From the NCBI GenBank assembly GCA_030390025.1, contig CM059431.1, positions 116,190,001 to 116,254,000 on the forward strand: a stretch of 64,000 nucleotides of DNA, given 5' to 3'. The stretch is from Squalus acanthias (lineage: Eukaryota). How positions within the stretch are numbered: position 1 is the stretch's first letter; each line of letters opens with the position of its first letter. The notes beneath the pieces are model-generated. The model had not been told where the DNA came from and searched no databases. It saw only the letters and a list, made by a program, of their open reading frames with translations. This document shows positions 1 through 64,000 of the stretch, piece after piece. Both the position numbers and the translations under genes were made by a program.

Positions 1-409
1 TCATAGTCATGTCTTTTTTTTGTTAAAAATAAATAGCAAAGGACCTTTTCTTGTCTACTTGGCATCTGAGAAAGTTAAAAATCACCACAGAATCTTCAAG
101 GAAATGAGTGGGGGAAAGAAAGTGCAGTTCTGATTACTAGTTTAGGAGCTTCATAGATTCACTAGAGGATAACAAATCCCAATATTCAAGGAAAAAGTGA
201 GAATTAACCCAAGAATGTACAAGATACAGTTCTCCTCTTGAGCAATAAGGGGTCGTCAGCATAGTTTTAGAATTCATCATTCACAGATCCACTAGGACTC
301 TACAATTATCATCCTGACTCCTTTGGTACCAGTCTCGTGTCTAAACCAGACAATTTTGGGACTTGGATGCATAATCTAGACTGATATTCCAGTACAGGAC
401 TAAGAAAGT

Positions 410-1012
410 GTCATCTTTGGCTCAGTGGTAGCACTCTCACCTCTGAGTCAGATGGTCATGAGTTCATGTCACACTCTAGAGACTTGAACACATAAGGGGT
501 ACATTTTTGCCTTCATCACCTGGGCAATAATCTGGTGGAGTGTATCGCCCACCCTCTATAGAATCCTTCCTATTTTCATTCCATTGATTTTCTTTCAAGA
601 GTGGGCGATCCAATCCACTAGATTACTGCCCATGCGGTGAAGATGAAAATCTACCCCATAACCTAAGGTGACACTTCAATGCAGTACTGAGGAATTGCTG
701 CACTGTCGGAGATGCCGTCTTTTGGATGAGACCTTAAACTGAGGCCCCATCTGCCTGTTGAAGGGGATGGAAAAGATCCCATGGCACATTCAAATAAGAG
801 CAGAGGAGTTCTCCTGGTCTTCTGGCCAACACTTATCCTTCATGATTATCTAGTTAAATATCCCAATGCTTTTTCTGGGGCCTTGCTGTGCACAATTTTG
901 ATTGCCTGCATTTCAATAGTGACTTCACTTCAAAGGTACTTCATTAGTTGTGAAGTGCTTTTGGATGTCCTGAGGTTATAAAAGGCGCTATATAAATGCA
1001 AGTTCTTTTTTT
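410..1012 (+). mobile_element. tRNA-derived DeuSINE (SacSINE1-like), interrupted by a MITE
   Basis: A-box-like TGGCTCAGTGG head, central core GCAGTACTGAGG..GATGAGAC.TTAAAC.GAGGCCCC, tail AAAGGCGCTATATAAATGCAAG+T run; sister copies at 11045 and 16917. Confidence 0.85.
495..657. mobile_element. Palindromic Harbinger/Tourist-like MITE
   Basis: GGGGTACATTTT...AAAATCTACCCC with inner inverted arms; probable ATA TSD; absent from the other SINE copies. Confidence 0.75.
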
Positions 1013-1344
1013 CTTTGAACGATAGGTCTGTGTGTTCTGACAGTTCAAGGCAGCATTAAAAATTCCATGCAATTATTCAAAGAAGATCAGGAAGTTCTGC
1101 AACAGTCCCTCTTAGCCAACACCACCAAAAATAAATTACATGGTCATTCATCTGATTCCTGTTTGTGGAATTGTGTGTGCACAATAGCTGCTGTCTTTGC
1201 CTACATAAAAACAATCACTCAAACAAACACATATGTGAAGTCAAAATGAATTTATTGTGTTTGAAGTGGGATGTTTTGAAGGATGTGTTAAGGCACAAGT
1301 CTTCCTTCTCTAGAATTCGTCACAGAGGTTATAAAACTAATGGT

Positions 1345-1600
1345 CTATGGGCATGATTTACTTGAATTTTGAGAAGTTATTTGACAAAGTTCTGCGCATG
1401 AGACTTTTAAAGAAGGCTAGGGCTTACAGAATCAATGATAAATTAGCTTGCTCAATTGAAAATTGGCTTTGCAACAAAAAGCAGAAGGTGGTGATAAATG
1501 GACAAATCCCTTTCTGGAAAGAGTCACTAGTGGTTCCACGAAGGTTCGTTCTGGATCTCATGCTCTTTTCATTACTCATATACACAATGAGAGAAGGACA
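1345..1600 (+). pseudogene. Degenerate CR1 reverse transcriptase fragment
   Basis: IYLNFEKLFDKV..RLLKK...IENWL...QKVVING resembles CR1 YLDFxKAFDKV..WI.NWL..R.QRVV. Confidence 0.7.
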
Positions 1601-2838
1601 CGTCTCATTATATTAGCAAATTATGTGGCTGGGCGATTACTGCAAGAAAGATTAATTGCAGGACAGATGAACGCATGGGCTGAAAGGGCCTGTGCCCAGG
1701 GGCCCTAGCCAAATATGGGCCCTCCGTAACATTCACCATAGTGCAAATAAACTGCATACAACTGCTGCGTCAGTTCCATTTAAGCATAGCGTATTGTGAT
1801 ATGATTTATCATTCATGCAGTGTGTAAACAATCTATAGGCCTATTTCTTCATGTATTTTATTACGCATTTGTCTTTTAATGGATTGGGGTAGGGATTTGC
1901 TGAGGGATCCTGAATGTTCTTGGCACCCAATCCGGTTCTGAATTTAATTTTATGCAAAAAGATTGAAAAATGAAGTGGATGGTTTTAGGTAAGACACATG
2001 GACATCCATATTTATTTGAATCCTGCTAGGTACAAAGTCAGTGGAAAGTGCATGGCCCGGACCAGGTAAGTGGCGGGACCAGCTGCCGGGACCGTTCCGC
2101 GGAGATCTCATGATTGGGAAGGGGGCCACGAGTCCGCGGGAAAGAGGCCTACAAAAGCTTTCGGTGTGGGGCCAGGAAGAGCACACAAGCAAAGTTTTAA
2201 AAAAAACTTACCTTTCTGGGCCTCTTCTGACACCGATCCGTGTACGGTGTATCTTGGTGTAAGGAGCCCACCTCTGCTGCCGACCCAACCAGAATCCACT
2301 GGGTTAGTGGAAGGTTCCTCAACTTGCCTCCCACTGGTGTGCTCCTAGCGCATAGGTGTCCATCTACGGTGCATGCCTATTGAAGAAGATGCAAATTGCA
2401 GCACAGCATTGGCCAGTTTGGGGGTGTCCCAGGGCACCTTCAGAAAGATTTATAGATTGGTCCCTCCAACCCACTTTCTAAGGAGGCCACATTCAAATAA
2501 TAATGAAAAAAAAGTTCTTCAGGGGTCCACATCACAATCCTGGCCTGGACCACCAGATGGGTCCCACGTGTGTCCATTGGCAGCGTGATAAGTCCAGGTG
2601 TGCCACTGCCTGTGAAAATGTCAGGTGGCTAGGAAGACTGGTGATTATGGGAACTCCTGGTGTTAGGAATCCCTGTCCCCATCCCCACTGAGTCCTGCAC
2701 CCATGACCTTGTAAGGGACAGGCAGAACCTCTATTCCTTACAAGTTCCTGTGGAAATTTCAATGTTAGGTCAGGACCCAGCATATCCAGATCACAGCCTA
2801 ATTTGCGTCTCTTCCATCAAGCTCCTGCCAGAGTTATG

Positions 2839-3094
2839 GGGCTGGATTTTGTCTTGGGGTCGGGTTGGGGTCGTGTCAACCGCATTTCGTGTTTCCCCCC
2901 CGACTCCAGATTAATGTGGATGAATGATACAATTTTCACTTAATTGGGCAATTGAGTTCCAGCATGTGGGAACCCATGAACCAATTAGTGGTTTGAGTCT
3001 GAAAGTCGCCTCTGCTGCTGCATTGCAGGTCAGAGACTGAGTGCCTGGCTGTTGGTAAGAGAGGACCTGCTTGCTGTGAGTGCACTTGGATATG

Positions 3095-3128
<34 letters not shown>

Positions 3129-3585
3129 TTTTTTGCATCCAGGTCCTCTCACAGCAAAGGCCAGGCAGTCTCTGAAGACATTCAATGCAGCAGCATCATC
3201 AGAGACGACTTTCAGACCTAATACTACTACTACCTTCGTCACATCTCCATTGTAATAGTAGACCTGCAGCTGATAGTCAGCTATCCTGCCAGATTTCACT
3301 GGAGTGTTTCTCATCAGGCATACTTCATGTCGGAAAAGGGTTAAACTAGCTAAAACATTTCAAAATGGCATTACAGAGCCAATTTAAGGCTTGTTAAGGG
3401 CTTTAATGGCCTCTCCCGCCTCTTAGAGGCGGGACGCAGTCGGGAACCCCGCGACTGATTTTGTCAAAAGTGCGTGGAGGCAGGATGGAGTCGGGTTGGA
3501 GTTGGGGTCGGGACCCCCGACCCCGCAACTTTAATCCCCCACACGCCTCCAAACCCGACCCCATGGGTCATTCAAAATCCAGCCC
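2839..3585. mobile_element. Harbinger-derived MITE (GGGCTGGATTTT TIR family)
   Basis: TIRs GGGCTGGATTTTG / CAAAATCCAGCCC; colinear with 41955-42603 and with both ends of 35560-38817; internal (GA)n; no clean TSD. Confidence 0.8.
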
Positions 3586-3684
3586 AAAGATGCGAATGAT
3601 GTGGAAAGGAAATAGATTTTCAGGCCCTGGAATTTATTTTCCCACATTGTGGTGGAGATGCAGAATAAATTCCTAATTTTACTA

Positions 3685-3752
3685 CAGCAAAATACTGCGG
3701 ATGCTGGAAATTTGAAATAACAACAGTAAATGCTGGAAACACTCAGCAGGTA
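3685..3752 (-). mobile_element. 3'-terminal fragment of the Penelope-like family at 14527-15413
   Basis: GCAAAATACTGCGGATGCTGGAAAT..AAATGCTGGAAACACTCAGCAGGT matches the reverse complement of ~15339-15407. Confidence 0.7.
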
Positions 3753-3777
3753 ATTATATTTGAACACTAGAAACAGT

Positions 3778-4365
3778 GGGGTGAATTTTAAAAATTAAAA
3801 ACGTCTGGGTTGGGGTCGGGTGAGATGTTAAAATTTTAAAAATCTCAAACCCGACCTCAACCTGCCTCAAGCCCGCCCACTTCCGGTTTTAGCAGAGGCT
3901 GGACAAGGGGCGAGCAGCCAACCTGCTCCCAGGAGGCGGGTTGGCAATTTAACCAGCTTTGCAGGTTTAACACTGGCCGGCCAGGTTTCCCAGGCCTCCG
4001 GACCCGACAGCTCGAGGGAGGCGAGGACAGCTTCAGGGAGAAGTATCTTTACAGCACTACCTGTGGGCCAGGAGGAGCAGGAGCGCTTCCCCCCGGCCGC
4101 CCAAGCTAACCTTCTTCCCTTGGATCAGACCCTCCCCACCCCACCACACCCCGGGATCGGGGATCGGAGCCCACGCTCCCACTCGCAGCTGCAGGTTCCC
4201 TACCTGTGGCTGCGGCCCGCTCCGGTGTGCTCCCCACCCGACAGGAAGCCAAGCCTATCAACTAGGCGGGGATCCTGGCAAAGGAAAAAGACTCACGGTG
4301 TGGAGTTGCATGCGGGAAAAGCCAGACTTCCTGCCTACGCAACCCGCCCCGTCAAGATCAGGGCC
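3778..4365. mobile_element. GC-rich Harbinger-type MITE
   Basis: AGT TSD on both sides; degenerate TIRs; related to 42732-43687, 53950-54720 and the element end at ~33870-33928. Confidence 0.7.
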
Positions 4366-5589
4366 AGTGGAGCTCTTCAAAGCAAGGAAAGACAAAATCA
4401 ACCACAAATATATACTTGGTGGGTAGCTTTATAAATGGTGATTCCAGGATCTGGTGCTCCCAGTGGGAAATAGAGATTTGCAGGGAATACATCTCAGGAT
4501 ATCGAGGTTGCACAACCTGCAAGTTTCTGAGGTGCATTCCCGATAAGCACCGCTCCCTGGTAGGAACTTTACATCACAGGATCATCCATTTTGTTGAAAG
4601 TGCTCAACGTAGGACTGCCACTTGTTGAAGTTCACATATCAATGCTCAGTGTGCTCGTACTACATTCCTGTTTGCACTATATTTAGGCGGGTGTTAATCT
4701 GTAAACAGAATAACACCTGTAAAAGATCAGCACACAGAAGGATATGTTACAAGCACGTTGCCAAAGTTGATATAAAACGATTCAATCAGAAGTTGTACCC
4801 CTCTTCTCCAAGTTACCCTCTCACTTACTAGCTTGCTTTCAAAGTCATTCTGATTGGATTGCTAGTATACAGGCTATGGATTTATGGGCACACCAGCAGA
4901 GTTTTACAGTTCAAATTCTGGGAGACTTCAATTGGAAATAATGGTGTGTCTTGGCAGCTGTCTGCGGCCACTATTGGAATTTGCAGGATAGTTTGTTTTG
5001 GCAGTATTGAGGGAGGAAGGGTTAATAGAACATTAGCCTTCAAATCTTCATATTCACTTGTCTGTCAGAACTGTAGTCAAATGGGACATACTTTCCATTT
5101 CCTTGAAATAAACAGCAACAGTGCATGACAAAAGAGAAAAGAGATTACTTTTGTAACAGTAGTCACTGTCAAGGTTGCCTGCAAAGCCATTTGCTATGTG
5201 ACTCACACGATGTCACGCAGCAGGAACTGATGGAGAATTGCAATTTCATAAGAAGGCTTAAAATAATGTCTTAAAAAGGAAAAAAATAAGGAACCTCAAA
5301 GCTGTAGATAAGACTATAGGGGACCATACAAATTCAAAAGGAGAAAGCAGAAGATTATGGGGAGAAGTGTCCACACATAGCTTATAATTAAATAAATGAT
5401 ATTGTAACTAACTGTGTGTTATATGAGTGCTTTTTATTTCAGTTCAGAAGTTTGAACAGCTGTTCTGATGAAACTTGTTATTTTCTTCAGAATGTATTAA
5501 TTTCATTATATAGAATGTACAGCATAAAAACAGGCCATTCGGCCCAACTCCACATGAGCCCTAATCAGTTAGAGCCTGGAGTTCTCATA

Positions 5590-6350
5590 ATCCAAGTGAA
5601 CTATTCGGGACTTTTAAAGTAGCCATTCATGTGAAGGACATATGTTGGTACATGTGCCCAAGTAATTGAAAGGATACATAAGCCTGGATAATTAGCCTAT
5701 GGTATGTGCAGACTGGTAGAGGAGAAAGGAAAGCTTTTGGGTAGTCTTGATGCTTAAATTACTATCTATTCGACCTTGTAGTGAAATTACTGGTATTTAA
5801 AATCTGCAGAGTTAATATGGTTTCTCTTTCCTGAATCTAACCCACAAAATTACAGTACCAAGAACGGAGTCAGATACCATATATAACAATAAATTACGAG
5901 ATTGGTTCAATGCCACAGAATGTGCACATCAAGATCATATATGGTTCTTAATAGTTGTTTGGGACACTTGTAGATCGGGTACCATCTCAGCTACATACCA
6001 ATAATGAACAGCATGGGCAAAAGCGCATGTCTTGAATCCAGAAGAAACAAAATGTTCTTGAGAGAAGCAATTGTTGTGGTATCACCATATTGGTCGGTGT
6101 GAAAGCAAACAGGGAAGGCAAGATGCTAACACTGGTTGGGGGGAAAATAACCCACAGAATATAAATACATTTCAAGAGCAGTTCTGAACAATTTATGGAT
6201 TGTATACCTGTGAGCTGTATTCAGAGCAATACAGAACTAATAACAGAATTAGAGGGGAGAGTTGCATGAGCTACATCAGCATTTGACAACACAAGCAAGA
6301 CTTGGTGCAACTTTGCTCAAAAAAAATGTCATATATGATAGGCAGCGCCA
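5590..6350 (+). pseudogene. Highly decayed LINE RT remnant (RTE-like)
   Basis: Weak similarity to RT C-terminal motifs (ELEGRVA*ATSAF..) near 6245-6300; many stops. Confidence 0.35.
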
Positions 6351-6370
6351 AGTCAATGCTTATGTATAAT

Positions 6371-7100
6371 GGCCCAGAAATTGATCTCGCTCTGTTCCCG
6401 CGGGGGTAAGCCTTCCCCGCGATCTCTCACCTCGCTTGTGCTTTTTCAGATCCAGCTCGCACGAACTTGATGTTCCAGACATCAGCCGGGCAGTGCTTGC
6501 GTATCCCACCGGCGTAGTGAATTCGTGCGAGCTGTGGGATCACGTGACTCAGTTAGAGCCAATGGCAGCACACCATCTTCCATTCATAAGTTTTATAGCA
6601 CGGCTGTGAAATCTATGAATCTTACACCCCCCCAAAATAACAGCTAAACCTCAATTAAATTTAAAAAAAACCCATCACATTAATAAAATAAGTATAGTTA
6701 AATAAATTAACCATTTTAAATAAAAAATTAAATTTTTGAAAAAATTTAAAATCTTTTAAAAAGTTATAAAAATAAACTTACCTGTCTTTAAAGTCTCTAA
6801 AAAAGATATACCTGTAAAAATAAATTCAAAAAAATACTTAATTCACTACTTACCTTGTTAAAAGTGGGTCTTACATTTCTAAAATCTTCAGTACTTACCT
6901 GCGCGTCCAAAGCATGAAGTGCACAGCGTGCGCGCAGCCTGTAGCGCGCACGCGATGCACCGAGGAACCGCCCCCTTTTCAGAAGAGCAATTGCCGGTTT
7001 TCAGCGCATGCGCAGGGCATGCAGAAAACCGGCAATTGCAGAGGGAATACGCGAGAGTACGCAGTGCGTACTCTCGCGTCCCGGGATCAATTTTTGGGCC
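6371..7100. mobile_element. 730-bp MITE, copy 1
   Basis: TIRs GGCCCAGAAATTGATC / GATCAATTTTTGGGCC, AAT TSD; closely similar copy at 12619-13340. Confidence 0.92.
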
Positions 7101-8290
7101 AATATTTGGAACATAATACTAAAGGCGTAAAATTTTAAGTGCAAATTACGCAACTCGAGTTTCGCGATCGTTTACGCTAATTTAAAAAACATTGTGCTGG
7201 AAGCTGGCCCCACCCATTAAACTGGCCACGCCCCAGAGCGAATTAATCACCATTGGGCAGTTTGCGCTAATTGCGCTCGTTTGCAAGCCTTTGAGGAGGC
7301 TCTTAAAATTAAGCTGGTTCTTTTAGGTGCAAAGGACACCAATAGGAACATTTTAAAAGCTTTTGATTTACTAAGAAACCCCAATATAAATAGGAAATGG
7401 TTCTGTATATTTTTAAGAGTAATTTTCAGTGATTTAAAATCGGGTTACTCACAGGTGGTGGATTGACACTGTGATTTAAAATTCTTATTTTTTGTGATAA
7501 ACCCATTCTGAGTTCTATTAATCAAACTATACCAAGTTTCCACTTTTAAATACATCAAGGAATATTTTTTTAAGCAAATTTTTTTTTTAAAGTTACTTTT
7601 TAAAAGGCTGCCCGAGTGCGTTGGTTCATGGCAGATTTTGCATTCGGTGATATGGAAATGAGTTTGAGCAGAAACTCGAGCAAAACAAACACTTCTCAAA
7701 ACGGGCGCAATTTGCGCCCTGAGCACCGATTGCACCCAAAGCGGAAACTCTAACCTCACAACTGGAACGTGCACCCGAAGATGTTGGCCCGAGGCTCACT
7801 GGAAATCGGGCCTTGGGCCTTATCTGCATAAGACTGGCGAGCAGCAGATGGCAATTGGGTGTCCCAATGCAGCATCCCAATTCGGGCCTTGGGAAAATAC
7901 GCCCGACTCTACTGGCGAGCCAGTCCACAGGTAGCTTCTGGGAGGGGAGGCAAACCAGTGGAGGAGGCAAGTCCAGGCCGGCAGTGGCCTGCACTATTTT
8001 CTTGGGCCGCTCCTGCTCCTCCTGACCCCACAGAAACCAAGGTATAAAAAAGTTACTTACCTTTTTGTGGCCGACATCCAGCGGTCCCTTTATGGGATGC
8101 TGGTTAGGCCGTTGCTGATTCGGAAGAGCTGAGCAAAGCTTGTGCTGCATATGTTCCATCCAGTTGATGATGAATTTTGAGCGGGGTCCTAAAACCAGCA
8201 TTAGGATACTGATTTGCAAATTCAAGCCCCTGTTTCAGGTGGGCACTCTGGGCACTTGGAAGTGGCTGGCTTCCACTTTAGCATCTGGCA

Positions 8291-8970
8291 CACCAACAAC
8301 AACACCAACAACACCAACAACAACAACAACACCAAAAACACCAACAACAACAACACCAACAACACCAATAACAACAACAACAACACCACCAACAACAACA
8401 ACACCAATAACAACAATACCAATAACAACAACACCAACAACAACAACAACACCAACAACAATACCAATAACAACAACAACAACAACAACACCACCACCAA
8501 CAACAACAACACCACCACCAACAACACCAATAACAACAATACCAATAACAACAACACCGCCAACAACAACACCAACAACAACACCACCACTTACAACAAC
8601 AACACCAACACCAACACCAACAACAACAACAACACCAACAACACCAACAACAACAACACCAAAAACACCAACAACAACAACACCAACAACAACAACACCA
8701 ACAACAACAACACCAACAACAACAACACCAATAACAACAATACCAACACCAATAACAACAACAACAACACCACCAACAACAACAACACCAATAACAACAA
8801 TACCAATAACAACAACAACAACAACACCACCACCACCAACAACAACAACAACACCACCACCAACAACAACAACAACAACACCACCACCAACAACAACACC
8901 ACCACCAACAACAACAACACCAACAACAACAACAACACCAACAACAACAGCAACACCAACACCAACAACA
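8291..8970. repeat. Complex (AAC)n/(ACC)n/(AAT) trinucleotide microsatellite
   Basis: ~680 bp of AAC/ACC/AAT triplets abutting an L2 3' end. Confidence 0.97.
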
Positions 8971-10012
8971 GCTTGTATTTATATAGCATCTTTAACGTAG
9001 TAAAATGTTCCAAGGCGCTTCACAGGAGTATTAAAAGACAATTTTTTTTAACACTGAGCCACATAAGGAGTAATTAGGGCAGGTGACCAAAGCTTGGTCA
9101 AAGAGGTAGGTTTTAAGAAGAGTCTTAAAGGAGGAAAGAGAGGCGGAGAGTTTTAGGCAGGGAATTCCAGAACTTAGGGCCTAGGCAACAGAAGGCACGG
9201 CCACCAATGGTTGAGCGATTATAATCAGAGATACTCAAGAGGGCAGAATTAGAGGAGCGCAGATATCTCGGGGGGAGTTGTGGGGCTAAAGGAGATTACA
9301 GAGATAGGGAGAGGAGAGGCCATGGAGGGATTTGAAAACAAGGATGAGAATTTTGAAATCGAGGCGTTGCTTAACCTGGAGCCAATGTAGGTCAGCGAGC
9401 ACAAGGGTGATGGGCGAACGGAACTTGGTGCGAGTTAGGACACGGGCAGCCGAGTTTTGGATGACCTCAAGTTTACGTAGGGTAGAATGTGGGAGGCCAG
9501 CCAGGAGTGCGTTGGAATAGTCAAGTCTAGAGGTAACAAAGGCATGGATGAGGGTTTCAGCAGCGGATGAGCTGAGGCAAGGACGGAGACGGGCGGTGTT
9601 ACAGAGTTGGAAATAGGCTGTCTTAGATATGCCACGGACATGTGGTCGGAAGCTCATTTCAGGGTCGAATATGACACCAAGGTTGCAAACAGTGTGGTTC
9701 AGCCTCAGACAGATGTTGGGGAGAAGGACGGAGTCAGTAGCTAGGGAACGGAGTTTGTGGCGGGGACTGAAAACAATGGTTTCGGTCTTCCCATTATTTA
9801 ATTTCTGCTCATCCAGAACTGGATGTCGGACAAGCAGTCTTACTATTTAGAGACCATGGAGGGGCCGAGAGAATTGATGGTGAGATAGAGCTGGGTGTCA
9901 TCAATGTACATGTGGAAACTGACGCTGTATTTTTGGATGATGCCGCCAAGGGGCAGCATGTAGATTAGAAATAGGAGTGGTCAATCGTGTCAAAGGCTGC
10001 AGACAGGTCAAG
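8971..10012 (-). mobile_element. 5'-truncated L2 LINE (RT C-terminus + 3' UTR)
   Basis: ORF 9286-9657(-) with LIHAFVTSRLDYSNALLAGLP, typical of L2; 3' UTR matches 19815-20050. Confidence 0.9.
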
Positions 10013-11044
10013 AACCTCCAGGAGAGATTGGGCACGAGCGATTGCAACCCAAAATTGGTCCCCCCAATGCTAATTCCTCACCCAAAACTGGGTGCGAGAA
10101 GGACCAATTTCTCTACTAATGAGAATAGTGATATAAGACTCTGTTTTTCAGCAGTGATCCATGAGACTCATGTCCATGATTTGGTGGTGGAGAAGAACAA
10201 ATGGTTAATGTCATGAAGAGGTAGTCTGGGGTTCCAGATCTAGACAAAGATGTGGGACGAAAAGGTTTGACCACTATTCTGTGGATTAACAAAGTTGAGT
10301 ATCATGACACCTTGGTGCCATCATCAAAATCTAAGCTTTCAATGATGGTCTAAAGACCTCAAGGAATTTTGGAGCCATGCAATGTCAACAACTTGAAAAG
10401 TACAGAAATAACTTTAGAGGAGACTTAATTCAAAGTTGGAAGTTAACTAGCAGTTCATTAGAAAGAATGGTTACAGTTTCTGAAAGACAAAACTCTGAGC
10501 TCACTGTAGTTTATTATGGCACAGAAGACTCTTATTAATTATTATTATTAGATGACAGGTTTTTGGAGTTCAGTTTGAATGACTGCCAGATCAGCCAAGT
10601 TGCTTACAAAAGAATAATTTAAAAATAAGAAAGGTTGCTTATTGGAAACTGTTGCAAAACTATAGGGACTTCATGGAATACCAATGAAACTGCTTTATAA
10701 TAAGTGTCAGCCCTAGTGAACTGTGGTAGTATTGTTTTTTAAATTGAAAGTCAAATTGTAACTTTTAAATTGTTGAATAAATTAAGCTATTTTCCACTTT
10801 TTTACAATTTCTATTCTAGGATTTGCAGAGCTGTTTATTTTAAATCGGTTAATGCCAACATGAAAATAACGCACGCAGCAATATAGTACAAGCACATTAG
10901 ACAATTGCATCTGACTTTCTCGAAGTGGAACTTTTACTTTTTTGCTTTTAAAAGACTAGTCTTACCATATTTGTATTTAATGGCACTGCAGCAATCGTAC
11001 AATTCCCATTACAGATTCCAAACATCTCATCTCCTGCACTATGT

Positions 11045-12240
11045 GTCAGCCTTGGCCCAATGGTAGCAGTCTCACCTCTGAGGCAGAAAGTTCTGGGTTA
11101 AAGCCCCATCCAGAGACTTAGGGGGAGAAATTCATCATCGCCCCGTTTGGGGCGCTAAATTTGAAAAGTTTAGAAAATTAGCACAAGGCACTAATGTTTC
11201 CAAACTTTTAAAAAATTCGGTTTTGCGCTCCAAGAAGGAAGTGGAGAGCTAAATCAAGAGCTCCACTTCCTTCTTGGAGCGCAATCGGCAGCAGACAGGG
11301 TGGAGACTTCAGCAGCGCTGCTCACTGGGCCGTGCAGCGCTGCCGCGTTCAAAGGCTCCTTCCCTCGCTTAAGGGAAGGGCCATCGCTGCAGGCTCTGCA
11401 ATAGGAAAATTACCTACCTGGACCACCAAGGCAGCCGCGATCCCGGGCGATCAGTCCGGCACTCAAGCAGAGAGCCAGGCTGATTGATCGCGGGCAGAAA
11501 CCCGTGAAAAAAAGCGGAACAAGAAAGGTAAGTTTTTTTTTAACTTACCTCGGCCACCTCGCCTTTAATCATCGCCCCCGAAGCGACCGGCCGACCGATG
11601 CACGCCTCCTGCAGCAGTCGGTAGTTTAGAGTCCGGTGTGCTACCGGGCCGATGTACATGGCGATGATGTCACGATCTCTGGGCGAAGGAGATCGGGGCG
11701 CACGCTGTAGCGCCGCCGCAAAACTGCCGCCGAATATGGTGGGAGTTGATGTCAGAGCTGCGCCCGGTTGCAAAACCATTTGCGCCCCGTTAGCGCTCCC
11801 CGGGGACGCTAACTGGAGGCGCAGAGGCACCCAATTTCACCCCCTTAAATCCCATAATCTAGGCTGACACTTCAGTGCACTACTAAAGGAGTGCTGCACT
11901 GGCAGAGGTGCCATCTTTTAGATGAGAGCTTAAACCAAGGCCAAATCTGCCCTCTTAGGTGAATGTAAAAGATCCTATGGCACAATTTGAAGACGATCTG
12001 GGGAGTTCTCCCAGTGTACTGGCTAACATTTATCACTCACCCAACACCATCAAAACTGATTATCTGGTCATCTGTCTCATTGTTGTTTGTGAGACCTTGC
12101 TGTGTGCAAATTGACTGTCACGGTTCCTTGAATTGCAACAGTGACTCCACTTTAAAAGTAATTCATTGGCTGTGTTGCACTTTTGGATGTCCTATGGTCG
12201 TGAAAGGTGCTATATAAATGCAAGTTATCTTTTTCTTTCT
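11045..12240 (+). mobile_element. DeuSINE (SacSINE1-like), interrupted by a MITE
   Basis: Same head, core and tail as 410-1012. Confidence 0.88.
11121..11844. mobile_element. Harbinger MITE related to the 44140-48522 element
   Basis: GGGGGAGAAATT...AATTTCACCCCC, TTA TSD; sub-terminal ATCGCCCCGTTTGGGGCGC shared with the ends at 48522 and 63379. Confidence 0.9.
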
Positions 12241-12618
12241 TTTCCTGGGTCTTGCCCTCCTATCTTACCCATCTGCTTTTTTGACATGAGAGATTGTGTG
12301 CACTGCTGGCATAGCAAGGCAAAATGCATTGCCACTAATCTAACTTAGCACTAACCAGGAGTTGAACCTGGGACATCCTTGGTCTGAATGACTTATTTAT
12401 GTACTTCCTTTATCAACTCAACCTCAAGGGGGTCCCAGCTGTTTTGTTTTATTTTAAGTTACATTGTTAGAAAGGTAAGCAAAGCGAAGGATTTATCACT
12501 TCTGAAATTGCCTTTTGTGGTCAATATTTTGTTGAGCGAACTGCACCACTTTTGAACTCTGTCTGCTACAAAGAAAGAATGTATCAGAATACTGGCCCCA
12601 TGGTTCAGGATCTATATT

Positions 12619-13340
12619 GGCCCAGAAATTGATCTCGCTCTGTTCCCGCGGAGGTAAGGAGCAGGCGCGATCTCTCACTCCGCGTTGGCTTTTTCAGATC
12701 CAGCTCGCACGAACTTGATGTTCTAGACATCAGCTGGGCAGTGCTTGCGTATCCCACCGGCGTAGTGAATTCGTGCGAGCTGTGGGATCACGTGACTCAG
12801 TTAGAGCCAATGGCAGCACACCATCTTCCATTCATAAGTTTCACATACGTGCTGTGAAAGCTATGAATCTTACACACCCCCAAAATAACAGCTAAACCTC
12901 AATTAAATTTTTTTTAAAAACCATCACATTAATAAAATAAGTATAGTTAAATAAATTAACCATTTTAAATAAAAAATTAAATTTTTGAATTTTTTTTAAA
13001 TCTTTTAAAAAGTTATAAAAATAAACTTACCTGTCTTTAAAGTCTCTAAAAAAGATATACCTGTTAAAAAAAATTCAAAATAATACTTAATTCACTACTT
13101 ACCTTGTTAAAAGTGGGTCTTACTCCTCCTTTTTTCGTTTCTAAAATCTTCCGTCCTTACCTGCGCGTCCAAAGCACTAAGTGCACAGCGTGCGCGCAGC
13201 CTGTAGCGCGCACGCGGTGCACCGAGGAACCGCCCCCTTTTCCAAAGACCAAGTGTCGGTTTTCAGCGCATGCAATTGGAGAGAGAATACACGAGAGTAC
13301 GCAGTGCGTACTCTCGCGCAGTGGGATCAATTTTTGGCCC
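12619..13340. mobile_element. 730-bp MITE, copy 2
   Basis: Same TIRs and body as 6371-7100; flanks ATT/AAT. Confidence 0.92.
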
Positions 13341-14587
13341 AATATGTCATCCGAGGAGTCCTCCAAGAATTTCAGTGAGGATCAAGAAAGTCAGGAGATC
13401 AAATAGAAATTATGGAACCGATATATACATAAAACCTAAAAACTCTGGAGAACTGCTTCATTTAAAAATAGTCTGATAATTTGTGAATAAAGTAGGTGAA
13501 TAAAGATAAATAGCTATTTGAATTACTACAACAATCATTCTAATCCATTCTTTATAGTGGCTGTAGGGGCCTCCAGAGAAAACAACATCATGCAGAAATA
13601 GAAAACTTGGAATTTATTAAATCTCCCAACCTTTTACAATACCCAGGGTGATACATAGTTACATGAATATCTAAATGGTGCATAATTACCTGGATTGCCA
13701 AAATAAATGCTTAAATGTGACCCTTTTTGTATTAACAATTTGAGGGCAAAATATTGGGATACGTTCTCACCAAGGCATGCTCACACAAGAATTGCCTAGA
13801 AAAATAGTTTCAATCGCACTGGTAATATCATCTTACCCATTGAACCAAACTACATGTAATACATGTTCAGAATATGTTGTTTTTGGTACAAATCAACATG
13901 AATCTCCAATATGGTTCAGGTGAAAGTGGGCAATGGGAGAAGGGGGAAACAACAGATAATCCATAGCTTGAAACTTTGGCTGGTGGATGGACAAATCCAA
14001 GAGCTGTTCACTCTTTAGCTCATTTGAACTTAACATTTCATTCCAGTGCTGATAACACTGCAAAGTGTGGACATTTGTAGCTCGTCCTGAATAATTCTGG
14101 TCTTCTACAATCTCTCCATAACTGTAGTAGTCCTCGGTCGAATGACACCAACGCTATTCAAAATTACATTAATAATCTCAAAACTATAATTGTACATTAG
14201 TGATCTAAATAGCATACTCTGCCAAAATTTGCATCACTCATGAACTATTAAATATTCTGCGTTCATGGAACTCATTTTCTATTTAAAATTGTTTCCCAGC
14301 GGGTCTACCCTATATCCTGTGCAAATAATTTAATTACATAAATACATATACTAGTGCTCAGTGGTTAAAATTAGCTGCTGTAAATTGAGAAAAATAAGCA
14401 GTGCATCATGACAACTGAATGTAGCAGTTACTGGATGTCTTAAAATATAAAGGTACATAGGTTGGACATCCCTATCATTTCTGGAAATACTCGCTTACTC
14501 CCTGGAACCAACAGAATATTACAATAAAAACAGAAAATGCTGGAAATACTCAGCAGGTCAGGCAGCATCTGTGGAGAGAGAAACAGA

Positions 14588-14624
14588 ATTAACATTTCAG
14601 GTCGATGACCTTTCCTCAGAAGTG
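14588..14624 (-). ncRNA. Minimal hammerhead ribozyme motif (degenerate)
   Basis: Reverse complement: actt-CTGAGGA-a-aggtc.atc.gacct-GAAA-tg-TT-aatt. Confidence 0.6.
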
Positions 14625-15274
14625 GAAAAAGTTGAAGATGTAAAAGGTTTTTAAGCGAGTGTAGGTGCAGGGAGAGGGGGGAGGGGAGGAAAGAACAAAA
14701 GGGAAGGTCTGTGAGAGGATGGAAGGCAGGAGAGATTAAGAGACAAAAAGGGATGATGGTGCAAGGCAAAAGGAGATGGTAATGGGACAAGTTAAGAAAC
14801 AAAAGATGACTCGAGATGAAGTGTAAATGGCATGGCAGGATGATCAACAGCTGCCATGTGAGAGAGAGGAGAAAATAAAATGATAGGGGCTGAGGTTATG
14901 GTCTGAAATTGTTGAACTCGATGTTGAGTCCAGAAGGCTGTAAAGTGCCTAATCGAAAGATGAGGTGCTGTTCCTCGAGTTTACATTGAGCTTCATTGGA
15001 ACAGTGTAGGAGGCCGAGGACAGAGACGTCAGAGTGGGAGTGGAGCGGAGAATTAAAGTGACAGGCGACCGGAAGCTCGGGGTCACCCTTATGGACTGAA
15101 CGGAGGTGTTCCGCAAAGCGGTCACCCAATCTGCGTTTGGTTTCCTCAATGTAGAGGAGACCGCATCATGAGCAGCGAATACAGTATACTAAAACGCAGA
15201 TTGGGTGACCGCTTTGCGGAACACCTCCATTCCCTACACTTGCTTAAAAACCTGTTCCTTCTCCAACTTTTTTC

Positions 15275-15311
15275 AGTTCTGACGAAAGGTCATCGACCTG
15301 AAACGTTAACT
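15275..15311 (+). ncRNA. Minimal type I hammerhead ribozyme motif
   Basis: agtt-CTGACGA-a-aggtc.atc.gacct-GAAA-cg-TT-aact: stems I and II pair, palindromic ACGT stem III. Confidence 0.82.
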
Positions 15312-16916
15312 TTGTTTCTCTCACTGCAGATGCTGCCTGACCTGCTGAGTGTTTCCAGCATTTTCTGTTTTTATTTCAGATTTCCAGCATCTGCAGTTTT
15401 TTGCTTTTGTAAAAATATTACAATACTTCAGGTAAATAAATGGCAGAAAATTGATGATGTAACAAGGAAAAATAATAGACGTGACCGATTAACCTTGCGT
15501 GCCTTGTTCTTTCCAGCCGTGAAAATTAAATTTGTGTCATTGGGATCTTAGTTGCTTCATTGAGAGACTCAATTTGATTACAACATACCTAGAGGCGTTT
15601 GTGTTATGAGCCATATTGTGAGACATTTTATGTGGTGCTTTGTTATAAAATAAATGCATTGTTCTTTATTTTTGCTACATTAGTGGAATTTTGTGCCTGT
15701 ATAAATTAGACAATTTAAACCAAATATTGATTCTATTCACACACACGCAACAGAAACAAACTTGAAGCGAATGTGCTTGTAATTTTCATCAAATCTAGAG
15801 TTTGTTCTTTTTTTCAAATAAATATCATCTACTGGTAGAATTTGGGATAAAAAAAGATGCATCCCCAAGATGCAGTGAATCATACACCACAGAAGGCGGC
15901 CGTTTGGTCTATCATGCGTGTGCCAATTATTCCCACACCCCCACTCTTTCCCCATAAGCCTGCAAATGTTTCCTTTTCAATTATATATCCAATTATCTTT
16001 TGAAAGTTACTATTGAATCTGCCTCCACCACACTGGAGTAATGGCAGGGTGGGACTTCTGGTCACTCCTTGGGCCGTGATTTTATCGGCACTGAGAGGGC
16101 GGGGTTGGAGGTGGGTCAAAGGGTAAAATCGTTTTGATTGACCTGCCTCCAAACAATTTTCCCAAGTGTTGGGTCCCCGATTTGCGCATGGACCTGGCAC
16201 CTAGCGGCGGGAAGAGGATTAACGCCAATTACCTGCCTATCAACGGGTAGTTGATAGTAGTTGACAGGCTATTTTTGAATTTTGCCACTTCTGCCTCGGG
16301 TTTTCCGATGTCCGGAGACCACGCCAGGTAAGTGTGGCGTGTTGTGAGTCTGCTGTAATGTTTCTGGATTGATGATAGCTGCAGAAGTGGTGTGAAGGAT
16401 CCAATGGTGAGTCTCCGAGGAAAGAAAATGTTGGGAAAATTATTTTTAATGCATTTACACATTTCTTCAGGTAATAAGTTTTGAAATCCATGTCCAGTGC
16501 CACCTCATTGGGAGAACCTCTCTCACCAGTGACAGATCCCTTCTGTCACCTCACCTGCAGCTGCCATCTATTCCAGCCTATGGAGGGAGTCATTGGAGAG
16601 CCTTGGTGCAAGAGCCCACCTTTGTACAGTGATTGTCAGTGTTTGCAGCAACTCAATGCTGTCAAATACTGAAAAATCAGCTGTAAAAAAAAAATTGTGC
16701 ATGGTCCCTTTAAGAAAACCGGCAGATGACGCGTCATCAAATTATCCGGCAAGCCCGCAGGGCGGGCTTAACAAGGCCAATCAATGTAAAACCACATCTG
16801 TGGGCTGGATGCAGTTGGGGGTGGGACTGAAAGCCGGAAACCGCCTGACCCGCACCCAACCCGCCTCCAATGAAAAAATCGCAGCCTTTGACTCCGCCCT
16901 GGACATGACCCATTTT

Positions 16917-17250
16917 CATAAAGAAAGAAAAGAATGACGTGCATTTATATAGCGTCTTTCATGACCTCAGGCCATCCCAAAGCACTTGATAGCCAATGAA
17001 GTACTTTTGAAGTGTAGTTACTGTTGTAATGTAGGAAACGCAGCAGCCAATTTGCGCACAGCAAGCTCCCACAAACAGCAATGTGATAATGATCAGTTAA
17101 TCTGTTTTAGTGATGTTGATTCAGGGATAAATATTGGCCAGGACACCAAGGATAACTCCCCTGCTCTTCTTTAAACTAGTGCCATGGGATCTTTTATGTC
17201 CACCTGAGAGGGTAGACAGGGCCTTGGTTTAACGTCTCATTCGAAAGATG
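16917..17250 (-). mobile_element. DeuSINE (SacSINE1-like), 5'-truncated
   Basis: Reverse complement of the SINE core and tail seen at 710-1012. Confidence 0.85.
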
Positions 17251-18180
17251 GGTAGGGATCATTTGGCATGTAGATTGGGCTCCTGGTGGGATTCCTGCAG
17301 TCAAGAGGGAGCATGCCAGTGCTGAAGAGGAAAATTAAGTTGGACCACCACTGTAGCACCAGAAAAGGCAGCAAGGAAAATTAAAGAGACAGTACAGCCC
17401 CAAAGCTGAAGTAATCTCCTGGCTTTCTGGGGCTTGGAAGAGACCAAGACCTACAAAGGTAAATGTATAGGGGCCAGATTGGAGGGAGAAGGAGCCCTTT
17501 TCCTCCATCTGCAAAATTCGCCACTTCCCCGCGGGTGCTGGATGGGAAAGGGGCAGTCAGTGATGGTCCTGGTGGGGGTGGGAGAAGGGAATTGAAACTT
17601 GGTGGGGAGGAGGCAGTAAAAGTCAACATTAAGTTGGACTAAAATCTATGGCTTAGAAATTCGTCTCGAGCGGTCAATGGAACTGAATATCAGGCACTGC
17701 GTATAATGGGCGGCCGATCCGAAACCACCCGTTCTGCACCACTGCCCGAGACAAACTCCTAGGCCGATATATCTATCTGTTTGCTTTGGAAACTTCCTGG
17801 TAGAGTGATGCAATGACCCATCTTCTATTGCCTGGGATGGCTGAGCAGTTAGCCATAATGGTAGCGCAACTGTATCATTTGGTGATGAGAAAGAAATTAT
17901 TGTTTCCAAAGCCGGCAGTGAATAATTCCATAAGGGCCCACCTTCAGGCGGCAGGCTCTCTTATGCAAATCAGGGTCCTATGATATACATAGAAGCCCGA
18001 TTACCATTTTAGGACTCAATTGAGCAGTGCCTATTCCGTGCACGCATCGCTCACTTCCACCTGAAGGAGAGCCCAGAAGGTAAGCTTCAATTTATTTTCG
18101 CAGGACCGTGCCCAAGAATGGGCCTCCCCACCCGCCTTCCACTTGTGGACCCACCTTTCTCCAAGTCCGGGGGGGGTGAT

Positions 18181-19571
18181 AGAACAGTACAGCACAGTAC
18201 AGGCCCTTCGGCCCTCGATGTTGTGCCGAGCATTGTCCGAAACCAAGATCAAGCTATCCCACTCCCTATCATTCTGGTGTGCTCCATGTGCTTATCCAAT
18301 AACCGCTTGAAAGTTCCTAAAGTGTCCGACTCCACTATCACAGCAGGCAGTCCATTCCACACCCCAACCACTCTCTGAGTAAAGAATCTACCTCGGACAT
18401 CCCTTCTATATCTCCCCCCATGCACCTTATGCCTCCTTGTAACAGCTACATCCACCTGAGGAAATAGTCTCTGAACATCCACTCTATCTATCCCCCTCAT
18501 CATCTTATAAACCTCTATTAAGTCGCCTCTCATCCTCCTCCGCTCTAAAGAGAAAAGCCCTAGCTCCCTCAATCTTTCCTCATAAGACCTCCCCCCCAAA
18601 CCAGACAGCATCCTGGTAAATCTCCTTTGCACTCTTTCCAATGCTTCCACGTCCTTCCTATAGTGAGGTGACCAGAACTGCACACAATATTCCAAATGTG
18701 GTCTCACCAAGGTCCTGTACAGTTGCAGCATAACCTCACGGTTCTTAAACTCAAACCCCTTGTTAATAAACGCTAACACACTATAGGCCTTCTTTACTGC
18801 TCTATCCACTTGAGTGGCAACCTTCAGAGATCTGTGGATATGAACCCCCAGATCCCTCTGTTCCTCCACGTTCCTCAGAACCCTGCCGTTGACCCTGTAA
18901 TCCTTATTCAAATTTGCCCTACCAAAATGAATCACCTCGCACTTATCAGGGTTAAATTCCATCTGCCATTTTTCGGCCCAACTCTGCATCCTATCAATGT
19001 CTCTTTGCAGCCTACAACAGCCCTCCACCTCATCCACTACTCCACCAATCTTGGTGTCATCAGCAAATTTACTGATCCACCCTTCAGTCCCCTCCTCCAA
19101 GTCATTGATAAAAATCACAAACAGCAGAGGACCCAGCACCGACCCCTGTGGCACACCGCTGCTAACTGGTCTCCAGTCCGAAAATTTTCCATCCACCACC
19201 ACCCTCTGCCTTCTATGAGATAGCCAGTTACTTATCCAATCAGCCAAATTTCCCTCTATCCCACAACTCCTTACTTTCTTCATGAGCCGACCATGGGTAA
19301 CCTTATCAAACGCCTTACTAAAATCCATGTATACAACATCAACTGCTCTACCATCATCTACACATTTAGTTACCTCCTCAAAGAATTCAATCAAATTTGT
19401 TAGGCAAGACTTACCCTTCACGAATCCGTGTTGACTATCCCGGATTAAGTTGCATCTTTCCAAATGGTCATAAATCCTATCCCTCAGGCCCTTTTCCATT
19501 ATCTTACCAACCACCGAAGTAAGACTAACCGGCCTATAATTACCAGGGTCATTCCTATTTCCTTTCTTGCA
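18181..19571 (-). mobile_element. Young 5'-truncated CR1 LINE
   Basis: Uninterrupted RT frame; GTGAT duplicated at 18176-18180 and 19572-19576. Confidence 0.93.
18249..19570 (-). CDS. CR1 ORF2 reverse transcriptase (partial)
   Basis: PGNYRPVSLTS, QHGF, YMDFSKAFDKV, GVPQGSVLGP, KFADD; the first ~19 aa of the listed ORF come from flanking DNA. Confidence 0.9.
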
Positions 19572-19814
19572 GTGATCTGGAGCCGGCGAGCTGCTCGGGG
19601 GTGCTCGTTTTCTGCACACAGCTCGCAAGCCCCAAATGAGGCCCAGCCACCCAAAAACTGTACGGGAGGAGATTCTACGCCATATTCCTGGGGATTATGG
19701 CCCCAATATTAATCTAAAGGCAGCTTCCTAGCAGGGGGGTGGAATTGCGTTGTGGAACATGGAAGTCAACTGAATGATTTGGAATCAGCGGTCTAAACTG
19801 CCTTCTGTTGCCTA

Positions 19815-20050
19815 GGCCCTAAGCTCTGGAATTCTCTGCTTAAATCTCTCCGCCTCGCTACCTCTCTCTCCTCCTTTAAAATGCTGCTTAAAACCTTCCT
19901 CTTTGACCAAGCATTTGGTCACTTGCCCTAATTTCTCCTTATGTGGCTCGGTGTCAATCTTTTGGTCTTTTAATACTCCTGTGAAGCAGCTTGGGACATT
20001 TTACTACATTAAAAGTGCTATATAAATACAAGTTGTTGTTGTTGTTGTTG
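19815..20050 (+). mobile_element. L2 3' UTR fragment with short (GTT)n tail
   Basis: Matches the reverse complement of 8971-9185. Confidence 0.8.
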
Positions 20051-22020
20051 AATTGTAACAATTCATATTGTTCTACGGGTTTCACATCTCAAGCTGCGCA
20101 GCGGGTGTGATGCGCACCAGCATGATGCGATCTAAGCTGTATTGAAAGGGACAATGCACAAATGGAAATTGGAGCTGTTTAGGATGGACAGTGGACATAG
20201 AACAAGGGCAGCAGCACCAAGATTTAATGAAGCCTCGCAGGAATCACTGCTGGGTGCAGTCAGGAGCAGGATGGACAGACTTCTCCCCAGCAATGGGAGG
20301 AAGCAAACCTGCTGCTCTCACCAAGAAGGCATGGTTGGAGGTAGCTGAGGAGGTGAGCAGCAGAAGCGTTGTGCCCAGGTGTTGGATGCAATGTAAGAAG
20401 CCATTTAATGACCTCACCAGGTCAGGAATAGTGAGTACATTTGCTGAATCAACTACACCCTGTGCTTTAAGCCCCCGCCCCCTTTCACTTTGTCTTGCTA
20501 AGCGTTCTCCATCACATCACTCCTCCACACCCCCTCAACTTTCAGCAGCACCCAGCCTTCTTTTGATGCACTTCATCATCTCCTCATTTATCCATCCACT
20601 GTTGCCACCCACCCCAATCCTTATGCAATGTGATGCATCTGTCTCATAGTCACCCTCACTGAATGCACTGCATCCCTCCCCTTCACTCACTCACAGGTCT
20701 GTTTTTTCGCACTTTGTAGGAGAAGAGAGCGCAAAACGCAAAGAAGAGGGAGAGGACTGGAGGTGGGCCTGCCACAAGTAGCCCAGCTCACAGATGCAGA
20801 GGTGGAGATAAGTAGCACATCTGCGTCCCTCTCAATCGGAGATGGAGAGACAGGGGGCTTGCAGATAGCTGGTGCCAGAACTACAAATATCTCTGACACA
20901 CATATGCTGATTGTATTTCATCAATGACTGAACTATGAGAAGATTGAAAATGGTGATTGTCAAGGTTGTGACTTTGCCACGACTAAATCATATCCCATTC
21001 CTTTTGTCTTCAAGGGCCTTCACGCATAAAGCAAGTGTCACAGTACATCCATGAGAAAAATTCCTTAGAGGAGCTCATTTCTTCTGAGGGTGCACCATCA
21101 CAGGACATACAGCCATGCACCTGCGCAGATACTTGCACTTCGATGGGTCCACTGAGAGAGTTAGTTGGATTTTCACCTGCTGATTCACACCTCACAAGAC
21201 ACTGGTGGCAGGGACAGCTGCAGAGACTCCATGTCGAGGGGTGCAATCCTCTCCAAGCTCTGCTCAGTTGGACACAGAAGCTGAAACCCGGGGGCTATCG
21301 TTGAGCAGGAGAATGCTAGAGGTGCATCAACAACTTAGCCAGATACTGACAGATCTGTCATGCACACTCCCTACAATAGCAAAAAGGATGGAGGAGTCCA
21401 ACTTGATCGCTGGTGGACTGGTGGTGCAGGGAATTACGAGAATGTCTGCCATGGAGAGAAAGAGTGCCTCCATGGAGCTTCAAGCATGGCTCTCAAATGA
21501 GTCCTGCAGGCCATGGCCACGGCCATGCAGGAGATGTCTGCCACCTTAAACAGGATGACAGACACCGTATCCGTGGCTAACAACGTGTCACTTATCTCCA
21601 CCAAGTTGGTCTGCAAGCAGAGTAGTAGGAGGAATGTTGCACTGGCCCAAGAGAGGGATGATGGTGAAAGGATGAATGGAAGTGGGAACTTCACTCAAAG
21701 CGCTCTCACTTAGAATCATAAAATCAGAGAAATTTACGGCACAGAAGGAGGCCATTCGGCCCATCATGTCCGTGCCAGCCAAAAAAGAGCTATCCAGCCT
21801 AATCCCACTTTCCAGCACTTGGTCCGTAGCCCTGTAGGTTACGACACTTCAAGTGCATTTCCAAGTACTTTTTAAATGTGATGAGGGCCTCTGCCTCTAC
21901 CACCCTTTCAGGCAGTGAGTTCCAGATCAACACCACCCTCTAGATGAAAAAAGTTCTCCTCAACTCTATAATCCTTCGACCAATTACTTTAAATCTATGC
22001 CCCCAGGTTATTGACCTCTC

Positions 22021-22931
22021 ATAAGAACATAAGAACATAAGAAATAGGAGCAGGAGTAGGCCATTCGGTCCTTCGAGCCTGCTCCGCCATTCAATGAGAT
22101 CATGGCTGACCTTCTGCCTCAACTCCATTCACCGGCCCTATCGCCATATCCCTTGATGCCCTTACTAGTCAGAAATCTATCGACTTCTGTTTTGAATATA
22201 CCCAATGACTGAGCCTCCACAGCCCTCTGGGGTAAAGAATTCCAAAAGATTCACCACCCTCTGCGTGAAGAAATTTCTTCTCATCTCAGTCCTGAATGGC
22301 CTACCCTTTATCCTGAGGCTGTGGCCCCTGGTTTTCGACTCCCCAGCCAAGGGAAACATTCTCCCAGCATCCACCCTATCAAGCCCTATAATAATGTTGT
22401 ATGCTTCAATGAGATCCCCTCTCATTCTTCTGAATTCAAGAGAATACAGACCTAGTTTACTCAATCTCTTCTCATACGACAGTACCGCCATCCCAGGAAT
22501 CAATCTCATCGAACCTTCTATGGCAAGTATATCCTTCCTTAGGTAAGGAGACCAAAATTGTACACAATACTCCAGGTGTGGTCTCACCAAGCCCTAGATA
22601 ATTGGAGTAAGACTTCTTTACTCCAGTACTCAAATCCTCTTGTAATGAAGGCCAGCATACCATTTGCCTTCCTAATGGCTTGCTGCACCTGCACATTCAC
22701 TTTCAGTGACTCATGTACAAGGACACCCAGGTCCCTTTGAGCATCTGCATTCCCCAATCTTTCACCATTTAGGAAATACTCTACATTTCTGTTTTTTCTA
22801 CCAAAGTGGATAACTTCACATTTATCCACATTATATTCCATCTGCCATGTTCTCACCCACTCACTGAGCCTGTCGAGATCCCCTTGAAGCCTCTTCACAT
22901 CCTCTTCACAACTGACACTGCCACCTAGCTG
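22021..22931 (-). mobile_element. 5'-truncated CR1 nested in CR1
   Basis: VRPHLEYCVQFWSP..RRMRGDLIE; (ATAAGAAC)n tail on the + strand. Confidence 0.85.
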
Positions 22932-23281
22932 TCTGCTAAGGGAAATAGGCCCTTCCTATCCACTCTATCTAGGCCCCTCATAATTTTATACACCTCAATT
23001 AAGTCTCCCCTCAGCCTCCTCTGTTCCAGAGAAAACAATCCCAGCCTATCCAATCTTTCCTCCTAGATAAAATTCTCCAGTCCTGGCAACATCCTCATAA
23101 ATCTCCTTTGTATCCTCTCTAGTGCAATCACATCTTTCCTGTAATGTGATGACCAGAACTGTACGCAGTACTCTAGCTGTGGCCTAACTAGTGTTTTATA
23201 CAGTCCAAGTATAACCTCCCTGCTCTTATATTTTAAGAAGTCGCACAACACCAGGTTATAGTCCAACAGATTTATTTAATT

Positions 23282-23320
23282 TTACAAGCTTTCGGAACAG
23301 TTCGCTCCTTCGTCAGGTAA
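23282..23320 (-). ncRNA. Minimal hammerhead ribozyme motif
   Basis: Exact reverse complement of 25589-25627. Confidence 0.82.
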
Positions 23321-23542
23321 GTTAGCAGTGAGAGAATCTCCCAGAATTCACAATTTAAACACAGACAAAATATATTCAAATCTTTCCTACATCAAAGAGC
23401 ACAGCCAAGACAATGAGATGTGTCCCAGGGGGTCCAACGTGTCAAACCACCTGCTGGCTGCATATCCTGTCAATCTGTGTAGGTTCTTGTGTTAGTCTTT
23501 TTAAAAAAAAAAACACCTGGGAAGACCGGCCATGATGTCAAG

Positions 23543-24758
23543 TCACGTTCTGTATCGTGACATGAACCCGATATCGCGATTGAGGCCATCCTCATGAGTG
23601 CGGAACTTGGCTATCAGTTTCTGCTCTATGATTTTGCGCTGTCGTGTATCTCGAAGGCCGCCTTGGAGAACGCTTACCCGCATATCCGAGGCTGAATGCC
23701 CCTGGCTGCTGAAGTGTTCCCCGACTGGGAGGCAACCCTCCTGCCTGGCGATTGTTGCGCGGTGTCCGTTCATACGTTGTCTCAGTGTCTGCATGGTCTC
23801 GCCGATGTACCATGCTCTGGAGCATCCTTTACTGCAACGTATCAGGTAGACAACGTTGGCCGAGTCACATGAGTATGTACCATGTACCTGGTGGGTAGTG
23901 TCCTCACGTGTGATGATGGTATCTGTGTCCATGATTTGGCATGTCTTGCAGAGGTTGCCGTGGCAGGGTTGTGTGGTGTCTTGGTTGCTGTTCTCCTGAA
24001 AGATGGGTAATCTGCTGCGAACGATGGTACTTTTGAGGTTAGGTGGCTGCTTGAAGGCGAGTAGTGGAGGCGTGGGGATGGCCTTAGCAAGGTGTTCGTC
24101 GTCATCGATGACATGTTGAAGGCTGCGAAGAACATGGCGTAGTTTTTCCGCTCCGGGGAAGTACTGGACGACGTAGGGTACTCTGTTGGTTGTGTCCCGT
24201 GTTCGTCTTCTGAGGAGGTCTATGCGGTTTTTCGCTGTGGCCCGTCGGAACTGTCGATCGACGAGTCGAGCGTCATATCCCGTTCTTACGAGGGCGTCTT
24301 TCAGTGTCCGTAGGTGTCCATCGCGTTCCTCCTCGTCTGAGCAGATCCTGTGTATTCGCAGGGCTTGTCCATAGGGGATGGCTTCTTTAACGTGGTTAGG
24401 GTGGAAGCTGGAGAAGTGGAGCATCGTGAGGTTGTCCGTGGGCTTGCGGTAGAGTGAAGTGCTGAGGCGTCCGTCTTTGATGGAGATTCGTGTGTCCAAG
24501 AATGAAACCGATTCTGAGGAGTAGTCCATGGTGAGTTTGATGGTGGGATGGAACCTGTTGATGCTATCGTGTAGTCCTTTCAGTGATCCTTCGCCGTGGG
24601 TCCAAAGGAAGAAGATGTCGTCGATGTATCTGGTGTACAGCGTTGGTTGGAGGTCCTGTGCAGCGAAGAAGTCTTGCTCGAACTTGTGCATGAAGATGTT
24701 GGCATATTGGGGTGCGAATTTGGTCCCCATGGCTGTTCCGTGTGTTTGGGTAAAAAAA
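23543..24758 (-). CDS. PLE RT (partial) + Zn knuckle + GIY-YIG endonuclease
   Basis: GTAMGTKFAP, YTRYIDDIF, FLDT, LYRKPT, CHGNLCKTC, VVYLIRC..WYIGET; no stops, 5'-truncated. Confidence 0.93.
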
Positions 24759-25366
24759 CGGAAAAACTACGCCATGTTCTTCGCAGCCTTCAACATGTCA
24801 TCGATGACGACGAACACCTTGCTAAGGCCATCCCCACGCCTCCACTACTCGCCTTCAAGCAGCCACCTAACCTCAAAAGTACCATCGTTCGCAGCAGATT
24901 ACCCATCTTTCAGGAGAACAGCAACCAAGACACCACACAACCCTGCCACGGCAACCTCTGCAAGACATGCCAAATCATGGACACAGATACCATCATCACA
25001 CGTGAGGACACTACCCACCAGGTACACGGTACATACTCATGTGACTCGGCCAACGTTGTCTACCTGATACGTTGCAGTAAAGGATGCTCCAGAGCATGGT
25101 ACATCGGCGAGACCATGCAGACACTGAGACAACGTATGAACGGACACCGCGCAACAATCGCCAGGCAGGAGGGTTGCCTCCCAGTCGGGGAACACTTCAG
25201 CAGCCAGGGGCATTCAGCCTCGGATATGCGGGTAAGCGTTCTCCAAGGCGGCCTTCGAGATACACGACAGCGCAAAATCATAGAGCAGAAACTGATAGCC
25301 AAGTTCCGCACTCATGAGGATGGCCTCAATCGCGATATCGGGTTCATGTCACGATACAGAACGTGA
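24759..25366 (+). CDS. Duplicated PLE Zn knuckle + GIY-YIG (partial)
   Basis: Protein identical to the C-terminus of 23543-24758. Confidence 0.85.
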
Positions 25367-25588
25367 CTTGACATCATGGCCGGTCTTCCCAGGTGTTTTT
25401 TTTTTTAAAAAGACTAACACAAGAACCTACACAGATTGACAGGATATGCAGCCAGCAGGTGGTTTGACACGTTGGACCCCCTGGGACACATCTAATTGTC
25501 TTGGCTGTGCTCTTTGATGTAGGAAAGATTTGAATATATTTTGTCTGTGTTTAAATTGTGAATTCTGGGAGATTCTCTCACTGCTAAC

Positions 25589-25627
25589 TTACCTGACGAA
25601 GGAGCGAACTGTTCCGAAAGCTTGTAA
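25589..25627 (+). ncRNA. Minimal type I hammerhead ribozyme motif
   Basis: ttac-CTGACGA-a-ggagc.gaact.gttcc-GAAA-gc-TT-gtaa. Confidence 0.82.
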
Positions 25628-26440
25628 AATTAAATAAATCTGTTGGACTATAACCTGGTGTTGTGCGACTTCTCATTTTTGTCCACCCCAGTCCAACGCC
25701 GGCATCTCCACATCATGACTTATATTTTAAGCCTCGGCTAATAAAGGAAAGCATCCTGTATGCCTTCTTAACCACCTTATCTACCTGTCCTGCTACCTTC
25801 AGGGATCTGTGGACATGCACTCCAAGGCCTTCTGTTCCTCTACACTTCTCAGTATCCTACCATTTATTGTGTATTCCCTTGCCTTGTTAGTCCTCCCCAA
25901 ATGCATTAAGTCACACTTCTCCGGATTGAACTCCATTTGTCACTTTTTTGCCCACTTGACCAGCCCATTGATATCTTCCTTCAGTCTACAGCTTTCTTCT
26001 TAACTATCGACCACACAGCCAATTTTTGTGTCATCTGGAAACTTTTTAATCATGCCCCCTACATTGAAGTCTAAATCATTGATATATACCACAAAAATCA
26101 AGAGACCTAGTTTGAGCCCTGCGGAATCCCACTGGAAACAACTTTCCAGTCACAAAAACCCCCGTCGACCATTACCCTTTGCTTCCTGCCACTGAGCCAA
26201 TTTTGGATCCAACTTGCCACTTTCTCTTGGATCCCATGGGCTTTTAGTTTTCAGACCAGTCTGCCATGAGGGATCTTGTCAAAAGCCTTGCTAAAATCCA
26301 TGTAGACTACATCAAACGCGCTACCCTCATCAACCCTCCTTGTTACCTCCTCAAAAAATTCAATCTGTTAGTCACGCACGACCTTCCCTTAACAAATCCA
26401 TGCTGACTGTCCTTGATTAATCCGTGTCTTTCTAAATGAT

Positions 26441-26905
26441 AGCCAAGTTCTAAACTGATAGCCAATGAGGACGGCCTCAACCGGGATCTTGGTTTCATGT
26501 CACACTACATGACGTAGAGTCATCCAGACTCGAGTCGTCGTTGTCTTGTTCACAGATGTGATTTCCAGTTTTAAAAAAAGTCAAAAGCTTAACTGCAGAC
26601 TGCAGCATTTGACACATTGGACCCCCAGTGACCCCACCTCATTGTCTTAGCTGTATTTTGCTGTGTCTTTGATGTAATGCCTTCCTGACTGATTGTATCT
26701 TTGCCGAGGTGTGATGGAGGGCAGTCAGAAACACATTGTTCTCTGTCTATATATGCTTTGCTGATTTATATTCCCTCACTTTACCTGACGAAGGAGCAGC
26801 GCTCCAAAAGCTCGTGATTTCAAATAAAACTGTTGGACTATAACCTGGTGTTGTGCGACTTCTCATTTTTGTCCACCCCAGTCCAACACCGGCATCTCCG
26901 CATCA
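26441..26905 (+). mobile_element. Penelope-like 3' fragment (family A relative)
   Basis: EDGLNRDLGFMSHY end, pLTR and tail; TSD TTTCTAAATGAT at 26429-26440 and 26906-26917. Confidence 0.88.
26781..26817 (+). ncRNA. Hammerhead motif with GAAA>AAAA core mutation
   Basis: ttac-CTGACGA-a-ggagc.agc.gctcc-AAAA-gc-TC-gtga. Confidence 0.65.
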
Positions 26906-27311
26906 TTTCTAAATGATGATTAATACTGTCCCTCAGAATTTTTTCCAGTAATTTGCCCACCGTATTTCACACTCCTCCTTAACTACAATGTCTGCATCAC
27001 CCCTCTTTTTTGTGAAGACAAATGCAAAGTATTCATTAAGAACCATACCCACATCTTCTGCCTCAAAATACAGATTACCTTTTTGGTCTTGAATAGGCCC
27101 TACTCTTTCCTTAGTTATCTCTTGCTCTTAATATATTTATAAAACATCTTTGGATTTTCCTTGATTTTACTTGCCAATATTTTTTCAAGCCCTCTCTTTA
27201 TTTCCGAATTTCCTTTTCAATTTCATCCCTGCACTTTCTATACTCCTCGAGGCTTTCTGCAATATTTAGCTCTCGGTATCTGACACAAGCTTCCCTTTTT
27301 TGCCTTATCCT

Positions 27312-29769
27312 TTTTTACATAGGATTACATAGGATATACAGCACAGAAACAGGCCATTCAGACCAACCAGTCCATGCCGGCGTTTATGCTCCACTTGAGC
27401 CTTCTTCCATCTTTCCTCAGCTAACCCAATCAGCATAACCCTCTATTCCCTTCTCCCTCATATGCTTATCTAACCGCCCCTTAAATGCTTCTATACTATT
27501 CACTTCAACCACTCTCTGCAGTAGTGAGTTCCACATTCTCACCATTCTCTGGGTAAAGAAGTTTCTTCTGAATTCCCTATTTCATTTCTTGGTGACTATC
27601 TTATATTGATGGCCTCTAGTTTTGCTCTTCCCCATAAGGGGAAACATTCTCTCTGTATCTACTCTATCAAAACCTCTCATGATTTTAAAGACAACTATTA
27701 AGTCACCCCTCAGCTTCTCTTTTTAAGAGAAAAGAGACCCAGCCTGTTCATCCTTTCCTGATAGGTATACCCTCGCATTTCTGGTATCATCCTTGTAAAT
27801 CTTCTCTGCACCCTCTCCAGTGCCTCTATATCCTTTTTATAATATGGCAACCAGAACTGTACGCGGTACTCCAAGTGTGGTCTAACCAACGTTCGATACA
27901 AGTTTAGCATAACTACTTTTCAATTCTATCTCTCTAGAAATAAACCCTAGTGCTTGGTTTGCTTTTTTTATGGCCTTGTTAACCTTATTTTTTAATTCGT
28001 TTTTTATGGGATGTGGGCGTCGCAGGCAAGGGCAGCATTTATTGCCCATCCCTAATTGCCCTTGAGAAGGTGGTGGTGAGCCGCCTTCTTGAACCACTGC
28101 AGTCCCTGTGGTGAAGGTTCTCCCACAGTGCTGTTACGTAAGGAGTTCCAGGATTTTGACCCAGCAACGATGAAGGATTGGCGATATACTTCTAAGTCAG
28201 GATGGTGTGCGACTTGGAGGGGAACTTGGAGGTGTTCCCATGCGCCTGCTGCCCTGGTCCTTCTAGGTGGAAGAGGTCGCGGGTTTGGGAGGTGCTGCCG
28301 AAGAAGCCTTGGCGAGTTGCAGTAGTGCATCTTGTAGATGGTACACACTGCAGCCACGGTACACCCGTGGTGGAGGGAGTGAATGTTTAAGGAGGTAGCT
28401 GGGGTGCCAATCAAGCAGGCTGCTTTGTCCTAGATGGTGTCAAGCTTCTTGAGTGTTGTTGGAGCTGCACTCATCTAGGCAAGTGGAGAGTATTCCATCA
28501 CACTCCTTACCTATGCCTTGTAGATGGTAGAAAGGCTTTGGGGAGTCAGGAGGTGAGACACTCACCGCAGAATACCTAGCCTCTGACCTGCTCTTGTTAC
28601 CACAGTATTTATGTGGATGGTCCAGTTAAGTTTCTGGTCAATGGTGACCCCCAGGATGTTGATGGTGGGGGATTCGGCGATGGTAATGCCATTGCCTGTC
28701 AAGGGGCGGTGTTTAGACTCTCGCTTGTTGGAGATAGTCATTGCCTGGCACTTTTGTGACGCGAATGTTACCTGTCACTTATCAGCCCAAGCCTAAACGT
28801 CGTTCAGGCTTGTTTCATGCGGGCAGGGATTGCTTCATTATCTGAGGAGTTGTGAACACTGTGCAGTCATCAGCAAACATCCCCATTTCTGACCTTATGT
28901 TGGAGGGAAGGTCATTGATGAAGCAGCTGAAGATGGTTGGGCCTAGGACACTGCCCTGAAGAACTCCTGCAGCGATGTCCTGGGGCTGTGATGATTGACC
29001 CTCAATCACCAGTGTCGCTACATTTAGTGATTTGTGTATTTGTACTCCAAAATCCCTTTGTTCCTCTACCCCATTTAGATTCTTACTTTCCAAGTAATAT
29101 GTGACCTCCTTATTTTTCTTACCAAAATGTAATACCTCACATTTATCTGTGTTGAAGTTCATTTGCCAATTATATGCCCATTCTGCAAGTTTATTAATGT
29201 CTTCTTGTAATTTGTTGCAGTCCTCCTCAGTATTAACTATCCCCCCCAATTTGATGTCGTCCGCAAATTTAGAAATTGTGTTTTTGATTCCAAAGTCTAA
29301 ATCGTTAATATAAATTGTGAACAACAGCGGTCCAGCACTGATCCTTCTGGAACAACACTTCCCACCTTCTGCCACTCTGAATAGTTACCCTTTACCCCTA
29401 CTCTCTGCTTTCTGTCTTGAAGCCAGCTAGCTATCCATTCTGCTACTTGTCCCCTGACTCTGCATTCCCTGACCTTATTCATTAGTCTATTATGTGGTAG
29501 CTTATTGAAGGCCTTTTGAAAATCTAGATAAATTACATTACCCTTGTCTACTCTCTCTGTTACCTCTTCAAAAAATTCAATTAGGTTGGTCAAGCAAGAC
29601 TTTCCCTTTTGAAATCTATGCTGACTATTTATTGTTATATTTTTGCTTTCTAGATATTCTTCCATTTTCTCCTTTCGTAGGGATTCCATTATTTTTCCAA
29701 CCACCGATGTCAAGCTGTCTGGTTTATAGTTCGCTGGACTTGTTCTATCTTCCTTCTTAAATGTAGGTA
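27312..29769 (-). mobile_element. CR1 (RT + 3' UTR) nested in CR1
   Basis: RT ORF pieces; 16-bp TSD TTTTTTGCCTTATCCT at 27296-27311 and 29770-29785. Confidence 0.88.
27987..29010 (-). mobile_element. 3' part of a different CR1-group LINE family, third nesting level
   Basis: AGVLQGSVLGPTIFSCFINDL..FADD; tail GGGCAATTAGGGATGGGCAATAAATG. Confidence 0.8.
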
Positions 29770-32297
29770 TTTTTTGCCTTATCCTACGCTATTTACCCCT
29801 TGACATCCAGGGGACTCTAGATTTGGAAGTCCCACCATTTTTCTATTGGGAACATATTTGCTCTGAATATCTCCTCCTTGAATGCCTCCCACTGTTCTGA
29901 CACTGATTTACCTTCAAGTAGCTGCTTCCAGTCCACTTTTGCTAAATCACATCTCAGCTTAGTAAAATTGGGCTTTCCCCAATTGAGAAGTTTTACTCCT
30001 GGCCTATCTTTGTCCTTTTCCATAACTACACTAATTCTAACTGAATTATGATCAAGACCACCAACATGATTTCCCACTGATACCCCTTCCACCTGCCAGC
30101 TTCATTCCCTAAAATCATGTCCAGAACCCACCCCTCTCTTGTTGGGCTTGCTACGTATTGGCTAAAAAAGTTCTCCTGAATGCATTTGAAGAATTCTGCC
30201 CCCTTTATACTTTTTATACTGATTCTATCCCAGTTAATATTAGGGTAGTTGACATCCCCTACTATTACTGCCCTATTGTTTTTGGACTTCTCAGATATTT
30301 GCCTACATATTTGCTCTTCTATCTCCCTCTGACTATTTGGGGGTCTATAGTACACTCCCAGCAGTGTGATTGCCCCTTTTTTGCTCTTCAGTTCAACACA
30401 TATAACCTCATTTGATGATCCTTCTAGCATATCATCCCTCCTCACAGCTGTAATTGTTCATTAACCAATATTGCGACGCTCCCTTCTTTTCTATCCCCCC
30501 TCTATCTTGTCTGAAAACCCTGTGACCAGGAATGTTGAGCTGCCATTCCCACACTTCTTTCAGCCATGTTTCAATAATAGTATGGTATCATACTTCCACA
30601 TGTCTACCTGTGCTCTCAGCTCATCTGCCTTATTCACTAGACTGTTTGTATTGAAGTATATATCATTAAGCACTGCCAAACCTCTTTGTTGTCTATTTTC
30701 TAGACTTTGTTTCCTTTGCCTTCCAAACTCACTTACTAATTTTCTGCCTTCCATTTCCAGCTTCTCTCCCTTCTGAAACTATGCTCAGGTTCCCATCCCC
30801 CTGCCAAGCTAGTTTAAACCCTCCCCAACAGCAGTTGCAAACCCCGCCATGAGAATATTGGTCCCGGCCCTGTTGAGGTGCAACCCATTCGGCTTGTACA
30901 GGTCCCAACTCCCCCAGATCCAGTCCCAATGCCTCAGGAATCTAAAACCCTCCCTCCTGCACCATCTCTCCAGCCACACATTCATCTGTTCTATCCTCCT
31001 ATTTCTGTACTAACTAGCGCGTGGTACCAGGAGTAATCCGGAGGTTATTACCTGTGAGTCCTGCTTATTAATCTCTTTCCTAGCTCCCTAAAATCTGCCT
31101 GCAGGACCCCATCCCTCTTTCTACCTATGCCATTGGTACCGATATAGACCACGACCTCTGGCTGTTCACCTCCCTGCCTCAGACTGTCCTGTAGCCGCTC
31201 AGTGACATCCTTGACCCTGGCACCAGGGAGGCAACATACCATCCTGGAGTCACGTCTGCGGCAGCAGAAACGCCTGTCTCTTCCCCTAACTATTGAATCC
31301 CCGACCACTATAGCTTTCTGGACATTCCTCCCCACCACCCCCCCCATCCCCCACCCTGTACAGCTGACCCACCCATGGTGCTGTGGCCTTAGCTCTGGCT
31401 GTACTCCCCAGAGGAGCCATCGCCCTCACCAGTGTTCAGAACTCAATACTTGTTAGAGAGTGAGATGCACTCAGGAGACTCCTGCACTACCTGCCTTGTC
31501 TGTCTGGCGGTCACCTATTGCCTCTCTGCCTGCAAACTCTTAAGCTGCGGGGTGACCAGCTCCTGAAACGTGCTATCCACGTAGCTCTCAGCCTCGCGGA
31601 TGCTCTGTAGTGATGCCAGCCGCTGCTCAAGCTCTGAAACTCGGAGCTCGAGCTCCTCCAGCTGATGACACTCCCTGCACATGTGGTTGGTAGAACACGA
31701 GATGCATCCTGAATTTCCCACATGGCACAGGATGTGCATTCGACACACTTCTCACCCGTTGTACCCCCCGCCCCCACTTAAGTCAATACCTGACCTGCTG
31801 CTTCGTCGTGTGCAGGGGGAGCAGTATTTGGCGAGGCCCTCAGGGGCTCCAAAACTTAGAGGGCATCGGCCAAAAGCATCTCAACAACCAGGGCAGCGAT
31901 CTGAGCAGCCTGCCTCTACCTCTGCTGAAGCCGCATGGGATGCAACACGTAGAAGCAGTAGGAAGCGTAAATTGAAGAAATTATAATTCACCAAGATGTA
32001 TGCACATGGGTGTTTGACAAAATGTTATGTTGTTCAGTTTCCTTTTTTTATAATGACACATAAAATGTATTGATTAGCACCACATCCACGCCTTTCCATT
32101 ACTGCTTCCCGAGTGTCAACTCACCCTTTCACTTGTTTCATGATGAATATCGTTACGTGATAGGACCCATTCGGCGGATGCGCAATGCGTGGATAAGTGG
32201 TTGAAGGACTTTTTGGTGGCAAGCCGGGGTGGGGGTGGGGGTGGGTGGAGTTGGGGGCTAGTGCTGGTGGTGGGAGCGGATCACAGGATTTCATTTG

Positions 32298-33480
32298 TTA
32301 TGTTTCACAATAGGTGAACCTTCGCGATATTAGAGTATCTCTGGCATCGCGGACAGCAGTGTCAGTGGCTGGTCTGGCAATGGGTGTCCCATCTTCTTCC
32401 TCCTCCTCCTCTTCCTGCTCTTCCTCCATTTTCTCCTCATCTGAAGATGAGTGATGAGCCTCTTCATCCTCCTCTGCCTGCAATCCTCCCTCCTGCTCAA
32501 TGTTGTGCAGGACACAGAACACCACTATGATTCTGGGCACCCTCGCTGGCGAGCACCGAAAAGTGCCTCCAGACCTAGCTAGGCACCTGAAGCGCATCTT
32601 CAACATTCCGATGGCTTGTTCGATGACAAACCTGGTGGTCATGTGGCTCTTGTTGCAGTGCTCCTGCACCTCATTGGTGGGGTTCCTCACAGGTTTCATG
32701 ACGAAAGTTTGAAGTTGGTATCGCTTGTCTCCTACGAGCCAGCCTTTAAGTCTGCTTCCTGGAACAAAAATGTCTGGAATATTGGGCTGCCGCAATATGA
32801 AGGCATCATGACAGCTCCCAGGGAATCTGGCACAGACCTTCTTGTGGTTGCACACCAGCTACGCATTGATGGACGAATATCACTTGCAGTTTATAAAAAC
32901 TCCTGATTGCTGTGGTGGTGCTCGGATTGCCGCGTGTGTACAGTTGATGGCACCCTGTACCTTTGGAAATCAAGCCAGAGAGGTGAATCCAAGTGCCCAC
33001 TCATTCTGGCTATTGTCGTCACAGGGGAAATTTACATAAATGTCGGCGCTGGCAAACAACCCACCATTATGCATTTATGTACAGCCAACTGGGAGATCCT
33101 GGATATATCGGCGGTAGCACTCTGGAAGGATCTGGAGGCAAATGATTTGAGGGCGGGAGTCACTTTCACAGTCACTGGTAATGAGTGGCCACCTGGTCCA
33201 GCAGAGAGCATGTCTTCTTCTAGGAGGCTGTAGATGTCTGCCGCCACTTGACATGACAATCTCAGCCCGCGGAATCACTGCTCTTCTGAGAGATCAAGGA
33301 AGCTGAGCCTCTGTCTGTAAATCCTGTGACGTGTGTAGTGCCTCCTGCGACCTCGGCCCCTCTACTATCCACCTCCCTCCTGAGCACGTGCTGATCCCAC
33401 CCCAGCACTTCATCGCTGCTATGCATGGTGATGCTCTTCCTCCTCTGATGTGCTATCAAACACATCCAACGTGACTTCCA
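32298..33480 (-). pseudogene. Harbinger DDE transposase (HARBI1-like), frameshifted
   Basis: LPVTVKVT, ARFPGSCHDAFILRQ, WLVGDKRY, RFVIEQAIGMLKMRFRCL, CVLHN, acidic tract. Confidence 0.88.
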
Positions 33481-35305
33481 TCCTGATCTTGTCAGTTTGA
33501 ACTCCTCAAAGGTTGGAAAAAGCACTCTCTGCCAAACGTTTGCCAGAGCGAACTGAGACCCCTGCTGCAGTAAGTGAGCTTTTATTCAGATGAGACAATG
33601 AGAAGTTTAAATACCCACCTGAACTTCTGCTCAATCGCGCCTCCGTTTCCTCGTCAGTGGAAAACCCGTCCTGCTCAAGTTAAATTATAGCCAAGTTAAA
33701 AACAATTTAAAAAGAGCTCATTAAAGTCTCCGAAGGACATTAATTGCACCAATAAGTACCTACTTATGTCTAATTATTAAATCCCCTGTTTCAGCAAATA
33801 GGTTTCTTGCTAGCATCCAAATGCGCCTCTGTTACACCCGGAGCCAGGTTGCTCCCAATCTCAAAATCTCACATTTGAACCCCCCACCCGCTCCCAACCC
33901 ACCTGTTTTTGGGGTTTAAATTCCCCCCTATAGGTCTATCATTTTGACACCTGCAGTGGGAAAATAAAAGGGTCAATTTTGCAGTAAGCCACTCGAGCAT
34001 GTATAATGAAACGTAAAGATAGTTATTTATATCAATTAATGAAAGGAAGGTCATGACTAGCTACCTTATTGGAATTCTTGGAGGATGTAACAGAACGTCT
34101 GTCAGATGTTATGGATCTTGATTTTCAGAATGCATTTGATAAGATCCCTCACTCGGGACTCATACCTAAGGTGAAAGCTATTGGAATAAAGGACAATGTA
34201 ATGAATTGGATAATAAATTGGTACTAACTAATAAGAAACAAAGGATAAGTGGTAAGTTTCTTAAATGGATGACTGAGCTGTGATGTACCCCTTGGAACCT
34301 CTGTTTTTTAAAGTGTTCAGATATCTAAGAACTAATAGATTGCCTGGGATTTTGCTCATGGATCGGGAGTGTGCTTTTGATGTTCACCTCAGTCCCACTG
34401 CAGCCTAAACATGACAGCAGTTTGCCCATCACTGTAGCAAATTTCCTGACTGACATGAGATGAAAAATATTACACAGCTTACTTCAGTGAAAGACACCGG
34501 GCCTCTCGGAAATAATACTGTAAAAGTATTTACCGACCATTTCACAAAACTTGCTTAAGATTCGAGTGACATGTTTGTTCTCCCGCCCCAAAAACTCTTA
34601 TTCTATGTTTTTTGCATTGTAGGGTTAATTTTACAAGTCCACATTCCTGGCAGGAAACCACACCCACTGGCAGCATGTTTCAGAAATTCGAATGGGTCCT
34701 GGTTATAAAACTGTGGGCTTCACATTCCTGGATTTCCAATATGAGCTCCTGAAGGGATGTGCTTTCCATTAGCATAGACTTGTAAAATCTCCCTTTGTGA
34801 AGTTGCAGCATTTGGTTGAGACGGGGGTATTTTAGTTGTACGGGAGCAGGATGAAAGAAACCATTCCAACAATGCATCTCTCTCACACAAGCAAAGGGGA
34901 CAATTTTGACCCTACCTGCCCAGTGGAAACCAGGCGGGTGGTCAGTTAAAATAGCCCAGGTCACTTCCCCACCCTGGAGCCGCCAAGAGATGGCCTGCCA
35001 TGATTTTAACCTGCTCAACTGAGCAGGTGGCACAGACACCCGCCCAAAGCCAACTGGGTCCTTTTTAACGTGTGCATGTCGGATCCTGATGATGTCATCA
35101 GGACCCAACTGCAATTTTTACCAGGCGTCAGTGAGTTTCCCGCCAGGCCAACCCAGCAAGGAAACAGATAGGGGCCAGAAGAGACCCGAAAAGGTATGTT
35201 TTTAAACAATTTTAAAACTTTTTTGTGGGACCAGGAGGAGCAAGTGTGTTGTATGAGTTGTATGAGTGGTAAAGGATGTGCATTGGCAACAGTACCTGCA
35301 CTTAC

Positions 35306-35520
35306 CTTAGTTACCTTTGTGAGGTCATTGAACCTCTTCCAGCACTGTGTGACAGTTCTAGGTATGGTGGTGCTGCCTCTGGCAGCTCTCTCCATGTAGC
35401 CTGAACCACCTTCTTCTGAGGTTTACCACCCTTAGTGCCCAACAGTTTTAATCTTCTGGTCTTCACTTCTGTCAAAAGAGCCTAGACAGATGTGTCTGAA
35501 AATCTAGAAGTTCGCCTAGC
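35306..35520 (-). pseudogene. Myb/SANT exon-1 remnant of a Harbinger derivative
   Basis: PRTVTQCWKRFNDLTKVTK|GTAAGT. Confidence 0.7.
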
Positions 35521-35559
35521 TATTGACAACTGTGAGGCTCCTGCATTGTCAGACATTTT

Positions 35560-38500
35560 GGGCTCGATTTTCCCAGCACCGAGGAGGCGGGTTTGGAGGC
35601 GTGCGAGTTGTTAAAATCGCCAAAACTGGCGGGCAGGCCCGTTCCTGCCTCCATCCCGCCTCCGAGCAATTTTCTCAAGTGCGTGTTTTCTGTACCGCTT
35701 TCCATCCCACCTCCAAGAGGCGGGATAGGCCCTTAAGGCCCTTAACAACCACTTAATTGCCTCTATAATCCCATCTTGGGAGGCCTTTCCGATTTTAACA
35801 CATATCCCCCATCCTACACGCCTCCTCTGGAACACGCCAGGTAATCCTGGCGGCCTCACAAGTGGATTGCTTACTCACAGCTGCAGCTCCACCATTACAA
35901 AGGAGTTTTAACCGATGATCATTTGCAGGTGGCAGAACTTTGTTGTTTCAGGTCTGGGGGAACTTTTAGCAGGCATACTCAGTGTTGTGGAAGTTTGGAG
36001 CCTGACACCCATCTCCAGTCTGACCTCCTTGGAAAGCCCTCTCCACACCTTGACTAAGCACTTCCTCAACTGAGGCATATACCAGAAGCATGGCGACCAT
36101 TTAATTCCTTTCCTCCTGGACATCAGATTCGGATGAAGACCAGCGGCGGCAGCAGCAGAACCATGAGCAACAGCAGCACCAACAGCAGGAGCATCAACAG
36201 GAGCGCCAAGCTGCTAGTCACCCACCTGAAGATGCACAAGCCAGAAGGCGCCAGAGCGCGACCATATTGCTGCCCGGGATGCAAGGGACGCACTCATGTT
36301 GGTCACATTTGCTTAGCCTGCACAATCAAACAGTTTAGCCTCGCACCTTCTTACCAGAGCGTGGACAATGGACAAGAACCTACGGATTCCTCTCAATCTG
36401 ACCACCATACTGACAATTGCAAGTCGTCCTAAGCCCTCAATGTGGAAGTCCCATTAGCGAAATGACACACGCCACAACTGCAACAGTTTGCCATCAGAAT
36501 GTTTTATGACAATAAGCAACTGATGATTTCTCAAAATTAAACACAACATTACACCCAAGTGACAACCCTTGTGACTACTTGTGCATTATCTTCCTCTTAC
36601 GCGTGCTCCTACGTGGTGCGTCCCCTGTGGCTTCAGCAGATGTGGAGGCCCCTTGCTCACTTTCTTGCTGCTCCTGTCTCGACACCTTTGGCGGGCGTCC
36701 TCTGGGGTTGCGAACCTGTGAGGGCTCGGCAACAGTCTGCTGCTCCTGCGGCCATGCAGGGGTCGAGACGCCCATCTCAGTTGGGTGGGGACTCTGGCGG
36801 GGCTCTGACTGAGGGCTCTGCAGTGGCATGGTCGTGTGAGCGCTTGGAGAGGAGCCCCCACTTCTTGTTGTCTGCCACCAACATCCCTCTCATGGGTCAG
36901 CCCCACTTCAGAGCTAGCAAGTGGCTGGACAGCACCTTGCTGCACTTCAGGGGGGCCATGAGGACCCGTTTCTGCACTGGAAGTCCTACTCCAGAGGACT
37001 TCCATGAAGGTCTGGTTTGTTTGCTCAGTAGCTGACCATCGCTCCTCAAGAGATGTCAGTCTATTCTGAACAATGACCATGTTTTCCATACCCTGGCGAC
37101 TAAGCTCCTCCATGGACGTAGCCATCCTCTCCTCTACCATAGCCATCCTCTCCTCTACGGTAGCCAGCCTTACCATGGAGCTAGCCATCCTTTCCGCGGT
37201 GATGCGTTCATGCGCCAATGCCTCCACAAATGCTCTGCTCATGTTCGTGATGGACTCCTCCATTCGCTCCACACTCGCAGCGACCCTGGAGACAAAACCT
37301 GCCATTGACTCCTGCACCTGTTCCTGGAGTTCAAGAACCGCTCTCCTTCTGGATGGACCCGGAGGCACAGGGTCGACATGCAGCTGAGCCGAGCTTGCAG
37401 AGTCCTGCGCCCTCCGACAAGGACTCTCCACTGCTGTCCCTGTCTCCACCATCTGCTGATGCTCACTTGTGAGCTGTGATACACCAGGTGACAACACTAC
37501 TCTATCTCGCGAAGGTCCCACCGAGGTGTGAGTGTCTGCGCTGGTGCTGGGTGCTCTGAATTCTGCTGACGCTGCGATCTCAGATGTTGCAGCTTCCTCT
37601 GAGGAGTCTGGAAGCTCAGGTTCTTTCTCCTGGACAGTGGGGACGTTGCTTTCGATGGTCCTGTGGGGGAGTAAAGGAAAGAGTTCGAGATGTGAGGTCA
37701 AGGTTACATGAACATGGAAAAGTGCAGATGATCATTAATCAATCTGTTAGAGCATCAGATTCATTATCAGTGACTCATGCAATGTCAATGAGAGAGATGC
37801 CAAACTATTCTGTCACCAACTTGCTGCGATGCGCCCATCTGTCCGTCCCCCACTTGGGAATCCTCCTCGATTTCGGAGATCTCCAGGGCCGCCTCCTCCC
37901 AGGGAATGAGCTGGGCTACTGAGTGTGGCCCTCCTCCAGTCATGGCTCCTTCCCTCTTATTGTGGGCTCTCTTTTCCTGCAATGAGGGACACAAGTGGAG
38001 TTTGAGTGAGAATGAAGGAGTGAGTATAGTAATCCATAGCATAGATGCTTAGAATGATACAAAGGACCCTCCCTGTGTGCTGAAAGTTGTTGTTGTCATG
38101 GCATCACAGTGATAGGGTGTGTGAGGGCTGCATGGTCGAATAGTTAAGTGAATGTGACCTTAGAGAGAGAGGGAATAGGTAAGGGTGCAGGCTTGTAAGT
38201 ATTAAGTGGAATGTGGAGGAAGAGGTTGGCAAAGCAGAGTGCTGATGAGGAGAGGCGATGGGGATCAGATTGAGGGTGATGGGAAACTCATACTTACTTT
38301 TCCTGTTCGGAGAAGATCATGAAACCTCTTCCTGCATTGCAGCCAGGTTCTGCGGCTCAGCGAGATGGAGCTGACCTCCTGGGCCACTTGCAGCCACACA
38401 GCTTTTGTCTGCTGGGGTGGCTTTTTTCTCCCTGAGGAAGGGAACAGCACCTCCTTCCTGGATCTCGCTTCCTCCACCAGAGCTTGGAGGGAGGGCTCAT

Positions 38501-38817
38501 TGAAGCGTGGAGCACACTTTGGCCTACTGCTGGACATAGTTGATGAAGAAGGCGAAGACAGCAATGGCCATAAAGGTCGCAGTTTCCAAAAGAAGCAAGG
38601 CTGCTTGCAGGCCTTAAATCCAACAGCATTGATGACGTCATCGGAGGCGACTTTCTGTCTGAAAAGACTCATTGGGCCAGGGGTTCCCACACGCAGGAAA
38701 TCAATTGCCTAATTAGGGGAAAATCCCACTTTTTCAGCACTTCCATTAGGAGTCGGGGTCCTGGCACGATTTCCACCTGACACACTCCAGCCCGCCCACA
38801 CTGACAAAATTCAGCCC
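35560..38817. mobile_element. Non-autonomous Harbinger retaining its Myb/SANT gene; transposase mostly deleted
   Basis: TIRs GGGCTCGATTTT / AAAATTCAGCCC; ends homologous to MITEs 2839 and 41955; no matching TSD. Confidence 0.8.
36575..38537 (-). pseudogene. Myb/SANT-like gene; exons 38537-38298, 37976-37817, 37660-36575
   Basis: APRFNEPSLQALVEE..WLQVAQEV..RTWLQCRKRFHDL; GT-AG sites; coiled coil and basic tail; probable frameshifts in exon 3. Confidence 0.85.
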
Positions 38818-40722
38818 AATGTTTTCTGCTGTTCTGTAGATACACCTGTACTCCTTTAAGAACATAAGAAATATGAGCAGGAATAGGCTATATGGCCCAT
38901 CAAGCCTGCTCCGCCATTCAATAAGATCATGGCTGAACTTTTACATCAACTCCACTTTCCCGCTTAAAATGGCTGCAGTGTTTTAAATCCTGAATCTCTA
39001 AACTTCCCTCCCTTCCACCCAGCAGTCGTAAACCTATTACTCCAAACCCACCCCACATATATAATGAGGGCCTTGGTAGAAAATTGCAGTGAGTTAGCAA
39101 CAGAGTCAGATGGGTATATTTTTTTACAGAATGTATATTTTTTTACAGAATCTGAGGTTTTTCTGCAGATGGCTACCTCTTCTGTACGTCTTACCCTGAA
39201 AGATGCTAAGATTAGTGTTCACGTTGCTAACCAATTATCTGCTGAAATGGAGGTTCCCCCAAGTCCAGATGATGAGGACTCCATTCAAGGAATATTGGCT
39301 GAAGTCAGCACACCTACACCACCAAGAAGGAAAAGCAGAAAGTGCTAGGAGACAAAGAAACTCAACTCCAACACCAAGTAAGGGAATCAAGGGATATGGG
39401 GATCAGGTGGGCAAGCGGAGATGAGGTAGATGATCAGCCGTGATCTTATTGAATGACGGAGCAGGCTCGAGGGGCCGTATGGCCTACTCCTGCTCCTATT
39501 TCTTATGTTCTTATAACTCATCTGAGTCAGATGTGGAATAGATATGGCATAACAAACAGTCCCAGAAGGTGAAGGAACCACTTTATTTGTTGGGGACTTC
39601 ATAGTTAGACTTTCTGACAGGGAACATTTTAGGAAGAAAGAGTTAAATGCCACTGTGCTTTATTTTCCAGGGGCTAGGATAACTGACATACATAGTAGAT
39701 TAGACGGGGCATTAAAAGGAATGCCTAAGGGAGCTTTTATTTGCTATTTATGTGGGAATTAATTACATAATGGAAAGAAGGTCTGTGAACACGAAGCAAA
39801 AAAAAAGTACGTAACTTCAAACAGCATGGTGTTCCGGTCATTGTTTCAGGTTTCTTGCCAATTATGAAGGGTACTGCTGACTGGGACAGCAAAATAGTGG
39901 ATTTCAACAGAACGGGGCAAAGAGGAAGAAGATTCCATTCATTGACAACTGGACGGGTTCGTGGGAAGATCAGGAATGTGCAATAAGGATGAAATTCATC
40001 GGAGCAAGGCAGGTGTAAAGCTTTTCACTGCTACTGTGGAAGAAGCACTCAGGATTTCTATAAACTGATCAGGCCAGCAGACAAAATGCACACCTGACAA
40101 AGTAACAGTGCGAGTTCAAACACGGTGTTATTTTAGACACTGCAAGCAGTAATTCACCTGTCTAGTTGGACAAACTACAAAAGAAAGGAATCGGGGACAA
40201 AATTACGCCAAAGTATCTGGGGATTTTACTAAGTGCGTCAATACAAATGCTAGAATTATTAAGACTAAACTGACAGAAGTATAGATGATGTTATTATTGG
40301 AAACTGCTGTGTTTTCAAGATAGATCTCTATTTCACAAAACTCAATATCCATTGTTTAGGATGGATAGGGTCGATAGGGGTAGAGTGGCCATCCTTTGTT
40401 AGGAAAGGAATAAAAGTAGTACAGTGAGAAGATACTGCAAATGGAGATAATAGTAGAAAAAAATCTGCCTCTAATTAGACTTTGTTAGAAACACTAGAGT
40501 CCTTCCAGTCTGTGTTCTAGAGCATTGATCCGAGAGAGAGAAATGTATCTACTGCTATGTACATCAGCTGACTAAGCTAAACATAGTGTGATGGGAGATT
40601 AAAATTATCCACTTATAAGGTGGACAAATGAGGGACAGGCACAAGAAATAAGAGGCCTCCAAGATGTCATCAATGATTTTTTCCCAATTCATCATATGAG
40701 GACTAGAACTAGAGGGAACAAT

Positions 40723-41513
40723 GGGCCATAATCTGCTGTGGTGGGGCATCAAACAGCATTTGCCGTTAGTTAGACCAGCCCTTGCACGTTTAGGTTTTTC
40801 CATTTTTTACATGGCAAGTTGCTGAAAGTGCGAGCTGATAACGTCGCAGTGAGGGAAACAGGGCATCTGAGACCTGAGTGAACAGGGCAAGCAACTGTGT
40901 ATCTCCTTAACCAATCAGATGGAAGGATTGTGAAATTAACAGTACAAGGAATGAGAAAGAAGTGTAAATTAGAGTGGGTGAATTCAATGTCAAATCAGGT
41001 ACAGAAAGAGAAATAAGAGAAGGAAAGAAAGATTGGATTAAGAGAGAGAGAAAAAAGAGACAGAAATGAAAAGTTTTTTAAAAATTGAAATTTAAAGTTT
41101 TACATTTTTAAAATCTCCAACAACAATTAAAACCTGAAGGAATGAGACTCCACACTTGTAATAGTTAATTTTCAGTGCCAGAGAGGTTGACTGGTAATAA
41201 TTAACACTTCACATTGTTAAAAGGGTACTTAGACTGAAATGGACAAGACTTAACTTTTTGTGTCGCGTTTAGTTCATAGCTACTGTGCAAATACAGCAAC
41301 TTCCTGTCATTCAATGCGTTTCAATGGTGAGGCAGATAGCGAGATCCCATTTTCGCGAACCTAACAGCAGAATGGCGAAACTCGGACAGCAACTTTTGGA
41401 TATTGGTATTTAACCGTACATCTGCCCCTCGCCTGAAGTTGCTGTACCATTTACGCATAAATAATGGCGACCACCATTAGCCTCACCGTTATTTTGACAG
41501 CAAATTATGGCCC
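40723..41513. mobile_element. MITE
   Basis: TIRs GGGCCATAATCTGCTG / CAGCAAATTATGGCCC, AAT TSD; inverted relative at 56315-58812. Confidence 0.88.
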
Positions 41514-41954
41514 AATATCTTAGATTTGGTATTCACTAATGAGCCAAAGTTGTTAGATGACCGAGAGGGGGGAGAGTACCTTGCTGATTGAGACTACTCC
41601 ATTCTAAGATGCAATAGATGGGACTGTAACAAGTTTAGGGATAATTGTATACTGCTGTCACATTTTCAAAAGATTTGGCTTATGGAAATGAAAAGAAACC
41701 AAAAATGGTGGCAAAATGGCAGAGAGAGATGGGTGAAGATTGTTGCATCCAAAAAGGAAATGGGACACTGAAAGGTTGTGAAACCTTATGTATTCTTATG
41801 AGAAGGAGTAAAGTATGGTGAGAGAAAGTTACTATGGCTTCATGGAACTGAGTTAGGCAATTAAATTAGCAACCTTCCCTTCATTGATTACCTTAGTGAT
41901 CTGATTTATAGAGCTGTAGAAAAAGATATTTTTAGGCCTACAAAATAAGTAATA

Positions 41955-42603
41955 GGGCTGGATTTTGATACTGGGGCGGGTTGGGGTCGTGTCATCCGCA
42001 TTTCGTGTTATCCACCCGACTGCAATTGGATGTGGGAGATTGGTGCAATTTTCACCTAATTGGGCAATTGAGTTCCAGCATGTGGGAACCCATGAACCAA
42101 TTAGTGGTTTCAGTCTGAAAGTCGCCTTTGATGATGTCATCAATGCTGCTGCATTGCAGGTCAGAAACTGCCTGGCCTTTGCTGTGAGAGGACCTGGATG
42201 CAAAATGAGCAGCAGCTCTATCTGGAGAGAGAGAGAGAGAGAGAATTTTTTTGCTCCACCACTCCCAGATGCCAGCCAGCCACTGATATTCAGCTATCCA
42301 CATGTGCTCCCGCCAGGTTTCACAATCGTGGTTCAGAACAGGCGTGCTTCACGTAGAACAAGGGTTAAAATCACAAAGCCCTTTCAAAATGGCATTATAG
42401 AGCCACTTTAGTGCTTGTTAAGGGCCTTAACAGCCTATCCCATCTCTTAAAGGCGGGACGCAGGCGGGACCAGCAGACACGATTTCATCAAAATTGTGTG
42501 GAGGAGGGATGGAGGCGGACTTGTGCCTGCCCGCCACTTTTCACAATTTTAACCCCCCACACGCCTCCAAACCCACCTCCACGGGTCAATGAAAATCCAG
42601 CCC
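41955..42603. mobile_element. Harbinger-derived MITE
   Basis: GGGCTGGATTTT / AAAATCCAGCCC, ATA TSD. Confidence 0.9.
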
Positions 42604-42731
42604 ATAGTCTTCTTGAGAGGACAAGGAATAAAAAGCAGTTAGTGTAAAAAGAAAAGCAACCTAAAATAAAACTAGACAAAAAGATGGTTGAATGTAGCCA
42701 AATAATGGGAAAGTATTTTTTGCTTAAATTA

Positions 42732-43687
42732 GGGCGTGAATTTTAATTGGGAGGCTGGTTGGGAGCGGGGATGCTCGGAAGTGATCTGGAAACCTGGGAG
42801 AACGGGATTCCCACAGGCCCTGCTGAATTTAATGACAGGGCCTGATTTGCATTGGAAACCTCTGTTTTCAAACCACAGCCAACCAGGTTGCGAGGCCGGC
42901 TGGCTGCATGCGAGTAGGCCTGCGGCACTAGGCCAAGAGAGGAGGGAGGGAGGGATCGCGTGTGGGCTAGGCTGTGGGTCGGGGGGGGGAGGGGGCAGAG
43001 GAGCGGGGGTTCAGGACCGATCGGGGGCCGAAGTAGCTGATTGGAGGGCCGGAGAAGCATGGGGGGTTGGGGGAGGGGGTGGGGGGATGCGGGTGGTGCA
43101 GGTGAGCATCGTAGGCCCGGCAGCGGCTGATTGCGGGGCCGGGTGAGCATCGGAGGGCAGGAGGAGTGGGGGGGGATGGGGGGGGTGGGAGCTGGTGAGC
43201 ACCGTAGGGGCGGGAGGGGGGTGGTGGGTGATCTTCGATGGGCCGAAGCAGCATGATCGGCGGGCTGGAGGAGCATCGGGGGTGGGGGGGAGGCATTGTG
43301 GGGGTCATCGGAGGCCTGGGAGGGATCGGAGGCCTCGTGGGTTGGTTGCCGATCATGGGGGGGTGGGTTAGGCAGGGACACTGGATTCAGGAGGTAAGTG
43401 TAAAGTCCTCGCCTTACTTTACCTTAGTTCCCCAAGGCCTGCAAAACCCGACCAGCCACAGTTAAATTTAAAATGGAGGTTAAACCTGAGGCACGGCAGC
43501 GTCATTATAATATTTAAATGGCCGACCTGCCTCCTGGGAGTGGGTGGTTGCCCGCCCCCACACCCACCCCCGTCCCGCCTCCTTTAAAACCGGAAGTGGG
43601 CGGGTTGGGTTCGGGATTCAGACTCTTAACACTTTAAATTCCCACCCGACCACAACACACCTGTATTTTTGGGTTAAAACTCCCCTT
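42732..43687. mobile_element. MITE with G-rich core
   Basis: Degenerate TIRs; related to 3778 and 53950; many G-runs at 42940-43370. Confidence 0.65.
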
Positions 43688-44565
43688 CTAGGAATCAGAG
43701 TTCAGTTAGAAAATGAATATAACCATTCCAGGCTGACAGGCAGAGTTATAGATGATGAGTACGGTGTGGCAGAAGATTTGAACAGATACTTTGTATCTAT
43801 ATATAATCGGAGAGGTTTGATCTGGCCCCTTGTCTTGGGGATAAAATAAAAAATTCAAATAATTGCTTACAATCTCCAAGGAAATGGTCCTTGCTAAATT
43901 AAAAGCACTCAAGGTGGAAGAAGGTCACTCAAGGCCAGATTTAACATTTCCCAGGTTAATGATGATTGGAGGAAAGAATATGTGGTGCTCTTATTTTAAA
44001 TTGGATTAAAATCATAACCTGGTAACTATCGACCAGTTAGTTCAGCCTCAGTGATGGGTACATTAATGGAAGGCATCATTAGAGATGTTATTAATAATCA
44101 CATAGAGTATGCAATAGTGTGCTAAAATTAAGTCCTATGGGGGGAAAAATTCAGTTGGTTGCGCCTCCCGTTAGCGCCTTAAGAAGGCGCTAATGGGGTG
44201 CAAAGCAACTAGCGCCCGGGCGCAGCGATGTTTGCGCCGCTCGCGAAATTAACTAGACATTTTGCGGCGGCGCTAAACTTTACTGCCACGATCTCCTGCG
44301 CACGCAGATCTTGACGTCATACGAGGGTGCAACGCCCTTGTGGCACCCCGGAGCAGAAATTGAGTGGCGCCCCCATCCTTTCCGCCTGGTGCAACCAACG
44401 ACCGGAAGACTGGAACGCTCCCCAGTCACTGTGGGGCTGGGAAGGTACTATTTAAAGGGGGCCTCTTCCTGTCTTTCTATGTGGTTGACATTTTTGCACC
44501 ACTCGTTCTGAGAGAGAGAGAGAGACATTCGGAGAGAGAGAAAGAGAGACTTCTGCATTGAGTCA

Positions 44566-45813
44566 ATGCTGTGTGAGGTAGTTTTGGCTACTGATCATAA
44601 CTTTGCAGGTACTTTGGTTTTTGACCTTCATAACTTTGATTGCCAAGAGACTATAGGGGCTGCACTGATTGGGGGCGTCGTCCTGCGCCACCAGAATCGG
44701 AGGACACAGAGACGCAGAGAGAGAGTGGCAATCATGGCCAGACGGAGGAGGGCCAACAGGCCTCTGTACAGGAGACCTTACCCTCCCAGGGTATATCGCC
44801 AACAATTCACATATATTAATATGTCTGAGGAGCAGTGTTTGTGAAGGCTGCGCTTCAGCAAGGAGGTAGTCACTGAGCTCTGCCACCTGCTGCAGCCAGA
44901 TCTGCAGCCTCAACTGAGGTCCAGGACGTCTCTGTCGGTGGCAGTGAAGATCACAGTGGCTCTTTACTTTTATGCCACTGGCTCATTTCAATCAGCTACT
45001 GGAGACATCGCCAATAACTCCCAGTTCGCGGTGCATTGCTGCATCCGTCAGGTCACAAATGCCCTCTTTAAAAGGAGACAAGAGTACATCTCTTTCCCCA
45101 TGACCCCAGACAAGCAGCAAGAACGCGCAATGGGCTTTGCTAGGATAGCGGGCTTCCCCATGGTGCAGGGCGCCATTGACTGCACGCATGTGGCTTTGCG
45201 TGCTCCGCATGAGAATGCCGAGGATTTCCGCAACAGAAAGGTGTTCCATTCCTTAAACGTTCAGTTGGTCTGTGACCACAGACAGCTGATACTCGCTGTC
45301 AATGCCCACTATCCTGGCAGCTGCCACGATGCATTCATCCTGCGCCAGACTACTGTGGCAGAACTTTTCCAGGCACCGCATCAGCCAGTTGGTTGGCTTC
45401 TCGGGGACAAGGGATATCCACTGAGCACCTGGCTGATGACACCGCTCCGTACGCCCAACACCCCTGCTGAGCTGCGGTACAACGAGAGCCATCAAGCTAC
45501 CAGGAACATCGTTGAGCACACAATCGGCGTGCTCAAGCAACGGTTCCGCTGTCTGGACCATTCTGGAGGAGCCCTGCAGTACTCGCCTGAGCGAGGTTCC
45601 CACTTCATAGTTGTGTGCTGCATGCTGCATAACCTGGCAATCCTCAGGACCCAGCCAATGCCACCAGGCCTTGGAGCACCACCAGAGGAGGAGGAGGAAG
45701 AGGAGGAGGAAGAGGAGGAGGATGATCATCAGCAGCACCAAGGCGGGAGGGAGGCCCACAATGTAGAAACTGGAAGGGCCGTCCGTCAACGGCTGATAGC
45801 AAGCCGCTTCTAG
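44566..45813 (+). pseudogene. Harbinger DDE transposase (HARBI1-like) with a single in-frame TGA at 44842-44844
   Basis: GAIDCTHV, GSCHDAFIL, WLLGDKGY, RNIVEHTIGVLKQRFRCL; ORFs 44566 and 44938 share a frame. Confidence 0.92.
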
Positions 45814-46413
45814 GCCCCTGCTGAGGAAATGGCTTCTGCCATTGAGAACAACATGAATGAAACCAACCCGCAACCCCTAAGCCGGCCAAGGCAGCAATGA
45901 TTCCAAAGACTAAACATGTACATTTTGAATACAAAAACTTTTTTATTTCACAAACTCTGTGTGTGTCATTTCCTCATGACAAACTAATAGAAAGAAACAC
46001 AAAAACACAGTCATTAACATAACTGGTTCTCATAACCTGGAGATAATGTTCAAAAGTTTGACCACGAACCTCGGCCTTTAATAAAAAAATGACCAACATT
46101 TTGTCACACCTCCTACTTTTTGCCCTTTGAGGGTGATCTCCTTCCCTTGCGCACTTCCCCCCCTTCCCACCCTACTGCTCCTCCATAATGGGACCTCAGT
46201 GGCTGCAGCAAGGCTGGTGGAAGGCTGCTGATTGTCAGAACCTGAGACTGCAGATGCCCTTGAAGGACGGCCTCAACCAGCTCTGGGCCTGGAGGGCCCG
46301 GCTGCAGACTGCACCAACTCTGCATGGGCGGCAGCAGTCTGGGCTACAGGCAGTGGCAAGTGCAGTGGAGAAGTGACAGTGGTGGCAGCAGGAATGCTGT
46401 CATCTTGAGAGAG

Positions 46414-46632
46414 TGATGCGGAGATGCCGGTGTTGGACTGGGGTGGACACAAATGAGAACTCGCACAACACCAGGTTATAGTCCAACAGTTTTATTTGAA
46501 ATTACGAGCTTTCGGAGCTCTGCTTCTTCTTCAGGTACAGGTACCTGTACCTGAAGAAGGAGCAGAGCTCTGAAAGCTCGTAATTTCAAATAAAACTGTT
46601 GGACTATAACCTGGTGTTGTGCGACTTCTCAT
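46414..46632. mobile_element. Miniature palindromic Penelope pLTR pair with two hammerhead motifs (46502-46538 -, 46547-46583 +)
   Basis: 180-bp palindrome 46453-46632 centred on GGTACC; TCATCTTGAGAGAG duplicated at 46400-46413 and 46629-46642. Confidence 0.9.
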
Positions 46633-47674
46633 CTTGAGAGAGGACAGCAACTCCCTGCTCGACCGACACACTGGCACTCCCACGGGGCAGCACTTCAGCA
46701 TCTGGAGCAATCTGCTGGAGCACAGATTGCTGGCCTGCCGGGGCGCGGTGAGAGCCCCGGGGAAATGTGTACGAACCATTGAGGATGGCAGCAGTTAGTG
46801 CTCGCGTGGCCTCAATCTGAGTCTGCAGGAGAGCTGTCAGAGATGGGTTCATGGCAGCCATTGACTGAATTGCAGCACTAAACATTTGCATGGCATCCGC
46901 CTGTGCTACAGCGAAGTGCTCCACACTCCTTGCCAGTGATTCAATGCATTAGGGCACCCTTCCCACTGCACCCATGAGCTCAGTGTGCATGTCCACCGCC
47001 TGGGTGTTCATTTCAGCGATGAGCCGCTCCTCCTCTGCGTCCAGTGCAGTAGGACTAGCTGGCATACTCTCCCTCCGGGGAGAAGGCCCCCGTGCTTCCC
47101 TACCCCCATGGCGTTGCTGCAGCCCACTGGGTCCTGGAGCTTCACCCTCATCAGACCCTTCCCCCCTGCTCCCCTCCAGGGAAGGCGTGTTCCCAGTGTG
47201 GGCATGGGCTTCCTCGGGAGAGGGTGGCGCTGATGCTCCGCCTTCATCTTCCTCCTCGGCTGCAGCTTCACTCCCACTGGCAGCTTGAGGGCCCGTCTCC
47301 TCAGCTGGTGAATCACCATCTGAAAGCAGGGAGGTACAAGAGTGGCTTTAGCGTGAGGACAGGGGGGCAGTAAGGGAGGAATGAGTGCAGTGATTTAGTA
47401 AGTTGGATTGAAAGTGTCAAAGGCTGGTGTTGTGAGGGACAAGTGGAAGGACAGAGGACAAAAAGGTGATGACCTTACCATTGCTGTCCAGAACGGGGTC
47501 GGCGTCTCCAGTGGCGACGGGACCGATCACCCGGCTTGCCACAATCCTGTGGATGCGCGCCTCAAGATTGCTGAGGGTTGCAGCTGAGGCCGCCCTCCAC
47601 CCGTCCGTTGCTGCTGTCTCCTATTATGAGATAGCTTGGCCTGCAAGAAAAATCACGGCGTCTGAGTAAATATA

Positions 47675-47784
47675 CAGCCATGGTCTTGCCTGATGTGCCT
47701 CCCATAGGTGAATAGCCCTTACTGTATGCAGCCATGGTCTTGCCTGATGTGCCTCCCATAGATGAATAGCCCTTACTGTATGCA
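47675..47784. repeat. 54-bp tandem duplication in Myb intron 1
   Basis: CAGCCATGGTCTTGCC...CTTACTGTATG twice, one mismatch. Confidence 0.92.
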
Positions 47785-50700
47785 AAGTGTGGAATGGGCG
47801 TGTGTGTTTCATGAGAGGGCCATAGGTGTTGGATGAGTGTTGTGCATTGGCGTTTTAAGACCTTCTGGCCATAGAGTGAGGTTGAGATGGAGGGATGGAG
47901 AGCTATTGAAAAAAAGCCACTCACCCTGACGATCCGAGTAAGGTCGTTGAACTTTTTTCGACATTGTATATGGGTCCTGGGCACCATGCTCCTGGAGGAG
48001 ACGCTCTGAGCCACCTCCCTCCACACTCTTCTGTACTCGCGCGGCAAAGGCCTCCTGCCACTCTCAGGGAAGAGTATAGATCTTCTGCGCTCCACTGCGC
48101 CAATCAGAGCATCCAAGGCCCGCTCGCTGAAGCGCTGAGCTCGTTCTCTCACCCTCTCCATAGTCCTTGGCTGGAAGATTTAGGCACAGGTCTCTCCAGG
48201 CTGAGATTCAAGGCTCTAATGAGCAGGGTGTGGCTGGAGTGCTAGATCAACCCTCCCCTTTAAGAACTGTCCAGCGCCAGTGTGTCTGTGTTCCATCGCT
48301 AACTGACATCACCTGCGCTGCGCCCTCGCTCTGAGTTAGCGCCTCGCTCCTCGGCCTTTGTGCCTTAAGACAGGTGTGTAGCGCCTGATTTAGCGCTCCA
48401 ATCACCTCCAGGGGTGATAAAAGTCAAGTTTGCAGTCGGAGGCGATAATTAACGCCAGGCGCCAATCTTTGCGCCCGGCCGATAATTGCGCCCCAAATGG
48501 GGCGATACTGAATTTCTCCCCCATGGAGGCAAAGGCGATAGTGCAAGATGGGCCATAAATTGGCTAAAGGACTGTAGGCAAGTAATAGTTTTTAGTAGGG
48601 TTGCTTCCCAGTGGTGTCTGGTTACTAGTGAGGCACCCCAGAGCTCAATGCTGGGTCCCATCCTATTTAGTAATGATGTGGAGGGGGAATAGAAATTATG
48701 GTTATTAAATTCATGGATGATACTAAATTGTGTTTAGAATCATGACCTAAAGAAGGAAATAGATTCCAACTGGCAGACTGGGGAAGTGGGCCCAAGAATG
48801 GCAAATGTCCTTCAATCTAGGTAAATGTGTGGTCATCCAGCTAGATGCGCAGAATTCGGGTAAAGAGTATAGAATGGGTGGCTGTAAGTTAAAGTTGACA
48901 TGAAGAGAGAGGGACTTGGCAGTGAACATTGACCATTCCCTAAAGATTCAAGCTCAGTATTATGAAACTGCAGCCAAAGTGAACAGAGTCGTGGCCTGTA
49001 TTGACCGTACAATTCAGTATAAAACTAGGGCTATGATTATGGAGCATTGTGTACCTTCTTTGTCTCCCCATCTCTAGAAGGGCATTTTGGCTCTAGAGAG
49101 CGTACAGAGAAGGGCAACGAGCGTGATCCTCCGCTGAAGTGTGTTGACCTATGGAGATAAACTTTGTGCCTTTGGGTTTTGATTCACTGGAGAGGTGTAG
49201 ACTTAAGGGGATCTGATTTAAATCTTTAAAATTATTAACGTCTTTGACAACATAAAAGTCAAAATATTGTTTGAGGTGATGGGGTTGGGTAGAACCACGG
49301 GCCATCCATTTAAGTTGAGAAAGCAGGGAATGGGAGTGGATGTGTGGAAGTTTTTTTTTTCTGGGAGTTATTAATCTGATAGCATTGCAGAGGTGGTAAT
49401 GTGGAATGACTTCTTGCAGTCTCTTTTGAAGGCATTATGTACTTTTTTTTTGAAAACTATGGGATCACAGCAGAAGGAACACAAGATTTTGTCTAATAAC
49501 CAGTAGACTTGGGCCTCCTGAGGCTTGCCGAATCAGGGAGGATTTTTTGATGGAGGTTTTCTCAATTGGCTATCAGTTTTTGTGTTTTTTTTACCTCTCC
49601 AAGGAGATGTTGCTGGTGGGCGGGAAGGAAGATTGAGGATGAGTCCATGAATAAGTGGAGCAAGTGTATATGGGCCTATTGGCCTTTTCTCACTCTGAGT
49701 ACGTAACATAAGGCCATCTGCACTGGCTGTTTGGAAAAGCTATTCAATTCGTCCATTTCTTTGCCCAGATATACTCTTTATTTTTTCCCATTTCAGTTTT
49801 AAAAGCTGTTTCCGATTCTGCATCTACTACTGTTACTAGTAGGGCATTTCATATCTTAACCTACTTCTGTGTCATTTTTTTTATCCTAATCTCTCCTTTC
49901 ATGCTTTTAGTGATGATCTTACAGTTATGCCCGTTGATTACCAATTTGCCAACCAGTGAAAATAGATTTACCAGACTCATCTTATCAAAGTCCCCAGTAA
50001 TTTTGCATATCTTTATCAGATCTCCTATCAACATTCTTTGTTGTAATGAAAACAGCCCCAGTTTCTCTTGTCTCCCTTCATAATTTAAGCCTTTAATCCC
50101 TGGTATCATCTTAATGAATCTCTTCTGCATCCTCTTCATAACATTAACATCCTTCCTAAAATAATGTACCCACAACTGGGCATAATATTCTAACTGTGGC
50201 CTAACCAGTGACTTGCTTTAATATTCCTTAGTACTCTATTCCTATAAAACCTAGGATCCCATGTTTCTTCTTCCGTTTTCTCTACTTCGCTTCTCACTTT
50301 TAAAGGTTTGTGTATCTGAATCACTAAGGTCGCGATTTCCCCTACCTCGGCGGGTCCGTGGCGGGTGACGTCGGTGGCAGGTCCTGACTCCACTGCTGGC
50401 TCCAGCCCACTGTCCAAAATGATTTTCCCCTGCTTGGGCTTGTTAAGCCCGCCCAGCGTGTTTGTCGGCCAATTGAAGGAAGCGGGTCTGATGAAATCAT
50501 TGGATGACAGGTTATCAGCCGGTTTCCTTAAAGGGACCATACGCAAATTGATTTTGACAGTTGTGCTGTCAGTGTTATACTGTAAACACTGACAAGCACT
50601 GCACAAAGGTGCATGGCTGCACCCAGCACACAGGGAGGTTCTCTTCCCTTCCAATGGGTGGAAGAGACCTCCCCAGGAGATCAACACAGCCTGGCTGCAC

Positions 50701-50785
50701 ATTGCTCAGGAGGGCACAAGTAGGGATGTCGTAAGAAGGAACAGGCTGTAGTGGCACAAACCTTTCAATTATCTCAGTAGATCAC

Positions 50786-51025
50786 GAGGGTGGTGAACCT
50801 GTGGAACTCATTGCCACAGAGGGCAGTGTACGCCAGCTCATTAAATATATTTAAGAGGGAATTAGATATATTTCTACAGGCAAAAGGGGTTAAGGGTTAC
50901 GGAGAGAAGGCGGGGACGGGATACTGAATTGGAGGATCAGCCATGATCTCATTAAATGGCGGAGCAGGCTCGAAGGGCCGGATGGCCTACTCCTGCTCCT
51001 ATCTTCTATGTATCTATGTATCTAT
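50786..51025 (+). mobile_element. CR1 3' fragment
   Basis: RVVNLWNSLP, GGCTCGAAGGGCC stem-loop, (TATCTATG)n tail. Confidence 0.85.
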
Positions 51026-51730
51026 GTTAGTACAAAGCCACACTCAACCTCATACTGCTGTGCCAATCATCACACCCCATCACTCTGCCTTCCCTGCCCT
51101 ACTCCTGCACATCCTTACTCACACCAACTTACCTTGCACCTCCACCCATCCCTCTCTATCAACATTATCACTTCCCCATCTCACTAGCCACCCCTAACAC
51201 TCACCCTCATCCTAGTGCAATCATACCAACTAACAACACACACGGGTAAGCACTTGTGTGGTTTGGCCAATGTTCATGTGAAGTTTCTGTTAATGTAGTG
51301 TCAAACATTGAAACCTTTATTTTCAACATTTTGTGTTCTTGGACAGATCTGTGTGCACCTTTGGAAGTAGCTTAGTGAGTTGCAGTGAATGGTGAGACAT
51401 AAGAGTACCCCCTGCAATGGTGATGAGTGTGAAAGGAATGGCTTGGGCATTGTAGTGATGCTTTATGGTGTTGATGTGGAGTGGTGTCAACCTGGTGCAT
51501 CATGTGGCAGCCAGGGTGTACAGCGTCAAGTGAAGTAAATCTGGCCATGGTGAGGCCATCCCTGGCCTCCCGGTCAGCAATGTGGTCGGGTGCTGATATC
51601 CTGTGTCCTGTGCAGCATCAGTTGATTGCAGAGAAGGTTGGTGTTGTTGGTGGTGCTGCTGGTGTTGGGGCTGATCGTGGTGGGATTCTGAGTACCAAGG
51701 TGAGATAGTTTCAAGGGCACCGATGCTGAT

Positions 51731-51823
51731 GCTAACTTACCTGACGAAGGAGCGAACTGCTTCGAAAGCTTGTAAAATTAAATAAATCTGTTGGACTATA
51801 ACCTGGTGTTGTGCGACTTCTCA
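51731..51823 (+). mobile_element. Solo pLTR fragment (family A) with hammerhead motif at 51737-51775
   Basis: Two differences from 25583-25675, both in stem II; ttac-CTGACGA-a-ggagc.gaact.gcttc-GAAA-gc-TT-gtaa. Confidence 0.88.
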
Positions 51824-52674
51824 TTGATGTAATAGATGGCAGGTAAACTTGAGATGACAGAAGCGATCTGTCAATGGTGAAAGAGGTTGTTCCAATGAGG
51901 TGACACTGGATAGAGAGTTTACTCCAAACACTTGCAACCTGCAAAAAGTTCAATCTGTCTTCCAATGCAGTAAGCAACAACTTCTGAGCTTGGAAAGTGA
52001 ATAGATGTGAGATGGGAGCTTTTATAGCACATTTGCAGCTGTCAAGCACAGAGATGATTCCATGGTCATACAACTCTCGACCTGCTTACCTGACGTGATC
52101 CCCGAGCAGTGTGGACCCCATCGGCGACCTCATAAAATGTAAAGGTGAGCTCAAACTACCTCTTAATGGGATGTTGACAAGGTCATAATGACCTGAATTG
52201 CCTCTGTCAGTGCTGTGTGTCGGGTCTGACAGACCCGACATTTGGGAAAGGCATGTAGCAACAGGTTGACATCGGGGTCCCGACCTACTGTCAAAAAAAA
52301 ACGTTTTCCCACCTGATCCACCAATAAATGCGCCCGCTGACCCCCCGAAAAATTCTGCCCTAATTCTTTCTGCTCCTTTGCTCTTTTCAAAGTTTTAGTG
52401 TATATGTCCCATTCTTATTCTTCCTCATAAAATGTATCACCTGACATTTCTCTGTATTAAATTTAATCTGATATCTTTTTCCCCAATCTGCTAATCGGTC
52501 TCCCTGAAGTTGCTTACAGCCCTGTTCAGTTAACTATGCTCATTTTTGTGTCATCTTCAAGTTTGGATACTGTGCCCCATATAGCAAATTCCAGATTATT
52601 TATATATAGAGAAGAGCAGTAGTCCAAATAGTGACACTTAGGGACACCATTGTTTACACCCCTGCCTGCTGCCA

Positions 52675-52846
52675 ATTGCGTTCCAAGGTTCCAAGAAGGA
52701 AGTGGAGCGCTTGATTTAGCGCTTCACTTCCTTCTTGGTACACAAAACTGAATTTTTCTAAGTTTAGAAACATTAGCGCCTGCCGCTAATTTTCTCAACA
52801 TTTAAAATTTAGTGCCCCAAATGGGGCTATAATGAATTTCTCCCCC
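52675..52846 (-). mobile_element. Single-ended fragment of the 11121 MITE family
   Basis: Reverse complement of ~11121-11290. Confidence 0.8.
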
Positions 52847-53949
52847 AAAATATTTTGTTTTTTACATAGATCACTTAGGACAATTTGAAGCATTCGGAGG
52901 TGTAGGCCTCTGAGGCCTGCAACTGTACTTGCATTTCCTCCCCATTTGTTAGGTGCACAGGCCAGCCAGAGGCAGGGCGTATACCAGAAGTTACCCGGGG
53001 CCATACAAATGGCCCAAGGGAGGAAAGCTACAGGCAGCCGCTTCCCCACAGACACCTGAGATGTGCTGCACTTGATTTGCATCCATCAGCTGCACAGAGC
53101 GGAAAATCTACTCTAAAATGTGCAATCAAACTCCGTGGCACAAAACCAGAAAACACAAACACATATGTGACACATAGGTACCAGTACACAAAAAATAATA
53201 GTCTAATTTAGCTCAGTAGGTACTGCTCCTACAGCCCAGCTTTGCCTTATGCGCCTAAAATTCCATTTTTAATGAAAAACAGATGGATGCTTGTTTTCAC
53301 TTGTGAAATTGTAGGAATCCATATGTCTTTAAAACCTGCGATATCTGAGAATGTGATTGAATGAATAAGTTTTCAACTTGGAGAATAACAAATATTTGCC
53401 AACTTTGGACCAATGATAGATTGGCGGTGTGGTCTAATTAATATTATAAGAATTTAATATTTTTTTTCTTGAAGAGTCTTTAGCTGTACTAGCATTGTGA
53501 CTAAGTTAAATTGGTTGTTGCTCACTGGAAACAACAGGGCCAAAAATCTATGGCTAGATCCCTGCCAAAACTTTGTCCACCGGAACAAACAGAATCTAGG
53601 CTGGGACCCAGTTATGCCTGGCAGTGAAGATCCTGAGTGGCCTTGTATATAAGTATGGCATGTTTCTCCTGTACAGCTATAAAGGCAAAGATTAATTAAA
53701 GAATTTGCTTGGCATCAATCTCGCATCAGATTTCTCATCAGAAAGGATTGTTCCAAACTACAAGTGTGACTACCATGAATTTCTAGAGTTTCAAGAAGTT
53801 TATTGTTTTGGAAGAAGCACTGTAAATTAAATTATATTGTTTAAAGTTTCCAGTCTGTTGAATTGCTTTTGCTTGTCTTATTTTTTTATTAAATTTGATT
53901 TGTTGTTGTTAGCCTGTGATATATAATCTGGCTGAGTGCTATTTGTCTG

Positions 53950-54720
53950 CCAGTCAGCGACATCTCTCCAGGGAGGTGGGTTGGCGCAGGAGGCCTTTGA
54001 GGCAGGTGTGAAACCCGGGAGACTGACTTTACCGGCAGGGCCTGATTTCCACGTGAGGATTGGATTCCCGCCCACAGCCAGCCAGCTGCGGGCAGGTAGG
54101 CCTGCAGATGCGGAGAGGGAGTGAGGGGCCGGTCCGGAGGTGGGATCATGGGGGGTGGGGGTCGGAGATCGGCTGGCTCAGTTGGGGATCGCGGGAGAGG
54201 AGGATCGGGGGGGTTCGAGGATCGGCAGGGGGGGGAGAGAGGATCGGTGCTGGCCCCCGGAGGATTGTGGCCGGCCTCAGCATCATAAGTGGGGTGGGCG
54301 GGGAGGCCTCATGGTGGGGATCAGAGGCCTGGGAAGGCGATCAGAGGCTTCATGAGGGGTCTCCGATCGCGGGGGGCGGGTTAGATAGGGACCCTGGATC
54401 CAGGAGGTAGGTATAAAGCCACGTACAGTCCAGCAGTCCCCACCTCGGTTTAACTGCCGGGTTTCATGAATTGTGTGAAACACGTCCACATGCAGTTAAA
54501 TTAAAAATGGAAGTTAAAAAAGAGGCTTACAACTTCATTATAAAATTTAAATTGACGTACCGCCCACTGGGAATGGGTTGGTCGCCCGCCCCCCATCCCG
54601 CCTCTGTTAAAACCAAAAGTGGATAGGATGGAGGCGGGATCAGGTCAGGAATCCTATTTGTAACAATTTAACTGCCCCTACGCCCCAACCTTACCCTTTT
54701 TTTAGGGGAAATTTCTGGCC
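53950..54720. mobile_element. G-rich MITE, left end unclear
   Basis: Right part similar to 43380-43687. Confidence 0.6.
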
Positions 54721-55714
54721 TAAGAGTCGACAGGGAGTCTCTGTACCATTTCCAGTCCATACCTTAACAAGTAAAAAGAATTCATTGTTCCCCCAGCTTA
54801 CTTCACACCTAAGGTCATGTTTTGCTTCATAGGGAGAGAGGAATGCTTATGTAAGTGGGTCTTTGTGTTGGGCATGAAATAAATATCTGGAGGGAGCAGG
54901 GATTTTTACCAGAGCAATCTTACCCCTTTGGCTAGTATCTTGTGTTGTGAGTTTAACTTACAGATTCTGAGCTTGTGACAGGAATGGTGTGCTAAAGTAA
55001 TATAACAAATTGCACAGTGCTTGCGACAAGTTTAATATGGAAATAATGGGTGCTGTTGGTAGGATTGCCATGATTTTGTATACATTAAGATGTTCCCTCT
55101 GAATTGCTGCTGCACTTTGATTTATACAATTTTTATTCCTCGATTCCCATTGGAGTAACTCGACCTGTGAAATGTGATGCACAGCACCAACTGTCACAGA
55201 ACATTAGTTTGAACATTAAACTAATCACTGCCTTCTTACTGCTGCAATTTTGTGAGCCACAGCAGGCCAGACAATTTTCTTTTCGGTAAAGTATTCAGGA
55301 AACTTGTGGCCATCAAACAGAATTTGGAACATTTTCTTATTCTGTTAGGGATAGAATGATTATATTAATTAGACATGTTTTGCATATGCTGATTAGCATG
55401 AATGTGAAGTAAATCTCTCATTTATAACTCAAGGAACATATTTGTAATTTAATGACAAAGAATTATGAATTGGCCATATTTTTAGCATTTCACTCCAAAT
55501 ATGATAATCATCCTCTCACAGATGGTTGACATGCATTGCAATGCAGTCCTTCAATGGTCGTTGAAGGAATGACTTGAATTTGGTGGTCTTAAAACATCCT
55601 GTAAAAATGTGACAGGTGACATAATAGAGGAGATGCTGTGAGGCTGTCAGTGTAGAACTTTGCTGGGTGCAAGTCCATATTTGGAACAAACAGCTAAAAA
55701 TATAGCCAATCCAT

Positions 55715-56128
55715 AGGCTTGTATTCCCTCGAGTATAGAACATTAAGGGGTGATCTAATTGAAGTGTTTAAGATGATTAAAGGAGTTAATAGGGTAGATA
55801 GAGAGAAACTATTTCCTCTGGTGGAGGGAGCCCAGAACAAGGGGGGCTTAACCTTAAAATTAGAGCCAGGCCGTTCAGGTGTGATGTCAGGAAGCACTTA
55901 TTCACACGAATACTTGTGGAAATCTGGAATTCTCTCCCCCAAAAAGCTGTTGAGGCTGGGTCAACTGAAAATTTCAAAACTGAGATTGACATATTTGGGC
56001 TAGGCAAGAGTATTAAGGGAACCAAGGTGGGTAGATGGAGTTAAGATTCAGATCAGCCATGATCTAATTGAATGGCGAAACTGGCTCGAGGGGCTGAATG
56101 GCCTACTCCTGTTCCTAGGTTCCTATGT
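55715..56128 (+). mobile_element. CR1 3' fragment
   Basis: [21 protein letters not shown] and CR1 tail. Confidence 0.85.
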
Positions 56129-56314
56129 AACTCCCCTCCCATAAAGGTAGGAATTGCCAGTGAATTATATAAAATAGTCAGAAAATATCTAAAGCTTTTG
56201 CTCCATAGTGACAAAAGGACATATTCTTGAAAGAAATGAACTGACCTCAAACCTCCTATATAATTAAGAAAATTGATCATATTGAATGCAAACACCATAA
56301 GTGAAACAAATACT

Positions 56315-58812
56315 GGCCTGGATTTTGCAGTAAAAATACTGGGGAGGCTATCCGCACACATCGTTGTTAAAGAATAAATCAGACAGCAACTTCCAATGAC
56401 CACACATTCAGTTAAACATGGAAATCAGGAAGTTGCTGTCCGAGTTGCCCTGCTTTTCCAGAAGTTGTGCCAGAATGGTATCTCGCCGAGAGACTCACCA
56501 TTGAAATACATGGAATGCATGAAGTTGCTGTATTTACCCACTAGGTACCCACTAAACTCACGAGAAAAAGTTAAGTTAATAAGTTTTAATTACTGCCAAA
56601 CAAACTCTCTGGCACTGAAAATTAACTTTTACAAGTGTGGAGTCTCATTCCTTCAGATTTTAATTATTGTTGGAGATTTAAAAAATGTAAATACTTTTTT
56701 TAAACTTTTTCTTTCAGTCTCTTTTTATCTCTCTCTCTCTTAGTCCTATCTTTCTTTCCCTCTCTTTATTTTGCTTTCTGTACATGATATGGCATTGAAT
56801 TAAATATTCTAATTCATACTTCTGTAAAGTTTCGCAATTATCGCAATTCAAAATAACGAGATAGAAGCAGATTCGTTTGATCAGTTTATTTAAACGAAAT
56901 GCTGTCATGATATAAAGGACACAGAAGCCTGTAAAATGGCTGCCGCGCATCGTGGCAGAAGCTTCCAGAAGTACAGTGGGCAGACAAGATGGCGTTTGAA
57001 TAAACATTTTCAATATAAGACGGGATCATACTCGATAAGCACTGATAAAGACAGGATGCAACCTGTTTGCATTTGTGACAATAGCAAAAGATATGAGTGC
57101 TGGAATCGTTTTCCATGCACAAGTAAGGACCATTGTACTGGGCAATCGAAGGCCCATCCAGACACATCAATACACAAATACCCCCATGGCTCTACAATGA
57201 GAGAGCCATTCTTGGGTGATTAAACAAGTATTCGGGGGCCCCCAATACCAGCCAGGGAGACGATTCATACGATCCTGGCTGGGCCAACAATGGGGAAAAC
57301 ATTAACGGGTAGTTGGCCAGTCTCAGGTGCTACCGAAACCCGTTAAAGACAAGAATCACCCCATGCTGGGAGTTTTGAGCGCCAATATTTCACAAAGGAC
57401 AAACATTAAGATTTGGGCGGGAGATAAGGGAACACAGCACTATAACTACAGTGAACAAATGTCCATCGCTCTCTTGACTCGGGCTGAACTCTTGATTCGA
57501 CTTATTCTCCGGGCTCTTATTCTCTTATCTCGCTGCTGACTGCTGAGGGTTTCACTCTCTTATTCGTCTGCCGCTCCATGGACTTGCTTGACTGGTGAGC
57601 TTCTGTGCTTTTCCTGGACTTTGTTGACTCTTAGCCGTACTGGTCGGTTACTCGAATGTTGGGTGGAGCTCAAACGGAACGAGCCGCCTCAACGAGGGCA
57701 AGTGGCCGAGTGCACCATCCCGAGGGTCGGTAAACGGTGTCTGGACCCGAAGGCCCGAAGAGACGAGACGAGACGAGAAGAAGAGGAGAAGAATCTACGT
57801 GCCGCCGCGGTCAGCAAACCCCGACCGCGCCCGAAAATATACGACCCATTTCTTGAACTCTACAGGTTACTGCACGAATCGGTCAAAGACTCTTCTTTGA
57901 ATTCTACCGGCAACTGGTGTCGGTACAGGAAGACTTTTCTTTGAGTTCTACAACCGGGCCCGAGTTCTGTTGAGTTCTTCATGACAACGGGGAGCCCAGC
58001 CTGCTTGCTGCAGCAGCGAAGATAAACAAGTGGGGTACAGTGACCCCTCCAAACACGTGACAGTCAGGCGCTGCAGCGAACGAGCCGAGTGCCTCACTTT
58101 AAAATTCTCCGAAGTATCACGAGTGGTGAGCATGTTTCCCGATCCTACAAATCTAGATGTAGTGTAGGTATTGATAGGGGAGGGTGGTTTTATTAAGGAT
58201 AAAGTATAATGTGTTCCCCTTTTTACGATGTGTCGTGCGTTCTTCATTACCATAGGCCAAGCTTTATGAATGTATGTATACGTGTACTGTCGTTAATTTG
58301 CGCCTATGACATGTACTTCATGATTTTGGACGCTATGCAATAAAGATTTCCATTTCGTACTTTTCAACCAGGTCTATTTGAGTTTTCTCTGCATTACTGC
58401 TCTCGCACCTAAGTCCAGTGTTAGAACCGTAAGGGCGAGTGGGTCGAACCACTCACAGGTGCTTATTGCAACAAGGCTGGCCGGAGACCAGAGCAAGCAA
58501 TAGTATTAGGCAACGAAGGCCTAACCCCGCACCAGCACCGTCTGCGATACAAGCACGCCAAAACCCCTTACACTTCCTGGTTTAGATTTTGCATTGCTCA
58601 TTAAGAATTTTTCAATCTGATTGGTTAAGGAGACACACCATTCCTTGCCCTGTTCACACAGGTTCCAGATCCCATGTAGAGGGTGCCACGCTGAAATGGA
58701 TTTCTAATTATCACAAGTTTCAGTGCAAAAGCCCATAGAACGTCTGTGGATAAGTGTGAGATTAATGAAAGGCTGGCACCATTCATTCGCTGCTGACTGC
58801 AAAATCCGGGCC
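56315..58812. mobile_element. MITE hosting a solo LTR
   Basis: GGCCTGGATTTTGCAGT / ACTGCAAAATCCGGGCC, ACT TSD. Confidence 0.88.
56823..58572 (+). mobile_element. 1750-bp solo LTR (Gypsy/Ty3 or ERV)
   Basis: TGTAA...TTACA termini, 4-bp TSD CTTC, TATAA ~57441, AATAAA ~58339, CpG-rich; the related MITE at 40723 lacks it. Confidence 0.8.
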
Positions 58813-59309
58813 ACTGAACACATACACAGAACATGAAATATATGGATAAGAAAGTAAGAGTCCCTCTCAAGTGAAATTAGTTGTCATTAAACCACAGTAA
58901 TAGGGGCAGAGGCTGATCAGGAATGAATTGTAGAAATACTTTGATGTTTTGGAGTTTTGCTTGATTATCATTTCTTTGTGGGTAAAGGTTGGACGATTTA
59001 GAGAGAAGTTATTAATGTGAGTTAATAAGGATAGATTATAGATAGCCTGTAGAAGATGCAGACTGGATGCACTAAATGCCCTTTTCTGATTCCATGCTCT
59101 CTTATCTTTTGTTTATTGATGCCTTACTGAAAGAAAATCTCTGGAAAGGGTTTAGTTCAGTAGCATTTTTTGATGAGAAATGTTATCAAAGCCTTTCTAA
59201 ATATCTATGAGCACCATGTTATACCATTTCCCACAGTTTAGTTAGGACATCACTTCCTTCAAAAAGTCAAGAAAGCTGATCAAGCAGGATCTTCCTCTTC
59301 TAAAAGGAA

Positions 59310-59675
59310 GATAGGGTAGATTGTTAGGGTAGACATGGAGAAGATGTTTCCACTTGTTGGGGAGTCCAAAACTAGGGGCCATAACTATAAGACAGTCACC
59401 AATAAATCCAATAAGGAATTCAGAAAAAAAACGTCTTTACCCAAAGAGTGGTTAGAATGTGAAACTCACTACCACAAGGAGTAGTTAAGACGAATAGCAT
59501 AGATGCATTTAAGGGGAAGCTAGATAAGCACATGAGGGAGAAAGGAATAGAAGGATATGCTGATAGGGTTAGTTGAAGAGGGATGGGAGCAGGCAATTGT
59601 GGAGCATAAACACTGGCACGGACCATTGGTGCTGAATGGCCTGTTTCTGTGCTGTAGATTCTATGTAATTCTATG
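59310..59675 (+). mobile_element. CR1 3' fragment
   Basis: FPLVGESKTRGH..FTQRVVRM and ATTCTATG tail. Confidence 0.8.
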
Positions 59676-60974
59676 AAAGTTACTTAGGCTGTTATCTAAT
59701 ACTTTATTAACCTACAGCTAATCCTTAATTTTTCTCCTGATAATTGTTCCCATACTGTCATCATATCTTGATGAAAAACTGAGGGGTTACATTCATCCCC
59801 TTTTTGAATAAGGGTAGATAGTTTTCAATTCAATGTGACCTCCCCAAAACGCATTGACTCCTGCATGATAATTGTCATCATATCAAAAATCTTTTCCCTA
59901 CTCTTTGTTTTTTACACTAGGATAAATAAAATCCATCCTGGGGATTTGTTTATTTCCAACCATTTATACATCTCTTGTGAAGCTGAAATCCATAATTTTA
60001 CTTAGATTATCTCTGTTAATTGAGGGCATGCTACTATAGTGAAGACTTCAAGTATTGTTAATTACACAAAGCATTCTCTGTTCATCCTTCACTTTATGCT
60101 CATTAGCATCCATTAAGGTCTCACTTCTTCTCTGGCAATCATCTTACTGTTATAGTATTGCAAGAATGTCTTGCTACTATGATTTGCATCTGCTGCTATG
60201 CTTAATTCTAGATTTTTCTTTGCGCCTCTGACTGCCTTTTGATATGCTTCTGAAGTTTGTTTAGTATTCTTCTCAGTGGATCTCCTGACCTTTCTCCCTG
60301 GAACATCTGGAAATAGTAAGTCTATGTGCATAGAATCATTCATCTGTTGTGAATGAAGATTTACAGTCTGACATAAGACTCAGCTGTTGAAACAGATTTG
60401 TGAATCTGCTGGATAAACACCAGTTAAGCTTATTAAACAAGAGCATATCAAATTGAAGCAGGTTATTTTGTAATTTCTGATCAAAGTACTGGCAGAAATA
60501 TTGCACATACATCCAACTTAGAGCTGGTTGTACATGGGACAAACTCATTGCCACACAGAGCAGAAAGACAAAAACATGGCTTGTGTCATTGATGTGGCAG
60601 CCATGATCTCTTCATGTGAACTGGATGAATAGGAGATTGAGGCACACAAACAGATGTTCAGGAGCAGGGAGAGGATCTATAAGGCTGCAGAGCCATACCT
60701 AGGTCTTAGAAAGAAACAATGGCCTGTAATTTCTTCTATGTGATTTACAGTGCTATTGCCCCTTTTAAGAAAATTGTTGCATTTCCTCGTGAGCTGCAGA
60801 GGGAGCTACGTACAAGCTTCCCGGATATGCTCATTTGCATACCCAGTGGCACTGGCAGTAGTCTAAAACCTGTGTAAAATGGATGTAAGCAGTGGAACCA
60901 CCAGGAAACTTATGTGCAGCCTTTAAAAGCACTCTTCAGCCTGCACTCTTCAGCAGGGCACTGGGGGTCAAGCA

Positions 60975-61090
60975 TATAGAAACATAGAAACTAGGAGCAG
61001 GAGTAGGCCATTCGGCCCGTCGAGCCTGCTCCACCATTCAATACGATCATGGCTGATCATCCAAATCCAGTACCCTGTCCCTGCTTTCTC
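60975..61090 (-). mobile_element. CR1 3' tail
   Basis: AGGAGCAGGAGTAGGCCATTCGGCCC..GAGCC as at 22045. Confidence 0.75.
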
Positions 61091-61421
61091 ACACAGAATC
61101 CCCATCGAGCCTGCACTGACACATATCCCACCCTATCCCCGTAACCCCACGTATTTAATTCCCCCTAACATATCCCATCCTATCCCCGGAACCCCACATA
61201 TTTAATCCCCCCCTAACACTAAGGGTCAATTTATCATAGCCAAATCAACCTAACCCGCACATTTTTGGACTGTGGGAGGAAACCGGAGCACCCGGAGGAA
61301 ACCCACGCAGACACGGGGAGAATGTGCAAATTTCACACAGACAGTCACCCGAGGCCAGATTCGAACGCGGGTCCCTGGCGCTGTGAGGCACCAGTGCTAA
61401 CCACTATGCCACCGTGTTGCC
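61091..61421 (-). mobile_element. V-SINE (HE1-like) with internal tandem duplication
   Basis: Reverse complement has A/B boxes (TGGCATAGTGG, GTTCGAATC) and V-domain GGGTTTCCTCCGGGTGCTCCGGTTTCCTCCCAC. Confidence 0.88.
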
Positions 61422-61512
61422 CACGACAGAAAAAGTGCTTCAATCTTTCATTTCTTTCTCCAATTGCTTCATGCGTAGCTCACCAATATTTTGATTATAT
61501 GCCAGCAAATTA

Positions 61513-62780
61513 ATGACCATTCAGGTTCCATCTGTGCCCAGAGGGCAACTGAGCAGGGAACCATCTAGGAGAAGAAGACAGAACCTCAGTGATGAAGACC
61601 TCCAAGCTGTACTCAATGAGATTGAAGACAGATGGCACGGACTTCTTGGTGCGCGTTTTACCAAGTCTCCCTGGATTGTGCGAAGGGACATGGCAGTGGT
61701 AATGAGTGCCAACTCCTTCACCCCCAGGACGGTAGAACAGTGCCATACGAAGTTCAATGACCTGATCAGGCGGAAAAGGTAACACACTAACACACACTCC
61801 TTTTTTAACTTGTCCACCCTGGGCACCAGCACACTCTTCACACTCTTAAAGCAATAACGTACTTACAAAAATAATGTTCACACCACACTCTGAATGAAGG
61901 AAGCTCTAACTCCCTAACCTGCATTATGGCTACACAGTTCCTCTGACAAACAAGAACTGCCTTGCACAAACCCAAAACCCCTTCCTTCACGTTATTACCC
62001 TCACAACTCCACAATGCCCACCAAAGGCAGGCCACTGAAGGGGCGATCCCCACCGTCAAACCCCTCACCCCCCTTCAAGGTCAAGGCCCATGAGCACTCA
62101 AACGGCTATTAATGTGGCGGATGGGAAGGTCAGCGGCAGCTCGCCAGCACCAGATGTGGAACTGAGCGTTTACCTAGCAACCCACTGAAGTACCACATAC
62201 ACACAACTTTCCACCCCTTTCTCTGTCTCCTTAGTCCCGAGGGGATAATGCTCGCCCATTCACACCTTATACCATCCTTTCCTGCAGAACCACGACAGTA
62301 ACAAGGTGATGGGGCGAGGGCCGGGTTGGGGTGGGGGGTGGGGGGGCACCACTGTAAGAAGATTAGGATGACGCGAAGAAGGAACTGGGGAATTTTTTCT
62401 CTCTTGTGAAATAGGAAGATGATGAATCGGAGCACGAGGACCAGCTTACCCACCATTTCAAACTGTTTCATCCTGCTCCGTCTTCAGTTCCAACACCCTC
62501 CAACTTACCGGCTGCAGCACTTGCTTACTCTCTCCCAGGCACCAACTGAGAGACTTTCACCTGGGGGGCAATTAAATAGTGGTAGTGAGGAATTGAGCCA
62601 AGGTGATTCAATGAGCACAAGAGATCTAGAGGAGTGGGAGTGGGGTAGGATATGCTCCCTTACCAGTGGAGTGAGGCGGAGGCTGCTTATGGCTTTGGAG
62701 TTGTGAGACCCAGAACTCATGGGGACCTGTGTGAAAAGAAGGATGTTGGAGGAAGATCGCACCTATGTGTAGACTCTGAC
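61513..62780 (+). pseudogene. Decayed Harbinger Myb/SANT-like gene
   Basis: NLSDEDLQAVLNEIEDR..PRTVEQCHTKFNDLIRRK followed by a GT donor at ~61779; downstream exons approximate. Confidence 0.68.
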
Positions 62781-63378
62781 AACAATCTTCTCCAGAATGT
62801 GTGGCAACTGAAGGTGTGACTATTTAGTTTACAGCTGTCCTTTGCAGCAACATGACAAAAGATTTGTCTTACTTGCAGGCACCAATGCAGCAAGTGGCAG
62901 ATGCATGGAAATCTGCAACAGATACCCAGCTAAACAGCAGCCAGAGACCATTCGGTACCCCTGCCTCCATGGAGGCATAGACTGCAGCTCAGGAGGCAAG
63001 AGCGTTCGGATTGGAGCACAGTATTGTTCACGGCTTCTATACAGATGCAACTGATGTGTCTCGAGCCCTGAAAAGAGGTAAAGCCATAAAAGTCGAGTGC
63101 AGCGGTGACCTTCATTTCTACAAAGAGAGCAATGCTGGCAAATGAGCTTGATCCTGTGGCCCGTATTTTCAGATGCCTACCGGTGTGTACGGGCTGTGTA
63201 CACACCCGTAGGGACATCGGAAATGCCGGTTTCAGGCATGCGAAGCGCATGCGCTGAAAACCGGCATTTCCGATCTGTGAAGAATACTCTTCACAGATCG
63301 GACGCCTGTCCTTGAGAAGGGCCTCTGCGGGGGGAGAGTTCCTATTTCTGCAGAACCTCCGCCCGCTGAAAACCTTTA

Positions 63379-63465
63379 GGGGGAGAAATTTGGTATCGCC
63401 CCGTTTGGGGCGCAATTATCGGCCGGGCGCTAATGGGAGGCGCAAAGCAACCAAATTTTTCCCCC
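63379..63465. mobile_element. 87-bp Harbinger mini-MITE
   Basis: GGGGGAGAAATT / AATTTTTCCCCC, TTA TSD; made of both ends of the 44140 family. Confidence 0.92.
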
Positions 63466-63701
63466 TTAGAAATCTTACGCCTGGTAAAAGCAAGCGTAAG
63501 GCTTGCTTTTACCAGCATAAGAGTTGAAAAAAGTTTTTAAAACAAAATTCACTCATTTATAATTTAAAAATACTTTTAAAAAAGGTTAGCCCTGTAAAAA
63601 CCGTTAATTATTTTTTTCAAAAAATTAAATTTTTGTTTAAAATATTTACTTGAATGTAATTTTAACTCATTTTAAAAATGTGATGGTTTTTTAAAAACAG
63701 T

Positions 63702-64000
63702 GGGGGAAAAATTCAGTTGCGCCCCATTTGGGGCGCAAATATCGTCCGGGCGCAAAAGTTAGCGCCTGGCGCTAATTATCGCCACTGACTGGAAACTTCA
63801 CATTTAACACCCCGGGAGGTGATTGGAGCGCTAAATCAGGCGCTGCGCACCTGTCTTAAGGTGCAAAGGCCGAGGAGTGAGGCGCTAACTCAGAGCGCGA
63901 GCGCAGCGCAGGTGCTGCCAGTTAGCGAGGGAACACAGACATACTGGCGCCGGCCAGTTCTTAAAGGGGGGGTCGATCTTGCTCCCCAGCCACTCCCTGC
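63702..64000 (+). mobile_element. Start of another Harbinger of the 44140 family (Myb-side end), running off the window
   Basis: Aligns with the reverse complement of ~48223-48522. Confidence 0.9.

Follow-up and report, generated by a model that had tools for sequence, protein, structure and literature searches.

Head-to-head pairs of PLE arms enclosed by a single TSD are probably each the product of one retrotransposition event, in which both 3′ overhangs of one target cut primed reverse transcription, one at each of two fixed sites. In the window (the whole 64,000-nt stretch of Squalus acanthias contig CM059431.1 that was analysed), each of three PLE insertions has a pair of arms with hammerhead motifs, arranged head to head and bounded by a single TSD of 12-14 bp; one arm is tailed and the other is 38-45 nt shorter. 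The initial annotation had described three inverted insertions with TSDs of this length and 3′ ends pointing outward, a description that proved exact by TSDs, arm alignments, reading frames and hammerhead cores, and it had proposed that both target strands prime reverse transcription, which is the reading that fits the evidence best. The geometry itself has already been described and the three insertions are ordinary dead copies; the test of pairs outside the window is the new addition here. The features of the three insertions are as follows.

14515..14526 (unstranded): insertion 1, left TSD, 12 bp, its inner 4 nt also matching the element
14527..15191 (minus strand): insertion 1, short-ended arm of family B, with a C-terminal GIY-YIG part at 14896-15192 (one stop), 3′ UTR and putative hammerhead core at 14589-14619
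15192..15232 (plus strand): insertion 1, inverted filler of 41 nt, 40/41 identical to the left-arm endonuclease region and overlapping the right-arm start
15233..15413 (plus strand): insertion 1, tailed arm, putative hammerhead core at 15279-15309, tail at 15376-15413
15414..15425 (unstranded): insertion 1, right TSD
23225..23237 (unstranded): insertion 2, left TSD, 13 bp, inside a LINE-like repeat, its inner 2 nt matching the element
23238..24758 (minus strand): insertion 2, short-ended arm of family A, with an open frame at 23546-24751 (C-terminal part of the RT, C-x4-C-x2-C linker, GIY-YIG), 3′ UTR and putative hammerhead core at 23284-23316
24759..25718 (plus strand): insertion 2, tailed arm, matching the left arm at 913/915 positions, putative hammerhead core at 25593-25625, tail at 25674-25718
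25719..25731 (unstranded): insertion 2, right TSD
46400..46413 (unstranded): insertion 3, left TSD, 14 bp
46414..46542 (minus strand): insertion 3, tailed arm of family A (second subfamily), tail at 46414-46452, putative hammerhead core at 46504-46534
46543..46628 (plus strand): insertion 3, short-ended arm, a perfect palindrome with the left arm, unpaired centre absent
46629..46642 (unstranded): insertion 3, right TSD, its first 4 nt matching the element

The inverted arms share 143 nt at 90% identity in insertion 1, 915 nt at 99.8% in insertion 2 and 90 nt at 97% in insertion 3, where the spacer is absent, and the exact TSDs measure 12, 13 and 14 bp, respectively. Polarity, with 3′ ends outward, was set by RT-GIY-YIG frames together with hammerhead cores in all six arms. 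The short arm had been said to end some 35-45 nt early; the tailed arm was found to exceed the arm-arm similarity by 38, 45 and 39 nt in insertions 1, 2 and 3 (42, 47 and 43 nt when measured from the TSD edge), and at the short end 4, 2 and 4 nt are common to the TSD and the element, as claimed. Insertions 2 and 3 belong to the same family (two subfamilies), and the short-ended arm of insertion 2 extends 608 nt further 5′ than its tailed partner. When the flanks of insertion 2 are joined over one TSD, they match an intact paralogous repeat (18600-18950) along 204 nt with no gaps, so this TSD is a true duplication. Loose contig ends at 25719 point the same way on the TSD of insertion 2.

The copies have the form known for PLEs, being 5′-truncated and inverted or tandem, with an optional 30-40 bp tail and a TSD. 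Family A has the ORF organization of an EN+ PLE, an RT followed by a C-terminal GIY-YIG domain with CCHH, in an open frame of 402 aa that carries RT motifs (the Pfam RVT_1 match, E=2.7e-4, does not reach the curated cut-off) and a GIY-YIG/CCHH region; it has 299 long homologues at E of at most 1e-20, many with precomputed PF00078 and some with PF01541. Family B is represented by an endonuclease fragment alone, 41% identical to family A. A Zn-finger-like cysteine motif in the RT-EN linker is given as the mark of the Neptune clade (PMC8557442), and family A carries such a motif (C-x4-C-x2-C) upstream of GIY-YIG; the family B fragment does not span the linker, and the motif was scored in family A alone. 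The core pattern of a minimal hammerhead, with palindromic helix III, occurs in six of six arms; Rfam models did not detect a hammerhead. Rfam miRNA matches on insertion 3 scored far below gathering and were rejected as reflecting merely the palindrome. Family A is highly abundant in contig sets; DNA pattern scans for it in viral and metagenome contigs gave no matches, and a protein scan of viral contigs confirmed no relatives.

Outside the window, 28 head-to-head pairs were collected from host-like contigs of two other assemblies, and 23 of them (19/23 in the first batch, 4/5 in the second) have a TSD of at least 10 bp. All 23 TSD-bounded pairs combine one tailed and one short end, as do the three pairs in the window, so that the pattern holds in 26 of 26, an outcome with a probability of at most 0.5^26 under independent choice of ends. 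TSD length is 11-13 bp in 22 of these 26 pairs, and the TSDs are 78% A+T. The claim that the pairs are not chance neighbours is supported: among the 100 of 115 hammerhead matches listed for G002, 13 pairs are head-to-head and 1 is tail-to-tail (P=0.002). Not every copy is paired, as illustrated by three further copies in the window.

26441..26905 (plus strand): single-arm tailed copy of family A, with a 12-bp TSD at 26429-26440 and 26906-26917
51730..51825 (plus strand): single-arm short-ended copy of family A, no clear TSD
3674..3751 (minus strand): single-arm tailed fragment of family B, no clear TSD

Dual priming is not obligatory, since many copies are single-arm and none of 20 G001 loci had paired arms. 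Whether paired or single, family A short ends recur as the initial annotation had noted, with those at 23238, 46628-46632 and 51825 all lying within about 6 nt of one site. The bimodal distribution of element end points that it had anticipated is likewise supported: of the best 24 matches to one G005 family, 12 stop at the short site, where their flanks diverge, 11 at the tail end and 1 between. Family A agrees, as the summed depth of four contig sets aligned to it falls at 25667-25688 and again at 25711-25732, although graph fragmentation inflates this depth, which yields no reliable ratio. In the X1 contig set, 46 contigs enter unrelated flanks at 25717 of family A. Contig joints that connect short ends with paralogues of the insertion 2 target could reflect the high copy numbers and were left out of the count.

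At the short ends of the 23 outside pairs, the TSD overlaps the element by 1.65 nt, compared to 0.87 nt by chance (P=0.0017), and in a comparison with off-register controls the values are 2.05 and approximately 0.7. The three short junctions of the window sum to 10 nt of overlap (P=0.0008-0.012 under a two-sided null, a one-sided null overstating the significance). The excess is uneven: four pairs of the second batch overlap by 2, 0, 1 and 0 nt, which is no excess, and G005 taken by itself falls short of significance (n=5, P=0.098). Overlap does not track TSD length (rho 0.13, P=0.56). Apparent primer pairing could also arise if the endonuclease favored target sequences similar to those of the element itself. 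A general stem between the tail and the upstream pLTR was considered and rejected: such stems measure 9 bp and 13 bp in the two window families, yet p<0.05 was reached in only 2/16 families, and the short site was not significantly richer in unpaired bases (P=0.10).

Under the preferred reading, the GIY-YIG endonuclease would nick both strands of an AT-rich target approximately 11-13 nt apart, leaving two 3′ overhangs, each of which would prime reverse transcription of the element RNA, one at a distal site (the tail end) and the other at a proximal site 30-45 nt, sometimes more, upstream. Both start sites would lie inside the RNA, by analogy with in vitro results for another PLE, and 1-4 bases of pairing between primer and RNA may help to set the register, as the statistical excess at the short site suggests. 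To judge from the junctions, the two cDNAs would stop independently and then be end-joined, sometimes with a short templated filler. The strict rule of one long and one short end argues for one coordinated complex with two non-equivalent sites, which might most simply be a protein dimer. Private alleles shared between the arms of a pair also count in favor of this reading. All of the evidence on mechanism comes from the sequence of end products.

Published explanations of the layout differ from dual priming, and invoke self-priming on an antisense template (PMC3846280) or endonuclease resolution (PMC8557442). In such a scheme one strand, either antisense RNA or the first cDNA, folds back and is copied to a hairpin, and resolution leaves the tail on one side; we regard this as an unlikely origin for the pairs. 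In its favor, arms are mostly near-identical, the 41-nt filler of insertion 1 is a local fold-back copy, and palindromic centres are near-perfect, with 0-14 nt unpaired in 5/8 pairs (insertion 3, 0 nt; L161, 1; L165, 6; L155, 13; L173, 14); L240 also has such a centre. Compact palindromic pairs fit fold-back as well as dual priming. However, in 5/10 resolved pairs it is the untailed arm that extends further 5′ and in 5/10 the tailed arm, and in the former five, which include insertions 1 and 2, each arm carries sequence absent from the other (extra 5′ sequence in the untailed arm, the tail in its partner). Neither arm can therefore be a copy of the other, and simple fold-back is excluded in these pairs unless precise trimming subsequently cut the template arm back to the short site. 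In addition, single short-ended copies exist, and the short site corresponds to an RT start site described in vitro (PMC11167929).

A scheme closer to L1 twin priming, in which one strand primes unpaired at the physical 3′ end of the RNA while the other uses microhomology to anneal at a favored site inside the RNA, was judged improbable. The initial annotation had placed one start at the RNA end, which is unsupported: according to the published descriptions, in the elements of D. virilis and A. vaga the tail lies where the ORF begins, and in vitro the two start sites are both within the RNA (PMC2377424, PMC3846280, PMC11167929). It had also tied microhomology to the short arm; the excess at short ends stood, while its restriction to that arm was not established, tailed ends in the 12 measurable pairs having about as much overlap with the TSD (a mean of 1.83 nt, against 2.0 nt at short ends; P=0.013 for the tailed ends), although this mean is biased upward and depends on one 8-nt case. 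Consistent with the L1-like scheme, the tailed-end excess is not significant without that case (1.27 versus 0.84, P=0.12), the measurable tailed ends of the window overlap by 0, 0 and 1 nt compared to 4, 2 and 4 nt at the short ends, and searches for a continuation of the tail into the ORF in the paired families gave chance-level matches only. In L081/L151 the pLTR runs on approximately 70 nt into the ORF start, which places the short site, though that site alone, inside the element. L1 pieces derive from different parts of the RNA, whereas the arms here share up to 915 nt.

It is still less probable that the second arm was copied from DNA, either a sense strand synthesized in place or a donor copy, once the second target end had invaded it at the short site. 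The end product would be identical, PLEs are described as retaining introns, which leaves the nature of the template undecided (PMC8557442), and the filler at the joint is templated; however, in the five pairs where the short arm is longer its partner cannot be the template, and an invasion point that is always the same would have to be explained separately, whereas RNA start sites have been demonstrated in vitro (PMC11167929). Two separate insertions, side by side or into each other's pLTR, are very improbable in general and refuted for TSD-bounded pairs, since despite the abundance of the family and an 11% difference between the insertion 1 arms, one TSD surrounds both arms, arms come from one subfamily, and neither the head-to-head bias among the listed matches nor the uniformly heterotypic ends would be expected.

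A more specific form of dual priming can be put forward tentatively, in which a dimer on one RNA sets two RTs at two encoded start sites and the same RNA is copied twice. Each start site would be fed by one 3′ overhang of the 11-13 nt staggered cut, and the trailing RT would displace the first cDNA. If true, this would account at once for the tail, the one-long-one-short rule and the private alleles that arms share (8 sites in 5 pairs, in a comparison that left out L156, which gave no clean alignment). It would also account for palindromic pairs whose arms end at the same 5′ point, including L240, where the common 5′ stop lies no more than 1 nt from the cut predicted for the hammerhead. Cuts of this kind were rejected as a general rule for 5′ ends, being seen in that one pair, with query starts elsewhere not clustering there; two source RNAs for insertion 1 were not established either, the arms differing at 16/151 positions (11%) as against 1/41 in the filler (Fisher P=0.13). 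Because telomerase and PLE RTs are sister groups, a dimer that begins synthesis at two set internal positions on its template would be informative on the evolution of templated priming.

The head-to-head layout has been published previously, and the same 5′-truncated arms are described for A. vaga Pen2a (PMC3846280), for D. virilis Penelope with its 34-bp repeat (PMC2377424) and in an overview (PMC8557442), which names the origin of tandem and inverted PLE units and their one-sided tail as an open problem. Inverted-pLTR EN+ PLEs are likewise reported with an optional 30-40 bp tail at one end, a single TSD round the unit, palindromes at the joint and a hammerhead in the pLTR; the TSDs described for A. 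vaga are 8-10 bp, compared to 12-14 bp in the window. The available portions of those papers do not count how often a long end is paired with a short one, or how far 3′ junctions overlap. Minimal PLE hammerheads (PMC4209133) likewise have a core with palindromic helix III in each pLTR, and opposite-strand pairs 100-700 bp apart have been reported; the hammerheads of the present arms are candidates predicted from their core motif.

In L1 twin priming (PMC2912911), both target ends likewise prime on the element RNA, leaving inverted pieces with 3′ ends outward and junction microhomology, which at the internally primed junction was also found here, weakly so in the second batch. However, L1 uses a poly(A) 3′ end and a variable internal site, as opposed to two fixed sites tens of bases apart; moreover, L1 pieces represent non-overlapping RNA regions, whereas the arms here share 90-915 nt of the same region. 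No poly(A) was found at any insertion end.

The closest biochemical comparison is with the PAc protein (Poseidon of Anolis carolinensis), which is reported to cut and extend both target strands in vitro, with AT-rich targets, RT starts at two internal sites on either side of the tail, and a modelled dimer (PMC11167929). PAc belongs to the Penelope/Poseidon clade, while family A has a Neptune-type linker. Its start site is described as equal on the top and bottom strands and as not homologous to the cut DNA (PMC11167929), which counts against an explanation by dual sites and pairing. The portions of that paper available to us draw no link from the two start sites to inverted pairs (PMC11167929). 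The counts obtained here (26/26 heterotypic pairs, TSDs mostly of 11-13 bp, excess overlap and exclusion of fold-back in 5/10 pairs) join the genomic layout to the start sites seen in vitro, and they yield three predictions that can be tested in the existing in vitro system.

The window contains three head-to-head PLE pairs, in each of which one exact duplication (TSD) surrounds the two-arm unit. This is the geometry that the initial annotation had described (inverted, with one tailed arm and TSDs of 12-14 bp), and it is present in the sequence as stated.

Features of the three insertions (window positions)
14515 and 15414: 12-bp exact TSD of insertion 1 (family B, pair at 14527-15413)
23225 and 25719: 13-bp exact TSD of insertion 2 (family A, pair at 23238-25718)
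46400 and 46629: 14-bp exact TSD of insertion 3 (family A, pair at 46414-46628)
15192-15232: 41-nt inverted filler between the arms of insertion 1, a fold-back copy of the left arm's endonuclease region

The arms form inverted repeats of 143 nt (90%) in insertion 1, 915 nt with 2 mismatches in insertion 2, and 90 nt with 3 mismatches and no spacer in insertion 3, and one arm of each pair carries an extra 38-45 nt compared to its partner. At the short end, the TSD matches the element over 4, 2, and 4 nt (insertions 1, 2, and 3), bearing out the microhomology reported earlier, and the summed overlap of 10 nt over the three window junctions yields P=0.0008-0.012 under a two-sided null for junction overlap. 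The short end of family A was indeed found repeatedly, as had been claimed, at 23238, 46628-46632, and 51825. Joined over a single TSD, the flanks of insertion 2 give a 204-nt gapless alignment to an uninterrupted paralogue at 18600-18950. These units are a real new instance of an already described PLE structure. Three single-arm PLE copies are also found in the window; one of them, the tailed copy at 26441-26905, shows a brief repeat of sequence where its 5' end meets the flank (26441-26470), and there the end of its TSD also agrees with the element. The 5' ends of two family A insertions (51730 and 46540-46546) precede the hammerhead core by 3-11 nt, which would fit RT stalling at this structure. 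Insertion 3 sits among ORFs (44845-45813, 32298-32858, and 47562-48179) that presumably resemble PIF/Harbinger transposase and Myb/SANT partners, and a long compound microsatellite of the AAC/ACC type occupies 8182-8980.

The 402-aa frame of insertion 2 spans the C-terminal RT half and a GIY-YIG/CCHH domain, with 299 long homologues at E<=1e-20 (best 65%; best with a named source, from turtles, approximately 42%). By the linker cysteine criterion of PMC8557442, the C-x4-C-x2-C motif in its linker suggests that family A belongs to the Neptune clade. Insertion 1 contains an endonuclease fragment of a second family, 41% identical to that of insertion 2, and a minimal hammerhead core (as defined in PMC4209133) with a palindromic helix III occurs in each of the six arms. 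The host is presumably a cartilaginous fish. The tail can pair with the upstream terminal repeat (pLTR) in both window families, in predicted stems of 13 bp (15324-15397) and 9 bp (25642-25698) that would enclose the short site; as a general trait, this stem was not upheld across 16 families.

Four contig sets (X1, X2, X10, and X11) were mapped onto 25480-25790, and depth was summed per bin. Between bins 25656-66 and 25678-88, at the short site, depth fell from 8.56M to 2.34M (X1), 7.25M to 4.35M (X2), 34.3k to 11.6k (X10), and 920 to 144 (X11), followed in all four sets by a plateau across the tail and a second drop at 25711-25732; this profile is qualitative because graph fragmentation and diverged subfamilies distort depth. 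Among the loose ends listed, at least 46 X1 contigs diverge from the element at 25717 and continue into flanks unrelated to one another (agreement 0.38). At 25663-25749, five joints link other X1/X2 family A short ends, almost at the position used by insertion 2, to sequences paralogous to its target repeat, which could be site preference or simply high copy numbers.

Many contigs of five outside assemblies labelled prokaryote (G001-G005) carry eukaryotic retroelements, apparently host contamination, and the contigs of G001, G002, and G005 rich in PLE ORFs and hammerheads were taken for animal host DNA. The outside sample comprised 160 stretches, and pair counts from it are biased because the choice partly favored opposing hammerhead motifs. 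The first 120 stretches held 23 pairs, 19 of them with a TSD of at least 10 bp (leaving out L129 (microsatellite), L162 and L163 (contig end), and L170 (7 bp); the nearer of two candidate repeats was used for L168), and the last 40 held five, four with such a TSD. Although the search could accept symmetric pairs, all 23 TSD-bounded outside pairs and all three window pairs had one tailed and one short arm. TSD length was 11-13 bp in 22 of the 26. Of the first 22 pairs, 17 had tails of 17-47 nt and five (L122, L155, L165, L166, and L180) had tails of 80-140 nt, far beyond the commonly cited 30-40 nt. The bimodal ends anticipated by the initial annotation appeared in one G005 family, where, among the 24 strongest matches, 12 stop at the short site, one stops between the two sites, and 11 run to the tail end, two of these representing a single duplicated locus. 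Many PLE copies are single-arm and no pair occurred among 20 loci of G001, both of which count against the generality of pairing.

Short-end overlap averaged 1.84 versus 0.84 nt in the first 19 outside pairs (P=0.0002); the next four had 2, 0, 1, and 0 nt, giving 1.65 versus 0.87 for all 23 (P=0.0017). By genome, P was 0.0007 in G002 (n=14) and 0.098 in G005 (n=5), and off-register shift controls averaged approximately 0.7 versus 2.05. Tailed-end overlap, measurable in 12 of 22 pairs, averaged 1.83 (P=0.013), a mean skewed upward because the best sister copy was used, and 1.27 (P=0.12) minus L146. The excess at the short site is real but small, one at the tail site is at most tentative, and an endonuclease preference resembling the element sequence could also be its source. 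At the tailed end of L168, the target repeats the final tail bases 3 nt out of register, as in primer slippage.

Each pair reflects one event with two fixed 3' end sites, one per arm, a tight TSD length, and a small overlap excess. We infer that two 3' overhangs probably each prime reverse transcription at one site inside a single complex, and that the resulting cDNAs would then be end-joined. Fold-back with endonuclease resolution is unlikely. The filler of insertion 1 is less diverged from the left arm than the arms are from each other, but not significantly (P=0.13). Spacer orientation was feasible in 10 of 22 pairs (L166 conflicting, L131 and L169 unresolved, and nine aligning as a single palindrome); the tailed arm extends further 5' in five of the ten and the untailed arm in the other five (L121, L122, L181, and insertions 1 and 2), the latter indicating that neither arm is a copy of its partner. 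Of the earlier proposal that both nicked strands prime, one at the RNA end and one internally, priming by both overhangs probably stands, while the RNA-end version is quite improbable given the two internal start sites in PMC11167929. A second arm templated by DNA is less probable still, and chance adjacency of two copies is scarcely credible, with 13 head-to-head versus one tail-to-tail same-family neighbors in G002 (P=0.002, among 100 of 115 hammerhead matches listed).

Under paired priming, the boldest reading, a dimer reading a single RNA twice, is tentative. The arms share alleles missing from other copies at eight sites in five pairs; three non-CpG sites hint at two sources, of which two belong to L170, where a third copy lies nearby. 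The unpaired center is 0-14 nt in five of eight compact pairs. In the palindromic, zero-spacer PLE pair L240:1220-1371 (G005:C59), the predicted hammerhead cut lies no more than 1 nt from the start of either arm, a single case that would fit a self-cleaved RNA template.

The available parts of PMC9977147 and 10.64898/2026.07.22.740005 hold nothing on a paired-site mechanism, and no proposal or tally of paired use of two start sites was found in the mainly open-access literature searched, the 2004-2006 PLE papers aside. Published descriptions of the layout comprise inverted termini together with a repeat of 34-37 bp (PMC2377424); in A. vaga, a tail that may be present on one of the inverted pLTRs, TSDs of 8-10 bp, palindromes at the junction, and a self-priming model (PMC3846280); a frequently one-ended tail of unsettled mechanism (PMC8557442); and hammerhead pairs on opposite strands (PMC4209133). 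Twin priming is described for L1 (PMC2912911). In vitro work on one PLE protein shows cleavage and extension of both strands, with starts at two internal sites that bracket the tail, and models the protein as a dimer (PMC11167929). The inverted-pair layout is already published and the tallies linking it to start sites are the new part; these counts connect the described PLE structure with in vitro start sites, making the mechanism directly testable.

Follow-up and report, generated by a model that had tools for sequence, protein, structure and literature searches.

Minimal type-I hammerhead motifs in truncated Penelope-like elements of Squalus acanthias

Hammerhead motifs, open reading frame remnants and insertions in the window

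The window analysed here is a stretch of 64,000 nucleotides of the Squalus acanthias genome (GCA_030390025.1, contig CM059431.1, positions 116,190,001 to 116,254,000 of the forward strand). A preliminary description, made from the sequence alone, had named eight minimal hammerhead motifs in it, and all eight are present at these sites. Counting the span of a motif from the 5′ strand of stem I through its 3′ strand, seven of the starts were right, while the motif 14588- was misplaced by one base. The motifs, which fall into families A, B1 and B2, are:

14587..14623, minus strand (14588-): family A minimal hammerhead, decayed; stem I with 3/4 pairs, helix III AUGU; predicted cut between 14591 and 14590
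15275..15311, plus strand: minimal hammerhead of family A whose core is intact, the cut being predicted after 15307; stem I AGUU/AACU, stem II AGGUC/GACCU (A10.1-U11.1), palindromic ACGU in helix III
23282..23320, minus strand: family B1 minimal hammerhead; same sequence as 25589+ and its inverted partner in the same insertion
25589..25627, plus strand: intact minimal hammerhead of family B1, the cut being predicted after 25623; stem I UUAC/GUAA, stem II GGAGC(G)/(U)GUUCC, helix III AGCU
26781..26817, plus strand: family B2 motif, core predicted dead because G12 is changed to A (AAAA); stem I UUAC/GUGA with a U.G pair
46502..46538, minus strand: family B2 motif that forms an inverted pair with 46547+; A.C mismatch in stem II (GAAGC/GCTCC), stem I with 3/4 pairs
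46547..46583, plus strand: family B2 motif; stem I with 3/4 pairs, stem II GGAGC/GCTCT, 10.1-11.1 G.U, H17 = C; predicted cut after 46579
51737..51775, plus strand: family B1 variant motif with intact core; stem II 3′ strand GCUUC

The CUGANGA core is retained in all eight motifs and the GAAA box in seven, the exception at 26781+ being the one already pointed out. The stem sequences given earlier were likewise found, although further variants at 14588-, 26781+, 46502- and 46547+ had been missed, and the cuts predicted after 25623 and 15307 agree with the standard hammerhead numbering. Every motif shows A15.1..U16.1-H17, with H17 being U in five and C in three cases, and an unpaired A between A9 and 10.1. 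The G10.1-C11.1 pair is found in five motifs and is replaced by G.U at 46547+ and by A-U in both family A motifs; C11.1 to U variants at this CpG are frequent genome-wide. Positions 15.2-16.2 are palindromic (GC or CG) in seven motifs and read UG at 14588-. Three of the eight are defective (A12 at 26781, the A.C mismatch at 46502, decay at 14588). The eight motifs are not independent of each other: they are repeat copies belonging to two families and five insertion events.

The origin of these repeats from Penelope-like elements (PLEs) of two families, as first suggested, is borne out by the agreement of open reading frame (ORF) remnants, protein relatives and a family A remnant. The remnants are:

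14923..15192, minus strand: GIY-YIG remnant of family A, interrupted by a stop; shares 40.6% identity with P0001 along 96 aa and is flanked by 14588- and 15275+
23543..24766, minus strand: ORF remnant P0001, 407 aa, comprising the C-terminal part of the RT, a CX4CX2C linker and a GIY-YIG-type endonuclease; adjoins the pair 23282-/25589+
24761..25363, plus strand: the inverted partner's ORF remnant, which is shorter; its 201 aa match residues 207-407 of P0001 at 100% identity

At E≤0.001, 317 relatives of P0001 were found, all among proteins 714-2035 aa long. The best of those listed mostly measure 715-950 aa and carry RVT_1 (PF00078), and some of the listed relatives, such as P0009 and P0022, carry GIY-YIG (PF01541). 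P0001 itself gave a weak RVT_1 match below the cut-off (E 2.7e-4), and its GIY-YIG-type motif was read by eye. A Pfam search with the EN fragment alone returned no family, and a PDB sequence search with P0001 nothing relevant.

Five insertions carry the motifs:

14527..15413, both strands: family A insertion, a 5′-truncated inverted pair with tails outward; 12-bp duplication AATATTACAATA at 14515 and 15414
23238..25718, both strands: family B1 insertion consisting of an inverted pair, whose 915-nt arms show 100% identity; 13-bp duplication CTTATATTTTAAG at 23225 and 25719
26441..26905, plus strand: single 5′-truncated family B2 copy; 12-bp duplication TTTCTAAATGAT at 26429 and 26906
46414..46628, both strands: family B2 mini-palindrome, both copies truncated just upstream of the hammerhead; 14-bp duplication TCATCTTGAGAGAG at 46400 and 46629
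51730..51825, plus strand: short family B1 copy that begins 7 nt before the hammerhead and has a short tail

All five are 5′-truncated and non-autonomous, and three are inverted pairs with tails outward. Target-site duplications of 12-14 bp flank four of them, three of these duplications being AT-rich; the copy at 51730..51825 shows no clear one. The motifs lie ∼220 nt after the GIY-YIG ORF remnant (223 nt past the ORF stop) and 44-94 nt short of the 3′ end of the copy. Two classes of 3′ ends occur, and the tails within inverted pairs differ in length (50 v 94, 56 v 92, 56 v 94, 58 v 93 and 44 v 86 nt); in the family B1 insertion, the tail past the cut is long (94 nt) in the right copy and short (50 nt) in the left. 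The window contains neither a tandem array of motifs nor interacting loops, and its only same-strand neighbors of the same family are 25589+ and 26781+, the latter with a core predicted to be dead. Across the window and the genome, several traits of EN+ PLEs are seen: 5′ truncation, partial tandems, an adjacent inverted 5′-truncated copy and an optional tail at one end (cf. PMC8557442).

Pairing of the stems and copies across the genome

A loose core pattern matched the window 11 times against a mean of 5.77 in shuffled sequences, a value reached by 5 of 100 shuffles and by itself not significant. The full descriptor requires stem I with at least 3/4 pairs, a fully paired stem II, GAA, A-NN-U with NN pairable, H and stem I, and it found six sites in the window versus none in 200 dinucleotide shuffles. 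In the hammerhead search that had been proposed as a check, the strict descriptor matched six of the eight motifs. The Rfam hammerhead models matched none in the window at gathering score and were absent from the 21 matches at E≤10. The missing Rfam match is expected because helix III is absent, but we still count it as a failed test. A covariance model built from the eight motifs revealed no additional copy in the window, with the next-best hit at 20.2 bits compared to 53.6-58.9 bits for the eight.

Structure-preserving variation, originally noticed among the window copies, extends to copies elsewhere in the genome. In 30 distinct sequences drawn from 355,646 bases of genome, 96.6% of the cells of stems I and II are paired and 9/9 pairs show two-sided change, a result that leans towards structure because the alignment was fitted to the model and the hits were picked by a model that rewards pairing. 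None of 500 shuffles reached this score, slid controls were 20-44% paired, and in the window motifs alone 93.7% of the cells pair. Helix III has no stable form in a single molecule, where it consists only of A15.1-U16.1 around two bases; two copies are needed to build it. In the predicted B1 homodimer, both stem II hairpins persist alongside an intermolecular AAGCUU helix, at –18.5 kcal/mol compared to –14.8 kcal/mol for two monomers. PLE hammerhead dimers have reportedly been the subject of a study by Lunse, Weinberg and Breaker. The suggestion that a palindromic mini stem III points to action as dimers agrees with the published view (PMC4209133; PMC6765202).

In an arbitrary 200-kb sample of the genome, the motif occurs at a density of ∼70 per Mb, so the window is not special for its motif content. 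Family B1 is abundant and young: the 40-mer of its hammerhead and tail has 10,767 exact genomic copies, the motif sequence of 25589+ recurs unchanged in 45 of 80 genomic hits, and the first 300 nt of the ORF are 100% identical in all 40 scored B1 copies. Inverted pairs are common as well: at least 14 of 29 seeded loci show this arrangement, as do 10 out of 14 strong hits from the arbitrary sample; among the first 100 genome sites, 28 pairs have the orientation -/+ and none the orientation +/-. Tandem copies elsewhere in the genome place the motif 126 nt and the predicted cut 92 nt upstream of the ATG of the ORF. The long tail ends at this ATG, and same-strand motifs are 3,046 nt apart.

5′ boundaries of family B1 copies

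The 5′ boundaries of family B1 copies pile up at G1.1, the first base past the predicted cut. Counting by eye and taking all copies that start at G1.1 together, be they tail-only or full length, ∼84 of 100 listed rows (109 in all) are junction-like at this base, and ∼78 of 100 at the next one. At the control positions, junction-like rows amount to ∼2 of 8 at –23, 16 of 16 at –4, ∼10 of 100 listed (124 in all) at –8 and ∼8 of 100 listed (433 in all) at +8, and the 27 rows at –41 contain mostly palindromic junctions. This accumulation may be the genomic footprint of cleavage in vivo, left by a very young and probably active PLE whose 3′ fragments are reverse transcribed into tail-only insertions and mini-palindromes, a tentative reading to which we give somewhat less than even chances. 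Among the papers listed for the PLE hammerhead cleavage site and truncated copies, none, judged from titles and abstracts, deals with a pile-up of 5′ junctions.

Two other observations were followed up and set aside. Hammerhead variants with H17=A were considered as a source of A-preceded tails and rejected, since GCT precedes the A in only one genomic match. A 10- to 50-fold step in depth at ∼25625-25632 is seen in X1, X2 and X15, which are contigs of uncertain kind and unable to show RNA ends. The step stems from other subfamilies, which have the tail in common but not the hammerhead stems; the loose ends at 25632 read as 3′ halves of other hammerheads. X20, the sole run of raw RNA reads, gave none here.

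Proposed mechanism, known systems and competing explanations

Our best explanation, to which we assign a probability of roughly 85%, is that the motifs are minimal type-I hammerheads of PLE pseudo-LTRs, present in the window as relic copies from five insertions of two families and belonging to elements whose RNA is presumably cleaved as dimers. The motif lies in the pseudo-LTR, the spacer between successive PLE ORFs. In multi-unit or read-through transcripts of a master copy, two hammerheads would pair via their palindromic AGCU or ACGU to a 4-bp helix III and cut after H17, probably aided by the element's own protein. For family B1, the cut would free an RNA with its 5′ end 92 nt upstream of the ORF start. 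Reverse transcription would have two alternative internal start sites past the cut, which would account for the motif and the tail of 44-58 or ∼93 nt in each insertion. Inverted pairs with tails outward are to be expected where reverse transcription is primed from both strands of an AT-rich target. The window copies are relics, and any cleavage of host transcripts crossing them would be a by-product. At inverted pairs such cleavage is unlikely because long hairpins would form instead, the antisense copy sequestering the sense motif.

The motifs are an ordinary ribozyme class of PLE copies, very common in this genome and described in 2014 as the minimal hammerheads of metazoan PLEs (Cervera and de la Pena 2014; PMC4209133). 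Both sets share the type-I topology, a full catalytic core without a real helix III, palindromic positions 15.2-16.2, an unpaired base separating A9 from 10.1, a helix I of 4 bp that lacks loop 1, and the absence of loop-loop contacts. They also agree in their pseudo-LTR location, in the abundance of single copies derived from truncated elements, in opposite-strand pairs spaced 100-700 bp apart and in consensus families rich in compensatory changes (PMC4209133). In contrast, helix II has 5-6 bp here but 7-8 bp in the Schistosoma families, the usual G10.1-C11.1 is replaced by A10.1-U11.1 in family A, and the host is a 3.7-Gb vertebrate genome, in which the copy number of a single subfamily's 40-mer (10,767) is far above the ∼4,000-9,000 of coelacanth and Xenopus (PMC4209133). 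A literature search combining shark, Penelope-like and hammerhead returned one review, in which "shark" denotes only a shape. Our results add two PLE families of one vertebrate genome to this class, and the accumulation of 5′ ends at the predicted cut is a new lead.

Poseidon of Anolis carolinensis (PAc) resembles the elements described here in having the hammerhead at the pLTR-ORF junction and in starting reverse transcription internally, within an AC-rich stretch past the cut; two start sites there make a tail of ∼40 nt optional (30-40 bp between the two start sites; PMC11167929). Its targets are AT-rich, and both DNA strands are cut and extended, fitting inverted pairs with tails outward. 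The PAc ORF, however, starts at stem II and is cut 26 nt inside (PMC11167929), whereas the family B1 cut lies upstream of the ATG. Features in common with published PLE minimal hammerheads (PMC4209133, PMC8557442, PMC11167929) are the core, the unpaired base after A9, the palindrome of the mini helix III, the pairing of inverted copies and the optional tail of ∼40 nt. The canonical type-I hammerheads of animal retrozymes, newt satellite 2 and Schistosoma Sm-alpha have the same topology, act as dimers and possess an unstable helix III whose loop is palindromic, but differ by a 6-bp helix I, a 4-bp helix II, interacting loops and short tandem arrays giving circular RNAs (PMC7229834, PMC6155905); a common origin with PLE pLTRs is considered likely (bioRxiv 10.64898/2026.07.22.740005). 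HDV-like ribozymes at the 5′ end of R2 and L1Tc are comparable self-cleaving RNAs that trim a retroelement from a co-transcript and set its 5′ end, although their fold is unrelated and their cleavage role has been demonstrated experimentally (PMC6765202).

The role of PLE hammerheads in vivo is called unclear (PMC8557442, PMC11167929), and a family as abundant, nearly identical and apparently recent as B1 is suited to direct tests of it. The strongest competitor of the cleavage model, in our view unlikely, holds that the motif is kept as a structured recognition or assembly element for RT/EN near the RT start, with cleavage weak, incidental or absent in vivo. Such motifs have low activity in vitro, even as dimers (PMC4209133). 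A further point against the cleavage model is that PLE clades without hammerheads proliferate well (PMC8557442). According to PMC11167929, catalytic mutants of the PAc hammerhead left insertion in vitro unchanged, the main PAc substrate is the unprocessed RNA, and no RNA-seq ends were found at the cut site. The uncut motif and tail are also retained in every window insertion; the 3′ hammerhead of the template was therefore uncut before reverse transcription. Nevertheless, the invariant positions are exactly those of the catalytic core, whereas the stems covary, and the PAc motif cleaves with protein present, the C3G/G8C rescue being ribozyme-like (PMC11167929). Together with the accumulation of B1 5′ ends at G1.1, this argues against the recognition-element reading.

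For the head-to-head pairs, we also considered that the relevant RNA is not a ribozyme but a long hairpin serving as small-RNA substrate or miRNA-like precursor, which we regard as improbable. A transcript of 46453-46632 is predicted to form a near-perfect 88-bp hairpin (–157.6 kcal/mol), and the 915-nt arms at 23236-25673, which carry 23282- and 25589+, are 100% complementary. Within the former, 46497-46588 resembles three Rfam families, namely mir-1597 (48 bits, E 1.1e-06), mir-3121 and mir-1805, and none of these matches reaches the gathering score. A literature search found no paper linking any of the three with Penelope. Against the hairpin reading, the Rfam scores are only about half of the gathering scores, and such pairs are a by-product of PLE integration (PMC8557442). 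Finally, the idea that the eight sites fit a short, degenerate descriptor by chance, with which the loose core pattern and the missing Rfam hammerhead match would be compatible, is refuted by the shuffles with the full descriptor, the same place of all eight in PLE copies, the covariation and the number of exact B1 copies.

Penelope-like insertions behind the eight motifs

The eight minimal hammerhead ribozyme motifs in the window trace back to five insertions from two families of Penelope-like elements (PLEs), not to eight independent events.

PLE insertions in the window
14527-15413, family A (motifs 14588-, 15275+): inverted pair; target-site duplication 12 bp
23238-25718, family B1 (motifs 23282-, 25589+): inverted pair, 915-nt arms 100% identical; target-site duplication 13 bp
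26441-26905, family B2 (motif 26781+): single copy; target-site duplication 12 bp
46414-46628, family B2 (motifs 46502-, 46547+): mini-palindrome; target-site duplication 14 bp
51730-51825, family B1 (motif 51737+): short copy; no clear target-site duplication

The assignment to two PLE families, made in the preliminary description, fits the ORF remnants found by the B1 pair and in family A. P0001, a 407-aa remnant adjoining the B1 pair (23543-24766, minus strand), combines a reverse transcriptase C-terminus with a CX4CX2C linker and a motif of the GIY-YIG type. Among proteins 714-2035 aa long, 317 are related to it at E<=0.001; the best of those listed, mostly 715-950 aa long, contain RVT_1 and in some cases GIY-YIG, and their hosts include turtles, ticks, an echinoderm and amphioxus. 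Family A retains a decayed GIY-YIG remnant with 40.6% identity to P0001 over 96 aa. In all copies, the hammerhead lies ∼220 nt past the ORF stop and 44-94 nt short of the 3′ end. Two other RVT_1 ORFs of the window, 18249-19694(-) (E 6.7e-36) and 28815-29384(-) (E 3.2e-19), belong to other retroelements and not to hammerhead-bearing copies.

The tails, that is, the stretches from the predicted cut to the 3′ end of a copy, face outward in the inverted pairs, each of which combines one long and one short tail: 94 versus 50 and 92 versus 56 nt in the window, and 94 versus 56, 93 versus 58 and 86 versus 44 nt in an arbitrary sample of the same genome. This gap of ∼36-44 nt fits the optional PLE tail of 30-40 bp described in PMC11167929 and PMC8557442. 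For the anole element PAc, PMC11167929 describes the optional tail as the stretch between two internal reverse-transcription start sites in an AC-rich region. The PAc protein is described as cutting and extending the two DNA strands at AT-rich sites, in line with the tails-outward pairs and AT-rich duplications seen here. Four other loci of the genome (L016, L019, L020 and L029) carry a tandem form, in which the long tail continues directly into an open frame and the tail region ends with the ATG of that frame. The predicted B1 cut therefore precedes the ORF start by 92 nt; that of PAc is placed 26 nt inside the ORF (PMC11167929). Elsewhere in the genome, two same-strand motifs are spaced 3,046 nt apart.

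Motif architecture and covariation

All eight motifs were located where they had been reported, except that the coordinate of 14588- is off by one base (true span 14587-14623, minus strand). Once aligned, they share a 4-nt stem I 5′ strand, CUGANGA, one unpaired A and a stem II hairpin (5-6 bp, 3-nt loop), followed by GAA, A15.1, two bases, U16.1, H17 (the base before the predicted cut) and the stem I 3′ strand. The core had been described as conserved, which holds for CUGANGA in all eight motifs and for GAAA in seven; 26781+ indeed reads AAAA, as previously noted. Likewise, the proposed palindromic stem III (GC or CG between A15.1 and U16.1) is present in seven motifs but not in 14588- (UG). 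Stem I is completely paired in five motifs and at three of four positions in 14588-, 46502- and 46547+, while stem II, counting G.U as a pair, is complete in all motifs but 46502-, which has an A.C mismatch.

A loose core pattern did not exceed chance in the window (11 matches against a shuffle mean of 5.77, with at least 11 in 5 of 100 shuffles). The full descriptor recovered six of the eight motifs and gave no match in 200 dinucleotide shuffles. Rfam hammerhead models matched nothing in the window, neither at gathering score nor at E<=10, a failed test that was nevertheless expected because the motifs lack helix III. A covariance model derived from these eight motifs found no additional copy in the window, its seven other matches scoring at most 20.2 bits.

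Among the eight motifs, 93.7% of cells pair, and all two-sided changes separate family A from family B. The claim of structure-preserving variation is borne out by a wider alignment of 80 matches, 30 of them distinct, drawn from the window plus 49 loci, with 96.6% of cells paired and two-sided changes at 9/9 pairs, albeit in an alignment fitted to the model, which favours selection of paired sequences. Its covariation score was reached by none of 500 shuffles, and slid partners pair in 20-44%. Compensatory changes within families include UUAC/GUAA versus UCAC/GUGA in stem I, and GGAGC/GCUCC versus GGAGU/ACUCC and AGGUC/GACCU versus GAGUC/GACUC in stem II. Genome-wide, 124 B1-type copies carry a non-C at 11.1, nearly all by C to T (C11.1-G12 is a CpG), resulting in G10.1.U11.1; stem II 3′ strand variants include ACUGUUCC, ACUGCUCC, ACAGCUCC and ACCGCUCC.

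Abundance, age and 5′ boundaries of B1 copies

PLE minimal hammerheads are extremely common in the 3.71 Gb genome of Squalus acanthias. A covariance model search of the arbitrary sample (200 kb at fixed coordinates, 20 contigs) gave 15 matches at E<=1, 14 of them below 1e-5 (∼70 per Mb); the window contains 125 per Mb. A B1 40-mer covering the hammerhead 3′ half and tail start occurs exactly 10,767 times in the genome, and among the first 100 sites listed, 56 form 28 -/+ pairs within 2.4 kb, with no +/- pair. With a 161-nt query around the B1 motif, all 40 scored matches show 100% identity over 159-161 nt, and three additional partial ones 98-100%. The first 300 nt of the B1 ORF likewise gave 40 scored matches, each of them 100% identical, which indicates that family B1 is very young. 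The eight motifs represent two additional PLE families that carry minimal hammerheads, a kind already known; only the youth of B1 and the pile-up of its 5′ junctions are worth pursuing.

Boundaries were counted by exact whole-genome patterns, in which the base before the chosen B1 start must differ from that of the element. The listed rows were sorted by eye into junction-like ones (unrelated upstream sequence) and point-mutated copies.

Genome matches by B1 start position relative to the predicted cut
-41: 27 in total; mostly palindromic pair junctions
-23: 8 in total; junction-like 2/8
-8: 124 in total; junction-like ∼10 of 100 listed
-4: 16 in total; junction-like 16/16
0 (G1.1, first base after the cut): 109 in total; junction-like ∼84 of 100 listed, T-preceded junctions being concealed by design
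+1: 100 in total; junction-like ∼78/100
+8: 433 in total; junction-like ∼8 of 100 listed, rows mostly from other subfamilies

Judged by the junction-like rows, inserted-copy boundaries peak at the predicted cut, as would be produced by cleaved RNA reverse transcribed to its 5′ end. At position 0, where a shorter pattern has 117 genome matches, the upstream sequence of most junctions is AT-rich, and the non-junction rows among the 100 listed are hammerheads point-mutated at H17. Transcription starting at G1.1 is a possible alternative source of the same peak. The AT-rich run from +1, which could favour microhomology joins, confounds the +1 and +8 counts; it accounts less well for the peak at the G. 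H17=A variants were rejected as the source of A-preceded tails, since GCT precedes the A in only one genomic match.

Predicted dimers, hairpins and neighbouring features

In published accounts, PLE minimal hammerheads cut as dimers via a palindromic helix III and show low activity in vitro (PMC4209133; PMC6765202); the PAc hammerhead is described as cleaving only in the presence of the element's protein (PMC11167929). The B1 homodimer is predicted to retain both stem II hairpins and to add an intermolecular AAGCUU helix (-18.5 versus -14.8 kcal/mol for two monomers). In such a double-hammerhead topology, each core would cut the site of its partner. Within the window, 25589+ and 26781+ alone are neighbours on the same strand; since the core of 26781 is predicted to be dead, they would at best allow one cut, after 26813, provided that partner-site cutting holds. 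Transcripts over the inverted pairs would instead form long hairpins, with a predicted fold of -157.6 kcal/mol for 46453-46632.

The head-to-head hammerhead/tail palindrome at 46497-46588 matches, on both strands, Rfam mir-1597 (48 bits, E 1.1e-06), mir-3121 (43.4 bits) and mir-1805, all at about half of the gathering score. Because the shared letters are the hammerhead 3′ half and tail start, these families may derive from PLE palindromes of this kind; a literature search found no published link of any of the three to Penelope. The B1 tail after the cut is common to many subfamilies and species, with differing stems. At 25625-25723, its summed depth in contig sets of several organisms (A, B, F) is 10-50x that of the hammerhead.

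Apparent PIF/Harbinger-type DNA transposon remnants are the ORFs at 44845-45813(+), 32298-32858(-) and 47562-48179(-), in which DDE_Tnp_4 (E 1e-39, 2.6e-18) and a domain of the Myb/SANT-like DNA-binding type (E 8e-10) were matched. A tandem array spaced at 15 and 9 nt, with several open frames, occupies 8182-9000. Direct repeats of ∼690 nt (6418-7105 and 12666-13345; 89-96% identity, 6.25 kb apart) contain the short palindrome GTACGCAGTGCGTAC.

Follow-up and report, generated by a model that had tools for sequence, protein, structure and literature searches.

The palindrome at positions 46414-46632 of a 64,000-nt stretch of Squalus acanthias DNA (contig CM059431.1; the whole stretch is called the window here) is best read as dead on arrival, a by-product that an endonuclease-bearing Penelope-like element (PLE) left behind when it integrated once through the steps proposed below. 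We put the probability of this reading at about 0.72. The locus is the smallest form of the head-to-head insertion units with a one-sided tail described for PLEs, and it is probably not a new mobile element. The 215-bp palindrome unit is without coding capacity. Its parts and the reading frames on both sides of it are as follows.

46400-46413, no strand: target-site duplication, left copy TCATCTTGAGAGAG, an exact 14-nt direct repeat
46414-46448, minus strand: the 35-nt tail, outermost 3' end of the element, on the left side only and like the tails of ordinary copies at 25681-25715 and 26872-26906
46449-46542, minus strand: body of the tail-bearing arm, 94 nt, made up of the minimal hammerhead motif and the region to the first reverse-transcription start site
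46453-46542: left arm of the palindrome, 90 nt, a spacerless inverted repeat 97% complementary to the right arm
46502-46538, minus strand: the left arm's minimal hammerhead motif, with cleavage predicted between 46506 and 46505; helix II contains one broken pair, A opposite C
46541-46544, no strand: junction GTAC, the self-complementary tetranucleotide where the arms meet and the native second GTAC upstream of CTGAAGA
46543-46628, plus strand: tail-less arm, ending ...GCGACTTC; including the TCAT that it has in common with the duplication, it reaches 46632
46543-46632: right arm of the palindrome, 90 nt, 0 nt from the left arm; the centre is GGTACC
46547-46583, plus strand: the right arm's minimal hammerhead motif, with cleavage predicted between 46579 and 46580; helix II opens with a G.U pair
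46629-46642, no strand: target-site duplication, right copy TCATCTTGAGAGAG, an exact 14-nt direct repeat
44845-45813, plus strand: context, ORF of a DDE_Tnp_4 (PIF/Harbinger-type) transposase upstream of the insertion (Pfam PF13359, E = 1e-39)
47562-48179, minus strand: context, Myb/SANT-like ORF downstream of the insertion (Pfam PF13873, E = 8e-10)

An earlier reading of the stretch, made from the sequence only, had described a spacerless palindrome with three mismatches around GGTACC, a tail on one arm and a long hairpin fold, and it was right in all three respects. The mismatches between the arms lie at 17, 28 and 80 nt from the palindrome centre. The boxes CTGAAGA (46551-46557) and GAAAGCTC (46573-46580) on the plus strand are both mirrored on the minus strand and are present in both arms. 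An alignment of 30 copies gives a length of 94 nt for each arm and of 35 nt for the extra tail on one side. The end point of the tail-less arm falls within the spectrum of the tail-less ends of ordinary copies. The RNA fold predicted for the unit has an energy of -155.3 kcal/mol, compared with -47.7 +/- 4.3 kcal/mol in 200 shuffles (z = -24.8), which places the computed inverted-repeat fold far above chance.

The arms had also been taken for Penelope-like ends, and this was borne out by the position of the same module behind a coding region in the window. On the minus strand, the left arm has 94% identity to the last 127 nt of the copy at 26779-26905, and it further matches copies at 25590-25715, 51738-51825 and 23236-23319. 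The last of these (23319-23236) follows, after approximately 220 nt, the stop codon of an open frame of 407 residues on the minus strand (24766-23543), in which the C-terminus of a reverse transcriptase (RT) and a ...VVYLIRC...WYIGET... block, which we take to be the GIY-YIG motif, are visible. The frame gave a weak Pfam RVT_1 match (E = 2.7e-4), and Pfam GIY-YIG gave no match on this fragment. Among the 120 relatives listed for the frame, most carry PF00078 and 22 carry PF01541 (GIY-YIG) as well. Since the same module follows an RT/GIY-YIG-like ORF, whose longer relatives contain PF00078 and in some cases PF01541, we assign the arm to the 3' module of an endonuclease-type PLE. Three features expected of an endonuclease-bearing PLE insertion were found: the ORF, the tail at one end only, and an abutting inverted 5'-truncated copy inside a short duplication. 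An optional tail of 30-40 bp has been described for PLEs (PMC11167929, PMC8557442). The arm also occurs outside the palindrome: in the genome, 38 nt of it are matched 4385 times in forward and 4427 times in reverse orientation (approximately 8,800).

The flanking duplication, first reported as 14 bp, is indeed an exact 14-nt repeat, and its true length is given as 10-14 bp since its first four letters (TCAT) equal the next letters of the arm itself. Contigs from four of four public runs proceed directly from 46399 to 46629, the 229 nt between being absent and the 14 letters fitting either side; the runs were used as contigs, and an RNA origin is only guessed for two of them, X1 and X5. Because uninterrupted contigs join 46399 to 46629, the 215 bp are an insertion with target duplication. 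The flanking sequence is highly repetitive in other runs, and it seems that the palindrome sits inside a PIF/Harbinger-type transposon copy. The uninterrupted contigs are therefore probably sister copies of that transposon, and not necessarily an orthologous empty site. Contig cover was low at the palindrome centre (46526-46553), which we do not count as a finding.

The hammerhead motif was read by eye against the feature list of PMC4209133, and the arm motif, as judged from its letters, fits most of the features published for minimal PLE hammerheads, with helix I falling short of them. In the right arm it reads GTAC / CTGAAGA / A / GGAGC-AGA-GCTCT / GAAA / GC / TC, followed by GTAA, and the family majority is CTGAAGA-A-GGAGC-AGA-GCTCC-GAAA-GC-TC, with a 5-bp stem and a 3-nt loop. 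The letters of the two hammerhead core boxes are presumably those of the motif class. The palindrome in the window has the G.U pair of its right arm at 10.1-11.1, and the broken pair of its left arm at 10.2-11.2. Helix I has three pairs (GTA/TAC) in this subfamily and four, including one G.U, in the CTGACGA/GTGATTT subfamily. When the 13-nt helix II region was left free in the search pattern, stem changes were observed in 6 of the 100 listed matches and none was compensatory, so that the invariant stem argues neither way; the variation of this region in the listed matches is located at N7 and in the loop. Rfam returned no hammerhead at the gathering score in the whole window, and none at E <= 10 in 46300-46750 and 26700-26950. 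The Rfam hammerhead models expect a helix III, which is absent from this motif. The only Rfam output consisted of generic matches to microRNA-precursor hairpins, on both strands and far under the gathering scores (48 bits vs 93). None of ten single-arm 5' ends, and no pair centre that was read, falls at the predicted cut site. For another PLE, hammerhead cleavage was dispensable for insertion in vitro (PMC11167929).

The minimal hammerheads in the flanking repeats of metazoan PLEs (PMC4209133) have in common with the motif found here the two core boxes, the palindromic positions 15.2-16.2, the G10.1-C11.1 first helix II pair, which is the family majority in our material, and the lack of a real helix III. 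They differ in helix II, which has 7-8 bp in Schistosoma vs 5 bp here, and in helix I, described with 4-5 bp as compared to the three to four pairs observed. In Schistosoma, dual motifs on opposite strands are found 100-700 bp apart (PMC4209133). In the palindrome, by contrast, a transcript of the whole unit would lock the predicted motif into a duplex of 90 bp. The proposal that the unit encodes a ribozyme on both strands thus stands at the level of the motif, but such a transcript would bury it.

The junction was found to be recurrent. The full 215-nt unit is covered over its whole length at 92-98% identity in 40 of 40 scored matches (40 scored of 974 candidates in the 3.7-Gb genome). The 26-mer spanning the junction has 17 exact loci and 102 loci with up to three mismatches, and 0 in a reversed control. 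Duplications were present in 28 of the 30 junction loci that were read; all were different, with lengths of 6-16 bp (mode 12-14) and an A+T content of 73%, as compared to 54% in the window. Many loci with the same junction and different duplications were the result which the sequence-only reading had named as support for a mobile family, and this result was obtained, but it cannot separate a family from a recurrent product. The reasons are that sister junctions are equally frequent, that the arms mirror ordinary polymorphism, that there is no palindrome-specific substitution, and that both outer ends behave as primed ends. Of the two alternatives offered by that reading, the distinct minimal mobile unit is not supported, and the extreme double-truncated insertion is essentially right.

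The sister junction GTAC#1-#1 was found at 118 loci with up to three mismatches (8 exact), which span the CTGAAGA, CTGACGA and CTGATGA subfamilies and include mixed arms. The sister junction GTAC#2-#1 gave 90 forward and 74 reverse matches. In this notation the junction of the present palindrome, with its 102 loci, is GTAC#2-#2. One pair, L048, has its centre inside a TATATA run. All these frequencies are samples, taken from the first places listed per search, and not a full census. Exact junction loci were 23 T/T vs 17 C/C, whilst the native context has T at 332 places vs C at 761. The T variant of the junction is thus about 3-fold over-represented relative to the native context, which simple proportional sampling would not predict. 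We found no description of recurrent minimal PLE palindromes in the open-access texts searched, though the architecture itself is described.

It could be argued that the 215-bp palindrome is a self-propagating non-autonomous mini-retroelement, in which the hairpin RNA of a master is entered by the RT at the tail and the whole unit is copied. The many junction loci with different duplications and the whole-length coverage in every scored match would be accounted for in this way, as would the excess of T/T junctions and the asymmetric arm haplotypes shared by L028 and L029 and by L023 and L030, which look as if derived from a heterotypic master. Furthermore, each arm has the region that the PLE RT needs in vitro (PMC11167929). 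We nevertheless consider such an element unlikely. The majority of the 30 palindromic copies is a perfect palindrome whose 38-nt arm core equals the commonest ordinary arm. The 26 symmetric arm changes are confined to five shared sites, and each is seen in more than one copy; three of the five sites are hammerhead N7 and two loop II positions, which are polymorphic genome-wide. Shared variants that are mostly symmetric are not predicted by whole-unit copying. The 108 arms of 58 junction loci comprise at least six haplotypes, of which the two that were checked match sampled ordinary copies, and such a number of haplotypes consistent with native variation would demand many independent masters. 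When 28 T-type palindrome arms were compared with 20 native T copies, no site differed by more than 0.3 in allele frequency, and the median pairwise differences within and between the groups were 2, 2 and 2. No diagnostic change marking the palindromic copies as a lineage of their own was found in the sampled copies. Against whole-unit copying are also the sister junction classes, which are equally common, the spectrum of tail-less ends, which is that of a primed 3' end and not of 5' truncation, and the absence of transduced flank from all of the 58 loci read. Finally, TATA and TCACT are upstream of the arm start and so outside the unit; with neither a TATA/initiator-like motif nor coding capacity, nothing suggests self-copying by the unit.

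The two arms of a locus are usually derived from the same or a very similar template. In 50 loci the arms were discordant 8 times at k2 (23.1 expected from random pairing), 5 times at k21 (18.8 expected), 11 times at k23 (25.4) and 3 times at k44 (19.4), with peaks of discordance at hammerhead N7 and in the loop. Two other sources of the arm pattern were considered and dropped: homogenisation of the arms in situ at the DNA level, since 0 of the 26 symmetric changes are private to one copy, and ADAR-type editing as a source of arm differences, which would cover the A/G site only.

Head-to-head pairs are not restricted to the minimal palindrome. Sixteen minus/plus pairs, whose starts are 49 to 2199 nt apart, were present among the first 100 exact arm places. 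Forty further places, which had appeared unpaired, were sorted by reading 60 nt upstream; an imperfect inverted partner was found for 9 and a tandem partner for 1, 20 ran on into native upstream sequence, and 10 were single arms. Head-to-head pairs make up roughly 30% of the sampled insertions, with many different centres, and extrapolation from 25 pairs per 100 sampled arms gives over a thousand in the genome. The 473-bp copy at 26434-26906 has an adjacent inverted head-to-head copy at 14 of 40 scored loci, and 13 of these partners are tail-less. A large pair is present in the window itself, with arms at 23236-24150 and 24759-25673 that are 915 nt long and 100% complementary; its minus copy of 1523 nt is tail-less, its plus copy of 957 nt is tailed, and the duplication is 11 bp (CTTATATTTTA). 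Exactly one tail was present in 49 of 52 pairs (11/12, 27/28 and 11/12 by set) and two tails in none, at a frequency of tailed arms of only 11 in 40 sampled. In three pairs one arm ends at position 52-55.

The outer ends of the palindromes look like ordinary primed 3' ends. Tail-less ends spread from CTTCT to CTCATTTTT, in the same way as the tail-less ends of ordinary copies (Mann-Whitney p = 0.83), and 27 of 28 further junction loci had one tailed and one tail-less arm at the canonical ends, with no random truncation on the tail-less side. The duplications start with T in 24 of 28 cases, which is partly by construction as the T-run is ambiguous, and end in CA in 8 of 28. From their letters, the duplication ends would fit a target pairing of 2-3 nt with ...TTTTTG... 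and ...CATCATGA... in the RNA. We also considered whether the T-run at the tail-less end might point to a Pol III SINE-like element, and rejected this because no internal promoter boxes were seen and the start-site region accounts for the run.

At the inner ends, the sequence leading up to the hammerhead box in native copies contains ...TATATATA, which is followed after 23 nt by TCACTGTACCTGTACCTGAAGA, with TCACT 23 nt past TATATATA. The native upstream sequence ...CTCACTGTACCTGTACCTGAAGA is present in ordinary copies, and since the native sequence upstream of the box contains the first six letters of the arm, these are native as well. The unit begins 6 nt upstream of the box and is therefore without the TATATATA and TCACT motifs. 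Of the 40 sampled insertions, the 10 single arms start 4-24 nt upstream of the box, around TCACT, and three of them exactly at its A. A pair of TATATATA and TCACT has been noted in the flanking repeats of rotifer PLEs (PMC3846280).

In vitro, the purified protein of another PLE cuts and extends both strands, and two internal start sites bracket the tail (PMC11167929); PLE insertions typically have a tail on one side and an inverted copy truncated at its 5' end (PMC8557442). We propose that the PLE protein would nick an A+T-rich target on both strands, with the nicks 10-16 bp from each other as the duplications suggest, and that each freed 3' end would prime reverse transcription on the element RNA. 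Priming at the outer start site would give the arm with the 35-nt tail, and a start about 35 nt further in would give the tail-less arm. Both cDNAs would be only about 90-130 nt long, stopping a few nt upstream of the hammerhead motif. To judge from the motifs and the positions of the 5' ends, the template may have been a short transcript initiated at the TATA and TCACT initiator-like pair in the flanking repeat, or else the RT may have stopped there. The antisense cDNAs, ending ...CAGGTACAGGTAC, would then pair through the native GTAC and serve as templates for one another, and a spacerless palindrome would be produced. Antisense cDNAs are able to pair only on a self-complementary word, and the joining of cDNAs on GTAC reproduces the junction letter for letter. 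As the 5' ends cluster and there are only two GTACs in this place, the same junction arises repeatedly, at about 100 loci, and so do the two sister junctions.

There are several points against this model. Any cDNA extending as far as the A of TCACT would have 3 nt past GTAC and would need trimming. The coupling of one tail to each pair is left without explanation by the model, and the one-tail rule counts against it together with the T/T excess, the shared asymmetric haplotypes and the lack of a strand difference in vitro, where no difference in start sites between the strands was observed (PMC11167929).

Palindromes at the inverted junctions of rotifer PLEs have previously led to a self-priming hypothesis (PMC3846280), by which a single cDNA folds back at a palindromic word and its first arm templates the second. 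The palindromic words at the inverted junctions, GTAC here and the TATATA centre in L048, agree with this idea, and so do the arm concordance far above random pairing in the 50 loci (e.g., at k2 and k44) and the complete identity of the arms in the large window pair. A palindrome of 4-6 nt is however unable to fold back without a loop, heterotypic arms of different subfamilies exist, and target microhomology is found at the tail-less end, as at a primed end. In the large pair, neither arm can have been wholly copied from the other, since the tail is missing from the longer copy and present on the shorter one; a simple fold-back of one cDNA is unlikely for this reason, and we regard self-priming as improbable for the palindrome as well. 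A miniature inverted-repeat or fold-back element of DNA-transposon type, or a gene for a hairpin RNA or microRNA, is hardly credible, since the inverted repeat with flanking duplications, the very stable hairpin and the sub-threshold microRNA-precursor matches (48 bits, gathering score 93) are set against duplications of variable length (6-16 bp in 28 loci) and unequal ends, one with a tail, which exclude a DNA-type inverted-repeat element, arms that are the 3' module of a retroelement with an RT ORF, and Rfam matches that are generic, below gathering scores and on both strands.

By-products of PLE integration, the minimal palindromes and the other head-to-head pairs of this genome alike, may have a further fate. 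There is a slim chance that some palindromes are copied whole as hairpin units by the PLE RT, as the excess of T/T junctions and the sharing of asymmetric haplotypes might indicate, or that perfect read-through dsRNA of 90 bp and more feeds small-RNA silencing of the PLE family. If the silencing version were true, the two-strand integration of the PLE would make triggers against its own family.

Among known systems, the closest are Pen2a_Av and other PLE insertion units (PMC3846280, PMC8557442). They share with the present locus the head-to-head inverted copy, the palindromic word at the inverted junction, the tail at one end, the A+T-rich target, the variable short duplications, the hammerhead motif in the flanking repeat, and the RT/GIY-YIG-like ORF in longer copies of the family. 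There are two differences. Firstly, both copies are cut here to the last 86-129 nt, and therefore only two 3' modules are left. Secondly, the same junction is found at about 100 loci, and two sister junctions recur at similar numbers. Animal non-LTR retrozymes are likewise short, non-coding and PLE-derived, with a type I hammerhead motif (PMC7229834 and the preprint 10.64898/2026.07.22.740005), but they are arranged as head-to-tail tandem repeats and are thought to cycle via circular RNA. The words "palindrom" and "head-to-head" are absent from the preprint. The locus described here consists of one inverted pair flanked by target duplications and has no tandem partner, and in view of the lack of a tandem repeat it is not a retrozyme. 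In the twin priming of human L1, the second target strand primes too and the inverted segment is joined by microhomology, and the inverted segment is a different, upstream part of the same RNA. In the palindrome, by contrast, the two arms are copies of one and the same 3' part, which makes the product palindromic.

The locus and its relatives form a genomic footprint that fits the cutting and extension of two strands from two start sites reported in vitro in 2024 (PMC11167929). The details added are the one-tail rule (49 of 52 pairs), the junctions at self-complementary words (GTAC, and once TATATA), and the clustering of 5' ends by TATA and TCACT; knowledge of this kind of element is otherwise unchanged by the locus. 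For annotation, it follows that in PLE-rich genomes a shared junction alone is insufficient to call hammerhead-bearing "fold-back families" flanked by target-site duplications new elements.

The 35-nt tail, which is the outermost 3' end of the Penelope-like element (PLE), was found on exactly one arm in 49 of the 52 head-to-head pairs (loci L043-L054 and L095-L134), and none of these 52 pairs had both arms tailed. Among 40 sampled arms, only 11 bore the tail. At L114, L127 and L130, one arm per pair stopped within positions 52-55 of the arm, immediately 5' of GTTGGACT, which in the predicted fold is able to pair with AGTCCAAC of the tail. Such an end point could mark a third start or stop site.

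Among the loci L001-L030, the two arms of an insertion differed mostly at hammerhead N7 and loop II (arm positions 12, 21 and 23). The same asymmetric arm pattern was shared by L028 and L029, and by L023 and L030, all of them unrelated loci. The A-to-C differences at these sites are not a product of CpG decay. According to genome-wide pattern counts, the junction variant ACTTGT was approximately three-fold over-represented at GTAC-centred junction loci (23:17) compared with its share in the native context of ordinary PLE copies (332:761).

The window contained further PLE copies and other open frames, as follows.

18249-19694, minus strand: 481-residue open frame with a strong RVT_1 match (E = 6.7e-36)
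23236-25715: one-off head-to-head PLE double insertion
26434-26906: tailed, 5'-truncated PLE copy of 473 bp, second subfamily
44845-45813, plus strand: DDE_Tnp_4 transposase ORF, on one side of the palindrome
47562-48179, minus strand: Myb/SANT ORF, on the other side

The double insertion combines a minus copy of 1523 nt, which lacks the tail and bears an RT/GIY-YIG-like ORF, with a tailed plus copy of 957 nt, and is flanked by an 11-bp target duplication, CTTATATTTTA. The arm at 23236-24150 is 100% complementary to the one at 24759-25673, and this identity suggests a recent event. The second subfamily is marked by a CTGACGA box, an AGC loop and GTGATTTC; 9411 candidates were noted at first look, 40 scored copies had 93-97% identity, and relatives at other loci carry up to approximately 955 bp more upstream sequence. 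The RVT_1-matching frame represents a further retroelement.

The palindrome insertion seems to be nested inside a PIF/Harbinger-type transposon, which is highly repeated in other sequence runs. Thousands of contigs from four public runs (X14, X16, X1 and X5), representing four organisms, matched the palindrome arms at no less than 90% identity (window 46330-46720). Since the arm-matching contigs come from four organisms, the PLE family of the palindrome is, judging by these matches, common to several related genomes.
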